A DNA stretch of 63,994 bases, filler included, from an uncultured bacterium (lineage in GTDB: Bacteria > CAYJOG01): assembly GCA_964371695.1 (NCBI GenBank). It is 8 parts of 8 records of this genome, joined end to end, with 100 filler letters (N's around TTAATTAATTAA, not from the genome) between each part and the next. Parts side by side here need not be neighbours in the genome. Positions count along the whole stretch, not along the records: positions 8,468 to 16,783 come from CAYJOG010000102.1; positions 16,884 to 25,182 come from CAYJOG010000103.1; positions 25,283 to 33,534 come from CAYJOG010000104.1; positions 33,635 to 41,861 come from CAYJOG010000105.1; positions 41,962 to 50,173 come from CAYJOG010000106.1; positions 50,274 to 58,342 come from CAYJOG010000108.1; positions 58,443 to 63,994 come from CAYJOG010000214.1; 1 more part is not named here. One strand, given 5' to 3'. Both the position numbers and the translations under genes were made by a program. The notes under the pieces are model-generated. The model saw only the letters and a list, made by a program, of their open reading frames with translations, did no database searches and was not told the DNA's origin. Shown here one piece after another: positions 1 through 63,994 of this stretch (the first letter of the stretch is position 1; each line of letters opens with the position of its first letter).

Positions 1-1761
1 GTGCATCTGCAAGGGGGCAACAAACTGCTGGCGGATCTGGTGGTGTTCGCCTGCGGCATTGTGCCCCGCGTGGAGCTGGCGCAGGAAAGCGGCATGTTGG
101 TGCGCCGGGGCATTGTGGTGGACGACTTCATGAGCACGTCTGACCCCAACGTGTTTGCGGTGGGCGAATGTGTGGAGCACCGGGGCCGCACCTATGGTCT
201 GGTGGCCCCGCTCTATGAACAGGCCCGCGTGGTGGCCGCCAGCCTGACGGGAGATTTCGGCCCCGCCTACCGGGGCAGCATCACGGCAGCCTCGCTCAAG
301 GTGGCGGGCGTGGACGTGTTCAGCGCGGGCGAAGTGAAGTCGCAAAAACACCACGACGTGATGAAATACGAGGACATGCAGAGCGGCGTCTACAAACGCC
401 TTCTGTTGCGTGAAGGTGTGGTGGTGGGGGCCATGCTGGTGGGCGACCTGAGCGGCGCAAACCATTTTCTGGACCTCATCAAAAACGGCACACGCCTGGG
501 CGAAAGCCGCAAGACCCTTTTGCTGGGCACGTCCGAACAGGTGAAGGACGCCGGCGAGGCGATTCTCTCCCAGCCCGATTCCACCGTGGTGTGCGGCTGC
601 CTGGGGGTGCGCAAAGAGGCGATTGTAGAGGCCATCACCGGGCGGGGCTGCACCACGCTTCAGTCCATCAAAGACGCCACCAAGGCCAGCACCGGCTGTG
701 GCAGTTGCGCCAGTCTGGTAGAGAATCTGCTCAAGGCCCACGCGGGGGCGTCTTATGCCGCCGTGAAAAAAGACGTGCTGTGCGGCTGTTATGACCTCTC
801 GCTCAACCAGCTCCGCACCGTGGCGCTGACACAGAAAATCAAGTCGGTGGATGAACTGGCGGGCATTTACGCCAACAACAGCGATGGCTGCACGGTGTGC
901 AAACCGGCGCTGGCCTTCATGATGGACGAGCTGTGGCTGGGTGAACACGAAGAAAATCGCGCCCACCGTTTCATCAACGACCGCGTACACGCCAACATCC
1001 AGCGCGATGGCACATTCTCGGTGGTGCCCCGCATGAGGGGCGGCGTGACCACGCCCGATGAACTCATGCGCATCGCCCAGACCGCCATTAAATACAACGT
1101 GCCCATGGTCAAGGTGACCGGATCACAGCGCATTGACCTGCTGGGTGTGAAAAAAGAGGACCTGCCAAAGATATGGGAAGAAATCGGCATGCCCAGCGGC
1201 CACGCCTATGCCAAGGCGGTGCGCATGGTGAAGACCTGCGTGGGCTCACGCTTTTGCAGATACGGCACACAGGACGCCATCGCCACCGGCATTGAACTGG
1301 AACAACGCCTGGAAAATCTTTACACCCCCGCCAAGGTGAAACTGGCGGTGGTGGGCTGCCCCCGCAACTGCGCCGAGGCCACCGTGAAGGACATCGGTCT
1401 GGTGGGCGTGGAAGGCGGCTGGCAGGTGGTGATTGGCGGCGCGGCGGGCAAGTCGGTGCGCAAGGCCGATGAGTTGTGTTTCTCCCGCACCGAAGAAGAA
1501 GCCTTTGACGCCGCCCTGCTGTTCTTTCAGTTCTACCGTGAAAACGGTGAATACCTGGAGCGCACCTATGACTTTGTGGAGCGCCTGGGCCTGGCGCGCA
1601 TCAAGGCCGAAACCGTGGACGCGCCGGATGAAATCAAACAACGCCTGCGCGATCGATTGGCCAAGAGCAAATCCAAAAGCGCTGACCCGTGGATGGAGCG
1701 CCGGGAACCCAAAACACAAAAACAGTTTGAAGAACTCACTGCGGAGGTGATGACGCCATGA
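1..1761 (+). CDS. nirB: NAD(P)H-dependent nitrite reductase large subunit (5' truncated by window)
   Basis: FAD domain end (TSDPNVFAVGEC), two BFD-like [2Fe-2S] motifs (CGC...GCGSC; CGC...GCTVC), ANIQRDGTFSVVPRMRGG, siroheme/4Fe-4S motifs KTCVGSRFC and GCPRNC. Confidence 0.95.
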   Translation: MHLQGGNKLLADLVVFACGIVPRVELAQESGMLVRRGIVVDDFMSTSDPNVFAVGECVEHRGRTYGLVAPLYEQARVVAASLTGDFGPAYRGSITAASLKVAGVDVFSAGEVKSQKHHDVMKYEDMQSGVYKRLLLREGVVVGAMLVGDLSGANHFLDLIKNGTRLGESRKTLLLGTSEQVKDAGEAILSQPDSTVVCGCLGVRKEAIVEAITGRGCTTLQSIKDATKASTGCGSCASLVENLLKAHAGASYAAVKKDVLCGCYDLSLNQLRTVALTQKIKSVDELAGIYANNSDGCTVCKPALAFMMDELWLGEHEENRAHRFINDRVHANIQRDGTFSVVPRMRGGVTTPDELMRIAQTAIKYNVPMVKVTGSQRIDLLGVKKEDLPKIWEEIGMPSGHAYAKAVRMVKTCVGSRFCRYGTQDAIATGIELEQRLENLYTPAKVKLAVVGCPRNCAEATVKDIGLVGVEGGWQVVIGGAAGKSVRKADELCFSRTEEEAFDAALLFFQFYRENGEYLERTYDFVERLGLARIKAETVDAPDEIKQRLRDRLAKSKSKSADPWMERREPKTQKQFEELTAEVMTP

Positions 1762-2102
1762 CCAATGGAACACTCGAAAAAGACACCGTGCTGGTGCGCC
1801 TTGCACACATATCAGACGTGCCCCTGGGCGAAGGCCGGGCTGTGCGGGCAGGGCGCACGAGAATCGCTCTGTTCCACACCCGCGAAGGTTTCCGGGCCAT
1901 TCAGAACGACTGCCCACACAAGGGCGGGCCACTGGCAGATGGCATCCTGACCGGCTGCAAGGTGTATTGCCCATTGCACAATCAGGCTTTTGACCTGCTG
2001 AGCGGCAAGGGCGACGAAGGGGCCACCATGGACGTTACGGTTTATCCCATTGAAGAATCCGATGGTTACCTTTTTATCCACATTGCAAAAGAGGAAATTT
2101 AA
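1758..2102 (+). CDS. nirD: Nitrite reductase small subunit (Rieske domain)
   Basis: Rieske motifs CPHKGG and CPLH; ATGA overlap with nirB stop. Confidence 0.9.
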   Translation: MTNGTLEKDTVLVRLAHISDVPLGEGRAVRAGRTRIALFHTREGFRAIQNDCPHKGGPLADGILTGCKVYCPLHNQAFDLLSGKGDEGATMDVTVYPIEESDGYLFIHIAKEEI

Positions 2103-2308
2103 CGCCACTTCCACACCACGAACCCCAAAAGGTTTCCTGACCCCCAAAGGAGCGGGCCGGGTACGCCAATCCCCAAAAGGAGCGCTGGCATGACCCATTC
2201 CCCACCCTTTTCCCTCTCCCGTTAAGACAGCCCAACTGCGGCACCGTCGGATGTTTCCACCTGTCCGTCGAAAAGTCTTTCTCGGCCTGCATAAGAAAGG
2301 AGCCTTTT

Positions 2309-3646
2309 ATGCAAAATCAATCCAAATCCACACGCATCAACCTGTTTGATTTTCGCAGCCCCCAGATGAGGGCGTTTCACCTGACATGGTTTGCCTTTTT
2401 TCTGTGCTTCTTCGGCTGGTTCGGCATTGCCCCGCTCACGGCGGTGGTGCGCGACGAATTCCAGCTTTCCAAAACCCAGCTCGGCAACATCATGATCGCC
2501 TCGGTGGGGGCCACCATCTTCGCCCGCCTGTTTGTGGGCTGGCTGCTCGACCGCATCGGCCCCCGGCTCACCTACACCGGACTGCTGCTGCTGGGCGCGC
2601 TGCCGGTGATGGGCATCGGCCTGGCCAATTCCTATGAGACGTTTCTCATTGGCCGCCTGCTGATTGGTCTTATCGGCGCATCGTTTGTCATCACCCAATA
2701 TCACACCACTGCCATGTTCGCACCCAACGTGGTGGGGGCGGCCAACGCCACCACCGCCGGCTGGGGCAACATGGGCGGCGGCGTCACCCAGATGGCCATG
2801 CCAGCGATTTTTGGCGGCATCATGGCCCTGGGGGCAAGCCAGTTTCTGGCGTGGCGGCTCGCCATGGTGGTGCCCGGCGCGCTCATGCTGCTGACCGGCG
2901 TCGCCTATTACTTCCTCACCCAGGACACACCCGAAGGCAACTTCGCGGAACTCAAAAAACAGGGCAAACTCCACGAAGGCGGCAAAACAAAAGGAGCGTT
3001 CATGCTGGCCCTGAAAGACCCCCGCGTGTGGGCGCTGTTGTGGCTTTATGGCGCGTGTTTTGGCGTGGAGCTGATCATCCACAACATGGCCGCGCTTTAT
3101 TTCAAGGACAACTTCAACCTGCCCCTGGGCACGGCTGGCATGCTGGCGGGCCTGTTGGGCCTGATGGCCATTTTCGCCCGCACACTGGGAGGCTACCTGA
3201 GCGACCGCGTGAATCTGCGATGGGGCCTGAAAGCCCGCCCGATGTTCCTTGGCGTGGTGATTTTGATGGAAGGCCTGTTTCTGCTTCTGTTCGGCAGCAC
3301 GCAGGTGCTGCCCGTGGCGGTGCTGTCTCTGGTGATGTTTGGTCTTTTTGTCCACATGTCCACCGGGGCCACCTATGCGGTCACGCCCTACATCAATCCC
3401 AAAGCCATGGGTCCGGTGGCGGGTCTGGTGGGCGCAGGCGGAAACCTGGGGGCCGTGCTGGGGGGGTTTCTCTTCAGGATGGAAAACATTTCCCAACCTC
3501 AGGCATTGAGCATTCTGGGGGTGCTGGTGATGGTCAGTTCCGTCACCGCCCTCATGGTGCGCTTCAGCGAAGCGGACATCCGCGCCGCCGATGGCGAACT
3601 GGAAAAACTGCTGGCGGCCCGGGCAGAACTCAGCCTGGCCTCCTGA
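2309..3646 (+). CDS. narK: MFS nitrate/nitrite transporter (NarK/NasA type)
   Basis: Multiple TM helices, nitrate signatures AGWGNMGGG and GLVGAGGNLG; AAGGAG RBS; follows nirBD. Confidence 0.9.
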   Translation: MQNQSKSTRINLFDFRSPQMRAFHLTWFAFFLCFFGWFGIAPLTAVVRDEFQLSKTQLGNIMIASVGATIFARLFVGWLLDRIGPRLTYTGLLLLGALPVMGIGLANSYETFLIGRLLIGLIGASFVITQYHTTAMFAPNVVGAANATTAGWGNMGGGVTQMAMPAIFGGIMALGASQFLAWRLAMVVPGALMLLTGVAYYFLTQDTPEGNFAELKKQGKLHEGGKTKGAFMLALKDPRVWALLWLYGACFGVELIIHNMAALYFKDNFNLPLGTAGMLAGLLGLMAIFARTLGGYLSDRVNLRWGLKARPMFLGVVILMEGLFLLLFGSTQVLPVAVLSLVMFGLFVHMSTGATYAVTPYINPKAMGPVAGLVGAGGNLGAVLGGFLFRMENISQPQALSILGVLVMVSSVTALMVRFSEADIRAADGELEKLLAARAELSLAS

Positions 3647-3664
3647 AATTTTTCGTTCTTTCAC

Positions 3665-3692
3665 AACAGGGGCGGTTTTTGCCGCCCCTGTT
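3665..3692. terminator. Probable bidirectional intrinsic terminator
   Basis: AACAGGGGCGG / CCGCCCCTGTT inverted repeat between convergent genes. Confidence 0.7.
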
Positions 3693-4387
3693 TATTTAAG
3701 GTTGTTAATCGCTTGCCGAAAAGCCGATGTGGCCTGATTGACACCTTCAATGCCGTCTGTCATCACCACCGCGCCAATCAGCAGCCCCCGCACACCGGCT
3801 TCTTTCAACAGGGCCACTTCATCGGGACGGATGGCTTTTTGTGTGGGCACAATCACCGGCAGGTCAGTGGCGGCGCAAATTTCCCGATAGGTTTGCAGAT
3901 CTTTTTCATCCAGGGGCTGGCGATAATCGGCCGGGTCCACCACGCTGGCCTCGATGTGCGTGGCCCCCTTTTGTTTGGCCGTTTCAAGGTCTTCAGGTTT
4001 CCAGTGATGATCCAGCGCCCACATCAGCGAAAACCTGTCCGACAGTTCGCCATAGGCCTCCGGCACGTGGGCCAGATACATGTCCAGATAATCAATCCCC
4101 GTTTCCAGACCCACCTCGCGGATTTCCTCCACGCTGGCAAAAGCCTCATCGGTGCCCGGCATCAGCCCCAGGCTGAGGTTGCCGATGGCCCTGCGCACCT
4201 CGCGGATGCGCGTGGACTCGGCCCTTAACCCGTCAAACCGCCTGCCGCTGGCACGGTGCAGCACGTTGGCATGCACCTTCACGCCGTCGGCCCCCGCCAC
4301 GCGGGCCGCCATGGCCAGTTGATACAGATTGTCGGGCAGACTCACGAACAGGCCAAACCGCTGATCAAGCACTTCTCGCAGCGTCAT
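3692..4387 (-). CDS. Conserved hypothetical protein, probable phosphate-binding TIM barrel
   Basis: ATG 1 nt past the upstream ligase stop; GADGVKVH, LPVIVPTQK and GVRGLLIGAVV strand/helix pattern. Confidence 0.6.
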   Translation of the reverse strand: MTLREVLDQRFGLFVSLPDNLYQLAMAARVAGADGVKVHANVLHRASGRRFDGLRAESTRIREVRRAIGNLSLGLMPGTDEAFASVEEIREVGLETGIDYLDMYLAHVPEAYGELSDRFSLMWALDHHWKPEDLETAKQKGATHIEASVVDPADYRQPLDEKDLQTYREICAATDLPVIVPTQKAIRPDEVALLKEAGVRGLLIGAVVMTDGIEGVNQATSAFRQAINNLK

Positions 4388-4388
4388 G

Positions 4389-6212
4389 CTACGCCTCCGC
4401 GCCGTAGAGACTTTCGATGTCGTCAATGAACCGCTCGGTGATGACCTTGCGTTTGAGTTTGAGAGAGGGCGTGATCAGGCCGTTGTCCACCGTGAAGTCA
4501 TCACCCAGGATTTTGAATTTCTTGATGGTTTCAAACCTGGCCAGACCGGCGTTGCGCTCAGCCATGGCGGCCTCCATGGCGGCGTGCAGTTTGGGGTGCT
4601 GCGCCAAGGCGGCCATGTCCAGCCCGCCCAGGCCATGGGCCTTGGCCCAGTCCCCAATGGTGTCGGGGTCCAACGTCACCAGACCCACCAGATAATTCCG
4701 CCGGTCGCCCACCACCATGAAGTTGCCGATGAGCGGATGGGCCTTGAAGTGGTTTTCGATGTTCTGGGGTGCGATGTTCTTGCCCGCGCTGGTGATGATG
4801 AGGTCTTTTTTGCGGTCGGTGATTTTCAGGTAACCCTCGCGGTCCAGCACCCCCACGTCACCGCTGTGAAACCAGCCGTCCTTGTCAATGGCCTCGGCGG
4901 TGGCTTCGGGGTTTTTGTAATACTCCTTCAGGTTGCCCTTGCCGCGAATAAGGATTTCCCCGTCGGCGGCAATTTTGATCTCCACCTCTGGCAAGGGCTT
5001 GCCCACGGTGCCGAATTTGTAGTCCGTGAGGGTGTTGATGGTGGCGGGGGCGCTGGTTTCGGACAGGCCGTAGCCCTCCAGAATCAGAATGTCCATGGCG
5101 TGGAAAAACTCCTGAAGTTCCAGGCTGAGGGGCGCGCCGCCACTGGTGAAAAACCGTACCCGGCCGCCAAACCTGTCCTTGATTTTTTTGAACACCAGTT
5201 TGTCGAACAGCGGAAACAAAAGCGCCACGTGGGGCGGAATGGTTTTTTTCTCGCGGATGGCCTTGCTGCGCTGGCGGCCAATGTCCATGGCCAGTTCAAA
5301 GATTTTTTTCTTGATGGGGCTGCCCTGCTCCACCTGCTGCAGCACCCGCTGATAGGCTTTCTCAAAAATGCGGGGCACACTGGCCAGCACAGTGGGCTTG
5401 ATGATCTGCAAATCATCGATCACCGTGGGAATGGTGGTGAAATAACCCACGCTGCCCATGGCCACACCCAGATATTGCACCATGCGCTGCAAAATATGGC
5501 TCAGCGGCAGAAACGACGTGCTCACGTCGTTTTCCGACAGGCCCACCACCTTGGCGCTCTGGTCGATGACAAACATCATGGCCTCGTGGGTAAGCACCAC
5601 GCCCTTGGGCATGCCGGTGGTGCCGCTGGTGTAAACCAGCGTGAAGAGTTCTTCGGGTTTCACCGCCTGCGCCAGTTTCACGAATGTGTCGGGGTTTTTG
5701 GCGTCAAGCGCCGCGCCCTCTTTGAGCACGTCGGCGTAATTGAAAATGAACTTGCCATCGGCCAGTTTGGTGGGGTTGAAACTGACCACCCACTTCAGCT
5801 CCGGGCATTTGTCTTTTTCGGCCAGCACCTTTTTGATCTGCACGTCGGTTTCGCAGAACACCCCCTGGCTTTCGGAATGTTCCAGAATGTAACCGGCCAC
5901 GTCCGCTGTGAGGTTGGCGTAAATGCCCACCGCAATGGCCCCGAACATGAAACTGGCCACGTCGCACACAAACCACTCCGGGCTGGTTTCTGCAAAGATT
6001 GATATCTTCTGGCCGGGCTTGACGCCTTTCTGGCGCATCCAGGCCCCCACCGCCCGCACCTGCTCGTCCATTTCCTGGCGGGTCACCGACACAAACCGGC
6101 CGTTATCACGGCGGTAATAGGCAATTTTGCCTGGGTTTTCGCTGGTTTTGTCCAGCACCATCTGAGACACAGTGTTCGCCAAGGCTTGCTCCTGAAAATA
6201 GAATTGGCCCAT
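4389..6212 (-). CDS. fadD: Long-chain fatty-acid--CoA ligase
   Basis: AMP-binding YTSGTTGMPKG, EGYGLSET, GWFHSGDVG, ITDRKKDLIITSAGKNIAP. Confidence 0.9.
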   Translation of the reverse strand: MGQFYFQEQALANTVSQMVLDKTSENPGKIAYYRRDNGRFVSVTRQEMDEQVRAVGAWMRQKGVKPGQKISIFAETSPEWFVCDVASFMFGAIAVGIYANLTADVAGYILEHSESQGVFCETDVQIKKVLAEKDKCPELKWVVSFNPTKLADGKFIFNYADVLKEGAALDAKNPDTFVKLAQAVKPEELFTLVYTSGTTGMPKGVVLTHEAMMFVIDQSAKVVGLSENDVSTSFLPLSHILQRMVQYLGVAMGSVGYFTTIPTVIDDLQIIKPTVLASVPRIFEKAYQRVLQQVEQGSPIKKKIFELAMDIGRQRSKAIREKKTIPPHVALLFPLFDKLVFKKIKDRFGGRVRFFTSGGAPLSLELQEFFHAMDILILEGYGLSETSAPATINTLTDYKFGTVGKPLPEVEIKIAADGEILIRGKGNLKEYYKNPEATAEAIDKDGWFHSGDVGVLDREGYLKITDRKKDLIITSAGKNIAPQNIENHFKAHPLIGNFMVVGDRRNYLVGLVTLDPDTIGDWAKAHGLGGLDMAALAQHPKLHAAMEAAMAERNAGLARFETIKKFKILGDDFTVDNGLITPSLKLKRKVITERFIDDIESLYGAEA

Positions 6213-6255
6213 TATGGCGGTTGGCCCAGCCACTGGCGAGGGGCATAATCTGTGG

Positions 6256-7458
6256 ATGGACCACAAGCGCCTTTCCCGATTGGTGGCGGATCACCCCCTG
6301 CCTGCCGCTTTGGTGGACCTGAGGGCCTTTGACCAGAATCTGGAAAGCCTGCTGGCCGTGGCGCGCAAGGCGGGCAAGGCGGTGCGCCTCGCGAGCAAGT
6401 CCGTACGTTGCCGCGACCTCATGCAGCGGGCCATGGACGCGTCGGATGGCCGCATCCACGGTCTGATGACCTACAGCGCCCGCGAGACAGCCTTTTTGTT
6501 CGAGAACGGTTTTGACAATCTGCTGCTGGCCTACCCGCCCGCCACGCCAGCGGATTTTGACACCTTGGCCGCCACCGCCAAAAAAGGCGCACGGCTTTAT
6601 GTGATGACCGACCACCATGATCAGGTAAACGGCCTGTCAGTGGCGGCGCAGCAACACAAAACCGAACTGGCTCTGCTGATTGACGTGGACATGAGCTGGC
6701 GGCCCGTGATGCAGGAGATGGCCCACGTGGGTGTTCGCCGGTCTCCCTTGCGCACCGAAAAAGACGTGTTGCCCCTGGCCCGTTTCATCCACCAACACAA
6801 CCGCCTGCGTTTTGCCGGCATCATGGGTTATGAAGCCCAGGTGGCCGGGCTGGGAGACCGCAATCCGTTTCACAAATCCTTCAATCCGGTCAAACAGGCC
6901 ATTCGCAACCTTTCCATGCCCGACGTAAAACACCGCCGCGGCGCCATTGTGCGCGCCCTGCATAAAGAGGGTCTGGCCTGCGAAGTGATCAACGGCGGCG
7001 GCACAGGCAGCGTGGATTACAGCAGCGCAGACGCCTCACTCACCGAAGTCACCATTGGCAGCGGCCTGCTGGCCGGGCACCTGTTTGACTATTTCCACAA
7101 CGTGTCGTTTCAGCCCAGCCTCATGTTTGCCCTGGCGGTTTCGCGTATTCCTGCCCCGGACATGGTGACTTGCTTTGGCGGGGGATACGTCAGCAGCGGC
7201 GCCGCAGACCCCGACAAACTGCCCGTGCCCCATTTGCCCAAAGGCCTGCGCCTGATGGAAATGGAAGGCGTGGGCGAAGTGCAGACCCCGCTGTTTGTGC
7301 CCCGCGGCATGCATCTGGACATTGGTGAGCCGGTGTTTTTCCGCCCGGCCAAAAGCGGCGAACTGGCAGAGCGCTTCACCCACTATCTGCTGGCAGATGA
7401 AAACGGGAAAACCCAAAGCGTCCCCACCTATCGCGGCGACGGGGTGTGCTTTGGATAA
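6256..7458 (+). CDS. PLP-dependent alanine-racemase-fold enzyme (DSD1 / D-amino acid aldolase-deaminase family)
   Basis: VRLASKSVR (PLP lysine), GIMGYEAQ, NGGGTGS, GEVQTP, RPAKSGE; CATAAT 6 nt upstream of ATG 6256. Confidence 0.85.
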   Translation: MDHKRLSRLVADHPLPAALVDLRAFDQNLESLLAVARKAGKAVRLASKSVRCRDLMQRAMDASDGRIHGLMTYSARETAFLFENGFDNLLLAYPPATPADFDTLAATAKKGARLYVMTDHHDQVNGLSVAAQQHKTELALLIDVDMSWRPVMQEMAHVGVRRSPLRTEKDVLPLARFIHQHNRLRFAGIMGYEAQVAGLGDRNPFHKSFNPVKQAIRNLSMPDVKHRRGAIVRALHKEGLACEVINGGGTGSVDYSSADASLTEVTIGSGLLAGHLFDYFHNVSFQPSLMFALAVSRIPAPDMVTCFGGGYVSSGAADPDKLPVPHLPKGLRLMEMEGVGEVQTPLFVPRGMHLDIGEPVFFRPAKSGELAERFTHYLLADENGKTQSVPTYRGDGVCFG

Positions 7459-7471
7459 ATCAGGAGGCGTC

Positions 7472-7957
7472 ATGCGCGGCAAAACAAAACCCCATAAACA
7501 GCGGCTGGACGCCACCGGCATGACCGGCCTGATTGTGGCCTCACGCTTTAACGGCGACGTGGTGGAGAAACTGGTGGAGGGCGCAGTGAAGGCCTTTCGC
7601 AAAATCGGGGGCAAGGAAATCGGCTTGGTGCGGGTGCCCGGCGCGCTGGAAATCCCTCTGGCGATTGCCGCAGTCCACGATGAAATAGACCTGGATTTCG
7701 CCGTGGCGCTGGGCTGCGTGATACGGGGAGAGACCAGTCACTACGATCTGGTCATCGCCGAATCGCTCAAACACTGCATGGCCTATTCCATGGATTTCAG
7801 CCTGCCCATCGGCCACGGCATTCTCACCGTGGAAAACATGGAACAGGCCCTGGAACGCATCGGCGGCAAGTTTGGCAACAAGGGCGAAGACGCCCTGCTG
7901 GCCGCCGTGGAAATGGCCATGATTCAGCAGGGCGAACTTGTGGAAGTGCTGGAATAG
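7472..7957 (+). CDS. ribH: 6,7-dimethyl-8-ribityllumazine synthase
   Basis: SRFN, VPGALEIP, LGCVIRGETSHYD, GNKGEDA; AGGAGG RBS. Confidence 0.95.
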   Translation: MRGKTKPHKQRLDATGMTGLIVASRFNGDVVEKLVEGAVKAFRKIGGKEIGLVRVPGALEIPLAIAAVHDEIDLDFAVALGCVIRGETSHYDLVIAESLKHCMAYSMDFSLPIGHGILTVENMEQALERIGGKFGNKGEDALLAAVEMAMIQQGELVEVLE

Positions 7958-7969
7958 CCAGCAAAAAAA

Positions 7970-8367
7970 TCACGGCCCGTTTTTGGGAAATCTTTTTCCG
8001 AAATCGGGGTTTTCCTGAATCTGTTTTTCGATCTGGCGTATGAACACGGCGTTCTGGCGGAACACCGGGTTCTCAGGGTTGAGCGACAGCGCCATGTCGA
8101 ACATTTCCTTGGCCTTTGGCACCTGCCGCATGGCCAGATACACCGCCCCCAGGTTGTTGTAGGTCATGGCGTTTTTGTCGTCCAGCGTGAGAGCCTGCTC
8201 GTGCATTTCAAGGGCGGGTTCCAGTTGCCCCATTTTCAGATACACCGTGCCCAGGTTGTCGTAACTGGGGGCGAAATCATTGCGCAGCGCGATGGCCCGG
8301 CGGTAGTAATTCTCGGCCATGCGGTAAAGCTACAAGGTTTCATACACGTGGCCCTGGTTGTGATAGG
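7970..8367 (-). CDS. TPR-repeat protein, 5' truncated; in-frame TAG at 8330-8332
   Basis: Consecutive 34-aa TPR units (YHNQGHVY / YDNLGTVY / YNNLGAVY). Confidence 0.75.
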
Positions 8368-8467
8368 NNNNNNNNNNNNNNNNNNNNNNNNNNNNNNNNN
8401 NNNNNNNNNNNTTAATTAATTAANNNNNNNNNNNNNNNNNNNNNNNNNNNNNNNNNNNNNNNNNNNN
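8368..8467. other. Artificial scaffold linker (N run + TTAATTAATTAA + N run); also at 16784-16883, 25183-25282, 33535-33634, 41862-41961, 50174-50273, 58343-58442
   Basis: Identical 100-nt all-frame-stop spacers; enclosed scaffolds decrease in length. Confidence 0.98.
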
Positions 8468-8478
8468 CACTTCACATG

Positions 8479-8563
8479 AGTAGGCGCGACGCCCCCGTCG
8501 CGCAACAACCAAAGCAAAACAAGGGTTTTTGCCATTCACGGCGACGGGAACGTCGCCGCTACT
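8479..8563. repeat. Inverted pair of GTAG-type REP palindromes
   Basis: GTAGGCGCGACGCCCCCGTCGCGC and, on minus, GTAGCGGCGACGTTCCCGTCGC. Confidence 0.65.
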
Positions 8564-8601
8564 CAGGTAAACCTGAAAGCAATGGGCGTCCCGCCTGCCT
8601 T

Positions 8602-9729
8602 TTATACCTCAGATAAGCCTGACAAAGACCCGCCCCCCGCCTGTGGCGTCAGTCCCTCCACCACCACCACCGGCTGGGCCGCCCTGGCCGCAGCACGTCG
8701 GGGGATGTGCCGATCCGCCCCCACCAGCAAAGAGACAAACGCCTCGCAGGGGGTCCAGCAGCCGGGGCAGCCCTGTCGGGCGATGGTGGCGCGGGCCTGT
8801 TCCCGCTGATAACCCTGCCAGATGGGCGCAAGGGCAAAACCCGTCTGCCGCAGGTGCCCCAGGGGGGTGGCCCAGATGGTGCAGGGATACACCGTGCCGT
8901 CTGCCGACAGAAAAAGGCTGGCCTTGCCCACGCCGCAGGGGGCAGGAGACGGCCCGCCGGGTTGATATTCCCGCGCCAGCCGCCGGTAGGTCCGCTCCAG
9001 CCACGGGCGCGGGCCAAAACCCGGCTGCGGGGGCAGGGCCAGGGCGGGGTTCGTGTCCTGGTGCAGGCGCTGGAGATAACCGTGGTTGTGGTAGTAATGG
9101 TCGGACTCATGCACCAGATTGAAATGCACCTCCGCCGGGCCGATGCCGGTCTGCTTCTGAATCTCGGCCAGGGTCTGGGGAATCAGCGGCGCGTTGGCGG
9201 CGTCCACCGTCATGCCCGGATAAACCGCCACGCCCGCACCCCGCAACTCGCGCAAAAGCGCCACGGCCCGCTCAAAAGAACCCGCCCGCCCCCGGCGCTG
9301 GTCGTGCACCTCCGGCGGGCCATCCACCGACACGCTCATGGCGAAATCAATGCCCCGCTTGCGGCATTCCCGCGCCAGCATCACACCGGTGCGGGCGGCC
9401 TCGTGCCATCGCCAGCCGCTGGTGGGGAAATGAAAAAACCGCAGGCGTTTCAGCGCCAGCCAGGGTTCAAGAATCGCCTCGCCCGCCGGGTGGCTGAACA
9501 GTTCGCCCCCCGTCAGGTTCACCCAGGTGATGCGGGGGTTTTCACGCACAAAGGTCTGAATGTCTTCTACGGACCAGTGGTGCTGCGGCCCGCCGGGAAT
9601 GCCGCACTGCTGGCAATGCAGGGTGCAGCGGCTGGTGAGTTGGGCGGTGATTTTCAGCGGATGACTCAACAGACCCCGCCGGGCCAGGAAAAGGTCCTGC
9701 GCAAACGCCAGTGAACGGCCGGGGGACAT
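8602..9729 (-). CDS. Radical SAM protein with SPASM/twitch domain
   Basis: CTLHCQQC, LTGGE, SVDGPPEVHD, CGVG...DGTVYPC, CPGCWTPC; start uncertain. Confidence 0.88.
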   Translation of the reverse strand: MSPGRSLAFAQDLFLARRGLLSHPLKITAQLTSRCTLHCQQCGIPGGPQHHWSVEDIQTFVRENPRITWVNLTGGELFSHPAGEAILEPWLALKRLRFFHFPTSGWRWHEAARTGVMLARECRKRGIDFAMSVSVDGPPEVHDQRRGRAGSFERAVALLRELRGAGVAVYPGMTVDAANAPLIPQTLAEIQKQTGIGPAEVHFNLVHESDHYYHNHGYLQRLHQDTNPALALPPQPGFGPRPWLERTYRRLAREYQPGGPSPAPCGVGKASLFLSADGTVYPCTIWATPLGHLRQTGFALAPIWQGYQREQARATIARQGCPGCWTPCEAFVSLLVGADRHIPRRAAARAAQPVVVVEGLTPQAGGGSLSGLSEV

Positions 9730-9776
9730 GGGCTGCAAATATGGTACGTCACGGTGGCCGCTTATACTTCGCAGCG

Positions 9777-10541
9777 GTGGATTTGCAGATTCTCTGGCGG
9801 CCGGTGGAAAAGTTTTTTTACACCGTGGGGGCGGTGTTCCTGCTTACGGTGCGGTCACTGGCGAGCTTTCTTTCCCTGCGTCTGGACCTGGGCGTGTTGA
9901 TGGAACAACTGGCCATCATGGGGCTCAGCAGCCTGCCCATCGTGGCGCTCATCAACATCTTCACCGGGGCCATCATGGCGCTTCAGCTCACGCGCCAGGC
10001 GGTGACCTATGGGGCCACGCAGTTTGTGGGCATGGCGGTGGCGGTGGTGATGGCCCGCGAACTGGGGCCAGTGCTGACGGGTGTGGTGATGGCCGGGCGC
10101 GTGGGCAGCGCCATGTCCAGCGAAATCGGCACCATGGTGGTGACCGAGCAGGTGGACGCCCTGCGGGCGCTCAGCATCAGCCCCACCCACTATCTGGTGG
10201 CCCCCCGCATGGTGGCCTGCATGAGCATGGTGCCAGTGCTTTCCATGATCTGCGGCGTGATGGCGGTGTATGCCGGGTTTGTGGTGGCGGGCGCGCTGGC
10301 GGACATTCACGGCAAAATCTATTTCGGCTCCATTCAGGAGAGCCTGCGGCCCTATGACGTGACGGTGGGGCTGTTCAAGAGCGCCTGCTTTGGCGTGACG
10401 GTGGCGGCGGGGGGGTGCTTCAAGGGTCTGGACACCACCGGCGGGGCGCGGGGCGTGGGGCAGGCCACCACGGGCAGCGTGGTGCTGAGCATCCTTCTGA
10501 TATTCTTGGAGAACTTCATCATGACGGCGGTGTTTTTCTGA
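9777..10541 (+). CDS. mlaE: MlaE-family ABC transporter permease
   Basis: RELGPVLTG, AGRVGSAMSSEIGTMVVTEQVDAL, GGARGVGQATT; GTG 8 nt after TATACT (alternative ATG 9741). Confidence 0.9.
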   Translation: MDLQILWRPVEKFFYTVGAVFLLTVRSLASFLSLRLDLGVLMEQLAIMGLSSLPIVALINIFTGAIMALQLTRQAVTYGATQFVGMAVAVVMARELGPVLTGVVMAGRVGSAMSSEIGTMVVTEQVDALRALSISPTHYLVAPRMVACMSMVPVLSMICGVMAVYAGFVVAGALADIHGKIYFGSIQESLRPYDVTVGLFKSACFGVTVAAGGCFKGLDTTGGARGVGQATTGSVVLSILLIFLENFIMTAVFF

Positions 10542-11539
10542 ACGGTTTTTTCGGAAAATGGTTTCTGGGGCTTTTCCTTCTGGCGGCGATGCTGGGGGCA
10601 CCCGCTTTGCGGGCTGAGGAATCCGCCCCCCTCAAGGGCCTGAGTGTGCGGGACATGGACGTGTATTACAGCGAGCGGCTGGACATGGTGAACCTCACGG
10701 GCCGGGTGCTGGACCTGCGGGACATCCTGCTGAGCAATCAGGAGGAAGACCTCACGCTGCCCCGCTACACGTGGTTGCCCAACTACACCGTGCGGCTGTG
10801 GCTTCAGGCCGGGCCAAAGGGCAAAAAGCTGGCGCTCAACGAACTGGCGCTGATGCTGGACACCGATTTTTTCGACAACGAAAAAGGCATCATCACCCTG
10901 CGTCACCGCGACCTGGGCGTGCTGGCCGAGGTGTGGTATGGCGGCAAGGGCATCTGGGGGCCCACCCCCACGCCCCCCGCGCCCTCCGCCAGTGTGCTGA
11001 TTCCCTTTGACCGCCTCAGCAGCGGCGCGGGCGGTGTGCCGCCCTTGCCGCCGTTGCCCATGCTGGGCAGCGCCACGGGGGCGCCCCCCGCCCCCCCCGC
11101 CGGTGGGAGTGATTTTGAATACGTCATCACCGGAGCCGCAGCCGCCAGCGGGCCGGAGAGTTACAACATCACCATGAAATCGGGGGCCGGGGGTGGCGCG
11201 GCGGCGTTGCTGGCCCAGGCCGGTCAGGCCCGGCAAAAGGTGGACGTGGTGGTGAGTTATGCCACGAGCACCGTGCTGCCGCCGTCTCTCAGCGGCAAAC
11301 GCACCATCACCATGCCCTGCACCGTGGGGGCGCAAGGGGGGTTGAGTTGCGGGCCGGTGTGGCTGCCCCAGTCTGAAAAAGCCACGGCGGTGGCGCTTTG
11401 CAGCGTCAAGGATCCCCCGGCTGCTGTCAGTTCCGCGAACCCCATGGTGGGCAACATGCTGGCGGGGGCCACGGGCGGCCCCAAAGCGGCCAGCCCGCCG
11501 GTGGACTGCTCGGCCCGCACACCTGTCGGAAGGCCGTGA
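10538..11539 (+). CDS. Secreted hypothetical protein with Pro-rich linker
   Basis: Signal-peptide-like N-terminus ending ALRA; possible CTG start overlapping the mlaE stop; start uncertain. Confidence 0.6.
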   Translation: MNGFFGKWFLGLFLLAAMLGAPALRAEESAPLKGLSVRDMDVYYSERLDMVNLTGRVLDLRDILLSNQEEDLTLPRYTWLPNYTVRLWLQAGPKGKKLALNELALMLDTDFFDNEKGIITLRHRDLGVLAEVWYGGKGIWGPTPTPPAPSASVLIPFDRLSSGAGGVPPLPPLPMLGSATGAPPAPPAGGSDFEYVITGAAAASGPESYNITMKSGAGGGAAALLAQAGQARQKVDVVVSYATSTVLPPSLSGKRTITMPCTVGAQGGLSCGPVWLPQSEKATAVALCSVKDPPAAVSSANPMVGNMLAGATGGPKAASPPVDCSARTPVGRP

Positions 11540-11574
11540 GCCGTCTGGATGCCGCAAAGGTGCGGCCCGACGCA

Positions 11575-11750
11575 AGAGGCCATGGATGGCCGTTTCCGCC
11601 GCCGTGTTCAGCACGGTCGGGAATGGGCGAAAAATTTTCATCGAAAGTAGCAGTTGAATATCAACCAGTTTTTGTGGGTCCGGCTGAACCGTGCGGCGTC
11701 GTTCGTAAGGTTTCACGGATGAAACCGACGAACCAGAAAATATAAGCTGG
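11575..11750 (+). repeat. Family A structured dispersed element, copy 1 (candidate ncRNA or MITE)
   Basis: GGCC-ATGGAT-GGCC hairpin, long stem, GTTCGT-AA-GGTTTC-ACGGAT-GAAACC-G-ACGAAC hairpin, CAGAAAATATAAGC tail. Confidence 0.9.
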
Positions 11751-11823
11751 GTGGGCGGTTTAATTTGTGCACAGAGTGCTCTCCCTGTCTACTTGAATAA
11801 GGTATTTGCTCTAGGATTCCCCC

Positions 11824-12642
11824 ATGAACACTCAAGGTGTGTTGTGTGTGGTGGCGCTGCCCCTGGGCAACCTGGGGGACATCACCGACCGGGCGCGGGA
11901 AACCCTCAAAAACGCCCAGGCCATTTACGCCGAAGACACCCGCTCGCTGCAAAAACTTTCTTCGCTGCTGGGGCTGGGCCTGAGTCACCCCAAAATCCAC
12001 AGCCTGGACACCCACCACGAGGCGCGCAAGACAGAGGAAATCATCCGCCGCGTGCTGGGCGGTGAACAGGTGGCCCTGGTGAGCGAGGCGGGTACGCCCG
12101 GCGTGAGCGACCCCGGCGCACGGGTGGTGGCGGCGGTGCGCAGCGCGGGCGGCCCCGTGGCGGCGGTGCCGGGGCCAAGCATTCTTTCTGCTGCCCTGAG
12201 CCTGTCGGGACACGAGGGGCCGGTGGTGTGGCTGGGTTTTGCACCGCGCAAGGGCAAAGAACTTTTGGACTTGGTGCAGGTTTATCCCCCCCAGGCGGCG
12301 CTGTTTTTTCTCGAAAGCCCCCGCCGCCTACGGGACACCCTCACGCTGCTGCATGACCATTTCGCCGACACACCGGTGCTGCTGTTCCACGAACTCACCA
12401 AACTGCATGAAGAAGTGCTGAGCGGCACGCCCGGCGAACTGTTGTTGCGGCTGGACGCCGAACCCAAAGGGGAGTGGGCGCTGATGCTGCTGCCCAGGGC
12501 CGTGCAGGGTGAAGACGCAGAAAAACTCACCCAGGCCCTTGCGCTGGTGCAGGCGCTGAAACAACACCTGCCCCCCAGCACCGCCGCCCGCGTGGCGGCC
12601 CAGGTGACGGGCGTGGCCAAAAACAAACTGTATGGGGTGTGA
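11824..12642 (+). CDS. rsmI: 16S rRNA (cytidine1402-2'-O)-methyltransferase
   Basis: PLGNLGDIT, AEDTR, VSEAGTPGVSDPG, ESPRR, ELTKLHEE. Confidence 0.93.
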   Translation: MNTQGVLCVVALPLGNLGDITDRARETLKNAQAIYAEDTRSLQKLSSLLGLGLSHPKIHSLDTHHEARKTEEIIRRVLGGEQVALVSEAGTPGVSDPGARVVAAVRSAGGPVAAVPGPSILSAALSLSGHEGPVVWLGFAPRKGKELLDLVQVYPPQAALFFLESPRRLRDTLTLLHDHFADTPVLLFHELTKLHEEVLSGTPGELLLRLDAEPKGEWALMLLPRAVQGEDAEKLTQALALVQALKQHLPPSTAARVAAQVTGVAKNKLYGV

Positions 12643-12696
12643 TGCCATTACCGTCAGGTTTGAGAGAAAAGTCGCGGATTATCAGGGGGTTTTTAA

Positions 12697-12837
12697 CGTA
12701 GCCCCGGCGTCTCGCCGGGAGTATTTGCCGCGCCAGAGGCGCACACCTTGCAGGATATTACAATTATTAGCCTGAAAAAAGCCTGTTTCACGCCGCCTTC
12801 GGCGTTTTTTTTCTCCCGGCGGGACGCCGGGGCTACA
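12697..12837. repeat. Inverted pair of GTAG-type REP palindromes
   Basis: GTAGCCCCGGCGTCTCGCCGGGA and TCCCGGCGGGACGCCGGGGCTAC. Confidence 0.75.
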
Positions 12838-12919
12838 AATAACACTGACAGCAATGGGGTGTGACCCCCGTGATGGACCATCTCATAAATGGCGAAGGCT
12901 TGGGTTGTAAACTCTCGCC

Positions 12920-13894
12920 GTGAGCGCACCGCTTGTCGAAACCCGTCAGCTCAGCCGCCGCTTTGTCATCAAAAAAAGCTGGCTGGGCAGGCCGCTGAAA
13001 ACCCTTCAGGCGGTGGACGCCGTAAACCTGACGGTGCATGAGGGCGAGATTGTGGGGGTGGTGGGTGAAAGCGGCTGCGGCAAAAGCACGCTGGGGCGGC
13101 TGATGCTGCGGTTGATTGACCCCACGGGCGGGGCGGTGTTGTACCGGGGAGAGGACATCACGCAGCAGAGCCAGAGCCGCCTGCGCCCCATGCGCCGCCA
13201 CATGCAGATCGTTTTTCAGGACCCCTACAGCAGCCTCAACCCGCGCTTCACCGTGTTCCAGACCCTGGCCGAGCCGTTGCAGATACACCGGATATTGCCG
13301 ACAAAAGCATTGCGACCCAAGGCCGAGGAACTGCTGGGGCTGGTGGGCCTGCCGCTGGACGCCCTGGACCGTTACCCCCATGAGTTCAGCGGCGGCCAGC
13401 GCCAGCGCATCGCCATTGCCCGCGCCATGGCGCTGGGGCCGGAGTTCATCGTGGCGGACGAGCCGGTCTCCAGCCTGGACGTGAGCATTCAGGCCCAGGT
13501 GCTGAACCTGTTCAAGGAGTTGAAGGAAAAGTTCAACTTGGCCTACCTGTTCATCAGTCACAACCTGTCGGTGGTGGCGCACCTGTGCGACCGGGTGGTG
13601 GTGATGTACATGGGGCAGGTGGTGGAAGAAGCCCCCACGTCAGACCTGCTGGCTCGCCCCCTGCACCCCTACACGCAAACCCTGATGGCGGCGGTGCCGG
13701 TGTTGAGCGAAGACGAACGGCCCGACCTGCCCGAGGCGGCTTCGCGCACCGGCGGCGAAGTGGCGGCGGAAATACCCAGCGCGGGCTGCCTGTTCGCGCC
13801 CCGCTGCCCTTTGGCCGAGGCCGCCTGCCGCGAGGGCGTCATTCCTCTGGAAAACAAACAGGGGCGTCTGGTGCGGTGCCTGAAGGTGAGTTAG
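12920..13894 (+). CDS. Oligopeptide/dipeptide ABC transporter ATP-binding subunit (OppF/DppF-like)
   Basis: GESGCGKS, FQDPYSSLNP, FSGGQRQR, ADEP, C-terminal GCLFAPRC. Confidence 0.93.
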   Translation: MSAPLVETRQLSRRFVIKKSWLGRPLKTLQAVDAVNLTVHEGEIVGVVGESGCGKSTLGRLMLRLIDPTGGAVLYRGEDITQQSQSRLRPMRRHMQIVFQDPYSSLNPRFTVFQTLAEPLQIHRILPTKALRPKAEELLGLVGLPLDALDRYPHEFSGGQRQRIAIARAMALGPEFIVADEPVSSLDVSIQAQVLNLFKELKEKFNLAYLFISHNLSVVAHLCDRVVVMYMGQVVEEAPTSDLLARPLHPYTQTLMAAVPVLSEDERPDLPEAASRTGGEVAAEIPSAGCLFAPRCPLAEAACREGVIPLENKQGRLVRCLKVS

Positions 13895-13975
13895 GCGTTA
13901 TTTGGCCAAGTGGCGGTGACCAGGGGAATGGTGTACCATTCGGCTGCTAAAAGTCGCAACTTTTGTGATGAGAAT

Positions 13976-14049
<74 letters not shown>

Positions 14050-14052
14050 CCC

Positions 14053-14088
14053 AAAAAGCGGCCCCCCGAAGCGGGGGCGGCTTTTTTT
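14053..14088 (+). terminator. Intrinsic terminator after tRNA-Arg
   Basis: AAAAAGC-G-GCCCCC / GGGGGC-G-GC followed by T7. Confidence 0.8.
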
Positions 14089-14240
14089 GCCGACTTCCGA
14101 CCTCCAACTTCCTGTTTTTGATATCGGGATCGAGGATTTGAACATTGACAAGGGCCATTGAGGGCCATGTCCGAGCGCTTGCCACATCCACCAAGGCTTC
14201 TTAGCATCTCCCGCAGGGGTGGGCGTTTTCCCGCCGGGTC

Positions 14241-16615
14241 ATGACACTCAAACAACTTCAACGGCTTGAGCAGGTTTTTCGCTGGATGGCGCGGCTGGTG
14301 GGCCTGGCCCTGGCTTATGGCGCGGGCATCGGCCTGCTGCTGGGCTTCACAGGCCTGGGGGCGGGGTTGTGGTTTCTGGATTCCATGATGAAAGACCTGC
14401 CCTCCATTGAAGAGTTGCGCATGGACCGGCCCTCTGAAACCACCAAGGTCTATGCCGCAGGCGGCGAGTTGCTGGGGGAGTTTTTTCTGGAGAACCGCAA
14501 TTTCACCCCAATCCATGAAATACCCGAGGGGTTGAAAAAAGCCTTTCTGGCGGTGGAAGACACCGACTTTGAAACCCACCGGGGCGTGAAGTTTGAAAGC
14601 CTGATGCGCGCCGTGATGGCCATGAAAAAATCGGGCCGCGCCAGCCAGGGCGGCAGCACCATCACCATGCAGATCACCCGCGACCTCTACCTGAGCCGCG
14701 AGAAAACCTTCATTCGCAAGTTCAAGGAAATCATTCTGGCTTTCATGCTGGAGCAGCGTTTCAGCAAGGATGAAATTCTGGAGATGTACCTGAACAAGAT
14801 TTATTTCGGCGAATTCGCCTATGGGGTCTACACCGCCGCGCAGACCTATTTCGGAAAAGTCCCCCAGGACCTCACCGTGGCCGAGTCGGCCTTTTTGGCG
14901 GGGGTGGTGCAGCGGCCCTCGCGCCACAGCGCCTACCGCAATATTCCCCAGGCCACGGCCCGGCGCAATCTGGTGCTGGGGCGCATGCTCAAGGTGGGGT
15001 TCATCACCCAGACGGAACACGACGAAGCAGTGAAGGAGCCTTTCCGGTTGCGCTACAAGGGCCTGCCGCCACCCCCCAGCCTGGAGCGCCTGAAATATCC
15101 GCACTTCACCACCTTTGTGCTGGGTCAGTTGCTGGACACCTATGGCAAGGACGTGGTGTATGGCGGCGGCCTGAAGGTATACACCACGCTGGACGTGAAA
15201 AAACAGAAACTGGCCGAGCAGGCCCTGGCCGCCGGACTGGAACGTTATGGCAAAGCCCACCGCGTGAGCGAAGGCGCGGTGGTGACGCTGGAGGTGGGCA
15301 CGGGACACATTCTGGCCATGGTGGGGGGCCGGGATTTCAAGAACAGCAAGTTCAACCGGGCCGCCCAGGCGCTGCGCCAGCCAGGGTCGTCGTTCAAACC
15401 CATTGTCTACGCCACGGCCTGCGAAGAGGGCTTCAACATGTCCAGCCGCGCGCTGGACGCCCCCACCCGCATTCCCCTGGGCGGCGGGCGTTTTTATGAA
15501 CCCAAAAACAGCGGCAAGGGACACAGCGGCTGGCTGACCCTGCGCCAGGCCCTGACCCGCTCGGTGAACGTGGTGGCGGTGAAGGTGATCAACCAGTTGG
15601 GGCCGGAAAAGGTCATTGCCATGGCCCGGCGCTTTGGCGTCACCGCGCCCCTGCATCCGGTGCTGTCGCTGGCGCTGGGGTCCAACGAAGTGGTGCCGCT
15701 GGAAATGACCGCCGCCTTTGCCGTGTTTCCGCAGCAGGGGCTGTATGTGCCCCCCACGGGCATTGCGCGCATCACCGACCGCCTGGGCAAGGTGGTGTAT
15801 GAAGGGGGCGAAGAAGCCCCCCGCCGCGCCATCAGCGAAAAATGCGCCTTTGCCCTGGTGCAGGCCATGAAGGACGTGGTCTCGCGGGGCACCGCCCGCG
15901 CCGCCCGCATCAAAAACCACACCGTGGCGGGCAAAACCGGCACCACCAGCGATTTCAAGGACGCCTGGTTCATCGGTTACACCCCGCGCCTCACCACGGC
16001 GGTGTGGGTGGGCAACGACAGCGGCCAGGTGATGCGCCGCGTGTTTGGCGGCACCGTGCCCGCGCCCATCTGGCAGGATTACATGTCCAAGGCGCTGGGT
16101 GAGGAAAAGGGAGAGGACTTCCTCGAACCTTCGGTGGAAATGACCAAGGCCGAGTTGGGGCTGGGGCGGGGCGAGACCATCGGCGACACCCGGCGGCACA
16201 AACGCAAGTCTGATGAAGACATCGAGATTGAAGACCAATATGTAAAGCCCAGCTTTTTTGAGGAATACGCCGACCCCCTGCAAACCGAGACCGGCACCGA
16301 GAATGCGCCCCAGGAGTTTGACGAGGAACTGGACGTGGAAACCACCGGCGGCGGGGGCGGCCGCCCGGCCCCCGGCCCGATGGTGGAGGAATCGGCCAAA
16401 CCGCCGCAGACCGCGCCGGAGCCGCCACGGGAAACGCCCCCGGCGGGCCAGCCGCCCCCCCCCGCCCCCGCACCCCCCCGGGGAANNNNNNNNNNNNNNN
16501 NNNNNNNNNNNNNNNNNNNNNNNNNNNNNNNNNNNCGCCCCCGCCAGCCCCCAAACCCGCCCCCAAGCCCACCGTGCCCATGGTGGATTTTGAAGAAGCC
16601 GACGACGCGTTTTAG
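14241..16615 (+). CDS. mrcA: Class A penicillin-binding protein (PBP1A) with acidic/Pro-rich tail; internal N gap
   Basis: TGase motifs EDTDF, QGGSTITMQ, RKFKE; TPase SSFK, SVN, KTG; the frame after the gap most plausibly ends ...VDFEEADDAF-TAG at 16615. Confidence 0.9.
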
Positions 16616-16699
16616 GGCAAAGCCACGCTTGATGCAGACAAATAATGCGTGGCCATTTTTGCCCTCTCCCTGAGAGCCTGTCATTACCCACAAGTCGGC

Positions 16700-16726
16700 G
16701 TCATTCCCGCGAAAGCGTGAATCCAG
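16700..16726 (+). repeat. GTCATTCCCGCGAAAGCGGGAATCCAG-type REP; other copies 55734-55760, 55857-55883 (inverted), 60443-60561 (degenerate pair)
   Basis: Recurrent ATTCCC-N8-GGGAAT palindrome. Confidence 0.8.
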
Positions 16727-16750
16727 GGGAATATAAAAAACCGCCTTATT

Positions 16751-16776
16751 CCCCTCTCCCCTTTACGGGGAGAGGG
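16751..16776. repeat. CCCTCTCCC-n-GGGAGAGGG palindromic repeat family; also about 16918-16938, 41983-42032, 63755-63775
   Basis: Repeated imperfect palindrome in intergenic DNA, often at scaffold ends. Confidence 0.75.
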
Positions 16777-16982
16777 TGGCCGCNNNNNNNNNNNNNNNNN
16801 NNNNNNNNNNNNNNNNNNNNNNNNNNNTTAATTAATTAANNNNNNNNNNNNNNNNNNNNNNNNNNNNNNNNNNNNNNNNNNNNGCCCGTGACCTCACTTG
16901 CGTTCGGTCACGGTCTGCCCTCTCCCTCAGGGAGAGGGAAAGGCCGGGCATCGCCCTTTGTCTACGTCAAATATGAATTGCT

Positions 16983-17252
16983 CTAACCCATGTATTGATA
17001 CAACGTGGCCAGGAGCACGCCGGTGTAGTTCACCATCAGCTTGAGCAGAAACGGACCAAACAGCACCAGGGTGAAAAACACCGCCAGAATCTTGGGCACG
17101 AACACCAGGGTGATTTCCTGAATGCTGGTGGCCGCCTGCACAATGCTGATGAGAAGCCCCACCACCAGCGTGGCTCCCAGAATGGGCAGGCTCGCCAGAA
17201 TCGTCACTGTCAGCGCCCGCTGGGCCAATGTGAGAACCACGTCTTCGGTCAT
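16983..17252 (-). CDS. fliQ: Flagellar export protein FliQ
   Basis: GLLISIVQAATSIQEITLVFVPK. Confidence 0.95.
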   Translation of the reverse strand: MTEDVVLTLAQRALTVTILASLPILGATLVVGLLISIVQAATSIQEITLVFVPKILAVFFTLVLFGPFLLKLMVNYTGVLLATLYQYMG

Positions 17253-17264
17253 GGGTTTTCCTTT

Positions 17265-18092
17265 CTATCGGAACGACAGCACCAAGCTCCGGCCCAACAG
17301 GTTCCAGCCGTCTACCAGCACAAAAATCAGCAGCTTGAAGGGCAGTGAAATCATCACCGGTGGCAACATCATCATGCCCATGGCCATGAGTGTGCTGGCA
17401 ATCACCATGTCAATCACCAGAAACGGCAAAAAGATCACAAACCCCAACTGGAACCCCGTGGTGAGCTCGCTGATGAGAAACGCCGGCATGAGCACATAGG
17501 TGGGCACATCCTCAATGGTTTTGGGCTGTTTTTTGAGTTTCGCCATGGACACGAACAGGGCCAGATCGCGCCTGCGGGTCTGGCGCACCATAAACCCCCG
17601 CAGGGATTTTTCCGCTACTTTCAGGGCTTGGCCGCTCGTGATTTTTTCTTCCATATACGGCGTGTAGCCCTTGTCGTACACCTCTGTAATCACCGGCTGC
17701 ATCACAAAAAAAGTGAGGAAAAGCGTGAGGCCCACCAGCACTTGGTTGGGGGGCATCTGCTGAGTGCCCAGGGCGTTGCGCACCAGCGACAGCACAATGA
17801 TGATGCGCGTGAAGCTGGTGAACATCACCAGCAGGCTGGGCAACAGCGCCAGCAGCGTGAGGCCCAGCAAAATTTGGAGCGAGGTGGAAACCTCCTGCGG
17901 GGTTTTGGCGGTTTCAGCCCCAAAGGTGATTTTGGGAATGGGCAGGGACTCGGCCCCCAGCGCCATGCCCCCCACCAGCAGCAGCACCAGTGCAGCCGTG
18001 GCCACGCCCCAGCGCCGCCACAGGCGGATCAGGTCGGGCCGCTTTGGGGTAACAACGGAAGGAGTCGGGCTGTGCCTCAAGAAACGCATCAT
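17265..18092 (-). CDS. fliP: Flagellar export protein FliP
   Basis: TSFTRIIIVL, GTQQMPPNQ, MGMMMLPP, LPFKLLIFVLVDGW. Confidence 0.96.
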   Translation of the reverse strand: MMRFLRHSPTPSVVTPKRPDLIRLWRRWGVATAALVLLLVGGMALGAESLPIPKITFGAETAKTPQEVSTSLQILLGLTLLALLPSLLVMFTSFTRIIIVLSLVRNALGTQQMPPNQVLVGLTLFLTFFVMQPVITEVYDKGYTPYMEEKITSGQALKVAEKSLRGFMVRQTRRRDLALFVSMAKLKKQPKTIEDVPTYVLMPAFLISELTTGFQLGFVIFLPFLVIDMVIASTLMAMGMMMLPPVMISLPFKLLIFVLVDGWNLLGRSLVLSFR

Positions 18093-18098
18093 ATCGCC

Positions 18099-18791
18099 TC
18101 ACACGGCACCGGAGCCGCCCTCCCCTGGGCCGGGCTGCTCACCCAGACGGCGCAGGCGCTGGCGCAGGCGGCCCACGGTGCCTTCCATCTCGGTGCGCAG
18201 CACCGCGCCGAACTCCTCGGCCAGTTCCTGCTCCAGCACCCCCAGATTTTCCACCCGCCCCAGGTCCACCAATCCCTTCTCCGTATTGGCCAGCAGGCGC
18301 ACTTCACCCGCCACGCTCACCAACATGAGCTGGCGGTTCAGCGCCACCGGCAGCGTGTCCAGCACCCGCATGTGGCGTGAGCGGCGCATTTCCGAAAGCG
18401 GCCCCGGCAGAAACTTTTTGACCAGCCAGAGCACCAGCCCCAGCAGGCCGAACACCAGCAGCAGGTTGCCCATCACCCCCCACAGGCTGGGGGGAGCCGA
18501 TTTTTCAAAATCGGGCTGGATGTAACCGAAGGGGTCCTCGGCGCCGGGCGCGCCTTCTGGGCGGAGCGTGGCGGCGGTGTTTTTTTTGCCCTCAGGGTCG
18601 GGCAAAAACGGATCGGGTTTTTCGGCCCTTGGTGTTGCCCCTTTGGCTGGCGCATAGGCGGGGGGCGCCTCTGGCGCGGGCGCGCTCTGCACCGCCCCAG
18701 GCAGGCAAAACACCAACAGACCCAAAAGCAAAAAAATGCGACGGGCACTGGTTGCCCGCCTTTTCTGCCAACCCCCGGCCCCCGAATGCAC
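18099..18791 (-). CDS. fliO: Flagellar biosynthesis protein FliO/FliZ
   Basis: TM segment followed by MRVLDTLPVALNRQLMLVSV; lies between cheY and fliP; start uncertain. Confidence 0.75.
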   Translation of the reverse strand: MHSGAGGWQKRRATSARRIFLLLGLLVFCLPGAVQSAPAPEAPPAYAPAKGATPRAEKPDPFLPDPEGKKNTAATLRPEGAPGAEDPFGYIQPDFEKSAPPSLWGVMGNLLLVFGLLGLVLWLVKKFLPGPLSEMRRSRHMRVLDTLPVALNRQLMLVSVAGEVRLLANTEKGLVDLGRVENLGVLEQELAEEFGAVLRTEMEGTVGRLRQRLRRLGEQPGPGEGGSGAV

Positions 18792-18820
18792 GGCTTGTTC
18801 CTGCGGCTGCCCCGTGCGGG

Positions 18821-19183
18821 CTATTTGCGCAGCACCTTGTTGACGGCGTCCATCACACGGTCGGCCTGAAAGGGCTTCACAATGAAATCCTTGGCCCCGG
18901 CCTGTATGGCGTCAATGACCATGGCCTGCTGACCCATGGCGCTGCACATGATGATTTTTGCATCGGGCGCGATGCGCATGATGCCCTTGACGGCGGTGAT
19001 GCCGTCCATTTCCGGCATGGTGATATCCATGGTGACCACATCGGGTTTGGTGTCATTGTATTTCTGCACGGCCTGTGCGCCGTTTTCAGCTTCCCCGACC
19101 ACTTCATAACCATGCTTGGTCAGGATGTCCCTCAGCATCATCCGCATGAAGGCGGCATCGTCAACTATTAGAACGGTGGCCAA
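18821..19183 (-). CDS. cheY: Chemotaxis response regulator CheY (Bacillus/Thermotoga type)
   Basis: VDDAAFMRMML, MDITMPEMDG, CSAMGQQ, KPF; TTG start with AAGGAGG RBS. Confidence 0.95.
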   Translation of the reverse strand: MATVLIVDDAAFMRMMLRDILTKHGYEVVGEAENGAQAVQKYNDTKPDVVTMDITMPEMDGITAVKGIMRIAPDAKIIMCSAMGQQAMVIDAIQAGAKDFIVKPFQADRVMDAVNKVLRK

Positions 19184-19195
19184 AACGGATCCTCC

Positions 19196-20227
19196 TTACT
19201 GCAAGAGAGACAGTCTTTCTTCTGGGGTGATGATATGAGATATACGCACGCCGAAATTTTCCTCCACGACAACGACTTCGCCTTTGGCGAAGAGTCTACC
19301 ATTGACCAGGATGCTGACGGGTTCGCCATGCACCTGATCAAGTTCCACGATGGACCCGGAACCGAGATCCATGATTTTTTCTATTTCCAGCCGGGTTTTG
19401 CCCAGCACCACGGTGATTTTGAGCGGGATGTCGAGCAGGCGGCCCAGATTGGCGTCAACCCCTTCGGGAAGGGTAAAGACTGGAGCGGTCACGGCCACAC
19501 GTCCGCCACCACCGCCAGCGGGCGCAGGGGCGGCGGCCTCGGCGGCGGCCTTGGGGGCGGGCGGCGCCTGGGGTGGGGCCTCGGTGAGGGCCTTGACGGC
19601 GGCGGCGGAGAGAATGCTCATGGCGCGGGTCGTTTCCGCGCCTTCTACCGACAGGTCGTATTGCACCACCGCGAGGTTTTCAGACCCCGCCATTTTGGCC
19701 AGTTCGTCCTTGATGTCCGCCATCGTGCCCCGCAGATAATTGGGACCGCCGCTGGCGATGGTTTTGCTGGACTCCACCGAGAGGGTGGTGACCATGGTGC
19801 CACAGAAGGTTTCCATGAGGGACTCATAGGCGCTCTGGCCCATGTCGCTCAGGTCGGCGGGGGCGCTGTCGGCCCCGGGGTTCACCATCTGCTCGGCCAT
19901 GTACGACGCCAAAGGCATGGGAATGGCCATGAGGTGGATGAATTTCTTTTTGAGCGTGATGGGACAGGTGATGGACGCGAACATCTCCTCAAAACGATCG
20001 GCGATGGAATCGGGCGTGGTGCTTTCCACTGCCACGTGGCTGGCTGCCGTGTTGCGCCCGATCATGGTGGTGAGCGTTTCGCACCCGGCGTTGATGGCCT
20101 TGGTGATCATGCTGGTGAAACTGTCCCGCTCACCGTCGTCCATGGTCTTCGCTTCTTCTTCGAGAAGCTCTTCATCCACCGACAACAACGCGTCGATTTC
20201 GTCTTGTGTCAAACCACCTTCTTCCAT
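19196..20227 (-). CDS. fliY: Flagellar switch protein FliY/FliN (CheC-like plus SpoA domain)
   Basis: LTQDEIDALL CheY-binding peptide; C-terminal LLDIPLKITVVLG...GEVVVVEENFGVRI. Confidence 0.85.
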   Translation of the reverse strand: MEEGGLTQDEIDALLSVDEELLEEEAKTMDDGERDSFTSMITKAINAGCETLTTMIGRNTAASHVAVESTTPDSIADRFEEMFASITCPITLKKKFIHLMAIPMPLASYMAEQMVNPGADSAPADLSDMGQSAYESLMETFCGTMVTTLSVESSKTIASGGPNYLRGTMADIKDELAKMAGSENLAVVQYDLSVEGAETTRAMSILSAAAVKALTEAPPQAPPAPKAAAEAAAPAPAGGGGGRVAVTAPVFTLPEGVDANLGRLLDIPLKITVVLGKTRLEIEKIMDLGSGSIVELDQVHGEPVSILVNGRLFAKGEVVVVEENFGVRISHIITPEERLSLLQ

Positions 20228-21216
20228 CAGCTCACCTCCTCCGCCAAAGATGCCTTGGAGGTTAGCTGAACTGCCACAAACTTTCCTGATTTACCTGGCT
20301 TGCCGTGGAACTTGAGGCGGTCGCCCAGATAGACGGGCAGGTGATCCGCTGCGGCGCGGTCCAGACGCAGAACATCTCCTGCGTCCATGGTAAGTAGGTC
20401 TCTAAGCAATACGGCGGTTTCTCCGAGGTGTACGCTAACCGGCAATTGATGCACCTTCAAGCGCTTTTCCAGTGCGTCCTGACTTTCGCGTGAAAGTTTC
20501 TTTTTGCTCGACGTGAAAAAATGCTGCGCGCTCAGCTTGTGCAGAATCGGTTCCAGCGTGAGATAAGGCAGACACAGCGTCATCACGCCGTTGTTTTCGC
20601 CGATGGTGGCCTCGAAGCTGATAAGCACTACCATGCTGCTGGGACTGGCGATCTGCACAAACTGCGGGTTGCTTTCAATTTTTTCCATCTTGGGATTGAG
20701 GCTGATGATGGCCGCCCAGCTTTCGCGCAAAAAGTTATACGCATCCACCAGCACGCCGCGCATCAGGCCCTCTTCGATATCGGTGAGTTCGCGGATTTTG
20801 CCCACCTTGCCGGGACCCCCCAGCAGGCGATCCAGCAGCGGAAAGGCGATCATGGGGTTGATCTCCAGCACCGCCGTGCCCTCCAGCGGACTGAGGCTGA
20901 ACAGCGACACGATGGAGGGGTTGGAAATGGACCGGATGTATTCGTCAAAGGTGAGCTGATCCACACTCACCACTTCGATTTTGCACAACGACCGCAGCTT
21001 GCCCGACAGGTTGTTGGACAACAGCCGTGCGAACGTGTCGTGCAGCATTTGCAGGGTGCGGGTCTGTTCCTTGGCGAATTTGTTGGGGCGCTTGAAATCA
21101 TAGACTTTCACAGGACGCTCTTTCTCGTCCTTTTTCATCTGGTTGATGTCCACGTCCTCCTGCTGAATGGCCCGGAGGAGGGCATCAATTTCGCTTTGTG
21201 AAAGTATTTCCGCCAA
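20227..21216 (-). CDS. fliM: Flagellar switch protein FliM
   Basis: LSQSEIDALL, YDFKRPNKF, DRLLGGPG, ESNPQF. Confidence 0.96.
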   Translation of the reverse strand: MAEILSQSEIDALLRAIQQEDVDINQMKKDEKERPVKVYDFKRPNKFAKEQTRTLQMLHDTFARLLSNNLSGKLRSLCKIEVVSVDQLTFDEYIRSISNPSIVSLFSLSPLEGTAVLEINPMIAFPLLDRLLGGPGKVGKIRELTDIEEGLMRGVLVDAYNFLRESWAAIISLNPKMEKIESNPQFVQIASPSSMVVLISFEATIGENNGVMTLCLPYLTLEPILHKLSAQHFFTSSKKKLSRESQDALEKRLKVHQLPVSVHLGETAVLLRDLLTMDAGDVLRLDRAAADHLPVYLGDRLKFHGKPGKSGKFVAVQLTSKASLAEEVS

Positions 21217-21255
21217 GGTGGGTTGTCTCCTTAAAACAACGGGGGTCAGGCCCTG

Positions 21256-22008
21256 TCAGTCAATGACAAAGTCCTGGAAAATGATGTCGCGCAAACGGAA
21301 GCGGTTTTCGGGGTCTCGTTGAAGGCCTTCGTTGATTTTAGTCACCATGGCCTGACGCACAAACTCGATGGTGCGCGCCTTGCCACCGTCATCGGGCAGT
21401 GTGTACTTGGCCGTCGTCTTGTCGTAATCCACCTGCGCGAAGAAAAACTGCACCGCCTGCTGAATGTCGGGCGCATAGGCCTGGAACCATTCCGGCGCCT
21501 GACCGAAGGTGCCCGCAGGTCCGCCGCCATGACCGCCGCCTTCTGCCGCTTTTTCCTCTTTACCGCCACTGGCGGCATGGCCCATTTCCTCGGCCACTTC
21601 CTTGTCCACCACCACCAGCACGGTGAGGCGGGCGAAGTTGCCACGGCCCACGTTCAGCGTCATGGGCTGTGGCGGCGTGGCGAGGTAATATTTTTCTGTT
21701 TTCTGGCTGGAGTGAAAACCGGGCAGTTCCACGCCTTCCACCTTGAACTCGCGGTTGTTCAGCGCCACGATCATTTCGCCCTGCTTCTTGGCCAGGGCCT
21801 CCAGGCTTTCGCGCAGTTCCTCGGTGCCCTTGTTGTCGCCGCCCTTGCCGCCGGACATGAACACCACCACCACGATCACCACGGTGCTGACGATGGTGGG
21901 CAAAAACGCGCCCATGTTCACGCCGCCGCCGGGCAGCTTGAGCTTTTTCTTTTTGGCCGGGGCGCCACCGCCGTCGTCCAGGTTATCTAACAGATCGTCT
22001 TCGGCCAT
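21256..22008 (-). CDS. fliL: Flagellar basal-body protein FliL-like
   Basis: KKKK + TM helix, MTLNV, C-terminal IIFQDFVID; upstream of fliM; AAGGAGG RBS. Confidence 0.7.
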   Translation of the reverse strand: MAEDDLLDNLDDGGGAPAKKKKLKLPGGGVNMGAFLPTIVSTVVIVVVVFMSGGKGGDNKGTEELRESLEALAKKQGEMIVALNNREFKVEGVELPGFHSSQKTEKYYLATPPQPMTLNVGRGNFARLTVLVVVDKEVAEEMGHAASGGKEEKAAEGGGHGGGPAGTFGQAPEWFQAYAPDIQQAVQFFFAQVDYDKTTAKYTLPDDGGKARTIEFVRQAMVTKINEGLQRDPENRFRLRDIIFQDFVID

Positions 22009-22024
22009 GGTGCCTCCTTCGGGG

Positions 22025-22252
22025 TTAAACGGAGTCTTCGGGGTAGAACTTCTTGACGGTGATGCCTGAGAAAATATAGCGCTTGAATTCTGCCACCTGT
22101 TCAACGATGTCGCGGACGGATTCTCGCACAAGAATCTGGCGTCCGGTTGTGAGGGTGATCACGGTGTTGTCCACTTTTGGCTCGATGAGTTCGATGAGGT
22201 CGGTGTTGATGACCACCGCGTCGCCTTTATTGAAACGGGTGAGTTGAATCAT
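22025..22252 (-). CDS. flbD: Flagellar FlbD/SwrD family protein
   Basis: MIQLTRFN...INTDLIELIE...TVITLTTG...VRES. Confidence 0.9.
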   Translation of the reverse strand: MIQLTRFNKGDAVVINTDLIELIEPKVDNTVITLTTGRQILVRESVRDIVEQVAEFKRYIFSGITVKKFYPEDSV

Positions 22253-22269
22253 TTGGGCAGCAGGGCGCA

Positions 22270-22298
22270 ACTATACCAACGGGGGTGGGGTGTGTCTA
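22270..22298 (-). promoter_or_regulatory. Sigma70/A-type promoter for flbD-fliL-fliM...
   Basis: TAGACA-17 nt-TATAGT with TG at the extended -10 position, just after the flgE terminator. Confidence 0.6.
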
Positions 22299-22312
22299 TT
22301 GTCCACTTTCAC

Positions 22313-22337
22313 AAAAAAGGGGGCCTTTCGGCCCCCT
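22313..22337 (-). terminator. Intrinsic terminator after flgE
   Basis: AGGGGGCC-GAAA-GGCCCCCT followed by a T run. Confidence 0.85.
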
Positions 22338-22361
22338 CAATGTCAAGGTCTGCTTAAATTG

Positions 22362-24380
22362 TTACCGCTTCAGGGCGATCAGTTCCTGGAGCATTTCGTC
22401 GGACGTGGTGATGGTGCGGGCGTTGGCCTGAAAACCACGCTGGGTGATGATCATGCTGGTAAATTCGTTGGACAGATCCACGTTGGATTGCTCCAGCGTG
22501 GCCGCCGCGATTTCACCGGCCCCGCCGATAAGGGCGGGCACCACACGGGCCAGACCGCTGTTATTGGACTGCTGGAACAGCGTGCCGCCGGTTTTGGTGA
22601 GACCTTCGGGGTTGTCGAACACCGCCACGGACAACTGGCCGACTGGGCGGCGCAGGTCGTTGGAATAGATGCCGTTGATGCTGCCAATCTGGTCAATAAA
22701 GTAACTTTCCAGCACACCCAGGGGGTAACCATCCTGGTTGATGGCGGCGGTGGTGAAGTCGCTGGCGTATTGCGTGATGCCCGCGATGAGGTTGTCGGCC
22801 AAGCCCCACTGCAGCGTGACGTTGTTGGTTTTCACCGACTTGCTGCTGATGAGCGAGGTGAACGGCGGCGGGCCGATAGGCTGGCCGATGACGGGCGAAC
22901 CGTCAAAAGTGATCTGCCCCTCCAGGCGGCTGGCGTCCAACAGACCGCTGTTTTCGAAGGTGAAGAAATTGTTGCCGCCGTTGACCGCCAGTGAGTCAAA
23001 GGCGTATTCATCGGCAAACCCGAACTCCGGCCGCCAGTCCCACAGGTTCTTGAACGACACGCCGCCTTTTACGGTGGCGCCCTGGTGCTGGAAGGTCAGT
23101 TGCAGGGTGTGAGAATTGCCCAGGCTGTCAAAGACATCGATGCTGGTTTTGCGCGTGGCGCTGCCCTGCACGAAGCCGTTGATGGAATCGAGGTTGGACG
23201 CTGCGCCGTTGTTGATGGTGGTGATGCCAGCGAAGTTGTTGAAGATGGTGTTGCCCACCTCCTGCGGGTCGTCGGTGCCGTTGTAGTTCAGGGCGATTGC
23301 CGCCCCCAGGCCAAAGTTGAAGTGGGTGTTGAACAGGTCGCGCCCCAGGCTGGTGCCTGCGCCGTCCTGCACGCGAAAGAACTCCTTCACCGTGGCGATG
23401 TCGTCGGTGAGATTTTCGTATTTCAGCGTGCCCTGGCTGCGGGCGTAGTTGCGGATATCCGTGCCGCTGGCGGCGCGCACGCTCAGCATCACGCCGTCGG
23501 TGTCGGGGGGCAGCAACTGGTTGTCCACGGTGAACGCACCATTGTCAAACGCCACGGTCACATTGGCCGTGCCGGTGCTGTCCGCCGAGTCAATCACTTC
23601 CTGAATCCAGCCTTCGAGATCCTTGGCGGTGGTGTTGTTGGTGATGGCGTAATAACGCACGTCGAACTTGCCCACGCTGGCGGGGGCTGCGGGGTTGGCG
23701 TCCAGTTCCACCGCAATTTGCAGCACGTCGCCGGGGCGAATGCCCATGTGAGACGGCTCCGGGCTGGTGCCGTTGTACAGGTCCACCAGAGAGTCGCTCT
23801 CCAGGGCGGGGCCCATGTCGCGGCTGGCGGCGTTGAGGTTGGAACGGAAAATCACCCGCTCGGTGGACTTGGCCTCGATTTTTTCGCCCACGATCAGGTG
23901 CAGGTCGTCAATCGCGCCGGTGGTGTCAATGATGATGTTGTTCGCTTCGTCCACCACTTGGCGGCTCCAGCCCTGCACGCGGAAACCGGCGGGGTTCACC
24001 AGTGTTCCGTCGCGATCAAAATTGAAGTTGCCGTTGCGGGTGTAAAAATTGCTGGTGCCTGATTCCACCACAAAAAAGCCGTTGCCCTGAATGGCCACGT
24101 CGCTCTGGCGGCCCGTGGTTTCGAGCACGCCCTGCACCATGATGTTGTCCACGCTGGCGATTTGTGTGCCAAGACCCACCTGAAGGGGGTTGGTGCCGCC
24201 GCGGGTGGGGCTGGGCTGGCTGGGGCCTCGAAAGGTCTGGCTGATGAGGTCCCCGAAGGTCGCACGGCCAACCTTGAAGCCGTGGGTGTTGACGTTGGCG
24301 ATGTTGTTGCCAATCACGTCCATTTTGGTCTGGTGACTTTTCAGCCCCGAGACACCGGAGAAGAAACTTGATCCTGCCAT
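22362..24380 (-). CDS. flgE: Flagellar hook protein FlgE (long form, 672 aa)
   Basis: GNNIANVNTHGFK, YTRNGNF, VFDSLG, LEQSNVDLSNEF...QRGFQANARTITTSD. Confidence 0.96.
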   Translation of the reverse strand: MAGSSFFSGVSGLKSHQTKMDVIGNNIANVNTHGFKVGRATFGDLISQTFRGPSQPSPTRGGTNPLQVGLGTQIASVDNIMVQGVLETTGRQSDVAIQGNGFFVVESGTSNFYTRNGNFNFDRDGTLVNPAGFRVQGWSRQVVDEANNIIIDTTGAIDDLHLIVGEKIEAKSTERVIFRSNLNAASRDMGPALESDSLVDLYNGTSPEPSHMGIRPGDVLQIAVELDANPAAPASVGKFDVRYYAITNNTTAKDLEGWIQEVIDSADSTGTANVTVAFDNGAFTVDNQLLPPDTDGVMLSVRAASGTDIRNYARSQGTLKYENLTDDIATVKEFFRVQDGAGTSLGRDLFNTHFNFGLGAAIALNYNGTDDPQEVGNTIFNNFAGITTINNGAASNLDSINGFVQGSATRKTSIDVFDSLGNSHTLQLTFQHQGATVKGGVSFKNLWDWRPEFGFADEYAFDSLAVNGGNNFFTFENSGLLDASRLEGQITFDGSPVIGQPIGPPPFTSLISSKSVKTNNVTLQWGLADNLIAGITQYASDFTTAAINQDGYPLGVLESYFIDQIGSINGIYSNDLRRPVGQLSVAVFDNPEGLTKTGGTLFQQSNNSGLARVVPALIGGAGEIAAATLEQSNVDLSNEFTSMIITQRGFQANARTITTSDEMLQELIALKR

Positions 24381-24457
24381 AACTGAAAGCCTCTTTCGTT
24401 TGGATTTGGGTCTTCACACGGCTGCGCAGTCGGCGCAGCCGGTTATTGGGCTTCCCG

Positions 24458-24862
24458 TCAGGGTCCGGCCCATACAAAACTGTCGATGTTCGTGACCACG
24501 CTTTCGCGCATGGCCTGAAGGTCCATCACGGTCACCACGGTGCGGGGCGGCACGCTCACGATAAACGCGTGTTCGTCCATCAGCACCACCGACTCGCGGG
24601 AGCCTTTGCCCTGGGCCTTGTCCACCGCCGTGTTCAGGCGGGTGATGTCTTCCGGCCCCAGTTCAATGCCCCGGTCCTTCAGGCGTTCTTCGGCGTGTTT
24701 GGAAAACCGCACGCCGTCTGGCTGTTGCGTGGTGAGCGCCTCGCGGCGCAGAACATCGGCGAAATCAAGCGTCCGCGCCGGGGGAGTCGCCCCCCCCGTG
24801 CGGTGGTTCGGCGCCTGTTGCGGCTTGCCAACTGGCGCCGAATAAGGTCCGTAAATCATCAT
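24458..24862 (-). CDS. Flagellar operon protein (TIGR02530-like)
   Basis: FSKHAEERLKDRGI, KGSRES, RTVVT, VVTNIDS; between flgD and flgE. Confidence 0.88.
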   Translation of the reverse strand: MMIYGPYSAPVGKPQQAPNHRTGGATPPARTLDFADVLRREALTTQQPDGVRFSKHAEERLKDRGIELGPEDITRLNTAVDKAQGKGSRESVVLMDEHAFIVSVPPRTVVTVMDLQAMRESVVTNIDSFVWAGP

Positions 24863-24881
24863 GGGATTCTCTCGTTTCTCC

Positions 24882-25181
24882 TTAAACCTGTTCCGGCGTA
24901 ATGGAGACGTTGACGATGTTCTTGAGCTTCACGGGGGTGTTGCCCACGTTGATCACCGGCTCGCCTTCGCTCACCGTCACGCTGGTCACCACGCCCTCCA
25001 CCGCGTCGCCATTGTCGTCCACGGCCTTCACGGTTTTGCCGATGAAGTTCACGGCCTGAAGCGTGCTCTGGCCACTGATGAAGCTGGTGAGCGACGTGTT
25101 CAGGTTGGTGGAGGATTCCAGCGCGGTGAGCTGGGCAAGCTGGCCGATGAAGTCCTGGTTGCTGAGCGGATCAAGGGGATC
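24882..25181 (-). CDS. flgD: Flagellar hook-capping protein FlgD (5' truncated; absent from ORF track)
   Basis: Manual translation DPLDPLSNQDFIGQLAQLTALE...AVNFIGKTV...EGVVTSV. Confidence 0.92.
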   Translation of the reverse strand, partial: DPLDPLSNQDFIGQLAQLTALESSTNLNTSLTSFISGQSTLQAVNFIGKTVKAVDDNGDAVEGVVTSVTVSEGEPVINVGNTPVKLKNIVNVSITPEQV

Positions 25182-25282
25182 CNNNNNNNNNNNNNNNNNN
25201 NNNNNNNNNNNNNNNNNNNNNNNNNNTTAATTAATTAANNNNNNNNNNNNNNNNNNNNNNNNNNNNNNNNNNNNNNNNNNNN

Positions 25283-25378
25283 ATGGTGGACATGATCGCC
25301 GCCACCCGCGCCTATGAGGCCAACACCGTGGTCATCGCCAGCAGCAAACGCATGGCGAGCGCGGCGCTGGAAATTTAG
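25283..25378 (+). CDS. flgC: Flagellar rod protein FlgC, C-terminal fragment
   Basis: MVDMIAATRAYEAN...ALEI directly upstream of fliE. Confidence 0.9.
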   Translation: MVDMIAATRAYEANTVVIASSKRMASAALEI

Positions 25379-25393
25379 GGATAATACTTCGTC

Positions 25394-25702
25394 ATGATTT
25401 CACGCCTCCATCCACTCCAAGCCCCAGAAACCGTAATTCCGGTTTTTGCCAAACCTGCGGCCAAGGCTGACCTCGCGCCCCAGGGCAGCTTTGTGGAGGA
25501 GTTGAAAAAGGCGATTCTGGACGTGGACAAATTGCAGAAAACCGCCGACCAGCAGCAGCAGGATCTTGTGCTGGGCAAAGCGCAGTCGCTGCACGAAGTG
25601 ATGCTGGCGCTGGAAAAGGCCTCGGTGGCCATGGAAATGACCCTGGCGGTGCGCACCCTGGTGGTGGACGGTTACCGCGAAATCATGAGGATGCAGGTGT
25701 AA
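25394..25702 (+). CDS. fliE: Hook-basal body protein FliE
   Basis: LHEVMLALEKA...YREIMRMQV. Confidence 0.95.
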   Translation: MISRLHPLQAPETVIPVFAKPAAKADLAPQGSFVEELKKAILDVDKLQKTADQQQQDLVLGKAQSLHEVMLALEKASVAMEMTLAVRTLVVDGYREIMRMQV

Positions 25703-25705
25703 CGG

Positions 25706-27409
25706 GTGCAGGAGAATCTCGCCGCCATACGCCAGCGGGTGCTGGACTTCTGGACGAACAGCCCGCCCATGGTGCGTTACATCACGCTTTCCACCATTGG
25801 CGTGGCGCTGGTGGCGCTCATGGCCGCGGTGGGCTACAGCTATCGCCAGAGTCAGAAACAGGTGATGGTGGCGCTGTTCATGGAACTGGACGCCAAAGAC
25901 GCCATGGCCATCAAGACCAAGCTGGACGATCAGAAGATCCCCTATGAGTTTCGGGACGTGGGAAAGTCCATTTATGTGCCCAAAGAGGTGGTGGTGGGCA
26001 CACGGCTTTCGCTGGCGGCGGAGAACCTGCCCAAAAGCGGCACCATCGGTTATGAACTGATGGATCAGCAGAGTTTCGCCACCACCGACTTTACCCAGCA
26101 GGTGAACCTGCGCCGGGCGCTGGAAGGCGAGCTGTCGCGCACCATCGAGGGGCTGGACGCCGTAGAGAACGCCCGCGTACACATCAGCATGGACGAACCC
26201 AGCCTGTTTGTGGATTCCAGCGAAGCCGCCACGGCCACCGTGGCGCTGAAGCTCAAACCCAAAATGGTGCTGGAAGACGAACAGATCAAATCGGTGGTAC
26301 ACATGGTAAGCCACAGCGTGAAGGGGCTTGTGCCTGATAAGGTCACGGTGGTGGACCAGAAGGGCAATCTGCTCTCGGACGTGCTGAAGGAAGAAGGCAA
26401 TCAAAAGAAGGTGGCCCAGCTCAAAAAGATGCAGATGGAGCTGAAAAACCGTGAGGAAGACCGCCTGCAGGAGAAAGTCCAGAGCATGCTTGAAAAAGCC
26501 TTTGGCGAAGACAAAGTGGTGACCCGCGTGACGGTGGAAATGGACTTTGACCAGGAACAGAGCGAGGCGGAGATTTATCAGCCGGTGGTGGAAGAAGCGG
26601 GGATTCCCCGCAGCAGCCAGAGCATCAAAGAAGAGTTCACAGGTGTGGGCGCACCCCCCGAAGTGGGCGTGCCGGGCACCACCAGCAACATTCCCGGTTA
26701 CAAGGAAATGGCCCAGGGCAACAATCAATACAAGCGGGCCGAAACCACCACCAACTTTGAAGTGAGCAAAACCGTGACGCGCCGCGAGCGGGACCCCGGC
26801 GTGATTCACCGGGTGTCGGTGGCGGTGATGCTGGACGCGCCCGACCGGGAGTTTGCCCAGGACCGCGTGGCCCTGCTGCGCCAGAACGTGGCCGCCGCCG
26901 GGGGCCTGGACCTGCGCACCCAGCCCCAGGGTCGGGGTGATCAGGTGGACGTGTACAACATGAACTTCAACGACAAATACCAGCGCGATCTGGAGGCCGA
27001 GCGTCTGGCCCAGCAACAGGCCAAACAGCGGCAAATGATGGTGTACACCGGTCTGTTGGTGGGGGGCATTCTGCTGGCGGGTCTGCTCACCATCCTGCTC
27101 ATGCGGGGCCAGAAACTGCCTGAGGTGGTGGAAGAAGCCGAAGAAACCGGTGTGGATCCCTTTCGCCTGGAGCCGGTGGAACTGCCGGTGCAGCCGGTGG
27201 AGCGCGTGGTGGTGTCGCCCTCGGCCATTGAGGTTGAAGCGCGGGATCTCGAAGCCGAACTGGCCGCCGAGGCGGCTTTCCCAGAACCCGCGATGAGTGA
27301 CGAGGAACAGGCCGCCCAGAAGATGCGCGACGCCGTGTTCGGCTTGGTGGACACCAACCCTGAAGCCGCGGCCACCATCATCAAAAACTGGCTGATGGAG
27401 GAGGACTGA
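25706..27409 (+). CDS. fliF: Flagellar MS-ring protein FliF
   Basis: GYELMD, RALEGELSRTI, ARVHI, VTVVDQKG, GVPGTTSN, second TM helix, IKNWL. Confidence 0.96.
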   Translation: MQENLAAIRQRVLDFWTNSPPMVRYITLSTIGVALVALMAAVGYSYRQSQKQVMVALFMELDAKDAMAIKTKLDDQKIPYEFRDVGKSIYVPKEVVVGTRLSLAAENLPKSGTIGYELMDQQSFATTDFTQQVNLRRALEGELSRTIEGLDAVENARVHISMDEPSLFVDSSEAATATVALKLKPKMVLEDEQIKSVVHMVSHSVKGLVPDKVTVVDQKGNLLSDVLKEEGNQKKVAQLKKMQMELKNREEDRLQEKVQSMLEKAFGEDKVVTRVTVEMDFDQEQSEAEIYQPVVEEAGIPRSSQSIKEEFTGVGAPPEVGVPGTTSNIPGYKEMAQGNNQYKRAETTTNFEVSKTVTRRERDPGVIHRVSVAVMLDAPDREFAQDRVALLRQNVAAAGGLDLRTQPQGRGDQVDVYNMNFNDKYQRDLEAERLAQQQAKQRQMMVYTGLLVGGILLAGLLTILLMRGQKLPEVVEEAEETGVDPFRLEPVELPVQPVERVVVSPSAIEVEARDLEAELAAEAAFPEPAMSDEEQAAQKMRDAVFGLVDTNPEAAATIIKNWLMEED

Positions 27410-27410
27410 C

Positions 27411-28445
27411 ATGGCGACCAGGGCTGCTGAAACCGACATGAAACTGGAGAACCTGACCGGCTCACAAAAGGCCGCTGTGCTCATCATCACCCTGGGGCCA
27501 GAGCGATCTGCGGACCTGTTCCAGTATTTCAGCGACGAAGAAATCGAGGCGATCACCCTTCAGATCGCCAACATGCGCAAGGTCTCGCCCGAACTGAAAC
27601 AGTCGGTGCTCGAAGACTTCTACAACATGGCCCTCGCCAAGGACTTCGTGAGCAAGGGCGGCCTGGAATATGCCCGCGAAATCCTGGCCAACGCCCTGGG
27701 CGAGGCCAAGGCCAACATGCTCATCAACCGCCTCTCCAGCATCATCGAGGTGGTTCCCTTCGACTTTCTGCGCAAGACCGACCCGGCCCAGTTGCTCAAC
27801 TTCATTCAGAACGAGCACCCCCAGACCATCGCCCTGGTGGTGGCCTATATGGACAGCATTCAGGCGGGTCAGGTGCTGGGTGGGCTGCCCCAGGAACTTC
27901 AGGTGGACGTGAGCCGCCGCCTGGCCCAGATGGAGCGCACCTCGCCTGAAGTGATTCACGAGGTGGAAAAAGTGTTGGAGAAAAAACTCGCCGCCGTCAT
28001 GAGTCATGACTATGCCAAGGCGGGCGGCGTGAAAAGTCTGGTGGAAATCCTCAACCGCGTGGACCGATCCACGGAAAAACAGATTCTGGAGCGCCTGGAA
28101 GAAGAAGACCCGGAACTGGCCGACGAAGTGCGCAAGCTGATGTTCGTGTTCGAGGACATCGTGCTGCTGGGAGACCGGGATATTCAGCGGGTGGTGAAGG
28201 AAACCGACAAAAACGACCTGTCGCTCTCGCTGAAAGGCTCTACCCCCGAAGTGCAGGAAATCGTGTTCCGCAACATGAGCAAGCGCGCCGCCGCCGACCT
28301 GAAGGACGACATGGATTTCATGGGCCCGGTGCGCGTCAAAGACGTGGAAGAAGCCCAGTCGCGTATCGTGGGTGTGATCCGCCGCCTTGAAGATGCAGGT
28401 GAGATTGTGGTATCAAGGGGTGGCACTGATGAAATTATTGGGTAA
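27411..28445 (+). CDS. fliG: Flagellar rotor protein FliG
   Basis: QKAAVLIITLG, EHPQTIAL, MFVFEDI, GPVRVKDVEEAQ. Confidence 0.97.
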   Translation: MATRAAETDMKLENLTGSQKAAVLIITLGPERSADLFQYFSDEEIEAITLQIANMRKVSPELKQSVLEDFYNMALAKDFVSKGGLEYAREILANALGEAKANMLINRLSSIIEVVPFDFLRKTDPAQLLNFIQNEHPQTIALVVAYMDSIQAGQVLGGLPQELQVDVSRRLAQMERTSPEVIHEVEKVLEKKLAAVMSHDYAKAGGVKSLVEILNRVDRSTEKQILERLEEEDPELADEVRKLMFVFEDIVLLGDRDIQRVVKETDKNDLSLSLKGSTPEVQEIVFRNMSKRAAADLKDDMDFMGPVRVKDVEEAQSRIVGVIRRLEDAGEIVVSRGGTDEIIG

Positions 28446-29496
28446 CGCCACAGCGGGCAGTAACGGTCAAGCGGCCATTGATCAGGCCGAGTGGCCGGAG
28501 TTTGACGTGGCCGCCGCGCGCACGCTGAAAAACTCCACCGGCTCACTGGGCGAAGGCGCGAGAGTTGATTTTGCGTCCATGGGCCAGCAGGCCGACGCGG
28601 GCGCGCTCGCGGACAGCCTGGGTGAAGAGGAAGGCGCAGAAGAAGACTTCGGCGGGTTTGAAGAAGACCCCACCGCCGGGGCGGGCGCACACGAACAGGC
28701 CCACGCCGAACTGGGAGACATTCACGCCGAAATCGAGGCCGCCAAAAGCGAACTCGACGCCATGATGGACGAAATCGAGACGCTGAAAATGCGCCGCGAG
28801 GAGCTTTCGGAAAGCCTGCACGAAGAAACGGAAATTCTGCTTCAGCAGGCCAAGGAAGACGCCGGCACCCACCGCGACATGCTGGTGAGTCAGGCCCAGG
28901 ACGAAGCCAGCCGCCACAAACAGGAAGTCATCGAGGAAATGGCCCGCGTGAAGAAAGAAGCCTTTGCCGAGGCCTATGCCAAGGGTCAGGAAGAAGGCCA
29001 CGCCGACGGCTTCAAGGCCGGTTGTGAGGCGGGCAAGAAAAACGCTGCCCAGGACCTCACCTCCCTGTTCAACGCCCTGCGCAGCGCCATTGAAAAAAGC
29101 AATTCTTTGTTGTCGGAAGTGGCCCAGAACAGCGAAAGCCAGATCATTTCTCTGGCCATGAACATCGCCCGCAAGGTGATTCAGCGGGAGATCATGCTGG
29201 ACCCGAAAGCCACGGCGGACCTCATCCGCGCCGCGCTGCAAAAGGTGAGCCACCGCAAGGAGTTTTTCATCAAGGTCAGCCCGGTGGATCACGAATCCCT
29301 CAAGGCCCAGGAGCCCTACCTGCGGCAGGACCTGAAACAGATCGTGCATTTCGAGGTGCTGTCTGACAGCCGCGTGGAGCCGGGAGGTTGTCTCATCGAA
29401 ACCGAAGCCGGCTCGGTAGAGGCCAGTATTCAGAAGCAGCTTCAGTTCATCGAGGAACAGTTGCAGGGGCTTGCGCCCGGCCCAGCGGGGGGCTGA
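28429..29496 (+). CDS. fliH: Flagellar export protein FliH
   Basis: Coiled coil, GxxxG repeats, GGCLIETEAGSVEA. Confidence 0.9.
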   Translation: MKLLGNATAGSNGQAAIDQAEWPEFDVAAARTLKNSTGSLGEGARVDFASMGQQADAGALADSLGEEEGAEEDFGGFEEDPTAGAGAHEQAHAELGDIHAEIEAAKSELDAMMDEIETLKMRREELSESLHEETEILLQQAKEDAGTHRDMLVSQAQDEASRHKQEVIEEMARVKKEAFAEAYAKGQEEGHADGFKAGCEAGKKNAAQDLTSLFNALRSAIEKSNSLLSEVAQNSESQIISLAMNIARKVIQREIMLDPKATADLIRAALQKVSHRKEFFIKVSPVDHESLKAQEPYLRQDLKQIVHFEVLSDSRVEPGGCLIETEAGSVEASIQKQLQFIEEQLQGLAPGPAGG

Positions 29497-29502
29497 AGCC
29501 CC

Positions 29503-30831
29503 ATGACGCCCAGGCCAGACATCGATTTTGACAAGCTGCTGAACCACCTGGACACGCTGGACACGATTGAGCACGTGGGCCGGGTGCGTGAGGTGGTGGG
29601 CACACACATCAAGAGCAGCGGCCCCACGGCCCGGCTGGGAGATTGTTGTGTGGTGCTGGGACAGGGGCGCGAGGAAGTGCCCTGCGAGGTGGTGGGGTTT
29701 CGGGATGAAGACATGCTGCTCATGCCGCTGAGCAGCATGGAGGGCATCGGCCCCGGCGCAAAAGTGCGGGCCACCGGCAAACCCCTCACCGTGCCTGTGG
29801 GCCATGCGCTGATTGGCCGCGTGCTGGACGGCCTGGGCCGACCTCTGGACGGCGGGCCGCCGGTGTCGGGTCTGGCGCAGCGCAGCATTTATGCCGAAGC
29901 GCCCCATCCGCTGCACCGCCGCCGCATCGAAGACCCCCTCACCCTGGGCGTGAAGGCGGTAGACGCCCTGCTCACCACGGGCAAGGGCCAGCGCATCGGC
30001 ATTTTCAGTGGTTCGGGTGTGGGCAAGAGCACGCTCATGGGCATGATGGCCCGCAACACCAGCGCCGAGGTGAACGTGATTGGTCTGGTGGGCGAACGTG
30101 GCCGCGAGGTGCGCGAGTTCATCGAAAAAGACCTGGGCGAAGAGGGCCTGGCCCGCAGCGTGGTGGTGGTGGCCACCGGCGACCAGTTGCCTTTGGTGCG
30201 GGTGAAGGGGGCCTATGTGGCCACCACCATTGCCGAATATTTCCGCGATCAGGGTGCGGACGTGCTGCTGATGATGGACTCGCTCACGCGGTTTGCCATG
30301 GGCCTGCGCGAGGTGGGGCTGTCGGTGGGCGAGCCGCCCACCACGCGGGGTTACACCCCCACGGTGTTCGCGGCCATTCCCGCGTTGCTGGAGCGGGCGG
30401 GCACCAGCGAAAAAGGCAGCATCACGGGCATTTACACCGTGCTGGTCGAGGCCGACGACATGAACGAACCCATCGCCGACGCCGCTCGCGCCACGCTGGA
30501 CGGCCATCTGGTGCTCACCCGCGAACTGGCCCACCGGGGGCACTATCCCTCGCTGGACATTTTGCAGTCGGTGAGCCGCGTGATGAACGACATCACCCCC
30601 CGCAGCCAGCAGATTTACGCCCAGAAGTTCAAGGAACTGCTCGCGGATTTTCGCCGCACCGAAGACCTCATCAACATCGGGGCTTATGTGCGCGGTGCGA
30701 ACCCCCGTGTGGACGTGGCGGTGGACAAGTTCCCGGAGCTGGAAAGTTTTCTGCGCCAGGGGGTACACGAGCGCTGGCGGTTTCAGGACAGCGTGCAGGC
30801 CCTCACGCTGGCCCTGACGGGAGTGGTGTGA
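29503..30831 (+). CDS. fliI: Flagellar export ATPase FliI
   Basis: GSGVGKS, GERGREV, MDSLTRF, GEPPTTRGY. Confidence 0.97.
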   Translation: MTPRPDIDFDKLLNHLDTLDTIEHVGRVREVVGTHIKSSGPTARLGDCCVVLGQGREEVPCEVVGFRDEDMLLMPLSSMEGIGPGAKVRATGKPLTVPVGHALIGRVLDGLGRPLDGGPPVSGLAQRSIYAEAPHPLHRRRIEDPLTLGVKAVDALLTTGKGQRIGIFSGSGVGKSTLMGMMARNTSAEVNVIGLVGERGREVREFIEKDLGEEGLARSVVVVATGDQLPLVRVKGAYVATTIAEYFRDQGADVLLMMDSLTRFAMGLREVGLSVGEPPTTRGYTPTVFAAIPALLERAGTSEKGSITGIYTVLVEADDMNEPIADAARATLDGHLVLTRELAHRGHYPSLDILQSVSRVMNDITPRSQQIYAQKFKELLADFRRTEDLINIGAYVRGANPRVDVAVDKFPELESFLRQGVHERWRFQDSVQALTLALTGVV

Positions 30832-30832
30832 G

Positions 30833-31291
30833 TTGGCCTTCCGGTTTCAGTATCAGAAGGTGCTGGAGGTCAAGCAGGTCAAAAAGGAACTGGCCAGCGT
30901 GGAGGCCAGCCGCCGCCTGCTGAAGGTGCAGGAGGCCCAGCACCGGGTGGACACCCTCAATCACCAATATCGCAGCACGCGCGACGAAATGCGCCTGAAA
31001 CTGGAAGAAGGCGAAATCCAGGCGGCCCAGCTGGCGGGCTACAGCGGTTACCTGTTCATGCTGGAGCGGCACATCCGCCTGGCCACGGGTGATCTGGACA
31101 ACGCCAAGGCCCATCACCGGGAGTCCATGAAGTTGGTGGTGGCCGCCAAGCAGCAGGAGGAAATCTTCCAGAAGCTCAAAGACCGCCACAAGGCCGACTG
31201 GAAAAAAGAAGAAGAACGCCGCGACACCGCCCAACTGGACGAAGTGGGCGGGGTGCGGCATTTTCGTCGCCAGACCGCTGTAAAAGTGTAA
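30833..31291 (+). CDS. fliJ: Flagellar export chaperone FliJ
   Basis: FRFQYQKVL start, coiled coil, QLDE near the end; directly after fliI. Confidence 0.88.
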   Translation: MAFRFQYQKVLEVKQVKKELASVEASRRLLKVQEAQHRVDTLNHQYRSTRDEMRLKLEEGEIQAAQLAGYSGYLFMLERHIRLATGDLDNAKAHHRESMKLVVAAKQQEEIFQKLKDRHKADWKKEEERRDTAQLDEVGGVRHFRRQTAVKV

Positions 31292-31299
31292 AATAAAAG

Positions 31300-31989
31300 T
31301 TGGATAACTCCGTGGTCAGCCGCATCCAACAGATCATCAGCCGGATTTCCGAGATCCGCCACCGGTTCCATCTGGACACCCCGGCGGCCTCTGCCTTTGG
31401 CCAGCCGCCCCGGGGATTTGTGCAGGAGATGGACCGGGCGCTGGCCCCCTGGGGGGTCAATGCCGCGCCACCGGCCCAGAACACGCTCAAACCCTACGCC
31501 GAGCAGCCCCTGAACACGTCGGGAGCCTCTGGCGGTCGCGGGGCGGCTGGTTTTGTGTTGCCACAGAGCGCCCCGGTCAGCTCCTCTGTGGGCGTGGGTC
31601 AGCCCCAGGCCGCGCCCCGGGCCCAGCCGCCGCCCTTGCCCGCATTGCCTTTTGACGCTCCTCTGGAGCCGTTTGCCCCCGCCATGCAGCCCCAGATGCC
31701 GGGACTCAACGCCCCGGTGCCGGGCCTGCCCCCCCTGGGCGGTGCCGCGCCGGGGGCCGTGCTCAACAGCCTTCCCCTGCCCATGGGGGGGGCCACCCCC
31801 TCGCTGGAGGGGCTGGGTGAGGGCCTTGGCCTGGGACTGGGAGGGGGCCTGACCCCCGCCTCGGTGCAGCAGGCGCTTTCGGCCATGGGGCGCTTGAACA
31901 CTTTTGACCAGGCGCTTCGTGCCTATAATACCGGTTCCACCGCTGCCCGGCAGCACCAGGGCGTGCCCACCGTTTTCACCCAGCCTTAA
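31300..31989 (+). CDS. Hypothetical Pro/Gly-rich protein in the flagellar operon
   Basis: ORF 8 nt after fliJ; amphipathic N-terminal helix then low complexity. Confidence 0.6.
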   Translation: MDNSVVSRIQQIISRISEIRHRFHLDTPAASAFGQPPRGFVQEMDRALAPWGVNAAPPAQNTLKPYAEQPLNTSGASGGRGAAGFVLPQSAPVSSSVGVGQPQAAPRAQPPPLPALPFDAPLEPFAPAMQPQMPGLNAPVPGLPPLGGAAPGAVLNSLPLPMGGATPSLEGLGEGLGLGLGGGLTPASVQQALSAMGRLNTFDQALRAYNTGSTAARQHQGVPTVFTQP

Positions 31990-32043
31990 GTTCATCAAAC
32001 CGGCCCATACATACGCACATGGTTGACATGAAAAACTCCTGCC

Positions 32044-32222
32044 CCAGCTTATATTCTTCTGGTTCGCCGGTTTCATCCGTGAAACCTTGCGAACAACGCC
32101 GCACGGTTCAGGCTTCCCCTATAAGCTGGGAGCTGAGCATATCCAAAGGTTTCTATTCCGCTTTCCCCCTTTCCCCGCCCGTCCTGAACCGGCGGCGGAG
32201 CGGGCCATCCATGGCCCTTGGC
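32044..32222 (-). repeat. Family A structured element, copy 2
   Basis: Reverse complement carries both GGA-loop hairpins, the long stem and the tail. Confidence 0.9.
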
Positions 32223-32280
32223 TTCCTGGTTCCACGCTCCCTTCACTGAGTAGACTGTCAGACCCTTTTTTGCTTCCACC

Positions 32281-33054
32281 GTGAACAACATCACCCTGAA
32301 CATTCCACGCAAGGCCGCTGTCGCCGGAACAGTGCTGCTGGTGCTGTTGCTGGTGCTGGGGGCCTTGGGCGCAGTGCATCGCACGGGCAAGTTTCACAGT
32401 CAGGAAGTGGCCCTGAAGGCCAGCCTGGACCGCTGGCCCGTGGTGGGGAGCCTCTCCAAAAAGTTTTTCCACCCCCGCCCGCCCCAAAAGGTGAGTGGCG
32501 AACTGGTGGTGGTGCAGCGCAATCAGGAAAAACTCGCCGTGGCCTATGAAGCCGCCGGCATGCGGCTGGCCGAAATTGAGCAGGAAAAAGAAAACCTGGC
32601 CCGGCAGGTGAAGGCGCAGAACCAGCAACTGCGCAACACCGAAAAACTGCTCGAAGAAATCAGCCGCAAACTCAACGACGCAGGCGCGAAAAAGAAAAAT
32701 CTCGCGGATATCGAAAAGACCGCGCAAAAAGCCGCCCTTTCGGTACGCCGCGACCTGGAAAAGGAACTCAAACCCCAACTCACCACACTCAATCGCAAGG
32801 TTTCACAAAAAAGTCAACTCAGCGAGAAGGATCTCGCCCGCCAGGACCTCAACTTCAAACGTCTCAGCAAGGTCTACGCCGAAATGGACGCCGACGTGAT
32901 CGCTGAAATCTTTCAGGACAAAACCCTGAAGGAGTCTCAGTCGGTGGAAATTCTCCGCCGTTTGCCCAAAGACAAAATCAGCGAGGTATTGGCGGCCATG
33001 GACGCATCCACCGCAGCCGCCTATACCCGCCTTCTGGCGGAAAGAGCGCGGTGA
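32281..33054 (+). CDS. MotE/YlxF-like flagellar protein (MgtE N-terminal-like domain)
   Basis: TM helix + coiled coil + LSKVYAEMD...ILRRL...SEVLAAMD; between fliJ and fliK. Confidence 0.8.
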   Translation: MNNITLNIPRKAAVAGTVLLVLLLVLGALGAVHRTGKFHSQEVALKASLDRWPVVGSLSKKFFHPRPPQKVSGELVVVQRNQEKLAVAYEAAGMRLAEIEQEKENLARQVKAQNQQLRNTEKLLEEISRKLNDAGAKKKNLADIEKTAQKAALSVRRDLEKELKPQLTTLNRKVSQKSQLSEKDLARQDLNFKRLSKVYAEMDADVIAEIFQDKTLKESQSVEILRRLPKDKISEVLAAMDASTAAAYTRLLAERAR

Positions 33055-33146
33055 GCGGAATGGCGAAAAAGCACCTCTTTCAACCATTTTTACTTCCTAC
33101 TTCTGCATATCCCGTGATGGACTTTGACGGGAAAGGAGGTGAGAAC

Positions 33147-33534
33147 ATGAACGTCACATCACTTTTTTACACCAAAGCAACAAAAGGTTCCCAGGGTGGT
33201 GTGTCCGGTCTTTCCAATGGCCAGACACAACAAGCCGAAAACAGCGGTTTTGAAGCGGTGCTCAGCAAGGCTTTTCAGCGCCAGGCCCCGCCCAAAAAAC
33301 TCAGCCCCAAAACCCAGCAGCAGACCGACAAAAAAAGCCCCGCTCCCCGTGTGGTGTCCGCCAAAGGCAAGCGCAAAGAGGACATCGCCGCCGAAGTGGT
33401 GGCTTTTGTGCAGCAGGCGGCACAGCCCAAGGCCCCGGCTCCCCCCCCTCAGGCGGCGGACAAAGCCGAAGCCCCCGTGTTGGTGCAGGCCCCCGAAAAA
33501 ACCAGCTCCTCCTTTAACAAACCCGCTTCAGACG
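33147..33534 (+). CDS. fliK: Probable hook-length control protein FliK, N-terminal fragment
   Basis: AAGGAGGT RBS, FEAVL motif, low complexity; called on synteny only because the conserved C-domain is cut off. Confidence 0.55.
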
Positions 33535-33634
33535 NNNNNNNNNNNNNNNNNNNNNNNNNNNNNNNNNNNNNNNNNNNNTTAATTAATTAANNNNNNNNNN
33601 NNNNNNNNNNNNNNNNNNNNNNNNNNNNNNNNNN

Positions 33635-34022
33635 GCGCCCGCCGGGGCTGCGCGCGGCCCCACCCCGCCAGCGCCGCCCCCCCCCCCCGGGCCCCCCCTG
33701 CCCCGGGGGGGGGGAGCTGAATCACCTCTGCCGGGCCTTTGTCCCCAGCCTGGGTCACCACGGCTTCGCTGAAATACACCAGCACCGTGCTGGTCACATC
33801 CACTTCTTCTTCATCGTCGGGAGCCACGTGCAGGGCGCGGAAAGGGGCGTTTTTGTCAACCTTGGGGGTGACGGTGGGGGGGCGCTGATTGAGTTTGAAA
33901 TCGCCCTGGGGCATGCCCGCCTTGCCACGGGGGCAGCCGCCAAACAGCACCACGCACAACAGCAGGGGCGAGGCCCCCAGCAGGAACTTTCCGAAGTTTT
34001 TGAGGGGAGTAGAGGTTTTCAT
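33635..34022 (-). CDS. Lipoprotein with Ig-like (Big_5-like) start, 3' truncated
   Basis: Lipobox-like LFGGC; VAPDDEEEVDVTSTVLVYFSEAV. Confidence 0.55.
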
Positions 34023-34527
34023 TGAAGTTCGGAAATCAGCAGGGGAATTGCCACCCATTTTTCATTCAGTTTCAAAAAGTCTACATAAATGGTGCGGGGC
34101 TGGTCGTCTGGCTTGGGTTGCAGCTTGGTGAGTTTAAACCCGGCGGTGGCGCAGGGCGGCGGGGTACTCACCTGAGATTGGGGGGGCAGCATCTGGTTGA
34201 CCTTGCCGGTGGCGCAGAACTGCTGTGGCGGTGGCTCAAAGGTGCAGGCGCCCGTGTCGGCCAGTTGGGTGACCCACACGTTGTACCAGTCGGAATAGGC
34301 GGTTTCGCCCATGGTTTGCAGATGTTGTAGTGAAGTGGCGTCATAAAGGGGCACCAGGGCGCTGGCGTCTCTTGCCACGATGGTGTTGCAAAACTGGGTA
34401 AGGGTCTGGTCCAGGGCCGGGTCTTTGCCGCTGGATCGGCCGCTCAGCACCCTGGAGCGCATGAGGTACATGCCNNNNNNNNNNTCACCACCAAGCCAAT
34501 CAGGGTTTTACGGTCTTTGTCTTCCAT
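34019..34527 (-). CDS. Hypothetical membrane-anchored protein (spans a small N gap)
   Basis: MEDKDRKTLIGLVV... continues into MYLMRS...; ATGA coupling to the next gene. Confidence 0.6.
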
Positions 34528-34582
34528 GGGGCAGGCGGTAAAAAATCATCTTATCACCTGGGCGAGGCGTTTATTTTTGCGG

Positions 34583-34766
34583 AAAGCCTGTTTTAAAAGT
34601 GCGCGATGTGGAACATGGCGCACGATAAACAGGCTCTTGCGCTCATGGATGAGCGCATCCGAAAGCCGAAACTTTGAAGAAGTTGAGGTTTTCGCAATCA
34701 GGGCCGGGCTTTGCCCGGACCTGATTGGGTTTATAAAGTCCAGGAGGGACTTTATAAACAGGTTCT
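34583..34766 (+). mobile_element. Family B five-hairpin MITE-like element, copy 1
   Basis: Imperfect terminal IR AAAGCCTGTTTTAAAAGT / ACTTTATAAACAGGTTCT; same hairpin order as 38270-38448. Confidence 0.65.
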
Positions 34767-34812
34767 GAGATTGCAGATGACCTTTTGGCGTGGCGGTTTA
34801 TAATTCTTTCTC

Positions 34813-35076
34813 GTGGCCAAGGTTGTGATTTACACCACTGCGTACTGCCCCTATTGCGACATGGCCAAGGCCCTGCTCACGCGCAAACAGGCGGCTTATG
34901 AAAACGTGGACGTGAGCAACGACGCCGAAAAACGCGCCTGGCTGGCCCAGGTCACCGGCCAGCGCACCGTGCCGCAGATATTCATCAACGACAAACCCAT
35001 CGGCGGATTTGACGAACTTTCGGCCCTGCAGCGCACCGGCAAGCTGGACCCATTGCTGGCTGAGCCTGAGGTATAG
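34813..35076 (+). CDS. grxC: Glutaredoxin 3
   Basis: CPYC, RTVPQIFI, IGGFDEL. Confidence 0.95.
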   Translation: MAKVVIYTTAYCPYCDMAKALLTRKQAAYENVDVSNDAEKRAWLAQVTGQRTVPQIFINDKPIGGFDELSALQRTGKLDPLLAEPEV

Positions 35077-35127
35077 CCGTGGGCCAGCCAGGTGAACACA
35101 ACTTCTGGCTCCGGGGCGATATCCACG

Positions 35128-35310
35128 GCCAGAGGCCATGGATGGCCGTTTCCGCCGCCGCTCCAGCGTGGCCGGGGCTTATCCACAAGTCGGCATTGAA
35201 TCAAAAAATAACGGTTATCACTCACGCTGCTCTCAGGGTTGGGCTGGAGCGTGCGGCGTTGTTTGCAAGGTTTCATGGATGAAACCGGCGAACCAGAAGG
35301 TAAAAGCGGG
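35128..35310 (+). repeat. Family A structured element, copy 3
   Basis: Both GGA-loop hairpins; compensated stem CGCTCCAGC/GCTGGAGCG. Confidence 0.9.
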
Positions 35311-35378
35311 ATGGGGTTTTTATCTCCCGCGCCCAAGCCAGTGCTGTTCTAACCAATCAGAAAAATGGGGGTAAGGAA

Positions 35379-35948
35379 TTGGCGAACGAGGAAGTCCTTG
35401 GGTATTACCGGCCCCTTGGCCCGTGGGACGCGTGGTATCGCAAGCTGATCCTGCTTTTGGGGGTGGTGGTGTTGCTCGTGGTGTGTTTTGAAGTGCAAGA
35501 AAGCGGATTCAAGGGCAACAGCAAAAAGGTGATGTTTCTGCTCAAGGAAAACCCCATCACCGAAGACTGGTATGAAGACCACGACAACCTCAAAAAAACC
35601 CTGGCCCTTGGTCCCTCAGACCCCAACAGCGGCGAGCGCACGGTGTGGTATCTCGACCAAAGCGTGGTGCATTTGCGCGACACGCTGGAACTGATCAATG
35701 AATGGGACTTTGAGCACCATTACGGCCCGTTTGTGGCTGAGACAGACGAGGTTTTCCGCCGCCTGGAGTTTGCCCGCCAGCGGGTGAAATATCACTACGG
35801 CCTCAACGCCCAGACCATGGCAGAGGTGCAGGGGGCTGTAGAAAAACAGGAAAAACTCATGCGCCTGTTCATAGAGCGGGGCGGCGGTCAGGACCTGTTC
35901 TGGAACATGGTCAATTATTATTACCGGGGCAAGGGGCGGGGCCGATGA
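35379..35948 (+). CDS. Hypothetical membrane protein
   Basis: AAGGA RBS, TTG start, one TM helix, ATGA coupling to rhomboid. Confidence 0.7.
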   Translation: MANEEVLGYYRPLGPWDAWYRKLILLLGVVVLLVVCFEVQESGFKGNSKKVMFLLKENPITEDWYEDHDNLKKTLALGPSDPNSGERTVWYLDQSVVHLRDTLELINEWDFEHHYGPFVAETDEVFRRLEFARQRVKYHYGLNAQTMAEVQGAVEKQEKLMRLFIERGGGQDLFWNMVNYYYRGKGRGR

Positions 35949-36889
35949 ACCGTTTTGCGCTCAGGGTGTTTCCCACCCTCACGGTGGGGTTCATTGTGAT
36001 CAACGCGGTGATTTATTCGCTGCTCTGCCTGCCCCAGTTACACGAGATCACCTCGTGGACCTCCATGGTGGCGTTTGGTTATCTGAAGGGGGAGGAGTCC
36101 TTCACCTCGGCCATGACGGCCATGTTCATGCACGCCGACATCAATCACATCATCGGCAACATGATCTTTCTGCTCATTTTTGGCTGGGCGGTGGAAGACG
36201 ACCTGGGGCCGTTTGTTTTTCTGTCCTTTTACCTTTTCACCGGCCTCATGGCCTCGGTGGCGCACTCCCTGTTCGGTGTGCCGCCCAGCGAGGAGTTCAG
36301 CTTTTCGGTGGGGGCTTCTGGCGCGGTGATGGGTGTGGTGGGGGGCTATCTGGTGCTGATTCCGGGGGCGCGCATACAGTCCTTCAAACAAAACGGCTGT
36401 GTGTCGGTGTTCATCAGCCTGATTGTAGGGCTGATGGCGGCCAAGGCGATTTACAACGACATCAACGCGGTGCTGCATCCCCGCGAAGGCGCGGCGGTGG
36501 CCCACTGGGCGCACATCGGGGGATTCACCAGCGGGGCTTTTCTGGGGGTGTTGCTTCGTCCCCGTCTCAGAACCCACCGCGAGGTGGCCACCATTCGTGT
36601 GATGCCCAAAAGAAAAACCAACACCCTGCCTGATGCCGCCGAAGAGGGAGAAACCCCGCCGCCGGAAGAAGAAACGGTGTGGGTGAACTGGAACGCCGTG
36701 GCCCGCGTGGTGGCGGAGGGGGCCTTTCCGCCTCGGGTGGCGGCCCTGGCCCAGACCCAGGACCGCGAGTCGCAGGTGACGCTGCTGCAACAGATGCAGG
36801 CCCACCTGTTGCGTCAGGAAAAACCTGCTGAGGCCCAGCGGGTGGGGGGCCTTCTGCGCCTGCTGGGTGTGCGTTTGCCGGGTGTGTAG
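35945..36889 (+). CDS. Rhomboid intramembrane serine protease
   Basis: MFMHADINHIIGNM, GASG, AHWAHIGG. Confidence 0.92.
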   Translation: MNRFALRVFPTLTVGFIVINAVIYSLLCLPQLHEITSWTSMVAFGYLKGEESFTSAMTAMFMHADINHIIGNMIFLLIFGWAVEDDLGPFVFLSFYLFTGLMASVAHSLFGVPPSEEFSFSVGASGAVMGVVGGYLVLIPGARIQSFKQNGCVSVFISLIVGLMAAKAIYNDINAVLHPREGAAVAHWAHIGGFTSGAFLGVLLRPRLRTHREVATIRVMPKRKTNTLPDAAEEGETPPPEEETVWVNWNAVARVVAEGAFPPRVAALAQTQDRESQVTLLQQMQAHLLRQEKPAEAQRVGGLLRLLGVRLPGV

Positions 36890-36915
36890 CTTCCGTCCGT
36901 TATCATCCTCAGGCA

Positions 36916-38265
36916 GTGAAAAAAGAAACGCCCCTCAAAACTGTCCGATCGGCCATGCCCCGTGTGTTGTTGGTGGGCCGCCCCAACACGGGCAAAAGCA
37001 CGCTCTTTAACCGCATCACACAAACCCGCCAGTCCATTGTTTACCCCACTGCTGGCGTCACCCGCGACCTGCACGGCCTGAAAACCGACTGGAATGGCCG
37101 CGAGTTTCTGCTGTTTGACGCGGCTGGTCTGGAGACGCAGGCCACGCCCGACTCCATTTTGGGGGGGGCGGCCAGCATTTTGAGTCAGGAAGCCAAAAAC
37201 ATGGATGTGCTGGTGTTGGTGGTGGATGGCCGCGAGGGCATGACCGCTTCGGACGAAGCCGCTGCCCAGTGGGCGCGAATGCTGGGCAAACCTGTGGTGG
37301 TGGCGGTGAACAAGGTGGAGCACAGCAAAAAAGCCGTGTTGTGGTTGGCGGATTTTTATGTCTTTGGTTTTGACGTGGTGGTGCCCACCAGCGGCGAACA
37401 CGGTCAGGGGGTGGGGGATCTGCTGGATGAAATCGTGGCCCTGCTGCCGCCGCCGGGCGAGGGGCTGGTGGCCGACCGGGGTCAGGTGTTGTTGCTGGGG
37501 CGGCCCAACGTGGGCAAAAGCACCCTGTTCAATCACCTGCTGGGCAAAACCCGTGCGGTGGTTCACCCCACGGCGGGCACCACGCGAGATTTGGTGGAAG
37601 AACCCATCGCCCTGCCCGGCGGCCCGGCCATGTTGGTGGATGCCGCTGGCCTTGTGCGGGGGATGCTCAAAAAGGATGACCTTCAGTTTTACAGCGAGCA
37701 GCGGGTGAGGGGCGCGGTGAAAGACGCCCGTCTGGTGCTGGTGTGCCTGAACCCCCGCGAAGGGCTGATGCATCAGGACCGCACGCTGTTTCACTTGGCC
37801 CTGGAACAGTCCCGCGCCCTGGTGGTGCTGCTGATGCAGAGTGATCTGGTGCCAGAAGAAAAACGCCGCGAAACCGAATTTTTGCTGGAAGAAAAACTTT
37901 TTGTTTCGCAGCACTTTCCCTTTTTGTGGCTCAGCGGCCAAAAAGGCCAGGGCATCACCAATCTGCGCAAAAAACTGAACATCTGGCTGGATGAACCACC
38001 CCCCATTCTGAGCAAACAAACGCTGAACAGCCTGCTGGAACGCTGGAAGATTTTGTTGCCGCCCCCCAGAGTCAAGGGCAAATCCCTGCACCTCAAAAAA
38101 CTGGTCATGCCCCGGCCCGGACTGTTTGTGCTCACGGTGGCTGGTCAGGGAGAAATGCCCGTGAGTTATGAGCGCCGCCTGAAACGCCAGTTGATTCAGG
38201 AACTCCCCCTCACCCCCTGGGTGATTTTGTTCAAGGTGAACTTTGTGAGGCCGGTGAAGAAATAA
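36916..38265 (+). CDS. der: Der/EngA double-GTPase (divergent)
   Basis: Two tandem G domains GRPNTGKS/GVTRD and GRPNVGKS/GTTRD; KH-like end SYERRL. Confidence 0.85.
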   Translation: MKKETPLKTVRSAMPRVLLVGRPNTGKSTLFNRITQTRQSIVYPTAGVTRDLHGLKTDWNGREFLLFDAAGLETQATPDSILGGAASILSQEAKNMDVLVLVVDGREGMTASDEAAAQWARMLGKPVVVAVNKVEHSKKAVLWLADFYVFGFDVVVPTSGEHGQGVGDLLDEIVALLPPPGEGLVADRGQVLLLGRPNVGKSTLFNHLLGKTRAVVHPTAGTTRDLVEEPIALPGGPAMLVDAAGLVRGMLKKDDLQFYSEQRVRGAVKDARLVLVCLNPREGLMHQDRTLFHLALEQSRALVVLLMQSDLVPEEKRRETEFLLEEKLFVSQHFPFLWLSGQKGQGITNLRKKLNIWLDEPPPILSKQTLNSLLERWKILLPPPRVKGKSLHLKKLVMPRPGLFVLTVAGQGEMPVSYERRLKRQLIQELPLTPWVILFKVNFVRPVKK

Positions 38266-38269
38266 TTTT

Positions 38270-38448
38270 GTCCCCCTTGAAAAACACAAAAAGGACAGGG
38301 AAAAGGGTTGCGTTTTTCAAGGGGGACGGGCATTCCTGGATGGAATGCAATTGAAAACCGAGCGAAGCGTAGGTTTTCGCCCGCAACCCGGAGGCTTTGC
38401 CGATGGGTTGCGGTGCCTGAAAAAGTCCAGGACGGACTTTTTCAAGGC
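38270..38448 (+). mobile_element. Family B five-hairpin MITE-like element, copy 2
   Basis: CCTTGAAAAA...TTTTTCAAGG ends; GCATTCC-TGGAT-GGAATGC; GAAAACC/GGTTTTC; TGAAAAAGTCC-AGGAC-GGACTTTTTCA. Confidence 0.65.
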
Positions 38449-38492
38449 CAAATAATTTTGTCTATGGCTTGTGCTGTTACAAGATGACCCCC

Positions 38493-39400
38493 ATGCGAAA
38501 ATTGTTCCTTCCCTTCACCCTTCTGTTTTCTCTGTGTGTCTCTGGTTTTGCCGTGGCGCGGGATGACCACGCCTCTCACCACGACGCCCCCGCGCCCGTG
38601 GAAATGCAGGGTGAAAACCAGAAGCAGCACGGCACGGCCCCGGCTCCCAGCCACGAGGCATTGCTCAAACCCAAAGTGGCGGTGGTGGTGCAGGAGATCA
38701 CCCTGAACGCCCCCCAGGGCACGGGCAAGCACCGGCTTTATGTGGCCATGCCCGAAAAACCCGTGGGCAAACTGCCCGCTGTGGTGCTGATTCACGAGTG
38801 GTGGGGGCTGAATGAAAACATCGAATCCATGGCCCGGTTGCTGGCGGGGGAGGGGTATCTGGTGGGGGCCATTGACGTGTACGGCAAACCTGCCACCAGA
38901 GACCCCGCCCAGGCCGCGCGTTTTTATGCCATGGCCACCGCCAAACAGGCGGCCACCACGGCGCTGGTGGAAAAAGCCGCCGACACCCTGCTGGCCATGC
39001 CCNNNNNNNNNNGGCAGCGGGCAGTCAGGTGGGGGTGATGGGTTGGTGTTTTGGCGGCAATCAAACCCTTCAGGCTGCCTCGCGTCTGCCCGCCAAAGTC
39101 AAGGCGGCGGTGGTTTATTACGGCATCCAGTTGCGCATCGAAAAAGAAATCAGCCCCATTCAGGCCCCCGTGTTGGGGTTGTATGGCGCAAAGGATTCCT
39201 TGATTCCAAAATCCAGCATCGAGTTCATGCACGGCGAACTGAAAAATAAAGGCGTGGCCACGGACTGGGTGATTTATGACGGGGCGGGCCATGCTTTTGC
39301 CAATCCCTCGGCGGGCAACGAAAAAAACTATCACCCTGCTTCGGCGGCAGATGCCTGGGTTCGCACGTTGGCCTGGCTGAACAAATATCTGAAAGGGTAA
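38493..39400 (+). CDS. Secreted dienelactone hydrolase family protein (spans N gap)
   Basis: Signal peptide, IHEWWGLN, GWCFGG, YDGAGHAFAN. Confidence 0.9.
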
Positions 39401-39452
39401 GCCCGAAAAAAAACACTGGAAATTCCTGTTGCGATGCTGTTAAAATAAGTTC

Positions 39453-39782
39453 GTGCTTGAGCGGTACTGGTTCAGGTTCTGGAAGTCCGACGAACTGAAC
39501 TTGCCGCCCGAACTGGGACACGGGTGTGGCGTGACGGCCCGCAATTTTGATGATGCGCTGGAGTTGCTGAAGACCCGCGTATTCCGCCATGGCCCCGTGC
39601 CCGTCATTGAGAGCATCATCACCACGGTAGACATTTCCACGCTGGATGCCGACCTTGTGCTCTCCCAGATGTGGGCGCCGGTGTGGCGGGGCGTGTGGTT
39701 CCCCCTGGGTTATCAGGACAACATGACGCCCGAAGAAGAACAGGAAATCACCGAGGAAAAAGAAAAAGAAGGGCTTTCCTGA
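39453..39782 (+). CDS. Small conserved-looking hypothetical protein
   Basis: RYWFRF...GCGVTA...DISTLD...RGVWFP; extended -10 TGnTAAAAT 6 nt upstream. Confidence 0.7.
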   Translation: MLERYWFRFWKSDELNLPPELGHGCGVTARNFDDALELLKTRVFRHGPVPVIESIITTVDISTLDADLVLSQMWAPVWRGVWFPLGYQDNMTPEEEQEITEEKEKEGLS

Positions 39783-39845
39783 GTCCAAGTTACAGTCGAT
39801 GTAGACGAGAAAGCGCGCTGGGTAACGGGGGCCAAAGTGCATGCT

Positions 39846-40020
39846 GCTTATATTTTCTGGTTCGCCGGTTTCATCCGTGAAACCTTACGAACGACGCCAC
39901 ACGGTTCAGTCCACCCCAAAAAATTGAACTTGTTCGCGGGGTATTTGGATTCAAAGAACGCCCTTGTTAAGCACCGACCGCTCCGAACCGGTGGCGGGAA
40001 CGGCCATCCATGGCCTCTGG
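39846..40020 (-). repeat. Family A structured element, copy 4
   Basis: Reverse complement carries both hairpins; compensated CGCCAC/GTGGCG. Confidence 0.9.
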
Positions 40021-40132
40021 ATTCGGGCGTTGCCGACTTTGGCAGTGAGCCCAAGTTGCTCTGGCGATGATCTGGTCGGAGGTTTTTAACCTGATTCCAG
40101 AACTCCGTTTTGTTTATGCTGGCGGTGGCTGA

Positions 40133-41263
40133 ATGAAAACGCTGTCACCTCAAATCGCCGCCCTGGCCCTGTCAGAGTTTTTTGCCATGGACGCCCATGT
40201 TGTGGCGGATGAAGTGCGCCAGTTGGGGGCGGCTGCATTTCTGGCGCAGGAACAGAAAGCGTTGTTGCGCCCCTGGCTGGAACTGAGCCGAAAGGGTGTG
40301 GCGGCCCAGCGTTGGTTGCAGGAGCGTGAGGGGTATGACCCGCGCCGCGAAACAGAGGCCATGGCCCGGTTGGGTATCCGGTGTCTGACAGTGAGCGAAG
40401 AAGGTTATCCGGTGGTGCTGAACGATCTGGATGACCCACCCCTTGCGCTTTTGTGGCGGGGTGAACTGCCGGACCCGGAGCAGTTGCACCTGGGTGTGGT
40501 GGGCAGCCGTCAGCCTGATCTTTATGGCCGCCGCCTGGCCGCTGAGGTGGGGAAGGGACTGGCCGAAAAAGGTGTGGGGGTGATCAGCGGCGGGGCGCTG
40601 GGGGTGGATTCCCTGGCCCACGAGGGGGCCATGTCGGCGGGGGGATACACCCTGGCGGTGCTGGGTCAGGGGCTGGCGCAAAAACTGAGTCACCGCCAGC
40701 AGGAACTGGTGGAGCAGATTGTCGCCAGCGGCGGTGGGGTGCTGAGTGAATACAGCCCTTTTACTGCGCCAGAGGCATTTCGTTTCCCTCACCGCAATCG
40801 CCTCATCAGCGGATTGTCGCAGGGCGTGGTGGTGGTGCAGGCTCGCAGCCGCAGCGGCACCAAAATCACTGTGCGCCACGCGCTGGATCAATCGCGAGAG
40901 GTGTTTGTTTTTCCCGGCAACATTTATTCAGAGCTTTCGCAGGGCTGCCATGAACTGATCCGCGATGGGGCGCGTCTGGTGGGGTCGGTGCAGGAACTGC
41001 TGATGGACAGCGGGGTGCTGGCGCTGTCGGTGAGTGACGCTCCCCTGCCACCGCCACCGCCCCTGTCGGGCCACAAACGCACGGTGTATCAGCGCCTGGA
41101 ACTGGAACCCCGCCACGTGGACGCCCTTTGTCTGGACACGGGCCTCTCGGCCCAACTGGTGGGCACGGCCCTGGTGATGCTGGAAATGGAGAACCTGGCG
41201 CAACAGACCCGCCCCGGTTTTTTCATGCGTCTGGCGGCTGCTTTGCCCCTCGAGGAAGGTTAA
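40133..41263 (+). CDS. dprA: DNA-processing protein DprA
   Basis: VVGSR, SGGALGVD, FPHRNRLISGLS, SGTKIT, C-terminal winged helix. Confidence 0.95.
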   Translation: MKTLSPQIAALALSEFFAMDAHVVADEVRQLGAAAFLAQEQKALLRPWLELSRKGVAAQRWLQEREGYDPRRETEAMARLGIRCLTVSEEGYPVVLNDLDDPPLALLWRGELPDPEQLHLGVVGSRQPDLYGRRLAAEVGKGLAEKGVGVISGGALGVDSLAHEGAMSAGGYTLAVLGQGLAQKLSHRQQELVEQIVASGGGVLSEYSPFTAPEAFRFPHRNRLISGLSQGVVVVQARSRSGTKITVRHALDQSREVFVFPGNIYSELSQGCHELIRDGARLVGSVQELLMDSGVLALSVSDAPLPPPPPLSGHKRTVYQRLELEPRHVDALCLDTGLSAQLVGTALVMLEMENLAQQTRPGFFMRLAAALPLEEG

Positions 41264-41787
41264 CCCCGCAGCAAATTTTCCGCTGCTTCTGTTTTGCCCA
41301 AAATCTTTAGCCAGGCGGCCAGGGCGGCGGGCAGGGCATTTTCTTCGGCCACGGTGCTGAGGGTGTCGGTGACGTGAAAGGGTTGGGTGTGGCGCGCCAC
41401 ACCCAGGGTTTCCAGTTTGTTGTGATGCGCTGGCGGCGTGCTGGCGGCGTGGTGTTTGAGCAACCCGGCGTCGGCCATCAACAACACGCCTTGGCCAAAG
41501 GCCAGCACGTGTTCATCCATGGGTTCGCGGGCCTGCAACAGCGACAGCACTTCCTTGTCTTCGGAATATCCGGGCACCAAAAGCAGATCCAGCGGCGGGC
41601 GGTTTCTGAGTCTGGCGCCGGGTGTGAACGTGCGGCCATCACTCAGCGTGACCTCTTCAATCACCTCTGTCGCGCCGACAAACAGCGGCGTGCCCAGACC
41701 CAGGGCAGCCAGCCTGGCCATGGCTTTTTCCAGGGCCGCCACTTCGGCTGCGTCTGCACCCTCATAAATCAAAACGGCAAAATCCAT
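41260..41787 (-). CDS. DJ-1/PfpI-like protein (divergent)
   Basis: FAVLIYEG, DLLLVPG, GVLLMADAGLL; no nucleophilic Cys seen; TATGCT 7 nt before ATG. Confidence 0.7.
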   Translation of the reverse strand: MDFAVLIYEGADAAEVAALEKAMARLAALGLGTPLFVGATEVIEEVTLSDGRTFTPGARLRNRPPLDLLLVPGYSEDKEVLSLLQAREPMDEHVLAFGQGVLLMADAGLLKHHAASTPPAHHNKLETLGVARHTQPFHVTDTLSTVAEENALPAALAAWLKILGKTEAAENLLRG

Positions 41788-41798
41788 AACCGGAAGCA

Positions 41799-41861
41799 TA
41801 GAACCCATCTCAAAAGTCCGTCCTGGACTTTTGAGAACGCCGTGGGCGGGGAGTAGAAACC
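41799..41861 (-). mobile_element. Family B element, right-end fragment at scaffold edge
   Basis: Minus strand CTCAAAAGTCC-AGGAC-GGACTTTTGAG-ATGGGTTCT. Confidence 0.55.
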
Positions 41862-42090
41862 NNNNNNNNNNNNNNNNNNNNNNNNNNNNNNNNNNNNNNN
41901 NNNNNTTAATTAATTAANNNNNNNNNNNNNNNNNNNNNNNNNNNNNNNNNNNNNNNNNNNNGCGTTACGCACGGCGGTATCTCCCCTCTCCCCTTTACGG
42001 GGAGAGGATGCCCCGCAGGGGCAGGTGAGGGGTCAAACATAAACAAAAAACCAAACAAGATTTTTTGCAACCTCCGGCTTCCCTTCTGAT

Positions 42091-42537
42091 TCAAAGACCC
42101 GCCAGCCAGTTTTGGGCCTGCGCCAGCCAGTGTGGGGGCAGCGGCCCCGCCACCGGCGGCACGCCCAGCAGAAACACCCGGTTGGGCAGTGTGCCCAGTG
42201 CCTGGGCCAGTTCCAGCACCTGAGAGACACCCAGGCCGTGGCTGCTGGCGGGGCGCTCTGCCGCCAACAGGCCGGGCCGCCAGGGGGTGAACAGCGGCTC
42301 GGTGTTGGGTGTGTCCGGCGCAAGGCTGTCCACAATCACCAGGGTCTGACCCGGCGCGGCGGGTGACAGCGCCAGTTCCGGCGGCGGTGCGGGCCAATGC
42401 ACAAATCGGGCCTGGGGCAACAGGGGCCGCAGTGCCTCGAACAGTTCCAGACCCGGTGTGTCGTGGGGGTTCAGACGGTTCCCCACACCGGCGATCAGCA
42501 GATGTGGGCGGGGGGCCTGTTCTGCCACGCCGGTCAC
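42091..42537 (-). CDS. Hydrogenase maturation protease-like protein
   Basis: IAGVGNRL..HD..G, VIVDS, SSHGLG. Confidence 0.8.
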   Translation of the reverse strand: MTGVAEQAPRPHLLIAGVGNRLNPHDTPGLELFEALRPLLPQARFVHWPAPPPELALSPAAPGQTLVIVDSLAPDTPNTEPLFTPWRPGLLAAERPASSHGLGVSQVLELAQALGTLPNRVFLLGVPPVAGPLPPHWLAQAQNWLAGL

Positions 42538-44441
42538 AACCCCTGCCGTTGCGCCAACAACAACCGCACCCGCGCCAGATTTCCCTGCACTCCTTGGTAG
42601 AAATAGGGTGTGCCCTCTGGAGTGAGCACCTTCAGCGCATTTTCATAAGCCATTTCAGCTTGTTTCAATCGCACCGCGCCTTCTTCACGTTCACCCAAGG
42701 CTCTCAGGGCACTACCCAAGCTGTTTTGTGTCGTGGCCCATTGCAACGGAAAATCTTTTTGTGTGCGAACCTCAAGGGCTTTTTCAAAAGCTGTCACGGC
42801 CTGTTTCAGGCGCACCGTGCCTTTTTCCCTCTCACCCCATCGTAATAAGACGCCACCCAGGTTGTGTTGTGTCATGGCCCATTGCTGCGGCAAATCTTTT
42901 TGTGTGTAAACCGCCAAGACTTGCTCATAAACCGCAACTGCCTTTTTCAGTCGCACCGTGCCTTTTCCCCTCTCACCCCATCGCGTAAGGGCGGCACCCA
43001 GGTTGTTTTGTGTTGCAGCCCAGTCCAACGGCAAATCTTTTTTTGCGCGCACCACCAGTGCTTTTTTTAAAGCTCCCACGGCTTGTTTCAGACGCACCGT
43101 GCCCTCTTCACGCTCACCCAAAATACGCAAGGTGTTGCCCAGGTTGTTTTGTGTCGCGGCCCAGTCCAGCGGCAAATCTTTTTTTGTAAAAACGGTCAGT
43201 GCTTTTTCATAAGCCGTCACGGCCTGTTCCAGTCGCACCGTGTTTTCTTCACGCTCACCCCAAATACACAAGGCAATGCTCAGGTTGTTTTGTGTCGTGG
43301 CCCATTGCAATGGCCAATCTTTTTGTGTGCGGATCTCCAAGGCTCTTTCAAACGCCGCCACGGCTTGTTTCAGTCGTTCTGTGCCTTCTTCGCGCTCACC
43401 CAAAGTGCGCAAGGCAATGCCCAGGTTGTTTTGTATCCTGGCCCAGTCATCTGGCAAATCCTTTTGTGTATACACCGTCAATGCTTTTTCATAAGCGACC
43501 ACGGCCTGTTCCAGACGCAACGTGCCTTCTTCCCGTTCACCCCAAATGCGCAAGGCATTGCCCAGGTTGTTTTGAATCATGGCGGTGGTGTGTGGATCAG
43601 GACTTTTATCCAGCGCCCGGTTAAAAACCACCACTGCCTCTTTTAAGTGCTCAACACCCCCCTGCACTCCAGACAACGTGACCAGTGTGTTGGCCAGCAG
43701 ATACAGAAAATTTGCATCTTGCCCCCAGGGTGAACCAGTCTGTGACAGGTGGCGCACCGGCTCTAAAAATTGGTTGAGTTCCTGAGGCGGTTTTTTGCCC
43801 ACCTGTTTTGACCATACCGCTTCTTCAGCCATCACGGCCAGCAACACAATCTTGCGGAAATCTGCATTAAATTTCTCATTGACCTCCAAACGGCCCTGTT
43901 CGGCATTCAACCGGGGGAGGGGATATTTTCCATCCTGACGGTCACTTTGCGAGGTGAAAAAAAGTTGCAGCCATTGTCCCTGGCCCGTGCCCCCCACGCC
44001 CCCCCAAATCAGCAGCCGTGCCCCCGTTTTGAACAAATGCTTCTGCGCCCGCCCATGGCCCTGTTGCAGAACCTGTGTGTGGCTCTGGTTTTCTTTTTCG
44101 AAGGGAATGTGAATGTTCACCAGCCGCACGTCCACACCCTTCAAATCAGCCAACAGGTTTTTCAGGTCTTTGCGCATGCGCTTGTCTGTGTCGCCGTCCA
44201 GAAGGGCCAGATACACCGTGAAACGTGTGGTGTCCGCTTTGGGCAGACGCCATTCCTTCCATCTTGTAACCAACTGAGGCACGCCAGGTTTTGACTGAAT
44301 TACCTCCCACCACCACCAAAACGAACCAACACCCATCAAAAGCAAAACAAGCGCTGCCGACCAAGGGCCAACGGTGTGCCACAGCCATAACACAGTGTTA
44401 ACCGGCTCAGGGGGTGAAGGCGTTGGCCCCGAGGGTGACAT
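42534..44441 (-). CDS. Membrane-anchored TPR protein with about seven 47-aa repeats
   Basis: 141-bp tandem units GEREEGTxRLxQAV...WAxTQNNLG; N-terminal TM helix; visibly lower GC. Confidence 0.88.
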   Translation of the reverse strand: MSPSGPTPSPPEPVNTVLWLWHTVGPWSAALVLLLMGVGSFWWWWEVIQSKPGVPQLVTRWKEWRLPKADTTRFTVYLALLDGDTDKRMRKDLKNLLADLKGVDVRLVNIHIPFEKENQSHTQVLQQGHGRAQKHLFKTGARLLIWGGVGGTGQGQWLQLFFTSQSDRQDGKYPLPRLNAEQGRLEVNEKFNADFRKIVLLAVMAEEAVWSKQVGKKPPQELNQFLEPVRHLSQTGSPWGQDANFLYLLANTLVTLSGVQGGVEHLKEAVVVFNRALDKSPDPHTTAMIQNNLGNALRIWGEREEGTLRLEQAVVAYEKALTVYTQKDLPDDWARIQNNLGIALRTLGEREEGTERLKQAVAAFERALEIRTQKDWPLQWATTQNNLSIALCIWGEREENTVRLEQAVTAYEKALTVFTKKDLPLDWAATQNNLGNTLRILGEREEGTVRLKQAVGALKKALVVRAKKDLPLDWAATQNNLGAALTRWGERGKGTVRLKKAVAVYEQVLAVYTQKDLPQQWAMTQHNLGGVLLRWGEREKGTVRLKQAVTAFEKALEVRTQKDFPLQWATTQNSLGSALRALGEREEGAVRLKQAEMAYENALKVLTPEGTPYFYQGVQGNLARVRLLLAQRQGL

Positions 44442-44502
44442 GTTCACAGTATGCGGCAACAAAGAAAACACAAAAACCCGACATGGTGGAAAACCGCGCC
44501 CA

Positions 44503-45405
44503 TTACTGCCCAAACCGCCGGATGGCCTGGGACTTCCAGCGGGCGAAATCGGGCTGCCAACCTGAGCGGGTGGCTTCTTTTTCCAGATTGGATTTTGTGC
44601 CGTAGGCGGTGGCGTCGAAGGGGCGGAACTGAAGGCCCGTGAGTTTGAACAGCGGCGCAAGACGCCCGCCGTTCTGTTTCTCGTGCAGGCTCAGAAAAAA
44701 GTCCCGCGCTTCTTTTTTGAGGGCCGGGGGCACGTCGTGACGCACAAAGATGGGGGGGAAGGGAAAACGCTCCGCACCGCAGGCCACCTGCCGCAGTTTT
44801 TTGACCGCGCCGGGGTTGGTGGCCTTGAGGTGAAAATATTCCACCTCGCTGGCATAACCGGCGTTGGCCTGATTCAGCGAAATGGCCAGGAACACGCCAA
44901 ACAGCTCCTGCGTGGCTTTGACCTCGCTCAAAAAATCCTCTGGTTTTTGCCCCAGCAGGCGGCGCAGGCTGAAATAAGTGGAGCCATCGGGAATGATGAT
45001 GACCGTTTTGTTTTTCAGGTCTGCCGGTTTTTGAAAGGGGCTGCTTTTATCCACATAAAGACACAGCCGGGTGTGGGGCAGGTGATAAAGCGTCATGCTC
45101 ACCAGGGGGTCATAACCCTTGTACATGTCGTTGCTGGTGACAAAAAGAAACGGCGGGTTCTGGGCGGCGAGCGTCTGTTTGAAGTCCTGGGCGTTTTTGA
45201 ACACCACCGGCGTGACAGGGCGCTTGAGCCGCTGGGCGAACACCTGCAGGGTGTCGGTGACGATGGCCTTGAGCTGGGCGTTCTGGTTGCCCCCCAGCGA
45301 AAACCACAGGCCGAACTTGAGCGGCGGCGGCGCTGCGCTCAGGCGGGACACACCCAGGCCGAGGATTCCCAGCAACAACACAGTGGCGGCCCGGCGCAGT
45401 ATCAA
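44503..45405 (-). CDS. PhnD/SsuA-like periplasmic substrate-binding protein
   Basis: Signal peptide, YVDKSSPFQKPADLKNK, FPPIFVRHDVP; start uncertain. Confidence 0.7.
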   Translation of the reverse strand: MILRRAATVLLLGILGLGVSRLSAAPPPLKFGLWFSLGGNQNAQLKAIVTDTLQVFAQRLKRPVTPVVFKNAQDFKQTLAAQNPPFLFVTSNDMYKGYDPLVSMTLYHLPHTRLCLYVDKSSPFQKPADLKNKTVIIIPDGSTYFSLRRLLGQKPEDFLSEVKATQELFGVFLAISLNQANAGYASEVEYFHLKATNPGAVKKLRQVACGAERFPFPPIFVRHDVPPALKKEARDFFLSLHEKQNGGRLAPLFKLTGLQFRPFDATAYGTKSNLEKEATRSGWQPDFARWKSQAIRRFGQ

Positions 45406-45476
45406 GAGAAAGCAGTATAACGGGGGGTGTCGGCGGACTTCGCGGGGCGGAAAACGGCGCACAAATGCATGAAAAA

Positions 45477-46154
45477 TTAATCCGGCACGGACATGGCCAG
45501 AATGCGGCTGAGGTGGCACAGCGGCAGGCCGGTTTCCTTGCGCCACTGGTTAAAGGCGTCCTGCACGGTCTGAAGTTCTTTTTTGCTGGTGGGAGATTTT
45601 GGCAAAACACCGTGTTTCACCAGCGCCGCGACAACGGGCTTGGAGAGAATAAATACGTCCAGCCCCATTTCGCGCAAAAAAATCTGTCCCGCCATGCCCC
45701 CCAGCCGCACGCCTTTTTCTTTCAGATGCGACCAAAGCCCCACCGTGTCATCGGCGGGCCACGCCGCCAGCATGGCCCCAAAAGAGCCGTGGGTTTTGGC
45801 TTCTTCCAGCACCCACGCGGCGTTGGCCACCGTGGCGGCGATTTTGGCGGAATTGCGCACAATGCGGTCGTCCTTGGCCAGTTTTTCCACCGCCGCTGCC
45901 GACAACCCCGCCACCTTCTGTGGATCAAACCCCAGAAAAGCCTCTTCAAAACCCGGCCATTTTTTGTCTATCACCTGCCAGTAAAACCCCGCACGAAAAA
46001 TGTTTTTGGTCATCAAGGCAAGCGCGAGACTGTCGGGTTGGTGTGCCAGCTTTTCGAGACTCAGTGGTTTTTCGGGCAGCAATTTTTTGAGCGCGGCGCC
46101 ACCGCCCTTGCGCTGCTCGGCGATTTTCTGAATGGTGCTGAACTGGACGGCCAT
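45477..46154 (-). CDS. tag: DNA-3-methyladenine glycosylase I family
   Basis: IFRAGFYWQVIDKKWPGFEEAF, IVRNSAKI. Confidence 0.88.
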   Translation of the reverse strand: MAVQFSTIQKIAEQRKGGGAALKKLLPEKPLSLEKLAHQPDSLALALMTKNIFRAGFYWQVIDKKWPGFEEAFLGFDPQKVAGLSAAAVEKLAKDDRIVRNSAKIAATVANAAWVLEEAKTHGSFGAMLAAWPADDTVGLWSHLKEKGVRLGGMAGQIFLREMGLDVFILSKPVVAALVKHGVLPKSPTSKKELQTVQDAFNQWRKETGLPLCHLSRILAMSVPD

Positions 46155-46169
46155 GGTGTTTTGGCTGCG

Positions 46170-47186
46170 TTAACCACTCGCGACTTTCTGCCCCAGGGCC
46201 TTGATGGCCCGCTGGGCGTTTTTGCGGTAAAACCGTGTGCGGGGGTGGTCGTTGCCCAGTTGTTTCTGGGCCTGGGCAAAGGCTTTTTTGAGGTGCTTCA
46301 CGCCCTCTTGCCGCTGGCCGGTGTTCCACAGCGCCACGCCCAGATTGTGCAGGGCGCTGAGGCCCCCCGCGCCGGTTTCTCCCATGGCCACCGCCATTTT
46401 CAGCGTCTGCACGCTTTCGGCCTCGCCCAGGCGGCCCTGCACGCGCCCCAGGCTCGCCAGCGCCCGGCCCAGCCCCGCGCTGTCCGCGCCCGTCTCCTTG
46501 TACAACTTCACGATTTCAGCGAAATGCTCCCGCGCCACGTCCAGATTCCCCTGGTCTTCCTCCATGCGGCCCAGCAGGTGGCGGTCCAGGCAGGTGTCGG
46601 GGTGGTTGTGGCCCTTGTGACGCTCGCTGATGCGCCAGCTTGTCTCAAAACTGGTTCTGGCGGCGGCCAGGTCCTTCATGGTGAAGGCCGCGAAACCCAG
46701 CACCTGGGCCGTGGGCCGCACCGAGGGGTGATGCTCACCCAGGGCCTTTTGTTTGATCCACAGGGCTTTTTCCAGACTCTCACGTGCGCCCACCAAGTCC
46801 GCCTGACTCAGCAGCGCCCGGCCCAGGTTGTGAAACCCCCGCGCCACCGTGGGGTGGCCGGGGCCGTTGATTTTCTGGTAAAGCCGCACGGAATCAGACA
46901 GCGCCTGGGCGGCTTCTTCGGCCCGACCCATGGCCCGCAGCACCAGGGCCAGATCGTTCAGCCCCCGCGCGATTTCGGGGTGGTCGGGGCCATACACCTG
47001 CCGGTCCAGCTCCACGGCGCGTTCCAGCGAGAGCCGTGCTGTTTCGTAATCCTTCAGCTTGAAAGACGCCTCACCCGCCTGATGCAGCAGGGCGGCCTCC
47101 ATGGGTGTTTCCTTGGGGCCGAGGCCCTCGATTTCCTTGCGGATCTGCTCGAGCCGCGCCTGAAGATCCTCTGGGGATTTGGCCAT
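46170..47186 (-). CDS. TPR-repeat protein (kinesin-light-chain-like HP repeats)
   Basis: GPDHPEIA, GPGHPTVA, GEHHPSV, GNDHPRT; TATGCT 6 nt before ATG. Confidence 0.85.
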   Translation of the reverse strand: MAKSPEDLQARLEQIRKEIEGLGPKETPMEAALLHQAGEASFKLKDYETARLSLERAVELDRQVYGPDHPEIARGLNDLALVLRAMGRAEEAAQALSDSVRLYQKINGPGHPTVARGFHNLGRALLSQADLVGARESLEKALWIKQKALGEHHPSVRPTAQVLGFAAFTMKDLAAARTSFETSWRISERHKGHNHPDTCLDRHLLGRMEEDQGNLDVAREHFAEIVKLYKETGADSAGLGRALASLGRVQGRLGEAESVQTLKMAVAMGETGAGGLSALHNLGVALWNTGQRQEGVKHLKKAFAQAQKQLGNDHPRTRFYRKNAQRAIKALGQKVASG

Positions 47187-47270
47187 GGCCACAGCATAGG
47201 CGGTGAAAGCCCGCGCCAAAAGACCCCCCGATGTGGGGGAAGGTCTGGCAGGCGACCGCCCTGCGGTTGG

Positions 47271-47447
47271 TTAAACCACGATGTCGACGCTGGTGGCCGA
47301 AAGCTGGCCCATGCTCTGTTCCACGGCCTGCTGGGTCTGCTCCATCGAGGCCAGCAGAGAAAGCACGCTGGACTCATTGGCGGACATTGTCTTGGCCAAG
47401 AGCGCCGTCTGAATCTGGCTTTGCACGTTCATTGCTGCAATATCCAT
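47271..47447 (-). CDS. YjfB-like putative motility protein, 58 aa (absent from ORF track)
   Basis: MDIAAMNVQSQIQTALLAKTMS...LLASM...SVDIVV; GGAGG RBS. Confidence 0.7.
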   Translation of the reverse strand: MDIAAMNVQSQIQTALLAKTMSANESSVLSLLASMEQTQQAVEQSMGQLSATSVDIVV

Positions 47448-47752
47448 GTTGAAGCCCCTCCCTGGGTAAAGCTCAGTTTAGCACATTTTTCGACCTTTGT
47501 GTAGACGGTTGACAGGTTTTAACCGCAAAAAAAGTGGCCCCGGGGAACACTGGGGCCAACTGGGGAGGTAAAAAAGGGCCAGCAGGATGGGGCTGGGGAT
47601 TTGTCGCCCTCTGCGCCAGCCGGACTAACCTGAATAGCAAAAACCGTGCCAAGGTTTGGCGCAAAAAAAGAGTTTCAATCAAAAAGGAGTTTTGATTGGG
47701 ACTCCTCGCAAACTCATGGATTTTCAGGGTGGTTTATCAACACCCTGCTAAT

Positions 47753-48085
47753 TCATGGCTCCTGCGGGGGCTGGTCTTCCTCCACCGTCACCTGCAACGG
47801 GTGGCCATATTGCCGGGCCAGACCCATCACCTGCAGGGCCTTGGTCTCGGCGATGTCTCGCGTGAAAACACCGGCCACCCCCACCCCCTGTTGATGCACC
47901 GCCAGCATCAGCGCCTCGGCGGCGGTGGAACTCAGGTGAAACACCCGCCTGAGCACCATCACCACAAACTCCATGGGTGTGAAGTCGTCGTTGTGAATCA
48001 GCACCTTGTAAAGCGGCGGACGTTTTGTCCGCGCCCTGGTGCGCTCTTTGACGGAAACGTTTTCTTGGGGGAGGCGTTGCGCCAT
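47753..48085 (-). CDS. clpS: ATP-dependent Clp protease adaptor ClpS
   Basis: YKVLIHNDDFTPMEFVV, MLAVHQQG, RDIAETK, HPL. Confidence 0.96.
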   Translation of the reverse strand: MAQRLPQENVSVKERTRARTKRPPLYKVLIHNDDFTPMEFVVMVLRRVFHLSSTAAEALMLAVHQQGVGVAGVFTRDIAETKALQVMGLARQYGHPLQVTVEEDQPPQEP

Positions 48086-48104
48086 GACGTCATGACAATC
48101 CCGG

Positions 48105-48380
48105 TCAGCGGCTTTGCCTCATGGCCATGATGTCGTTATACCCCCTGTGTGAGATGGGCAGGGCAAGAGTGATTTGAATGAGTTGGGCGGAAGACAGATT
48201 TTTTTCAAGCACATGCCACAGGGCATCGGCGTTTTCCTGATCATAACCATCAGGAAACGCATCAGAAACCACAAAAACATGGTAATTCCCGGTAAGTCTG
48301 TTTTTGGAAACACCAAGGGTCGCGTCAGGATAAGCCGCTTTGAGGATTTTATCTATTTTGTTCTTCATGTTTTCCGCCAC
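48105..48380 (-). CDS. Small protein with BolA/KH-like signature, partner of HEPN gene
   Basis: ILKAAYPDA, HVFVVSDAF, LWHVL; GGAGG RBS; AT-rich. Confidence 0.65.
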   Translation of the reverse strand: MAENMKNKIDKILKAAYPDATLGVSKNRLTGNYHVFVVSDAFPDGYDQENADALWHVLEKNLSSAQLIQITLALPISHRGYNDIMAMRQSR

Positions 48381-48381
48381 A

Positions 48382-48828
48382 TCAACCTCCCGTTATCAAG
48401 TGCGCCACAACTATATCCGCGTTTTTAAAAAATGAATCACACGTCTTTTTTTCTTTCGCAGAACTGCTCTCAGGGGAATATCTTTCTTCAGATGTCCATA
48501 TGCCGTTACACTCTTTGAATGAACACTTCAACCTGATCAAATCAGTTTTCTTGAATTTCACACCCTTCAAAATCAATTCCAGGTAATATTCCAGCCGGTG
48601 GTGAAACACGGACAAATCATGATTTTTTTCAAGATCTTCAAGTTTTTCTTCTCCTTTCATTTCAAGCAATTGCCATTTAAGAATGCACTCCAGTTGATAA
48701 CCTTTCATATAAATTGCACCACGATATCTTGATCCTTTTCTGAGCGTTTCAGAATCCAGGCCGCGCTCTTTGGCTGCGGTAAATAGCTGACCGGATTTCT
48801 GATATTTATATCTTTGTTGTTGCAACAA
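48382..48828 (-). CDS. HEPN-domain-like protein
   Basis: RYRGAIYMKGYQLECILK, HxL, WTSEERY; AT-rich. Confidence 0.7.
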   Translation of the reverse strand: MLQQQRYKYQKSGQLFTAAKERGLDSETLRKGSRYRGAIYMKGYQLECILKWQLLEMKGEEKLEDLEKNHDLSVFHHRLEYYLELILKGVKFKKTDLIRLKCSFKECNGIWTSEERYSPESSSAKEKKTCDSFFKNADIVVAHLITGG

Positions 48829-48892
48829 AACATATGGTAACCTGACGGAAGCGGGCTTTCAAGAAGTCCGGCAAATGAGTTGCTGAAAAACA

Positions 48893-50173
48893 ATGCCTCT
48901 GGCCAAAAAAACAGGATGGGGAATGTTGCTGCTTTTGTTTTGCAGCCTTGGTGTGGCCCACGCCGCCGCGCCGGTTATTTCCACCGACTGGCCCAGTCGT
49001 CTGCTTTGGCTGGCCGCGCCCGAAAAACTGCCGCCACAAATCCGCCCCAGCCACACCGTGCTGCACGCCACGCCCATCCGGGCCATGCTGGCCGTGCAGT
49101 GGCCCCACCTGCGCGAAGAAACCCGCCTGCTGGCCCAGGCCCTGGGATTGGTGTTACCCACGCCGGGTCGCGCCGCCAGCAGCGGGGCCATCTTCTGGCG
49201 GCCCGCCATGAGTGGGGAACAGACCCTCACGGTGGGGGGGTTCCGCCTGCATTACACCACCAGCGGAACCCACGCCGCACCGGCGGATTATGTAAGTGAT
49301 CTGGCGGCGATTCTGGCGGACATTCAGGGCACCGAACTCACCGGCCTGGGTTATCCGCCACCCTTGCCCGACAGCGACGGCCTGTATGACGTTTACCTTC
49401 AGAACCTCTACAACAGCACTTCCGGCACGGGTTATTTCGGTTATGTGCAGCCCGAAGGCGCGGGGGGCAACAACCCTGCCACGTCCCAGACCGAAACAGG
49501 GGCCATGTCCAGTTTCATGGTGCTGGAAAACGACCTGGCCGAGGCGGTGTTCAAAAGCCCCACCCTGGCGCTGCGCCGCCTGAACCTGCAGGCCACGGTG
49601 GCCCACGAGTTTTTTCACGCGGTGCAGTTTGGCCTGGGGGGTTTTGAGAGCTTCAGCACCGAAGACACCTGGCTCATGGAATCCACCGCCGTGTGGATGG
49701 AAGAAACCGTCTACCCCGCCAGCAACGTGAGTTACACCGAATATCTGGACAACTTTCTGCTGGCCCCGGACCTGTTGTTTTTTTCCACCGACAGCGCCCA
49801 GGGCCTGGGCAGCGCAAAGCCCGCGCCCCTGCACGAATACGGCAGTTTTGTGTTCTGGACTTTTCTGGAAGACCACGCGCCGGACATGCGAAACGGTCTG
49901 AAACAACTGTTGATGGACAAAGCCCTGAACGGTGGCGCACTGGGCACACAGCTCGACACACTTTTCGCCAACCACACCAGCACCAGCAAAACCACGCTGC
50001 TCCGGCAGTTTTCGCTGGCGAACGCCCTGCTGGTTTCGCCCGCCAACGTCCCGGCGGATCTGGCCGCTTACACCCACCGCGACGCGGCGGTGTTCCCGGT
50101 CATCGGCAGCGTGAGCGGCAGTGGTCTGGTGGGGGTGGAGGCGGCCCTCACGTTTGATGGCACGATCCAGAGC
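48893..50173 (+). CDS. Secreted zinc metalloprotease (MXAN_6640-like), 3' truncated
   Basis: Signal peptide, FRLHYTTSG, YDVYL, VAHEFFHAVQF, WLMESTAVWME. Confidence 0.8.
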
Positions 50174-50273
50174 NNNNNNNNNNNNNNNNNNNNNNNNNNN
50201 NNNNNNNNNNNNNNNNNTTAATTAATTAANNNNNNNNNNNNNNNNNNNNNNNNNNNNNNNNNNNNNNNNNNNN

Positions 50274-51622
50274 CGAGCGACGGAATCGCCAAAATGAATT
50301 TGATCACCTTCCTTCACCTGCTTTTCCATCGTGGCCACGTTTTTTTCCTGGTCCTCCACCATTTTGGTGAGTTCAGAAAGCGCGCCCTGAATGGACTCCT
50401 GCTCCATGTGAATCTTGGGATTGCCCCCCACCTGCACCGTGGTGGCGGGGTGGGCCACGGCGCCCAGGTCATTCACCGTGAGGGTGCCGCCGCAGCGGGT
50501 GACACCGCCAATGATCTGCCCCCGCTTGGCCGTGACAGTGACGTTGCCAAAAGCCATGAGGGTGCTGTGCAGAACCGATTCATCCACCACCACATTGCCT
50601 TCGGCCAGCACCGTGGCCTTGTCCACATAAAGCGCCTGCACGTCGCCAGCGGCCTGCACCACTGTTTTGTTGTGGCCCGCCACGCCGCCGCGAATCACCA
50701 CGTTGCCGCCAGTGCTCTCCACTCTGGCGCTGTCCACAATGCCATCAATCACGATATCGCCGGTGCTCTGGATACAAAAACCGGGCAACACACTGCCCCG
50801 GATGTGCAATGCACCGTGAAAGTTCATGTTGCCCACCGAAAAATCGATGTCGCCGCCCACTTCCAGCAACGGATTGACCTCGATGAGGCCGGACTTGAAT
50901 GAGGGCACACCCTCGATGTCGCTCAACACCAACGTCTGGGTTTCATCGCTGTAACGGGTGTTTTTGCCCAGGCGCAACTTGACGGGTTTGGGGCGCGGCA
51001 CACTGATGGCATGGCCCGTCACCGTCTGGCCGGGCTGGCCCTCCTGCGGGTGGGTCACCTTGAGGATGGCTTCATTCTGGGCCACGCTGGCGATGCCGCC
51101 GCCCGCCCGGTAATCCACCCGTTCCAGGCCGATGTCTTCCGTCGTCTTTTTGGGGCCGAACAACACTTCCGCGCTGCCGTCCACGGGCATCACCGGGGGG
51201 ATGCCCTCAGCAATCAGCGTGGGCATTTCATAGAGTTGGTCGGCCAGCATGTTGCTGATGACTTCTTCTTTCAGCCCCACCTTCAGACCCTTGTCCTGCA
51301 GAGCCGCCATCAACTCTCCCGCGCTGGGCGTCACGCCCCCCATGGCCGGAATCAGCACCCCCGTAGCGGTCATCTGATCCGCGGAAACGTCGAATTCGAT
51401 GGTGGCGTTGCGGGGATACATCACCGACCCCTGAAACCCACCCTTGCCCGTCAGAGCCTTTTCAATCAGGTTCAGGTCTATGAAAAACCCGTGGCTGTTC
51501 ATGTCGCCGATGGCCAGGGCCACCTGCGAGGCCTGCACCGAGCCGTCGTTTTTGCCGGGGGCCACCGCCAGAGTCACCGCGCCGTTTTCCTGCTGGTTGA
51601 GCTTGATCCACTCGGGCAGCAT
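50274..51622 (-). CDS. FapA/DUF342 family protein, 3' truncated
   Basis: VSADQMTA, GQPGQTVTG, GDIDFSVGNMNFHG, beta-helix repeats, GQIIGG. Confidence 0.88.
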
Positions 51623-51626
51623 GGGC

Positions 51627-53192
51627 TTACCTCTTTTCCTGAAGCAGGGCGATGGCCTGTTCGGTCATCACCTTGCGTTGAATTTTTCCTGTGTCTCCCT
51701 TGGGGATGTCCTCGACAAACAACACAAACCGGGGCACCTCAAACTTCATCACACGGTCCTTGAGAAAACCGATGATGTCATCTGGCGCGGCCTGCTGGCG
51801 GTCTTTAAGTTTCACACAGGCGGCCACCACGTTGCCGCGGATGTCATCGGGCACCCCCACGCAACAGGCCTCCAGCACCGCCGGGTGCTGCCAGAGTTTT
51901 TCGTCAATGCTCAGGTAGTTCACAAACTCGCCGTCCACCTTGCCCGTGTCCACCGAGCCGCGCCCCACAAAAAAGTACACGCCGTCTTCATCGGCCATCA
52001 CGTCGTCTCCCGTGTCAAAAAAACCATCGCCATAAGGGAACGACTTGCGCGTGGCTTCTTCGGCGTCGAAGTATTCGTCAAACACGTTTGGCCCTTTGAT
52101 GAACAGGCCGCCGGTGCGCCCGGCAGGCAGGGTCTGGCCCGTCTCGCGGTCCACCACCTTCATTTCGTTGATGGCCAGGGGTTTGCCCATGGAGCCGGGT
52201 TTCATTTTTTCTGGCTGCGACGGGTCGTTCTGGCAACCCCAGCAGCCGGTTTCGGTCATGCCCCAGCCGTTGCTCACAAACAGGCCGGTTTTTTCCATGA
52301 ATTCCTTTTGCAGGTCCACCGAAAGCGGCGCGGCCCCGCAGATGATGTAATCCAGGCCGGCATAGTCTTCCTGCGGCGGAATGCCGTGGGCCAGCAAACG
52401 CGTGAGCAGCGAGGGCACCACACTCACCACGTTTACGCCGTGTTCCTTCACCACGGGGAAAAACCGGCTGGCGCTGAACTTCTCGAACAGGCACACCGGG
52501 TTGCCCAGTGTGAGCGCGGGGAAAAAGCTGGTGTATTGCGCGTTGACGTGAAAAAGCGGCAGCACGCAGGCATACACCTGCCCCTCGCACATTTTGAAAT
52601 GCTCCCGCAGGGCAAAGCTGTCACAGAGCATTTCGTGGCGCTGCACCACCGCTTTGGGCAGGCCGGTGGTGCCGCTGGTGAAAATCATCTGGAAGGGATG
52701 GTGCGGCTGAATGGCGGGCCGGGCGTAGTCCTCGCCCTGGCGCGCCAGTTCGGTTTCGTAATCCAGGCTGCTGAGGGTGTTGGAGGACACGTTGAGAAAG
52801 GGTAGTTCCGGCAGTTGTTCACGCACAGCCCGGGCGGTGGACAAAAAATCGTCTTCGATGACAAAGGCTTTGGCGCGGGCCTTGGTGAGCATGTACACCA
52901 CGCGCTCGATGTTGCGCTCCAGCCCCAGGTTGATGGGGTTCACCACCAGCCCCGCCTTGATGCCCCCCACCCAGGGCACAAAAAAGTCCGGGCTGTTCTT
53001 GAGAAAAAAACTCACCGTGTCACCGGGCTTCAGGCCCATCTGCTGAAACAGGCAGGCGGCCTGATTGCTTTTTTTCTCCAGGTCCGACTGGGAAAGATGC
53101 CGCCCCTTTTCCACATCCACAATCAGCGGCCTGCCCGCATATCGTGCGGCGCTCTGGTGGAAAACGTCCGCCACCGATGTCACCTGAATCAT
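51627..53192 (-). CDS. Acyl-CoA synthetase (class I adenylate-forming, CaiC-like)
   Basis: FTSGTTGLPK, LPLFHVNA, GWGMTE, FDTGD, PKGDTGKIQR. Confidence 0.92.
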   Translation of the reverse strand: MIQVTSVADVFHQSAARYAGRPLIVDVEKGRHLSQSDLEKKSNQAACLFQQMGLKPGDTVSFFLKNSPDFFVPWVGGIKAGLVVNPINLGLERNIERVVYMLTKARAKAFVIEDDFLSTARAVREQLPELPFLNVSSNTLSSLDYETELARQGEDYARPAIQPHHPFQMIFTSGTTGLPKAVVQRHEMLCDSFALREHFKMCEGQVYACVLPLFHVNAQYTSFFPALTLGNPVCLFEKFSASRFFPVVKEHGVNVVSVVPSLLTRLLAHGIPPQEDYAGLDYIICGAAPLSVDLQKEFMEKTGLFVSNGWGMTETGCWGCQNDPSQPEKMKPGSMGKPLAINEMKVVDRETGQTLPAGRTGGLFIKGPNVFDEYFDAEEATRKSFPYGDGFFDTGDDVMADEDGVYFFVGRGSVDTGKVDGEFVNYLSIDEKLWQHPAVLEACCVGVPDDIRGNVVAACVKLKDRQQAAPDDIIGFLKDRVMKFEVPRFVLFVEDIPKGDTGKIQRKVMTEQAIALLQEKR

Positions 53193-53239
53193 GTCGCCTC
53201 CGGGTAAAAAATTGGAAGGGACAGTATAAACCTTTAGCC

Positions 53240-53632
53240 TTACGCCCGGTTCGCCAGATAGGGTTTCAGGCGGAACACCAGATGCTGCTCCAGCACCGGG
53301 GCAAAGTCGTCACGCCAGATCACCGGGATCACCACCACCAGGGCCGTGGGCCATTTTTTCTGCACTTCGGTGTGTTTTTCTCGGCACTGGGCGATGGCCT
53401 CGTTCAGGCTGCCGTGCCGCCCGCTGCTGGCCACCAGCAGGGGCCGGTGGCCGCCTTCTTCAAACAACACAAACACCCCCTTTTCCATGCCGCCATCAAA
53501 ATCTTCATCCTGTTCGGCCTGTTGCGGGGGAATCGGCTCGATCTGCTCCACGCCATAAAACCGGCAGCAGATGTGGGCCTCGGCGTAAATGGCCTGATAC
53601 AACGAATCGTGAACGGCTTGAAAATTGGGCAC
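53240..53632 (-). CDS. Hypothetical protein
   Basis: Fills the gap between co-oriented genes; GTG start. Confidence 0.55.
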   Translation of the reverse strand: MPNFQAVHDSLYQAIYAEAHICCRFYGVEQIEPIPPQQAEQDEDFDGGMEKGVFVLFEEGGHRPLLVASSGRHGSLNEAIAQCREKHTEVQKKWPTALVVVIPVIWRDDFAPVLEQHLVFRLKPYLANRA

Positions 53633-53648
53633 AGGGGCTTCCCTTCGG

Positions 53649-54791
53649 TCAACCGCCAGGGGCGCTTTTGGCGGCGGGGCGTTTGAACAGTTCGCTCAGT
53701 TTCAGGTCCGCCCATCCCTGACTTTTGTCCAGCGCCCACACGCTGAAAAGGTCTGCGGCAGGGGCCCACACAAAACTGTGGACGGTTTTCTCCAGCTTTA
53801 CGCCGGTGGCGTGGATGAGCTTTTTGGCGGCTTCGGCGTCTATCTTGCCCCGGCTTTCTTCACTGGCGAGCCGCAGGGCCATGTACCTGTCCTTGCTGTT
53901 GAAATAGGGGATGTTCTTCATGTACATCTGGGGGTCGGTGAAATGGTTGGTGGTGATGAGCAAGCCGCCCTTCTGTTCCACCACGTTCACCCGCTTGGCC
54001 GAAAGCTCCAGGGTTTTGGCCTTGTTCTCCGGCCCGGAGCCTATCTGGATGTTAAACCCCGCCATGCGGGCCTGACCGGTGATGGCCTCCTCGGTTTCGG
54101 CCAGGGTCTTGGCCGATTCCAGTGCCGTGCGCAGCGTGAACAGCATGGGCTGGCCCGACCAGCTGTTTTCCAGGTTGGGGCTCAGGTTGATTTCCACCAT
54201 CTGGCCGCTTTCGTTCACGCCGCTGATCACGCCCTCCAGACCGTTGTAGGTGAACGAGAGAAAAGCCTGGCCACCGGTGGGGTGATACACCACCACCACG
54301 GCGCTTGCCTGCAAATCCTTGTCCACCGTCCAGTCCAGGTTGCGGGCCGTCACCAGCTTGCCTCCCGCCGTGGCCTCGCTGCCCGCCCCCAGAAAACTGC
54401 ACCCCAGGCGCGTCAGCACATCTACATAAGTGTGGGCCATCAGGATTTCTTCCTGACTCACCCCCGCGCCGTCGGCCACGCCCCGCACTTCTTCCAGCAG
54501 GTGTTTGGGAATGGTGGGCAGCATGGCCTGGGTTTTGTCCCACAGGTAACCCTTGTTGCGGGTGCGGGGATACACATAGGTTCCCAGAAAGTTCTTCACC
54601 AGCTTCTGGATGCGGTCCTTGAACGCCGAGCCGTGCTGAAAACCCATTTCATAGGGGGTGCCATAGACATGCAGCACCTCGATGCCACTGCGGGTTTCGA
54701 GTTGGGCGCTGGCCGCCATGGCCCGCCCCGGCCCACACAGCCACAGACTCAGCCCAAAAGCCGCCAATACCGGAAAAAAGATTTTTTTCAC
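53649..54791 (-). CDS. Peptidase C45 (Ntn-hydrolase) family, secreted
   Basis: GTPYEMGFQHG, GCS nucleophile, ARNLDW, SGVNESG, TNHF. Confidence 0.85.
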   Translation of the reverse strand: MKKIFFPVLAAFGLSLWLCGPGRAMAASAQLETRSGIEVLHVYGTPYEMGFQHGSAFKDRIQKLVKNFLGTYVYPRTRNKGYLWDKTQAMLPTIPKHLLEEVRGVADGAGVSQEEILMAHTYVDVLTRLGCSFLGAGSEATAGGKLVTARNLDWTVDKDLQASAVVVVYHPTGGQAFLSFTYNGLEGVISGVNESGQMVEINLSPNLENSWSGQPMLFTLRTALESAKTLAETEEAITGQARMAGFNIQIGSGPENKAKTLELSAKRVNVVEQKGGLLITTNHFTDPQMYMKNIPYFNSKDRYMALRLASEESRGKIDAEAAKKLIHATGVKLEKTVHSFVWAPAADLFSVWALDKSQGWADLKLSELFKRPAAKSAPGG

Positions 54792-54844
54792 AGGAGACTC
54801 CCCCCTGCCGCGCTTTTTATAATAATTGCGGTGAGGAAATAATA

Positions 54845-55582
54845 ATGCCACGTTCCATCGCCCGCCAATTGCCAATTTTCATTTTTCTGCTGCTGAGCGG
54901 CGCAGCCAGGGCGGCCTACCCTCCCCCACCTGCGCCTTCTCCCGAACCCTCCACCCAAGCCCCCGTCACCTCGGCCTCGGTGCAGGCCCAGGAGACCGAA
55001 GTGCGGCGGGTGTGCGATTCCATGCGCCCCTTTGTGGGCAACAAGGGCAAAATCCGCGCCATCGGCGTGGTGGCAGAGGCGGAAGTCAACGCCTGGGCCG
55101 ATCACAAAGGCACGGTCACCTTCACCACGGGCATTCTGAATTTTCTCAAAACCCCCGACGAAATCGCCGTCATCTGCGGCCACGAAATGAGCCACATCAC
55201 GGCGGGGCACATCAAGCGCAGCATCGGCACACAAATCCTGGGCACCATCATTGGCGGCGAATTGCTGGGGGACCTGGCCGGCTCGGCCCTGGTGAACAAA
55301 CAGAGCCGCAGCCACGAGCGTGAGGCCGATGAGCGGGGCCTGTTCGCCATGTGGCGGGCGGGTTATAACCCCATGACCGCCGTGGACGTGTGGCAACGCA
55401 TGATGGACAAATACGGCGGCAAGAACATTCCCTATTTCTCCAGCCACCCCAGCAACAAGGAGCGCCTGCAAAACATGAAGGTGATCATGGTGCGCAACTG
55501 CCTGAAGGACGAAAGCCAGCTTTTCTGCGACCGTGTCCTGAACGACGCCGACTACAAGGCGACTTATGAGAAGTTCAAATAA
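54845..55582 (+). CDS. Peptidase M48 family metalloprotease
   Basis: VNAWA, GHEMSH, EREAD, SSHP. Confidence 0.92.
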   Translation: MPRSIARQLPIFIFLLLSGAARAAYPPPPAPSPEPSTQAPVTSASVQAQETEVRRVCDSMRPFVGNKGKIRAIGVVAEAEVNAWADHKGTVTFTTGILNFLKTPDEIAVICGHEMSHITAGHIKRSIGTQILGTIIGGELLGDLAGSALVNKQSRSHEREADERGLFAMWRAGYNPMTAVDVWQRMMDKYGGKNIPYFSSHPSNKERLQNMKVIMVRNCLKDESQLFCDRVLNDADYKATYEKFK

Positions 55583-55970
55583 GCGAAAAACCGAAGAAGG
55601 AAGTTGGCGGTTGGACGTTGGAAAAAAAAGCCTCCAGCGTCCCCCGGCAAGCAGCCTCCCCGACCGCCGGGGGTAACCCCCAACCCGGGGGTCGGCCCAA
55701 AAAAAACAAAAAAAATTTTTTATNNNNNNNNNNGTCATTCCCGCGAAAGCGGGAATCCAGCCAAACAAAGACAAAAAACTTTTTCCTTTTAAAGGCGGGC
55801 GGGGACGCCCGCCCCACTGAAAGAAAACAGAAATAGGGGTGAGCCTTTTGGTTCAACTGGATTCCCGCTTTTGCGGGAATGACGGCAGAAGGCAACGCGG
55901 CTTTTTGCCTTTTCCAACATCCTGTCTCCATCTTCCATCGCCCGCCTCCCCTCTCCGCTAAACTTCACCC

Positions 55971-56588
55971 ATGCACGCACTTCTTGCGGTCAACATGCAG
56001 GTGGATCACTTCACCGGGGCCTGGCCCGTGCCCGGCGCGCCGGGCATCCTTGCGTCGGTCAATCAATTGCTCTCGGCTTTTCCCCTGTGTGTGGCCAGCA
56101 AAAAATGGCACCCCACCGATCACTTCTGTTTCGCCGCCAATCACTCCGGCCATCAGCCGGGCGAAAAAATAAAAATCGACCACGCCCACTGGGTCTTGAA
56201 ACCCACCCACTGTGTGCGCGCCACGCCGGGCGCAAACTTTGCCGAGGGCCTGGAATCGTGGCGGTTTGAGGTGGTTTTCCGCACCTGCATGCACCCCGAT
56301 TTTGACGATGGTGGGGCCTTCAGTGACCACAACAACGAAAACAACACGGGGCTGGACGCCTGGCTGCTGGGCCGGGGTGTGCATCACCTTTACATAACAG
56401 GCCTCACGCTGGAAGGCTCGGTGAGCGAAACGGCGCTCAACGCCACCCACAGCATCCGCCACGTTTATGTGGTGCGCGAGGCCGTGGCGGGTTTTGACGA
56501 CGCCGAAATGCAGAACGCCTGGAAAATCCTTGAAGAAAACGGCGTGAAGGCCGTGAGCCTGGCCCAGGCCCTGGCCGCCGTGGAATAA
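55971..56588 (+). CDS. Nicotinamidase (PncA)-like protein with substituted catalytic residues
   Basis: WHPTDH, HCV..TPGA, GL..SV.ETAL; isochorismatase fold. Confidence 0.8.
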   Translation: MHALLAVNMQVDHFTGAWPVPGAPGILASVNQLLSAFPLCVASKKWHPTDHFCFAANHSGHQPGEKIKIDHAHWVLKPTHCVRATPGANFAEGLESWRFEVVFRTCMHPDFDDGGAFSDHNNENNTGLDAWLLGRGVHHLYITGLTLEGSVSETALNATHSIRHVYVVREAVAGFDDAEMQNAWKILEENGVKAVSLAQALAAVE

Positions 56589-56615
56589 CTTCTAACGATG
56601 CTGGCAACACCCGCA

Positions 56616-56901
56616 GCCAGAGGCCATGGATGGCCGTTTCCGCCGCCGGGCGAGGCGGGTGTCCTGCCAGAGCACCAAAGTGCTCTGGCCCGCCGAGCGG
56701 GCATCCATGGAAGGATGCCCTGGGACCAACAGCCACGGAGGGCCAATCTTCCTATGGGCATTTCCAGCAATATATCGGCCACCCCGGCGCTGTCGCGCCG
56801 CTTGTCGCGCCCGGCAGCATCAATATGCTGCCGCTCCCCCAAAAGACCTCCCGCGACAATTGCAAGGTTTCATGGATGAAACCGGCGGACCAAATGTAAG
56901 C
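56616..56901 (+). repeat. Family A structured element, copy 5 (expanded interior)
   Basis: GCCAGAGGCCATGGATGGCCGTTTCCGCCGCC ... TGCAAGGTTTCATGGATGAAACCGGCG. Confidence 0.85.
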
Positions 56902-56971
56902 CAAAGAGGTGCTTCGTTTGCACCAACAGAATTGATGCCGCTTTGAATGTCCTTTAGTATGCACAGGCCCC

Positions 56972-57259
56972 ATGAACCGCCTTTTGAAAATCATTCACTG
57001 GATCATCATCGTGAACTTTTTGCTGGAAATCGGCTATGGGGCCTACATGGTGTTTTTTGCCCTGCGCGACGACGAAGGCGGCCCCCTGGGTGAGCGCGCC
57101 GCCGACATGCCCTTTGAAAAAATGGCCACCCGTCGCCTTTATGCCACCGAAACCTGGATCGCCATCACCGGCCTGTCGTTGTATCTGGCGGTGACCGAGA
57201 TTTTGCCCCGCACCCTCAACCAGCAGGCCAAAAGGTCTTTGTTGAAGCTCTTTGTCTGA
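56972..57259 (+). CDS. Small membrane hypothetical protein
   Basis: Two TM helices, RRLYATETWIA; operonic with the next gene. Confidence 0.7.
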   Translation: MNRLLKIIHWIIIVNFLLEIGYGAYMVFFALRDDEGGPLGERAADMPFEKMATRRLYATETWIAITGLSLYLAVTEILPRTLNQQAKRSLLKLFV

Positions 57260-57262
57260 CCC

Positions 57263-57898
57263 ATGGCGGCGATTCCTCAAGAGGTGGTGCAGGCTGAGCT
57301 GGACGGCGCGTGGCGCACTTTCGGCATTCTTTTGCCGGAGCTGGGGCTGTTGCCGCTGCTGGGGCTGATGGGCGAAATTGTGATTGCCGAAACCAGGGGC
57401 GAACCCTTTGCCGCCCTGGGGCCGCCGGTGGATGACCAGGACCTGCTCTCTCGCAAACAACTTGGCCCGGCGGTGTTGCTGGAACGCGCCCTGCGCAAAC
57501 GGGTGCCCCCGGCCCGCGCCCGCGAACTCACCCGCCGCGTGGTGCTGGAAAGCTCCATCACGTTTCTCAAACTCAACGTGCCCCTGCTGCGCAAAAAACA
57601 GGTGCTGCACCTGGGAGAAAACGCCCGCCGCCGTTTTGGCGAAAGAATCGCCAGAAAGTTTTTCAACGCCGACGTGAACCTGACCTTTGAGCAGGACGCC
57701 GCCATTAACTTCACCGTGCATCGCTGCCGGTTTGTGGAACTGCTGAGCGCCGTGGGTGAAATGGACATGGCCAGCCACTTTTGCCAGGGCGACGCCCATT
57801 TTTTTGAGCAGCACCAGCCCGAAGTACAAATGACCCGCACGGTGGAGCTTTCCACCGGCGGCCCCCACTGTGATTTCCGTTTTGCCTGGAAAAAGTGA
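57263..57898 (+). CDS. L-2-amino-thiazoline-4-carboxylic acid hydrolase-like family protein
   Basis: FTVHRCRFVE, FCQGD, RT..L..GG.HCDFRF. Confidence 0.8.
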   Translation: MAAIPQEVVQAELDGAWRTFGILLPELGLLPLLGLMGEIVIAETRGEPFAALGPPVDDQDLLSRKQLGPAVLLERALRKRVPPARARELTRRVVLESSITFLKLNVPLLRKKQVLHLGENARRRFGERIARKFFNADVNLTFEQDAAINFTVHRCRFVELLSAVGEMDMASHFCQGDAHFFEQHQPEVQMTRTVELSTGGPHCDFRFAWKK

Positions 57899-57969
57899 GG
57901 TGGCCCTAAATTGCAACACGGTTGCGATTATTTTGCGAACCTGCCAGGATGCCCCAGCGCTGAGACACC

Positions 57970-58342
57970 ATGATTGAGCTGAAGGACATCCATCACGACT
58001 ACGGCCAGGGGGCCGCCCTGCAACTGGCTGCTTTTTCGCTGAAGCAGGGAGAACAGGCCCTGGTGATCGGCCCCAGCGGCAGCGGCAAAACCACCCTGCT
58101 TCATCTGCTGGCCGGTTTGCTGCACCCCCAGCAGGGCGAGGTGCATGTGGCGGGTGTGGCGCTGAGGGGCCTCTCACCGGCGGCGCTGGATCATTTCCGG
58201 GGCAGACACATCGGTTTTGTGCCCCAGCGGCTGCACCTCATCGGCGCGCTTTCAGCCATGGAAAACCTGTTGCTGGCCCAGTATCTGGCCGGTAAAAAAC
58301 AGGATGCCCGACAGGCCATGGCCCTGCTGGAAACCCTGGGTC
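57970..58342 (+). CDS. ABC transporter ATP-binding protein, 3' truncated
   Basis: GPSGSGKT, IGFVPQ. Confidence 0.9.
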
Positions 58343-58442
58343 NNNNNNNNNNNNNNNNNNNNNNNNNNNNNNNNNNNNNNNNNNNNTTAATTAATTAANN
58401 NNNNNNNNNNNNNNNNNNNNNNNNNNNNNNNNNNNNNNNNNN

Positions 58443-59209
58443 CCCTTCGTGTGGCCTTCAATACCGACAACGAAGCCCCCACCCTCGCGGTGGCCAACAT
58501 TTCCGCCGCCACCGGCGCGGGCGCAGCCGGGTTCTGCTCGGTCAGCGGCGTCACCGGCACAGCGGTGAACGTGGCCGCCGGTTCCTGTCTGGTGCAGGGC
58601 GATACGGTGGCCAAGGGCCGCGCTCTGGTGTTTCAGGTGAACCTCACCGACACCGCCGCCAGCGGTACCCCTGCGGGCATGACCGCCTCGGCGCTCACCG
58701 TCACCGTGCAGGGCACGGACATCGGCACACAAAACGCCACGGTGGATTGCCCGGCAGCCGCAACCGCAGCCAAAACCTGCACCGTCACCATTCCCGCGGC
58801 ACTGCTCAACACCGCCGGGGCAAAGCGCACCCTGCGCCTGTCGGCGCGCGACGCGGCGGGCAACGCCAGCGGCGTCACATTGCTTGAAGTGACCGTGGCG
58901 GGCGGCGCCACCATCACCAACGTGGTGAACGGCCCCAACCCCTTCAGCCCGCTCACCACTGCCACCAAGGTCACCTTCCAGCTTGGGGAACCGGCCACGG
59001 GCATCCTTGAGATATACAGCCTTGCGGGCAATGTGGTGCGCACCATTCCCATCACCGCGCCCAACGCCGGTTATCACGAAGTGGTGTGGGATGGCCGCGA
59101 TGGCAGCCGCCACGTGGTGGCGAACGGCATCTATCCCTACCGCGTCATTCTGCGGGCCACCGGCGGCAGCCGCGTGGTGGGCAAGGGCAAAATCGCCGTC
59201 ATCAAATAA
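58443..59209 (+). CDS. Secreted protein fragment with Ig-like domain and C-terminal FlgD-Ig/T9SS-like sorting domain
   Basis: ARDAAGNAS; NGPNPFSP...IYSLAGNVVRT...WDGRD...VANGIYPY...KIAVIK. Confidence 0.82.
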
Positions 59210-59249
59210 GAAAGCGCATTGCTGAAAGAAAAGAGAGGTAACCCACGAC

Positions 59250-60227
59250 ATGAAACGACTGATTCTTTCCTCCCTCATGGGCGCGCTGGCGGTGGCTGGC
59301 GGTGCTCAGGCAGCCGATGCGCCGGATTTTTTCCTCAAGGGCACCACCGCACGGGTAGAGGCCATGGGCCGGGCCTTCGTGGCCGTGGCCGACGACGCCA
59401 CGGCGGTGCAGTTCAACCCGGCGGGGCTGGCGGGCCAGCGGTTTTTGAACCTCAACACCACCTACAGCACGCTCAACGACTTTGACATCAACACCAACAC
59501 GCTCAACTACGCCCAGCCCGTGGGGCGCGGCAACGGCTGGGGTGCGCAGCTCTACCGCAACACCATCGGCAACATTCTGGGCAGCACGCTGGACCCGGTC
59601 ACCTTCCGCCCCGTCGTCACCGGCACCACCGACGAAGACGAGTTTGGTCTGCACATCGGTTATGGCTGGCGCACGGGCGACAAACTGCGCATCGGCGCGG
59701 CGCTCAAATATCTGAACTACGACTTTTTCACCGCCAAAGAGAGCGGCTGGGCCTTTGACCTGGGCGCGCTGGTGGACTTCAACGACAACTGGAAGGGCGG
59801 CCTGAACATCCAGAACATCGGTGGCCTCAATCTGGGGCCGGACCAAGTGCCCACCAACCTCAAGATCGGCACGGCCTATGTGTCCGACAACCAGCGGTTC
59901 ACCGCCGCTTTTGATGTAGACACCAAAGTGGCCGACGAAACCCAGGTGCATGTGGGCATCGAATTCAAACCCATTCCCGAACTGGCGGCCCGCCTCGGCA
60001 GCAACGATGGCGACTTCACCGCCGGTCTGGGTCTGGACCTGGGCAACTGGGCGCTGGATTATTCTTTCAACGATCAAGACTTGGGTGATCTGCAAAAAAT
60101 CACCCTGGTCTATCGCCCCAAGGCCCGCAAAGAAGAGCCCAAAAAAGCGGCAGGCAAAACACCTGCCAAAAAAGCCCCTGCTAAAAAGGCCCCGGCCAAG
60201 GCCAAGGGCGGCAAAAAGGGCAAATAA
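59250..60227 (+). CDS. PorV/PorQ-like outer-membrane beta-barrel with Lys/Ala-rich tail
   Basis: Signal peptide; ARVEAMGRAFVAVADDATAVQFNPAGLA; alternating beta strands. Confidence 0.82.
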   Translation: MKRLILSSLMGALAVAGGAQAADAPDFFLKGTTARVEAMGRAFVAVADDATAVQFNPAGLAGQRFLNLNTTYSTLNDFDINTNTLNYAQPVGRGNGWGAQLYRNTIGNILGSTLDPVTFRPVVTGTTDEDEFGLHIGYGWRTGDKLRIGAALKYLNYDFFTAKESGWAFDLGALVDFNDNWKGGLNIQNIGGLNLGPDQVPTNLKIGTAYVSDNQRFTAAFDVDTKVADETQVHVGIEFKPIPELAARLGSNDGDFTAGLGLDLGNWALDYSFNDQDLGDLQKITLVYRPKARKEEPKKAAGKTPAKKAPAKKAPAKAKGGKKGK

Positions 60228-60290
60228 GCGGCCACTGAGTGTGGTGGTTGTTGGCCGGGTGGGTCTATCTCGTGAGCCATCCAGTGGGCA

Positions 60291-60397
60291 AGTGGTTCAT
60301 CTGATTTGAAATGAGTAGCAGCGATGGGGACATCGCTGCTTTATTGGTGCGGTGAGGACACCGCACCTACTCCTCATCTTGAGTCAGATGAACCACT
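60291..60397. repeat. Composite inverted-repeat element containing two GTAG-type REPs
   Basis: AGTGGTTCATCTGA / TCAGATGAACCACT flanking two short palindromes. Confidence 0.7.
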
Positions 60398-60655
60398 GGT
60401 CTGGTCTGAACTGAAGGGCGGCGTTCCTCTGGTCTTTTCGCCGTCATTCCCCAGGAAGTGGTACAGCAGTAGCCATGGGCGTCTCGCCTGTGGCCACTCG
60501 CGCCACCGGACCTGGTTTTTGCTTTTTGTCCTTACTGGACTGCCGCTTTCGCGGGAATGACGGCGGGGAACAATGGGGTCTTTTTCTTTTACCAACTTCC
60601 AGCTTCCACCTCCCCAGAGGGGAGCGGGAGCTGTCGGGGCCTTCTTCTTTTTGCC

Positions 60656-61588
60656 TCACAACCCCTTGGGTTTTTTGCGGGTGGGCCGGGCGGGAACGGG
60701 TTTGGTTTTGGGGGTGGGTTTGGCCGCCGGTTTGGTTTTGGCGGCGGATTTTTTTGCAGGGGCGATTTTGGATTTGGCCGCTGCGCTTGTCGGCGGTTTT
60801 TTCTTTTTCGCCGGTGTGGCGGTCTGTTCTTTGAGCAGGCGGCTGTGGACAAACCGCCGGGCCAGATCGCTGATCAGCACCTCGTTCAGGTCCACCCGCA
60901 CCGTGATGCCCGCGTGGCTGTGCTGGGCGCGCACGTGTTCAAACACGTCGGGCCAGCGCAGGGCATAACCCAGAAAATCCATGCGCCGCTCCAGTGATTC
61001 GCCCAGGGGGGCCACGCTGCCCAGAAAAAACTCCCGCTGATCGCCCTCGGTGGGCTGGTGTTCGATGTGTTTGGAGAGCCACCGCAGGCCCGCTTCTTCC
61101 AGCGCTTCAGTGCCCAGATAGTTTTTGAGCAGAGGCAGTTTTCCAAGAATGGTGAGGGAAAGGTCGCCGACTCTCAGCACCCCCAGCTCGTCAAAACGCA
61201 ATGCGGCAAACAGGCTGCCGGGGGGTTGTTTCAGGTCCACTTTTTCCAGTCGGAAGGTGGCGTCAAAACCGGCGCACACCACGGCCTCATGCACCATCTC
61301 CCACACAAAAGGCGCGGTTTTTTCCAGCGTCTGGCGCACCGGCCCCAGGGCCAGACGCGCCGGAAAACTCACCGTGCCCCGCACGGTCACCCCATCGCCG
61401 TGGCAGCGCACCAGGTCCAGCGCCAGGTCCAGCTCGGCCTCTTTGGCGGCCTGCACCAAGTCCTTCTGAAAAAAGTTTTCGATGACGCGGGTGGGATAGT
61501 GCAGTTCACCCAGGTGCAGACGCGAGAGATCGGCCTCGGCCAGCATCAGCCGCCGAAAGGCCGGGCCAAGAGACGTGGGGGCCTGCAT
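60656..61588 (-). CDS. Hypothetical protein with histone-H1-like basic C-terminus
   Basis: TACAAT 6 nt before ATG; tail PAKKSAAKTKPAAKP. Confidence 0.65.
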   Translation of the reverse strand: MQAPTSLGPAFRRLMLAEADLSRLHLGELHYPTRVIENFFQKDLVQAAKEAELDLALDLVRCHGDGVTVRGTVSFPARLALGPVRQTLEKTAPFVWEMVHEAVVCAGFDATFRLEKVDLKQPPGSLFAALRFDELGVLRVGDLSLTILGKLPLLKNYLGTEALEEAGLRWLSKHIEHQPTEGDQREFFLGSVAPLGESLERRMDFLGYALRWPDVFEHVRAQHSHAGITVRVDLNEVLISDLARRFVHSRLLKEQTATPAKKKKPPTSAAAKSKIAPAKKSAAKTKPAAKPTPKTKPVPARPTRKKPKGL

Positions 61589-61662
61589 GGTGTGATTGTA
61601 ATGCAGGCTTTTGGCTTCCACCCCCCAACTTCCATCCGCCCAGGCTCTGATAGGATCTGGCC

Positions 61663-63720
61663 ATGTCCCGTTTCGGTTTGTTTTTTCGCCTTGGGTGGCT
61701 GGTGTGTTGGTGGGGTTTGGGTGTGCAGATGGCCCATGCTGACCTGCACCGTTTTGACGGGCCGCAACCCGGTGTGCAGGACCAATGGGTGAACCAGTCG
61801 CCGGACCCCTTCTCCTACACCCCGTTCGCCCCTTCGTTAAAGGCGCGCAAAAGGGCCTATCTTGAGTTCAGCGCCGGGCGCGAGAAGGGACTGATGGGGG
61901 CGCTGGCGCGTCTGAAGCTGGGTCAGCCGCCCATGGTGGACGACGCCGACCTCAAACGCCGCGTGGCCCATGTGAACACCCGCGTGGACACGGTGGATTT
62001 TGAAATGACCCGCCTGATGCTGGCGCTTTACATGGACAAAACCCACGCCCGCCGCCTGTTCACCCCCGCCCAGCGCGCCCTGGTAGAAAAAACCGTGCTG
62101 GATTTCAAATACTGGATCACCGAACCCGGCCCGGACACGATGATCACCTGGACAGAGAATCACATGATTCTCTTTCACAGTCTGGAATATCTCGCGGGGC
62201 AATATTTCCCCAATGCCACGTTCACCAACAACAGCAAGACAGGCCGCTGGCGCATGGCCCACGCCCGGCCTTACATCCTGCGGTGGATCAACCTGCGGGC
62301 GCGTTACGGTTTCAGCGAGTGGGACAGCAACGTGTATTACAACGAAGACATGCCCGCCCTGATGAACCTTGTCCTGTTCGCAGAAGACCCGAAAATCAAG
62401 ACCCTCGCCACCATGGCCGTGGACCTGATGTTTCTGGACATCACGCTGGATCATTTTCATGGCGTCTACGCCACCAGCCACGGCCGCACCTATGCCGAGC
62501 ACAACAAATGGCCCCTGCGCCACAGCATGGCCACGGTCTACAAAATCCTTTACGGCACCGGCCAGTTCATGAACAACGACCACTTCACCGGCACACCCCT
62601 CAGCCTGAGTGATTACGAACTGCCCCCCGCCATCGAGGCCATCGGTCAGGACAGCGCCGCCACTTTCTGGGGCCGCGAGGGCCAGGGCATTTCGCTGGAA
62701 GACGCCCTGGGGCCGCTGAAGTTCAACCCCGAAAACATTGATGATCTGGTGCATCTGTGGGCCTTTGGGGCCTACACGCAACCGGACACCATCCTGGCCA
62801 CACTCAACGCCGCCGACCGCTGGAATCTGTGGAAACATCCGTTTTTTGAAGACGCTGCCAAGGCCGCCCGCGACGTGCCTCGCGACAACCGCGTGAAGGG
62901 CATGTTGCGCACGGTGCTCATCGAAACCATGCGCACCCTGCTGGGCAGCGTGAACAAGGTGACTTTCCGCACCGCCGATTATCAGCTTTCCAGCGCACAG
63001 GATTATCGCAAGGGCGAGGCGGCCAACCAGCACTTTGTGTGGCAGGCGGCGCTCAAGCCCCACACCGTGGTGATGGTGAACAACCCCGGTGACCTGAGCG
63101 ACACAAAACGCGCCCCGGCTTATTGGATCAACGACAACCGCCTGCCCCGCACGGCCCAGTGGCGCAATGTGCTGGTGAGCCTTTACAACATTGGCAAAAA
63201 AGAACTGGCGGGCGAGCGGGGGCTTTATCTGTTCACCCACGCGTGGTTCCCGAAAAAGGATTTTGACGAAGTGCGCGACACCGGCCAGTGGACCTTTGGC
63301 CGCAAGGGCGACGCCTACATCGGCCTATACGCCAGCCAGCCCAAAACCTGGCTCACCGAAGGCCGCGAGAAAGACCGCGAGATTGTGGCCGAAGGCGACC
63401 GGGTGGTGTGGATAGCCCACTTGGGGCGCAAGGCCGAAGACGGGACGTTTGAGGAGTTCATGGCCAGGGTGAGCGCCGCCAGCGTGGTGGTGGGCGAGGC
63501 CCACGACACCGTGGCCTATGACGCGCCGGGTGTGGGCCGCCTCACGTTGGGCTGGAAGGAACCCTTCACGGTGGACGGTCAGGCCGTGCCCCTGTCGGGG
63601 TTCCCGCATTTCGACAATCCTTATGTGCTCAAGGCCAGGGGCGAGGCCAGTCTGCGACTCGAAAAAAACGGCCACGTGCTGGAGCTGGATTTTGAAAAGG
63701 CCCTGCGGGTGAAAAACTGA
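61663..63720 (+). CDS. Secreted hypothetical protein (heparinase II/III-like architecture possible)
   Basis: Signal peptide ending AHA; WTENH, GFSEWDSNVY, HGRTY; TAGGAT 6 nt before ATG. Confidence 0.7.
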   Translation: MSRFGLFFRLGWLVCWWGLGVQMAHADLHRFDGPQPGVQDQWVNQSPDPFSYTPFAPSLKARKRAYLEFSAGREKGLMGALARLKLGQPPMVDDADLKRRVAHVNTRVDTVDFEMTRLMLALYMDKTHARRLFTPAQRALVEKTVLDFKYWITEPGPDTMITWTENHMILFHSLEYLAGQYFPNATFTNNSKTGRWRMAHARPYILRWINLRARYGFSEWDSNVYYNEDMPALMNLVLFAEDPKIKTLATMAVDLMFLDITLDHFHGVYATSHGRTYAEHNKWPLRHSMATVYKILYGTGQFMNNDHFTGTPLSLSDYELPPAIEAIGQDSAATFWGREGQGISLEDALGPLKFNPENIDDLVHLWAFGAYTQPDTILATLNAADRWNLWKHPFFEDAAKAARDVPRDNRVKGMLRTVLIETMRTLLGSVNKVTFRTADYQLSSAQDYRKGEAANQHFVWQAALKPHTVVMVNNPGDLSDTKRAPAYWINDNRLPRTAQWRNVLVSLYNIGKKELAGERGLYLFTHAWFPKKDFDEVRDTGQWTFGRKGDAYIGLYASQPKTWLTEGREKDREIVAEGDRVVWIAHLGRKAEDGTFEEFMARVSAASVVVGEAHDTVAYDAPGVGRLTLGWKEPFTVDGQAVPLSGFPHFDNPYVLKARGEASLRLEKNGHVLELDFEKALRVKN

Positions 63721-63800
63721 CAAGGCCCATGAGGCGGATGCCCGCGTCAAGTTGCCCGCTCCCTCAGGGAGAGGGCAAAAAAACAGGCGCTTTCTGCGGG

Positions 63801-63994
63801 CGCGGCTTCGGTTCAAATCCTGTTTTTTTTGCCTGGTCGGGGTGACAGGATTTGGCCTTCTTGGCCTCGCCATCCTGGCTCGGCCAGCCGGGCCAGCCTG
63901 CGCCGCTTTCGGCCCATCCTGGGCCTCACCGCTTTGCGGACGCGGCTTCGGTTCAAATCCTGTTTTTTTTGCCTGGTCGGGGTGACAGGATTTG
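63801..63994 (-). repeat. tRNA-Pro 3'-end-linked direct repeat (54-bp identical copies, period 140)
   Basis: 63801-63854 = 63941-63994; minus strand CAAATCCTGTCACCCCGACCA at 63834-63854 and 63974-63994. Confidence 0.85.
63974..63994 (-). tRNA. Possible 3' end of a tRNA-Pro gene continuing beyond the window (or a further repeat unit)
   Basis: T-loop remainder + CCTGT + acceptor strand CACCCCG-A-CCA typical of tRNA-Pro. Confidence 0.5.

Follow-up and report, generated by a model that had tools for sequence, protein, structure and literature searches.

The stretch of DNA analyzed here (the window) comprised 63,994 bases with a GC content of 59% and consisted of eight draft contigs of approximately 8.2 kb each, ordered by length and joined by spacers of the form N44-TTAATTAATTAA-N44; its source is a draft metagenome-assembled genome. 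The genes on the window were housekeeping genes, including a flagellar operon, PBP1A, rsmI, dprA, der, mlaE, a glutaredoxin gene and acyl-CoA ligase genes. Within the flagellar operon, fliF was identified by scan, the name fliI was given to a 442-aa ORF with at least 598 relatives, and fliG, fliH and fliJ were named from operon position alone. Relatives of RsmI were 37–50% identical to the protein of the window, and FliI shared at most 60–61% identity with the best 80 of its at least 598 relatives. In a quick, unfinished tree with 79 other sequences, FliI formed a long branch within no supported clade (identity ≤61%). The 5.2-kb region around copy 1 of the element described below was represented by 52–86% of the sampled words in four sediment-metagenome runs of one study, and by 7% of the words in two groundwater runs of another. 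No transposase (tnpA, RAYT and tnpB included) was found among the scanned proteins of the 64-kb window, and a motif scan of the same 64 kb for csrA returned none.

Five copies of a structured element lay dispersed between these genes (Table 1). The original prediction had placed five copies on four contigs, all of them intergenic; the positions and the contigs were borne out by the sequence, and each of the five was found between genes by codon-position GC and Pfam. A covariance model built from copies 1–4 was used to search the entire window without filtering. It recovered these four at 184–202 bits and, besides copy 5, matched nothing above 12.4 bits; the 12.4-bit match itself (52193–52367, minus strand) was discarded as a false positive because it lay inside an AMP-binding gene. 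The 20-mer of hairpin 2, AAGGTTTCAYGGATGAAACC, occurred five times in the window vs. 0.01 expected, and the 14-mer of hairpin 1, GGCCATGGATGGCC, exactly once per copy. Genes on both sides of each copy were encoded on the plus strand of the contig in all five cases. Relative to these genes, as oriented by codon-position GC, copies 1, 3 and 5 had the sense orientation and the other two the antisense orientation, with the sense copies ending 76, 71 and 70 nt, respectively, ahead of the next start codon. Copy density amounted to 5 per 64 kb, or one per 13 kb.

Table 1. Positions, orientation and neighbors of the five copies of the element, with the parts of copy 1 (coordinates count along the whole window).
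Feature	Position	Strand	Orientation and model match, or structure	Neighboring genes
Copy 1, whole element	11559..11766	+	sense; covariance-model match 11569-11752, 191.7 bits	374-aa ORF ends 11539; rsmI starts 11824
Copy 1, hairpin 1	11578..11591	+	GGCCA-UGGA-UGGCC, loop CAUGGAUG; invariant in 5/5 copies	
Copy 1, long hairpin	11597..11698	+	5' arm 11597-11612, 3' arm 11683-11698, bulged T 11692; apex unconserved, AT-richer	
Copy 1, hairpin 2	11701..11733	+	GUUCGU-AA-GGUUUCA-CGGA-UGAAACC-G-ACGAAC, loop CACGGAUG	
Copy 1, AT-rich tail	11734..11747	+	CAGAAAAUAUAAGC	
Copy 2	32042..32240	-	antisense in plus-strand flagellar operon; model match 32042-32225, 184 bits	in order: fliF-G-(H)-I-(J), 229-aa ORF, copy 2, MgtE_N-domain ORF
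Copy 3	35115..35312	+	sense; covariance-model match 35125-35312, 202 bits	glutaredoxin ends 35076; 189-aa ORF starts 35379
Copy 4	39841..40037	-	antisense; covariance-model match 39841-40024, 192 bits	109-aa plus-strand ORF ends 39782; dprA starts 40133
Copy 5, atypical long form	56603..56906	+	sense; two partial model matches, 34.6 + 30.7 bits	isochorismatase-family gene ends 56588; 95-aa ORF starts 56972

The consensus fold, on one strand, comprised hairpin 1, a 15-bp stem interrupted by a bulged U, hairpin 2 and an AT-rich tail, with hairpin 2 made up of an outer stem of 6 bp and an inner one of 7 bp capped by a YGGA tetraloop. All parts of the layout predicted earlier (hairpin 1, a long stem with a bulged T, and hairpin 2) were present, while some of its details required revision. 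The two small hairpins, drawn earlier with six-base loops, are better described by stems of 5 and 7 bp in which an A-U pair closes a YGGA tetraloop. The interior, given as 70, 70, 75 and 71 nt in copies 1–4, is replaced by an unconserved apex of 58, 58, 63 and 59 nt (40% alike; 44% GC), and the tail consensus holds for copies 1 and 4 but not for copy 2, which has one extra base, or for copies 3 and 5, which differ. Similarity between the copies started approximately 20 nt upstream of the 5' ends given earlier, with a consensus near GGCAAC-CCCG-A-CC; these conserved 20 nt upstream of hairpin 1 were GC-rich and contained no −10 element. Mean pairwise identity was 86% in the 5' module and 91% in the 3' module, and the inner stem of the long hairpin was 64–68% alike yet still paired. 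The halves of the invariant clamp were spaced 85, 84, 89 and 85 nt apart in copies 1–4.

Over 33 pairs, 131 of the 132 stem cells of copies 1–4 were paired. The compensatory changes named in the original prediction were all found, and changes on both sides occurred at five pairs vs. 1.5 in shuffles (0 of 500 shuffles reached five), a result that rests on four sequences (copies 1–4) of five in all. The long stem (helix 2) has 15 pairs, four of which had changed on both sides. As a control, pairing dropped to only 28–42% when the partners were slid by 1–3 columns. The earlier claim that G-T pairs fall on the strand of the GGA loops also held: the firm stems had three G-U and zero A-C pairs on this strand, while on the opposite strand the three G-U pairs became C-A breaks, with a consensus energy of −48.79 vs. 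−52.95 kcal/mol. The G-U pairs thus favor the strand of the GGA loops, which is suggestive, as three of three amounts to a one-in-eight chance.

Both terminal loops were present in all five copies, as AUGGAU in hairpin 1 and AYGGAU in hairpin 2, and Y was the sole variable loop position. The sequence CAYGGATG occurred at 14 sites in the window, 10 of which were the two loops of the five copies. Apart from the loop and two closing pairs, hairpins 1 and 2 had nothing in common, their stems being unlike. Copy 5 retained only the 5' module, hairpin 2 and a short tail, and its interior of approximately 215 nt differed from that of the other copies. This interior held a third GGA-loop hairpin, GCAUCC-AUGGAA-GGAUGC, at approximately 56694–56711 (loop AUGGAA). 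The interior of copy 5 also contained a segment complementary to the hairpin-1 loop region. Folding of the five copies with 15–35 nt of extra flank revealed no basal stem shared between leader and tail.

Consensus scans around the five copies showed neither a shared sigma-70-type promoter nor a shared intrinsic terminator. An outward promoter in the tail (ATGAAA-16-TATAAG, 9/12) was considered and rejected, as the final T is missing. Likewise, a small ORF starting from the ATG of hairpin 1 would encode 22, 19, >60 and 14 aa in copies 1–4, with unlike ends and no properly spaced ribosome-binding site. The long stem has inverted arms, yet the element as a whole is asymmetric. Terminal inverted repeats were not found: the 70-nt ends matched over 5–8 nt at most, which was reached by 9–190 of 200 shuffles. 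Direct repeats within the approximately delimited boundary zones were 5–6 nt long and were reached by 83–187 of 200 shuffles, and no tetranucleotide was conserved just outside the left boundary. Three further candidates (an attC site, a group II intron fragment and a retron RNA) were set aside by context, with no cassette array, no nearby reverse transcriptase or integrase and no Rfam match.

Searches for known families were made at several levels. At gathering score, Rfam matched only a tRNA in the whole window, without RF01731. With E-values up to 10, copy 1 had no Rfam match, copy 3 matched only a snoRNA, which was judged a chance match, and copy 5 gave weak matches including RsmW (19.1 bits, E 0.36, against a gathering score of 52); RF01731 was absent from the matches of copies 1, 3 and 5 at this E-value. 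A 21-mer of hairpin 2, searched as an exact word, had one match in the GTDB species genomes and two in JGI metagenome contigs, all judged to be chance because they lacked the surrounding element, and none in IMG/VR. A 23-mer of the 5' module was not found in the GTDB species genomes, and copy 1 had no blastn match among plasmids and phages. A literature search on CsrA combined with MITE returned the Rfam 12 paper only. The family had been presented earlier as one not recognized; this stands in that no described family matches, but an analog with the same AYGGAY loops is in print, as discussed below.

The abundance of the element was assessed by aligning Logan contigs of metagenome runs X1, X2, X5 and X6 to positions 11100–12200 at 80% likeness, with the 5' module taken as 11581–11617 and the 3' module as 11692–11728. 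Depths of the 5' and 3' modules were 166 and 430 in run X1 (flanks 4.8–5.2, apex bin 0), 39 and 169 in X2 (flanks 4.4–4.6, apex bin 5.5), 897 and 3060 in X5 (flanks 8.0, apex bin 0), and 1514 and 8000 in X6 (flanks 8.6, apex bin 0), respectively. Hairpin 2 was the part of the element with the highest depth. Across the four runs, module depth was 8 to approximately 900 times that of the flanking genes, which we take solely as a sign of many contigs, since depth summed over contigs includes several organisms and does not measure copy number. The modules were found on dozens of contigs per metagenome, and eight listed joints from 11604 to 11669–11689 came from contigs that carried both modules with another interior. 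The occurrence of five copies in 64 kb of contigs ordered by length likewise points to many copies. The description "five-copy" in the original prediction was, in view of these module depths, an undercount.

A comparison with relatives at the same site, proposed with the original prediction, revealed a close relative without the element between the same two genes. One X5 contig (4046 nt) and one X6 contig (2718 nt) matched both flanks of copy 1, with position 11539 joined to 11848. Differences from the two flanks numbered 54 of 440 letters and 36 of 353 letters in the X5 contig, vs. 46 and 35 in the X6 contig, and 29 other letters replaced the 308 skipped ones in the X5 contig. The two contigs thus indicate a relative approximately 88–90% identical that lacks the element at the copy-1 site. 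This empty site could reflect either an insertion in the lineage of the window or a deletion in the relative, and it gives no exact element ends, since the whole spacer is replaced in the relative.

Taken together, we consider the element to be a mobile repeat, non-autonomous and present between genes in high copy in an uncultured sediment/groundwater bacterium, rather than a set of five sRNA genes, with a probability of roughly 60%. Of the options raised earlier, that of a mobile element was strengthened by the very high abundance of the modules in the four metagenome runs and by the empty site in a close relative. An enzyme encoded elsewhere would have carried the repeat to many intergenic sites, in either orientation. 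As neither inverted ends nor target duplications were detected, we infer a strand-specific route through single-stranded DNA, most likely one resembling that of REPINs or of IS200/IS605 derivatives. Within the fold, both small hairpins and the foot of the long stem are kept, the inner stem has changed only with compensation, and the apex is free to vary.

The CsrA consensus is (A/U)CANGGANG(U/A). The resemblance of the two loops to the CsrA/RsmA site, noted in the original prediction, holds as a sequence pattern, and actual binding of CsrA by the loops is a tentative reading, to which we give somewhat less than even odds. In a sense transcript, the long stem would bring the two CA-YGGA-UG hairpins next to each other at its foot, and a dimeric protein of the Csr/Rsm type could engage this pair at two sites. 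The family would in that case be a set of dispersed CsrA-binding modules, acting either as a sponge or in local control of neighboring messages. This reading is favored by Y being the only variable base of the loops and by the conservation of the closing pairs despite differing stems, and also by the third GGA loop that copy 5 adds away from the ends. It is weakened by the antisense orientation of copies 2 and 4 to their neighbors: read-through of these copies from the neighboring genes would yield antisense transcripts with UCCR loops and not GGA loops.

Alternatively, the AYGGAT hairpins could be subterminal single-stranded DNA sites for a dimeric Y1 (HUH) transposase akin to those of IS200/IS605 or to RAYT, in which case the element would be a passenger comparable to a PATE or REPIN and would resemble CsrA sites by accident. 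There is precedent for such recognition in IS608 and ISDra2, which are described as using single-stranded intermediates, with a transposase that recognizes subterminal secondary structures (PMC6006769). The failure to detect terminal inverted repeats or target duplications, the great abundance of the element and its empty site would all agree with this explanation, as would the placement of the hairpins approximately 20 nt inside the left and 14–33 nt inside the right boundary, with the same loop and closing pairs at both ends. The structure is moreover conserved on one strand only, with G-T pairs tolerated, and copy 4 has three G-U pairs on the element strand even though it is antisense to its neighbors. 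However, tnpA, RAYT and tnpB are lacking among the scanned genes of the window, neither a tetranucleotide outside the left boundary nor a GTAG/CGTC tag is conserved, and the two hairpins have dissimilar stems. Recognition of the ends would also leave the interior GGA-loop hairpin of copy 5 unexplained. On balance, we regard the transposase-site explanation as unlikely, though well short of negligible.

The other option raised earlier, that of dedicated sRNA genes, fared worse, as the scans for sigma-70-type promoters and intrinsic terminators returned none common to the copies and copies 2 and 4 are antisense to both neighbors. It would make the copies independent trans-acting genes of the CsrB/RsmX/Y/Z type, each with its own promoter and terminator, which titrate CsrA. 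Such genes could account for the presence of two hairpins with GGA loops in each copy, and of at least three in copy 5, as well as for the weak RsmW match of copy 5 (19.1 bits, E 0.36), and multi-copy Rsm sRNAs do occur in some Pseudomonas and Azotobacter. Against this, no promoter- or terminator-like site was common to the copies and the 20 nt upstream were GC-rich without a −10 element, no Rfam Csr/Rsm family was matched at threshold, the modules lay on dozens of contigs per metagenome and at one copy per 13 kb in the window, and a close relative had an empty site; we therefore consider the sRNA-gene explanation improbable. A cis-regulatory leader, i.e., a riboswitch or protein-binding 5' UTR controlling the downstream gene, is highly improbable, because the distance of 76, 71 and 70 nt between the sense copies and the next start codon is outweighed by two of five copies being antisense to both neighbors, unrelated downstream genes (rsmI, unknown ORFs, a flagellar gene, dprA), an unconserved apex and the absence of the element from the same locus in the relative.

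The element can be compared with several known systems. The ERIC/IRU and Correia (NEMIS/CREE) elements are 100–200 nt long, dispersed and intergenic in either orientation, co-transcribed with the genes next to them and folded as RNA. They differ from the present element in being near-perfect palindromes with inverted ends, accompanied by TA duplications in Correia, while the element described here is asymmetric, with neither feature detected. The sRNAs CsrB, CsrC, RsmX, RsmY, RsmZ and RsmW (clan CL00106) share with it the GGA motifs in hairpin loops. However, each of these sponges is the product of a single gene or a few genes equipped with a separate promoter and terminator, and GGA sites are usually more numerous in them; no promoter or terminator was shared by the copies here. 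To our knowledge, no sponge sRNA family occurs at a density of one copy per 13 kb.

REPINs have neither classical DDE-type inverted ends nor a target duplication. They and the REPs, which are moved by RAYTs (Bertels and Rainey, 2011; PMC3116915), resemble the present element in being non-autonomous, high-copy and intergenic with a long hairpin, and REPINs have been described in these terms, with a less conserved spacer (PMC3337134). REP superfamilies are reported to carry a GTAG or CGTC tag (PMC3733652); in the five copies no such tag was conserved, CGTC occurring in copies 1 and 4 only, with CGTT at this place in copies 2 and 3. A REPIN furthermore consists of two inverted copies of one REP of approximately 25 nt, whereas the present element has unlike GGA hairpins on the two sides of its long stem and an AT-rich tail after them. 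PATEs derived from IS200/IS605 have subterminal hairpins with strand-specific recognition and lack inverted ends and duplications, and in IS608-type elements the end hairpins are near-identical. Compared with these derivatives, the hairpins described here are alike in the loop and two closing pairs only, and a target tetranucleotide at the left boundary is missing.

The closest counterpart in print is the TwoAYGGAY motif (RF01731), which Weinberg et al. (2010; PMC2864571) included among probable RNAs, with occurrences in human gut, gamma-Proteobacteria and Clostridiales. Its hairpins were reported to match a CsrA-site model strongly, and CsrA-binding sRNAs were proposed (Gardner and Eldai, 2015; PMC4333381). 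A recent preprint defines the motif by two hairpins that follow one another on a shared basal stem. Median copy numbers in Pseudomonas genomes are given there as 11–23, with a maximum of 202; the motif covaries, its structural extensions vary, and some variants carry additional AYGGAY hairpins. The preprint proposes both a role as Csr/Rsm sponge and an expansion like that of mobile elements, leaving the link between the two open (Li et al., 2026; 10.64898/2026.09.22.753630). The CsrA idea, a fair conjecture for the present element, is thus already in print for an analogous family. The two have in common the two AYGGAY terminal loops, intergenic location, multiple copies, covariation and a variant with an extra hairpin. 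They differ in that the hairpins here flank a hairpin of approximately 100 nt, with no common basal stem in any of the five copies, and in the host, an uncultured lineage with a distant FliI.

If the main reading holds, the different build of the element makes common descent less likely as the source of the loops it has in common with TwoAYGGAY, and a shared binding partner more likely. It is conceivable, if doubtful, that paired AYGGAY hairpins are a recurrent payload of mobile repeats across distant lineages, found here in an "inside-out" topology in a deep-branching bacterium. If so, selfish repeats might repeatedly gain CsrA sites, thereby wiring their neighbors into the Csr regulon or buffering CsrA; or the AYGGAY hairpins might be the sites of a strand-specific mobilizing enzyme, and the TwoAYGGAY "RNAs" would be transposon ends. 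On the main reading, the present lineage would be a third one with abundant mobile repeats carrying two CsrA-type hairpins, beside the Pseudomonadota and Bacillota from which, together with human gut, TwoAYGGAY has been reported (PMC2864571; 10.64898/2026.09.22.753630). This would sharpen the question posed by the 2026 preprint of whether mobility and Csr/Rsm regulation are linked. In practical terms, the family probably fragments assemblies of its source organism and could serve to mark the lineage in sediment and groundwater metagenomes. Given its different topology and the lack of an RF01731 match, the element is to be regarded as an analog and not a member of TwoAYGGAY: judged from its sequence and predicted fold, it is a topologically different analog of that motif.

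The fifth copy of the CsrA-hairpin element, an atypical long form, carries an extra hairpin in its interior. The loop region of hairpin 1, the small hairpin near the 5' end of the element, has a complementary sequence in the 5' half of this extra hairpin. Because the minimum-energy fold of this copy pairs these two segments, hairpin 1 may be masked there. The covariance model, built from copies 1–4, split copy 5 into two half-elements and, on that basis, the copy may represent a nested or tandem insertion.

The distance from the end of each sense copy to the next start codon was 76, 71, and 70 nt (n = 3 copies), and CCCCATGAAC was common to the start contexts after copies 1 and 5; with three copies, this likeness in spacing and context may be due to chance. 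Within rsmI, the gene downstream of copy 1, contig depth rose 4- to 50-fold in all four metagenome runs, which probably reflects a conserved methyltransferase motif common to other organisms rather than a repeat.

The window is not a single piece of DNA, being a chain of draft contigs of approximately 8.2 kb sorted from longest to shortest, and some of these also contain shorter internal N runs (10–50 nt). The locations of the features are listed in the table.

Features of the window
Feature	Position	Strand	Description
Copy 5 of the element	56613-56906	+	long form
Extra hairpin of copy 5	56694-56711		GCAUCC-AUGGAA-GGAUGC
Tail of copy 1	11734-11747	+	AT-rich, with equivalents in the other copies
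Depth rise in rsmI	12062-12172		
Inter-contig spacers	8368-8467, 16784-16883, 25183-25282, 33535-33634, 41862-41961, 50174-50273, 58343-58442		N44-TTAATTAATTAA-N44
Second repeat family	55843-55936, 60521-60614		two copies
60-nt end repeat	63795-63854, 63935-63994		pair
708-aa ORF	42534-44660	minus	internal tandem repeat 42626-43630
Flagellar genes, one contig	within 16884-33534		fliP, fliO, flgE
Flagellar genes, other contig	within 16884-33534		fliF, fliI, neighbouring ORFs

A second intergenic repeat family, unrelated to the CsrA-hairpin element, was represented by two 94-nt copies (71% alike), in which TGACGGC and T-rich runs come after a conserved hairpin (TTCCCGC-TTTT-GCGGGAA). At the extreme end of the window, two 60-nt repeats with 98% identity lay 140 nt apart and included a T8 run; Tandem Repeats Finder reported no array at this pair. 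Inside the 708-aa ORF, a 141-nt unit was repeated six times in tandem (64–74% alike), corresponding to a protein repeat of approximately 47 residues, and the sole family matches of this ORF were weak and SARP/AfsR-like.

The presence of mlaE in the assembly, together with a weak PorV match, suggests that the host has an outer membrane. In the same assembly, a flagellar gene set was spread over two contigs, and its gene order resembles that of the fla/che operon of Bacillota.

Follow-up and report, generated by a model that had tools for sequence, protein, structure and literature searches.

Hairpins tipped with GGA are a real and recurrent feature of several small families of mobile repeats in the genome studied here. 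We think it probable, though short of certain, that these hairpins are modules of mobile intergenic repeats in which purifying selection acting on the element keeps the GGA apex, and not parts of a dedicated CsrA sponge. The host is an uncultured sediment bacterium with a draft genome of 3.4 Mb in 672 contigs (completeness 83%). The window, i.e., the whole stretch of DNA that was analysed (63,994 nucleotides), is composed of eight draft contigs with N..TTAATTAATTAA..N linkers at the joints and is not contiguous DNA. An initial annotation had placed GGA at hairpin apices in families A and B, in a tRNA-linked repeat and in a cluster, and all the sites that it named exist; their coordinates were obtained by sequence inspection and a listing of perfect hairpins, and the copies of family A were located by paired nhmmer blocks.

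GGA loops are enriched in intergenic hairpins

A GGA/TCC loop was found in 885 of the 4187 intergenic hairpins of the draft genome, approximately eight times the count in dinucleotide shuffles. The enrichment that the initial annotation had expected was thus confirmed: intergenic DNA of the genome contained 873 such hairpins, whereas 10 dinucleotide shuffles averaged 108.3 and never exceeded 120, and positions 11578-63925 of the window contained 26, where 30 shuffles averaged 10.9 and gave 18 at most. GGA was the most enriched of the 32 strand-collapsed loop triplets (2.61×). Since hairpins outside repeats are near expectation (63 of 595, or 10.6%, with a GGA/TCC loop, vs. ~8% expected), the excess is attributable to the repeats.

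The canonical CsrA form, C[A(N)GGAN]G, was present in 366 intergenic hairpins (245 with apical CANGGANG hexaloops and 121 with C[AGGAN]G pentaloops) and ranked first of 64 triplets, the next being CCA with 131; the most frequent loops in this set were ATGGAT (123) and ACGGAT (46). Both loop types have been described as high-affinity CsrA/RsmE sites (PMC7652899, PMC4894983); the hairpin tips look exactly like the site that the RNA regulator CsrA prefers, and to judge by form CsrA binding is plausible. When minimum-free-energy folds of the RNA were computed, GGA lay in an apical loop in 18 of 20 stretches, both misses being stretches with the 5' arm clipped. Neighbouring hairpins of the canonical type that are no more than 250 nt apart share the strand in 77 cases and lie on opposite strands in 2, with a typical spacing of 80-100 nt. 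The earlier statement that each element keeps to one strand therefore holds for the canonical type, but not for REP doublets, which are inverted pairs.

Mobile repeats that carry the hairpins

The hairpins would be copied along with the elements that host them, rather than being independently evolved host sites, and the carriers are of three kinds: REP palindromes with RAYTs, a MITE superfamily (families B, C and K) and family A.

Family A is a three-stem-loop element of ~172 nt with 41 complete copies. The consensus fold of 37 copies has covarying pairs and contains three stem-loops, SL1 to SL3, the second of them long; AYGGAU loops tip the first and third stems. No clear inverted repeats or target duplication were found for this family. 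Copy 1 (11569..11741, + strand), supported by nhmmer blocks, hairpins, folds and the consensus fold, carries SL1 GGCCA[TGGA]TGGCC at 11578-11591 and SL3 GGTTTCA[CGGA]TGAAACC at 11709-11726. Further copies lie at 32056..32224 (−; hairpins 32202-32217 and 32069-32086; nhmmer and perfect-hairpin listing), at 35126..35298 (+; hairpins 35134-35147 and 35269-35286; nhmmer, folds and hairpin listing) and at 39852..40023 (−; hairpins 40002-40015 and 39867-39884), the last being antisense to the adjoining dprA (40133-41263, +). Copy 5 (56614..56894, +; hairpins 56622-56635 and 56866-56883) has ~110 nt of other repeat material inserted mid-element, including the hairpin GGGCATCC[ATGGAA]GGATGCCC at 56699-56720 (+; folds and hairpin listing).

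Family B is a 183-nt MITE with ~219 hits, terminal inverted repeats (GAGCCTGTTT.../...AAACAGGYTC) and a 3-bp TNA target-site duplication. Its 3-nt flanks were identical in 27 of 44 full copies (mean 6.3 and maximum 14 in 2000 permutations), and in the 26 copies with TNA on both sides the N matched in 22. The interior consists of four hairpins, with the loop A-N-GGA-N in hairpin 1 and A(G/C)GAN in hairpin 4. Families B, C and K have one common architecture, and B-type elements land in one another's loops by nested insertion. Of 112 copies in the genome, 108 have NGGA as the loop of hairpin 1, and one stem pair of this hairpin is CG in 44, TA in 39, AT in 16 and GC in 10; hairpin 4 reads AGGAN, TGGAG or CGGAG in ~62% of copies and ACGAN in ~34%.

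Within the window, a copy of ~183 nt at 34584..34765 (+) comprises a 5' inverted-repeat hairpin, hairpin 1 at 34638-34657 (TGGA within ATGGAT, 34645), two variable hairpins and hairpin 4 at 34729-34759 (AGGAG, 34742). The variant at 38273..38449 (+) has TTGAAAAA-type inverted repeats, as in the metagenome copies described below, with hairpin 1 at 38330-38348 (TGGAT, 38337), hairpin 4 at 38418-38444 (AGGAC, 38429) and a 13-nt direct repeat around the element (38260-38272 and 38450-38462). A 3' fragment at a contig end (41808..41861, −) contains hairpin 4 with an AGGAC loop at 41808-41836. The cluster at 47533..47760 (+) holds the weak hairpin AGGATGGG at 47579-47596 (z -0.4), an AGGAG hairpin at 47676-47698 (z -4.0) and a truncated K element at ~47716-47752 (−); complete K copies contain AATCCA[TGGA]TGGATT.

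Family B resembles bacterial MITEs derived from IS5-family elements, and structured MITEs such as Correia and ERIC, in being ~180 nt long, non-coding and intergenic, in occurring in both orientations and as nested insertions, and in having terminal inverted repeats that begin with GAG and a 3-bp TNA duplication, as in the IS1031 group (ISfinder). It differs from them in its four-hairpin interior, which is conserved between hosts that are unrelated and whose GGA apex does not vary, and in that no autonomous partner was found: the 83%-complete draft yielded neither an autonomous IS with family-B inverted repeats nor an IS4/IS5-type DDE domain.

The REPs are GTAG/GTGG-tagged palindromes with (N)GGA or AGA loops. 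All classes (GCGGTG-NGGA, CCGGCG-RGA, CAGGCR-RGA, CGGGCG-NGGA and GCGATG-RGGA) end in CTAC/CCAC, and the 100 places listed include at least 13 inverted pairs with a spacing of 51-59 nt. The genome has three Y1_Tnp (RAYT) genes, one of which scores 80 bits on NCBIfam REP_Tyr_transpos, and each is flanked by one of the GGA/AGA-loop REP classes. In the window, CCCGGCG[GGA]CGCCGGG at 12815..12831 (+) precedes GCTAC, which gives GTAG on the opposite strand, and has its cognate RAYT on contig C53; GGCGGGCG[GGGA]CGCCCGCC at 55794..55813 (+) is followed by CCAC, and the same class lies beside the RAYT on contig C29; two adjoining REPs at 60317..60367 (+) read AGCAGCGATG[GGGA]CATCGCTGCT and GGTGCGGTG[AGGA]CACCGCACC, then TAC. 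Hundreds of tagged palindromes, inverted doublets and RAYTs beside their own REP class are features that this genome shares with REP/REPIN-RAYT systems. However, not all GGA hairpins here are REPs (383 of 859 in a relaxed scan), and we know of no (N)GGA/AGA loop common to several classes in described REPs. With REP loop variants divided between GGA and AGA (GGA 72 vs. AGA 59; AGA 52 vs. GGA 25) and the ACGAN loops in hairpin 4 of family B, the claim that the loop is kept stands only in part. The proposed convergence of unrelated families is overstated, since B, C and K are built alike and the REP classes use a single transposase system; much of the likeness between the loops is explained by common ancestry or common machinery.

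The GGA apex in metagenome relatives

A new observation concerns relatives of family B in unrelated metagenome contigs: their stems covary freely, and the GGA at the apex never changes. In an alignment of 24 metagenome and 2 window copies, apart from hairpin 4, which was used for the search, no columns are invariant except the GGA of hairpin 1, and all 6 pairs of hairpin 1 show double changes. Proteins beside the metagenome copies are 30-65% identical to those of the host genome, with a match at 16 of 80 loci. Thus, it can be concluded that the loop is under selection. This would be purifying selection on the element, with stems rewritten by compensatory changes, and the invariant GGA on such stems means that some protein or nucleic-acid partner reading the folded single strand must matter to the element. 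As, to our knowledge, a DDE-type MITE has no need of internal hairpins, the term element-level selection names no mechanism. The folding strand would be identified by an asymmetry between G.U and A.C, which is 34 vs. 4 cells on the GGA strand in the consensus fold of family A and ~9:8 in the metagenome alignment; for distinct variants the ratios are 7:3 in the canonical type and 10:20 in REPs, neither of them significant.

Possible partners of the loop

Among known systems, the multi-copy TwoAYGGAY RNA motif comes closest (Rfam RF01731; Weinberg 2010; PMC4333381; bioRxiv 10.64898/2026.09.22.753630). It is a structured intergenic element with tens to ~200 copies per Pseudomonas genome, associated with REP arrays (bioRxiv 10.64898/2026.09.22.753630), which is recognised by a pair of hairpins with AYGGAY terminal loops and for which CsrA/Rsm binding is predicted only (PMC4333381). 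Family A likewise has exactly two AYGGAU-loop hairpins, and families B, C and K have one AYGGAU-type and one AGGAC-type loop. In family A, however, a long third stem-loop lies between the two hairpins, which in TwoAYGGAY are neighbours on a basal stem; the inverted repeats and target duplication of family B are not mentioned for TwoAYGGAY in the descriptions consulted; and the host belongs to a deep-branching FliW-type lineage, not to Pseudomonadota or Bacillota. Membership in RF01731 was rejected, as no score in the whole genome exceeded 21.5 bits, where the gathering score is 43.

The partner could be an enzyme acting on DNA. Mobilising HUH/Y1 enzymes, e.g., the three RAYTs, would then read the GGA apex on folded single-stranded DNA and CsrA would be irrelevant; we regard this as unlikely yet worth keeping in mind, and give similarly low credence to the idea that the loop is common to all hairpin repeats because the machinery is or was shared. 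The RAYT genes flanked by GGA/AGA-loop REPs agree with it, as do the conserved hairpins of A and B, two subterminal ones on the same strand, a layout also found at IS200/IS605-type ends, and it accounts for random orientation relative to genes. The published determinants of RAYT-REP recognition known to us are the GTAG tag and stem irregularities. Family B speaks against this reading, its inverted repeats and TNA duplication being the signature of a DDE transposase and not of Y1/HUH; moreover, IS200/IS605 TnpB was not found in the genome, and AGA is roughly as frequent as GGA in REP loops. In Pseudomonas, TwoAYGGAY has a fixed position beside REP arrays, which fits the DNA-level reading (bioRxiv 10.64898/2026.09.22.753630).

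The initial annotation had proposed a repeat-encoded, genome-distributed sponge. Such a sponge, in which transcribed copies would collectively titrate CsrA or put neighbouring genes under its control in a FliW-type lineage and would be maintained by the host for this purpose, appears improbable. The fliW, csrA and flagellin genes are adjacent in the genome, CsrA is of the canonical type with the B. subtilis and Geobacillus structures as its nearest matches, and in the native flagellin leader an apical loop reads AACGGAC and the ribosome-binding site is rich in GGA. With this locus and the loop enrichment both present, none of the computable refutations named beforehand (no csrA, no enrichment) applies. 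Also in favour are the 366 canonical hairpins, the same-strand pairs within elements, the weak sense bias given below and an excess of divergent, promoter-bearing spacers with hairpins (49 vs. 22 convergent; base-pair ratio 1.5:1), together with precedents in TwoAYGGAY as a predicted CsrA-binding RNA (PMC4333381) and in the C. jejuni flaA mRNA, which titrates CsrA in a FliW lineage (PMC4894983). With CsrB/CsrC/RsmX/Y/Z and the flaA leader the repeats have in common an apical GGA in CAGGA(U/A/C)G or CANGGANG form, the proposed ligand (PMC7652899, PMC4894983).

On the other side, orientation relative to genes is near random for family A (17:11), family B (43:38) and all GGA hairpins (189:177), with a weak sense bias for the strict set collapsed to clusters (78:55, p=0.056), all these counts being approximate because the gene caller was crude and home-made. 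Neither a terminator nor a U-run follows the hairpins at family A or B copies, no sRNA-like transcription unit was found among the copies as judged on terminators, and no CsrB-like dense locus was found in the genome. Unlike Csr/Rsm sRNAs with their 9-22 sites, the repeats are dispersed, mobile insertions beside unrelated genes, with 2 sites per unit and no discrete sRNA gene; RsmY identity was rejected for a metagenome copy (18.6 bits vs. 57, Rfam), and an Rfam search of the window gave nothing at gathering score. Stems of 5-13 bp compare with mostly ≤4 bp in CsrA SELEX ligands (PMC7652899); only 9 of 171 hairpins have a same-strand start codon within 40 nt, and AGA/CGA loops are as common as GGA in several families. 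A dedicated, regulated CsrA sponge is thus unsupported. The identity of the repeats, their signatures of mobility, the enrichment and conservation of the loop and the presence of csrA-fliW are established by the analysis. As for CsrA contact and its consequences, which we infer, the loops of B-type MITEs and family A are plausibly high-affinity sites in form; their sense transcripts would most likely bind host CsrA in vitro, and binding by transcribed sense copies in vivo seems to us evenly balanced. Under selection on the mobile elements themselves, CsrA binding would be a by-product or something that the elements exploit; the recruitment of CsrA by selfish elements, which the initial annotation gave as its alternative, may apply.

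Slightly less probable than a dedicated sponge are RNA-level roles other than CsrA binding, i.e., ribosome-binding decoys or stabilisers, RNase processing or protection sites, or transcript punctuation limiting the harm of insertion. The Shine-Dalgarno sequence likewise has GGA at its core, and the loops are often AGGAG, AGGAC or GGGA; hairpin 4 of family B (A-tract/stem/U-tract) resembles a weak bidirectional terminator, and the largest REP class prefers convergent over divergent spacers (31 vs. 5, sixfold), as expected of 3'-end elements. However, the commonest loops, AUGGAU and ACGGAU, are poor Shine-Dalgarno matches and exact CsrA-type hexaloops, and no U-run follows the hairpins. A chance or compositional artefact of a GC-rich, palindrome-rich genome is barely credible: although the 5-bp GGCCA hairpins alone do not exceed shuffles in stability (z -0.45 to -0.95) and unique hairpins are near expectation, the shuffle excess, the triplet ranks and the conservation in independent metagenome copies already contradict it.

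Two minor elements complete the picture of the window. A REP-like hairpin, CGGCGACG[GGAA]CGTCGCCG followed by CTAC, lies at 8539..8558 (+), outside the range covered by the initial annotation. The tRNA-linked repeat (63795..63994, −) is a low-copy 140-nt tandem repeat with a tRNA 3'-end fragment, and its two CAGGATG hairpins are located at 63853-63887 and 63911-63925 (−).

GGA-loop hairpins and the csrA locus

Every site at which the initial annotation had placed GGA in a hairpin loop could be located in the window, and in minimum-free-energy RNA folds of 20 short segments GGA was apical in 18, the 5' arm having been clipped in both misses. When perfect stems of at least 6 bp were counted, positions 11578-63925 held 26 hairpins with a GGA/TCC loop, where 30 dinucleotide shuffles averaged 10.9 and never exceeded 18. 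The enrichment expected over shuffled controls was also strong across the draft genome (3.43 Mb in 672 contigs, G+C 61%, completeness 83%), for which our own crude gene caller returned 2846 genes and 84% coding DNA: intergenic DNA contained 873 such hairpins, while ten dinucleotide shuffles gave a mean of 108.3 and a maximum of 120. Hairpins of all kinds are denser between genes (4187, or 7.9/kb) than in coding DNA (2.1/kb). A GGA/TCC loop is present in 885 of the 4187 (21%), and GGA is the top loop triplet among 32 strand-collapsed ones, at 2.61 times the intergenic background. The most numerous intergenic stem type is GGGGGG (439).

We then defined a strict CsrA-like form by a stem of at least 5 bp, C-G closure and the loop A-N(0-1)-GGA-N. 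Of the 366 intergenic hairpins that take this form, 245 are hexaloops of the type CANGGANG and 121 are pentaloops, C[AGGAN]G. Here GGA ranks first among the 64 triplets, followed by CCA with 131. The leading loops are ATGGAT (123), ACGGAT (46), AGGAT (45), AGGAC (38) and AGGAG (31). Among hairpins outside any repeat, 63 of 595 (10.6%) have a GGA/TCC loop, close to the approximately 8% expected, thus the excess belongs to the repeats. Single-linkage clustering was tried as a count of independent families and discarded, since repeats that are nested or adjoin each other linked 1838 of the 2937 hairpins in a single cluster.

RNA antagonists of CsrA are established mainly in Gammaproteobacteria, and in FliW-type lineages control of CsrA is thought to rest on the protein antagonist and flagellin mRNA. 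A search of the genome found both csrA (89 aa) and fliW (157 aa) on one contig, C181, together with flagellin genes in the classical order. The CsrA protein keeps the conserved core, its nearest structures being those of B. subtilis and Geobacillus, and the closest relative of FliW elsewhere is 38% identical. The flagellin leader next to csrA has an apical AACGGAC loop and a GGA-rich ribosome-binding site. A 400-nt leader (C181 1637-2037) precedes the flagellin gene that comes after fliW-csrA. Two 494-nt spacers on the same contig (2866-3359 and 4137-4630), with 10-11 A(N)GGA motifs each, are among the densest intergenic regions, and we read them as leaders of further flagellin copies.

Elements that carry the GGA apex

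Family B, a repeat with four hairpins, gave 219 nhmmer matches in the genome. Full copies are about 183 nt long, their ends (GAGCCTGTTT.../...AAACAGGYTC) form terminal inverted repeats, and they are flanked by a 3-nt TNA direct repeat, with identical flanks in 27 of 44 cases (permutation mean 6.3, maximum 14). The inverted repeats and the target duplication identify family B as a MITE of the DDE-transposon type; TNA duplications are known from the IS1031 group of IS5. The 83%-complete draft yielded no autonomous IS with the same ends, and no DDE_Tnp_1 or DDE_Tnp_1_2 domain was detected in it. Reads of four DNA runs gave only multi-copy pile-ups over the repeats, together with junctions to further copies, and no clean empty site. 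A variant copy at 38273-38449 has a perfect 13-nt direct repeat, AAATAATTTTGTC, on both sides (38260-38272 and 38450-38462); in the main subfamily the duplication is far shorter, at 3 nt.

The loop of hairpin 1 is NGGA in 108 of 112 family B copies, while its stem varies; one of the pairs is CG in 44 copies, TA in 39, AT in 16 and GC in 10. Hairpin 4 has AGGAN, TGGAG or CGGAG loops in about 62% of cases and ACGAN in about 34%. GGA occupies both loops in 70 of 114 copies. Relatives of this element were also found. Family C (40 copies, AATTCA-TGGA) shares the four-hairpin layout with other stems, and the K element, in a cluster near 47.7 kb, combines an inverted-repeat hairpin with an AATCCA-TGGA hairpin. 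On contigs C177, C479, C536, C569, C577 and C599, B-like modules are nested in the loop of family C hairpin 2, thus insertion into one another's hairpin loops is either targeted or tolerated by these elements.

The same element occurs in other hosts. Metagenome contigs were scanned with a 21-mer of hairpin 4, which yielded 105 stretches; 80 of these were analysed, and 79 of the 80 match the family B profile, at a G+C content of 49-67%. Their flanking proteins match those of our genome at 16 of 80 loci, with 30-65% identity. No transposase was found near these copies in the 70 ORFs scanned (of 217), the neighbours being ordinary genes. The layout is the same as in our genome, including the inverted-repeat hairpin and TTAG-type flanks, and an upstream GGA-loop hairpin is present in 41 of the 59 copies with enough sequence, mostly about 85 nt before hairpin 4 and with widely differing stems. 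In an alignment of 24 metagenome copies with two from the window, the GGA of hairpin 1 provides the sole invariant columns beyond the searched hairpin 4, and double compensatory changes occur at all six pairs of the hairpin 1 stem (one pair, for example, is GC in 11, AU in 9 and CG in 2 copies). An invariant GGA on covarying stems shows that the apex is under purifying selection across hosts, independent of stem sequence, and this is our strongest new result. A 19-mer of hairpin 4 was absent from all 400 other genomes examined; the comparison genomes are related to ours at the level of the same domain only.

Family A, a 172-nt repeat of three stem-loops (SL1-SL3), is represented by 41 complete copies, of which 37 measure 158-175 nt. 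In the consensus fold, SL1 is GGCCA[UGGA]UGGCC, SL2 is long, with a variable tip and a covarying base, and SL3 is GUUCGC..GGUUUC[ACGGAU]GAAACC..GCGAAC with covarying pairs. Identity is roughly 90% or higher at every position of the conserved blocks, thus GGA is not specially conserved in this family within the genome. Convincing inverted repeats, ends or target duplications were looked for and not found, and a 26-mer of SL3 was absent from the scanned metagenome contigs. In the window, family A copies lie next to genes that have no relation to each other (an RsmI-like methylase, glutaredoxin, isochorismatase and DprA).

The remaining major carriers are short palindromes. GCGGTG-NGGA, with GGA in 123 of 136 hairpins, is among the most abundant GGA hairpins together with CCGGCG, CAGGCA, CGGGCG and GCGATG. 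CCGGCG loops are divided between GGA (72) and AGA (59), and CAGGCA loops between AGA (52) and GGA (25). In all listed classes CTAC or CCAC comes next (GTAG/GTGG on the opposite strand), a genome-wide count of an exact 16-mer pattern gave 128, and inverted pairs 51-59 nt apart are frequent, at least 13 being found among 100 places listed. The genome has three Y1-transposase genes, one of which NCBIfam classes, at its cut-off, as a REP-associated tyrosine transposase (RAYT), and each of the three has one of the REP classes at its flanks. Hairpins of long G8-11..C8-11 runs adjoin a RAYT gene on contig C29 (3136-3238). Tagged multi-copy extragenic palindromes and a RAYT gene flanked by cognate REPs are thus both present, and the REP-type GGA hairpins are the known REP/REPIN-RAYT system.

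The idea that unrelated families converged on the GGA loop did not survive this survey, as the apex is carried by a few mobile lineages, with a common architecture in B, C and K and a common transposase system in the REP classes. It is passed on as the elements are copied, and selection on the elements maintains it.

CsrA and other candidate readers of the apex

The loops of families A, B, C and K are, judged by their predicted folds, textbook CsrA sites in form. Published forms include RUACARGGAUGU, CAGGA(U/A/C)G, the ANGGAN hexaloop and CANGGANG (PMC7652899, PMC4894983), and our intergenic hairpins present the apical GGA as ANGGAN or CANGGANG, as high-affinity sites do. The stems are not the short, weak ones of CsrA sites: they have 5-13 perfect bp, whereas SELEX ligands mostly have up to 4 contiguous bp (PMC7652899). 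Since the loop form is accompanied by a canonical CsrA in the organism, binding of sense transcripts by CsrA in vitro is likely.

The nearest described counterpart is the TwoAYGGAY motif, two hairpins with AYGGAY loops, for which CsrA binding has been proposed from motif matching (PMC4333381). According to a 2026 preprint, Pseudomonas genomes have a median of 11-23 and up to 202 copies, which come as doublets and keep a constant position next to arrays of REPs (bioRxiv 10.64898/2026.09.22.753630). TwoAYGGAY hairpins are adjacent and share a basal stem, whereas the two AYGGAU loops of family A are parted by the long SL2, and in family B an ANGGAN loop and an A(G/C)GAN loop, separated by about 97 nt, stand in place of two AYGGAY loops. 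The covariance model (RF01731) reached at best 21.5 bits in the whole genome, where gathering is at 43, with 4 weak matches; the likeness is thus one of look or working, and not of membership. No Rfam family matches A or B, and permissive thresholds gave chance-level hits, with the exception of a sub-threshold match of one metagenome family B copy (L128 382-464, minus strand) to gyrA RNA (RF01740, 34.8 bits versus 45, E 6.5e-6). Csr/Rsm models likewise had no match at threshold, RsmY scoring 18.6 bits on a metagenome copy (gathering 57). Our literature searches brought up no publication that connects CsrA to REPs or MITEs, and a 13-mer of hairpin 4 was not found there either. It can be concluded that the GGA-loop repeats are variants of known REP, MITE and TwoAYGGAY-like kinds.

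Orientation was assessed for elements between co-directional genes, and because the gene calls come from our crude caller, the counts are approximate: family A is sense in 17 and antisense in 11 cases, family B in 43 and 38, and all GGA hairpins in 189 and 177 (p=0.57). The strict set gave 107 sense and 68 antisense hairpins, or 78 and 55 when taken as same-strand clusters (p=0.056). A same-strand start codon lies within 40 nt of just 9 of 171 strict hairpins. Canonical hairpins (those of the CsrA-site form) favour divergent over convergent spacers (49 versus 22), a preference that is inverted in the largest REP class (5 versus 31). The proposal that each element keeps its GGA loops on one strand is borne out by the canonical hairpins, of which 77 neighbours within an element are on the same strand and 2 on opposite strands; it breaks down for REP doublets, which are inverted pairs, so that on any transcript one hairpin shows GGA and its partner TCC.

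An alternative is that the GGA apex is read at the DNA level, on folded single strands, by HUH/RAYT enzymes. This suits the REPs, and it suits family B poorly because of the target duplication of that element. We compared G.T with A.C mismatches as an indicator of the folding strand, and abandoned the approach: the ratios seemed significant when copies were counted (39:3 and 80:36), an effect lost with distinct variants (7:3 for canonical and 10:20 for REP hairpins), and a folding strand was not consistently indicated across hairpin sets.

As a hypothesis, the initial interpretation finds partial support, though not for its convergence and sponge components. A dedicated CsrA sponge, as which the repeats had been tentatively read, is unlikely, since orientation is near random, no U-run of an intrinsic terminator follows the 3' hairpins of families A or B, an intergenic search for a CsrB-like dense A(N)GGA locus returned flagellin leaders and ordinary spacers as the densest, and each element offers two GGA sites (four in one composite copy). 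By hairpin number, 222 same-strand clusters have one, 60 have two, 4 have three and 3 have four, and the elements do not reach the approximately 5-22 GGA motifs per short transcript of Csr/Rsm sRNAs. The very stable stems and the common non-GGA loops also argue against a sponge, as do the near-stoichiometric levels at which CsrA is reported to act in FliW systems (Oshiro 2019).

A broader role for CsrA may be imagined, to which we give a low probability. Small mobile elements found across phyla (B/C/K MITEs, A and TwoAYGGAY-like repeats) would keep CsrA-type hairpins by working through CsrA; transposition would seed CsrA sites transcriptome-wide, and transcribed copies would buffer free CsrA in FliW lineages without Csr sRNAs, as a mobile arm of the Csr network. 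CsrA is among the most widespread post-transcriptional regulators, and if the invariant CANGGANG loops bind it, transposable elements would be a general route to rewire and buffer the Csr regulon, and the long-unexplained TwoAYGGAY-type repeats would gain a function. If CsrA is not the reader, another partner, element-encoded or a host factor, would read folded single strands, which would be new for DDE-type MITEs.

Composition of the window and further repeats

The DNA runs containing this genome are labelled as sediment metagenomes; a search for runs that cover positions 34485-39002 listed none of RNA. The eight contigs of the window, each of about 8.2-8.4 kb, are ordered by length and are not contiguous DNA. 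They are strung together by 100-nt linkers (N..TTAATTAATTAA..N) at about every 8.3 kb (8368-8467, 16784-16883, 25183-25282, 33535-33634, 41862-41961, 50174-50273 and 58343-58442), thus gene neighbourhood across them is meaningless. The linkers also turn up in the repeat finder as a 21-copy 'family' (D1).

Three further repeats were observed. At 63795-63994 there is a 140-nt tandem repeat with a tRNA 3'-end-like fragment (GGTTCAAATCC.. and its complement), the contig ending inside the repeat; no intact tRNA was called in this interval. Six tandem 141-nt units, 64-74% identical, lie at 42626-43630 within a 708-aa ORF (42534-44660, minus strand), where they would correspond to a 47-residue protein repeat. 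Finally, a repeat at 55843-55936 and 60521-60614, abundant genome-wide, consists of the hairpin ATTCCCGC-GAAA/CTTC-GCGGGAAT followed by TGACGG and is devoid of a GGA loop; its stem type has 163 intergenic copies, and it has the ATTCCC-N8-GGGAAT form known from the dRS3 repeats of Neisseria.

Follow-up and report, generated by a model that had tools for sequence, protein, structure and literature searches.

At the very end of one contig of an uncultured sediment bacterium (CAYJOG01, assembly GCA_964371695.1), the 3' end of a tRNA-Pro gene recurs in tandem together with a segment antisense to the T-arm of the same tRNA. This raises the question of what kind of unit carries a tRNA tail in both orientations, and what it does behind a tRNA gene. 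The locus was studied in a stretch of 63,994 nt (the window). With a probability of roughly 0.6, the repeat at 63795-63994 is the distal part of an RtT-like trailer cassette array behind tRNA-Pro(CGG), one locus of a family.

The repeat at the window edge

A repeat search of the window returned a direct repeat of 60 nt (63795-63854 and 63935-63994) with 59 of 60 identical positions (98%) and a spacing of 140 nt, well outside what chance would produce. With only 1.4 units in the window, 63795-63994 went unreported by Tandem Repeats Finder. Re-reading of the minus strand returned every string and coordinate of an earlier annotation (hereafter the sequence-only reading) as correct. The unit consists of a spacer, an antisense copy of the tRNA tail (S'), a core and a sense copy of the tail (S). 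From the tRNA side outwards, its parts are:

63974..63994, minus strand: S copy, the 3' end of tRNA-Pro(CGG) from T-loop C56 to CCA (CAAATCCTGTCACCCCGACCA), equal to the last 21 nt of tRNA-Pro(CGG) on contig C135; cut by the contig end
63964..63973, minus strand: spacer of the full unit, 10 nt, A-rich (GGCAAAAAAA), read from the sequence
63950..63963, minus strand: S' (ACAGGATTTGAACC), the antisense of GGTTCAAATCCTGT in the T-arm of the tRNA; the closing stem P1 is formed by the first 10 nt of S' together with S (inverted repeats, fold)
63855..63949, minus strand: conserved structured core, GC-rich, 95 nt, with an outer stem around two hairpins, a third hairpin and a ...CAAGAAGG(C) junction (alignment, RNAalifold)
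63911..63925, minus strand: hairpin b, GGCCC-AGGAU-GGGCC, whose stem covaries across units (helix 5)
63863..63885, minus strand: hairpin c, GGCC-GA-GCC-AGGAU-GGC-GA-GGCC, with the GCC-AGGAT-GGC tip at 63869-63879; covaries across units (helix 6)
63834..63854, minus strand: S copy closing the full unit (CAAATCCTGTCACCCCGACCA), identical to the tail of tRNA-Pro(CGG) (sequence, repeat search)
63795..63833, minus strand: truncated last unit with spacer, S' (ACAGGATTTGAACC at 63823-63810) and the first ~15 nt of the core; the repeat ends at 63795, and there is a weak nhmmer match at C214:5352-5383

The core at 63855..63949 scored 147 bits with the covariance model R1 of the family described below. 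The flank starts where the similarity to the unit stops, near 63795. A palindromic REP-like motif (GCCCTCTCCC..GGGAG.GGGC) is located at 63752-63799, between the array and a convergent gene; ~45 further places of the genome match this stretch, and the units of tRNA-Phe, tRNA-Thr and tRNA-Val are flanked by longer versions. The convergent gene is an ORF of 685 aa (61663-63720, plus strand) with no Pfam family at E≤0.001, the N-terminus of which resembles, by eye only, a signal or membrane segment.

The array had been described as cut by the window edge, and this is the case: position 63994 is also the end of contig C214. The assembly consists of 672 contigs (83% complete), and the window is made up of several of these with N runs in between (e.g. 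8368-8467, 16486-16535 and 58343-58442), so that neighbourhood across these runs is not real synteny. The sequence-only reading also hinged on a tRNA-Pro upstream on the minus strand. Positions 1-55 of contig C135 overlap the end of C214 at 100% and lead into a canonical tRNA-Pro(CGG) gene (C135:35-111, minus strand), the last 21 bases of which are the repeated 21-mer CAAATCCTGTCACCCCGACCA. A missing upstream tRNA-Pro would have refuted that reading; the gene is present.

The tandem order could in principle be an artefact of one assembly. It was found again in Logan contigs from four runs of one study, made with a different assembler and k; the source sample of the genome may be among these runs. 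Two contigs (X1 and X4, each a strain variant) carry the junction from the repeat to the tRNA-Pro(CGG) body, with loose ends at 63854, a third (X3) carries the junction from the exit flank to the repeat, and X2 reads body-repeat-body, going back by 140 nt. With three junctions recovered, the duplication is not a quirk of a single assembly. The S copy at 63974..63994 may belong to the tRNA itself or close a further unit; X2 shows another unit body beyond it, and hence at least one more unit beyond 63994. The number of units per Pro(CGG) array is not readable from contigs. Logan depth was higher over the unit than over the flank, a difference from which no copy number was drawn since the runs are contigs and other units cross-match. 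Many copies of the family sit at contig ends, as expected for a repeat that breaks short-read assembly. Homopolymer runs (long A/T or G/C) and N's were also seen beside tRNA genes at or near contig ends (C135:230-290 and C432:2960-3013); these look like assembly or scaffolding artefacts.

A cassette family behind many tRNA genes

Related units were sought by scanning the 39 tRNA genes found by ARAGORN for repeated or inverted copies of their tails, combined with an iterated nhmmer profile and a covariance model. Profile and model together identified 14-15 copies or fragments in the genome, and the cassette family stands behind at least 8-9 of the 39 tRNA genes. Units are 125-145 nt long and always lie on the strand of the tRNA. 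The array of tRNA-Pro(UGG) on contig C190 has two complete units of 140 nt within the contig and ends exactly at a third tail copy. tRNA-Asp is followed directly by a full unit and a truncated second one, and a full unit lies directly 3' of each of tRNA-Phe, tRNA-Thr(CGT) and tRNA-Val(UAC). At tRNA-Met and tRNA-Ser(GCU) the start of a unit is contiguous with the tRNA and the contig ends there; further Met units are located on contig C564. tRNA-Ile has a 3' module and S only, the tail copies of orphan fragments match tRNA-Val and tRNA-Gly(GCC), and tRNA-Pro(CGG) is linked to its units through the 55-nt overlap of C214 and C135.

Two side observations concern the unit edges. At two loci (~700-760 within C218:2800-3700, and C381:57-130) a second small hairpin repeat (..AGTAGCCACGGGCGTCTCGCCTGTGGC..) takes the place of the 3' part of truncated units, which suggests another insertion-prone element. 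At the Thr locus (C240:500-1200, about 320-610), the tail copy, flank, REP-like hairpin and the last ~15 nt of the core are duplicated ~240 nt further on, a segmental duplication of the 3' edge of the unit.

All units share the same order of parts: spacer, S' antisense to the local tRNA tail, a core of ~95 nt and the sense tail copy S. The spacer varies between loci from 3 to about 65 nt. S' is antisense to the local T-loop, the T-stem and sometimes the acceptor 3' strand, and ranges from 10 nt for Pro to ~23 nt, including CCA, for Ser. S comprises the local tRNA from T-loop C56 (the C after the two T's of the T-loop) to the 3' end. Its boundary is fixed: in 12 of 12 motif-bearing junctions (13 matches were examined, one of them without the motif), the base that directly follows ...GAA(A/G)G(G/C) is the first of S and aligns to the same tRNA position.

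The two copies follow the tRNA next to which they lie. Among all 39 tRNAs, the cognate one was the best match of S in 11 of the 12 junctions, the exception being a decayed Thr copy. At tRNA-Pro(CGG) the identity is 21/21, and exact tail copies also occur at Asp, Pro(UGG) and Met. Where the acceptors of the two tRNA-Pro differ (CACCCCG versus CGCCCCG), their arrays differ too, and every S follows its own tRNA. The sequence-only reading had asked whether the antisense segment likewise tracks its own tRNA. It does: scored against eight tRNAs, S' was best or tied for best on its own tRNA in six of seven validly scored units (Val was not best; Thr was left out of the S' count, its S' being by eye a 17-nt match), and S was best in all seven units with one tie. 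In the distal S of the Thr and Phe units, decay has set in beyond 9-12 nt, whereas S' still matches the tRNA over 17 nt (Thr by eye), which is not what selection on S':S pairing alone predicts. An origin of the Thr unit's S from tRNA-Glu was considered and rejected as a chance resemblance, as the locus carries two decayed Thr-type S copies with the same flank.

Among the sequences searched, the family was found only in this genome and in the four runs of one study. None of 60 genomes, all related to the host only at domain level, matched the family model. In a collection of genome contigs, a loose pattern of the core matched at least 114 stretches; with the family model, none of the 80 loci listed scored above 18 bits, against 123-149 bits for true copies. 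Fifteen of the loose-pattern loci were checked and lie at no tRNA, and the two that were read are coding sequence. Scans of metagenomes with a pattern that needed an exact match returned no match in one case and one chance match in the other. As to the host itself, its GyrB (672 aa, C164:3393-5405) aligns end to end with the 630-660-aa type, whereas forms of ~800 aa match no more than the first ~600 residues of the host protein; identity reached at most 62% in 400 sampled genomes.

Fold, proposed working and competing explanations

An RNAalifold consensus of seven units, computed on an independent MAFFT alignment, contained 40 pairs, 23 of which showed compensatory change. Its helices are the closing stem S':S, a helix of 2 bp, an outer stem with two hairpins inside it and, towards the 3' end, a longer hairpin. 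In 11 model-aligned copies, 92.2% of the cells formed a standard pair compared with 73.2% in shuffles (0 of 500 reached the observed value), and 28 of the 40 pairs had changed on both sides where 15.8 were expected; when partners were slid by 1-3 columns as a control, pairing dropped to 36-41%. The 11-copy alignment was fitted to the model and thus favours the structure, and the MAFFT alignment agrees with it. The folding z-score of the unit was -2.7. The core is a folded nucleic acid, and the covariation fits single-stranded DNA equally well. The preference for one strand is mild, with 6 G-U versus 2 A-C cells and consensus energies of -55.2 (sense) versus -51.1 kcal/mol. The GAACC that follows S', apparently a further piece of antisense T-arm, is GAAGG in Phe and Ser, where the partner has changed to CC in compensation (helix 2), and is hence part of the fold of the element itself.

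No reading frame is conserved across units. An Arg/Lys-rich ORF of 47 aa can be read in the Pro unit (63813-63956, minus strand) but is not conserved in the other units and is probably a by-product of composition. A peptide gene was rejected on two grounds, namely that stops interrupt all three sense frames of the Asp and Met units and that units differ by indels of 1 nt and 4 nt. A simple scan detected no terminator in 63500-63994. At Pro(UGG) there is none between the tRNA and the units, and a GC hairpin with a T-run follows the last S; this makes co-transcription with the tRNA plausible there. At tRNA-Asp, by contrast, the tRNA and S' are separated by a hairpin with a T-run that resembles an intrinsic terminator; it recurs along with the unit, so that the Asp units would be made only by read-through.

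Where the units lie and on which strand, the constant start of S, the fit of S and S' to the tRNA, the covariation and the arrays are observed. How such units are transcribed and processed, what they might do in the cell and by which route they reach new tRNAs is what we infer in the following, largely by analogy with E. coli rtT. The unit array would probably give rise to an RtT-like trailer RNA that is made with the tRNA and cut at tRNA-type ends. Its transcription would start at the tRNA promoter, within the precursor; each S, together with the sequence after it, would re-create the 3'-end processing site of the tRNA itself, and cleavage of the trailer by the nucleases of tRNA maturation would yield RNAs of ~140 nt that end in a tRNA-type 3' tail. 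Pairing of S' with S may close and stabilize each of these RNAs, and a partner might bind at the conserved A(G/C)GAU loops. Through unequal recombination between S copies, arrays would gain and lose units while keeping their match to the tRNA tail exact. Both the layout of the E. coli units and the ends of the rttR RNA agree with the products predicted for the present units.

Two other roles for a trailer RNA were weighed, both building on the sequence-only reading. According to one, the trailer would release a small RNA that sequesters CsrA/RsmA, the two CAGGAUG hairpins of each Pro unit binding a CsrA dimer. Both hairpin loops of Pro(CGG) do present GGA in the CAGGAUG context, a csrA gene is encoded in the genome (88 bits, above the cut-off), and the Phe unit gave a weak match to an Rfam model of the CsrB/RsmZ type. 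That match (PrrB_RsmZ, the best of its type) scored 18 bits against a gathering score of 44, with an E value of 0.84, and the GGA loops proved not to be conserved: among the seven aligned units they occur in five at hairpin b and in three at hairpin c, the other loops being ACGAU, ACGAC, AGUAU or UGGUU. Two sites per 140 nt are, moreover, far fewer than in known sponges. As a trait of the family, CsrA binding is not supported; given the csrA gene, a function as CsrA sponge keeps a very small probability for the Pro units. According to the other, the trailer pairs with the T-arm of the pre-tRNA. Such pairing is thermodynamically plausible, although as a nearest-neighbour prediction only: in all five contiguous loci the free minimum-energy fold places 29-58 tRNA nucleotides in pairs with the trailer, at a ddG of -1.3 to -16.9 kcal/mol relative to the modular fold, and in the predicted fold of Pro(UGG) S' takes the T-arm while the distal S pairs with the tRNA 5' acceptor strand. 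A cis regulator of tRNA maturation could be built on this, in which S' invades the nascent T-arm and acceptor 3' strand, the distal S serves as decoy and the balance sets the level of mature tRNA. The free folds of the five loci, favourable by 1.3-16.9 kcal/mol, agree with such a regulator, as does S' of the Thr and Phe units, which matches the tRNA better (17 nt, Thr by eye) than its own distal S (9-10 nt). Nearest-neighbour folding, however, ignores tertiary structure and modification of the tRNA and the 5'-to-3' order of co-transcriptional folding, and a tRNA that folds first may never be invaded. The change from GAACC to GAAGG in Phe and Ser with its compensation in helix 2 assigns this segment to the fold of the element, the terminator-like hairpin separates tRNA-Asp from S', and the role would not need an elaborate conserved core. 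We therefore hold a cis-regulatory role to be very doubtful; the predicted competition of the trailer with the tRNA's own T-arm nevertheless poses a concrete question on pre-tRNA folding.

How one core came to stand behind so many tRNAs is a matter of its own. The proposal of a minimal tRNA-targeting mobile unit holds insofar as a family exists at at least 8-9 tRNAs and its ends track each of them; mobility would be an inference from this pattern, and no link to a recombinase was found. Unequal recombination between S copies accounts for the arrays and for their agreement with the tRNA tail, but not for the move to a new tRNA with both ends refitted. At the DNA level, the units could be miniature integrative elements: gene-less cassettes with a recombinase acting in trans and a crossover in the T-loop, S being the att identity block, the distal S the displaced original end of the tRNA, and tandem units the outcome of repeated integrations. 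The insert is indeed flanked by direct repeats of the tRNA 3' part, as such an element demands, and irrespective of the tRNA, the start of S falls at the same T-loop position in 12 of 12 junctions. The same core occurs at many different tRNAs, the Pro(UGG) array ends exactly at an S, and the distal S decays in single-unit loci (Thr, Phe, Val), as it would in a displaced and unselected end. This contrasts with stems that keep pairing as their sequence changes, which suggests a folded single strand rather than duplex sites for protein binding. The spacer from tRNA to S' also varies from 3 to about 65 nt, the Pro(CGG) and Asp arrays end in truncated units and not at S, and S' has no role in this model. 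The single match to a PF00589 tyrosine recombinase (C289) lies off all element-bearing contigs of the 83% complete, fragmented assembly. Taken together, we regard integration of this kind as unlikely. Alternatively, RtT-like cassettes might be general companions of tRNA genes that are aimed by complementarity, with S' as guide and S as copy of the target, and that are moved or re-templated between tRNAs by an undescribed mechanism, for instance an RNA- or single-strand-mediated copy into the T-loop. If true, this would explain one core family fitted to many tRNAs here and the recurrence of its design in E. coli rtT, but we judge it to be quite improbable. The reading of the units as RtT-like trailer cassettes is the one we carry into the following comparison.

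Relation to rtT and other known systems

Direct duplications of tRNA 3' ends are familiar from tRNA-targeting islands and prophages, whose attL and attR sites are generated by tyrosine integrases, one class with a crossover in the T-loop. As in att duplications, the directly repeated 3' part of the tRNA has its start within the T-loop, and the distal copy can decay freely. Unlike att-flanked islands, the insert is only 120-145 nt long, gene-less and structurally conserved and carries an inverted copy of the target; it has no linked integrase, and one core family serves many tRNAs. A MITE was rejected because it needs constant terminal inverted repeats, whereas the S' and S ends vary by locus and copy the neighbouring tRNA, and because the short target-site duplication of a MITE would here correspond to a 'duplication' of 19-21 nt of tRNA. 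With sRNAs of the CsrB/RsmZ type, the family shares GGA loops in some units and differs in having two hairpins per unit and an unconserved GGA.

Knowledge of the rtT repeat behind E. coli tyrT dates from the late 1970s, and the comparison with tyrT drawn in the sequence-only reading is apt. Each 178-nt unit of E. coli also has an antisense piece and a sense tRNA-Tyr tail at its end: in strain K-12, every unit behind tyrV holds GGGGAAGGAT, the antisense of ATCCTTCCCC in the tail of tRNA-Tyr, and closes with AATCCTTCCCCCACCACCA. According to its annotation, the rttR RNA begins 8 nt past the tRNA and extends exactly to the CCA of the next S copy. Common to rtT and the present units are the position directly behind a tRNA, the same strand, the tandem arrangement and a copied tail with CCA that closes the unit. 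An Arg-rich ORF can be read in both, in E. coli as the 'protamine-like' tpr CDS inside rttR and here at 63813-63956 (minus strand) of the Pro unit, where it is unconserved.

In sequence the two families stand apart. The Rfam model of rtT (RF00391) did not match at E≤5 in three loci with four full units (Pro(CGG), two of Pro(UGG), and Phe), and an Rfam search of the units returned nothing at gathering score. Conversely, the covariance model of our family found three rtT units of E. coli in register and on the tRNA strand with 8-10 bits, to which the closing stem contributed most; it also picked up a fourth site, between tyrT and tyrV (5.2 bits, E 0.18). Judged by these searches the link to rtT appears to be one of design, homology being demonstrated neither by RF00391 nor by the model scores. 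A bioRxiv preprint (2024) reports raised 'mobilome' coverage over tyrT-rttR, and PMC5217627 deals with an unrelated palindrome behind tRNA genes of Methanopyrus. The literature that our search covered describes no trailer families that copy a tRNA tail beyond rtT.

The units are a new sequence family of a known but unexplained kind, the rtT-like one. For the specialist, the surprise probably lies in one core that serves many tRNAs with refitted ends, and in a trailer predicted to out-compete the fold of the tRNA; for assembly, the units break short-read contigs at tRNA genes. As a second, unrelated-looking family of rtT design, they supply what the single E. coli case lacks: the fit to at least eight tRNAs in one genome and the strong covariation provide comparative constraints, namely the C56 boundary, the S':S stem and the conserved loops. 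Core hairpin layout and length differ between the two families (140 nt here versus 178 nt in E. coli rtT), and whereas rtT in E. coli follows tRNA-Tyr only, the present family follows at least 8-9 tRNAs with its ends refitted to each.
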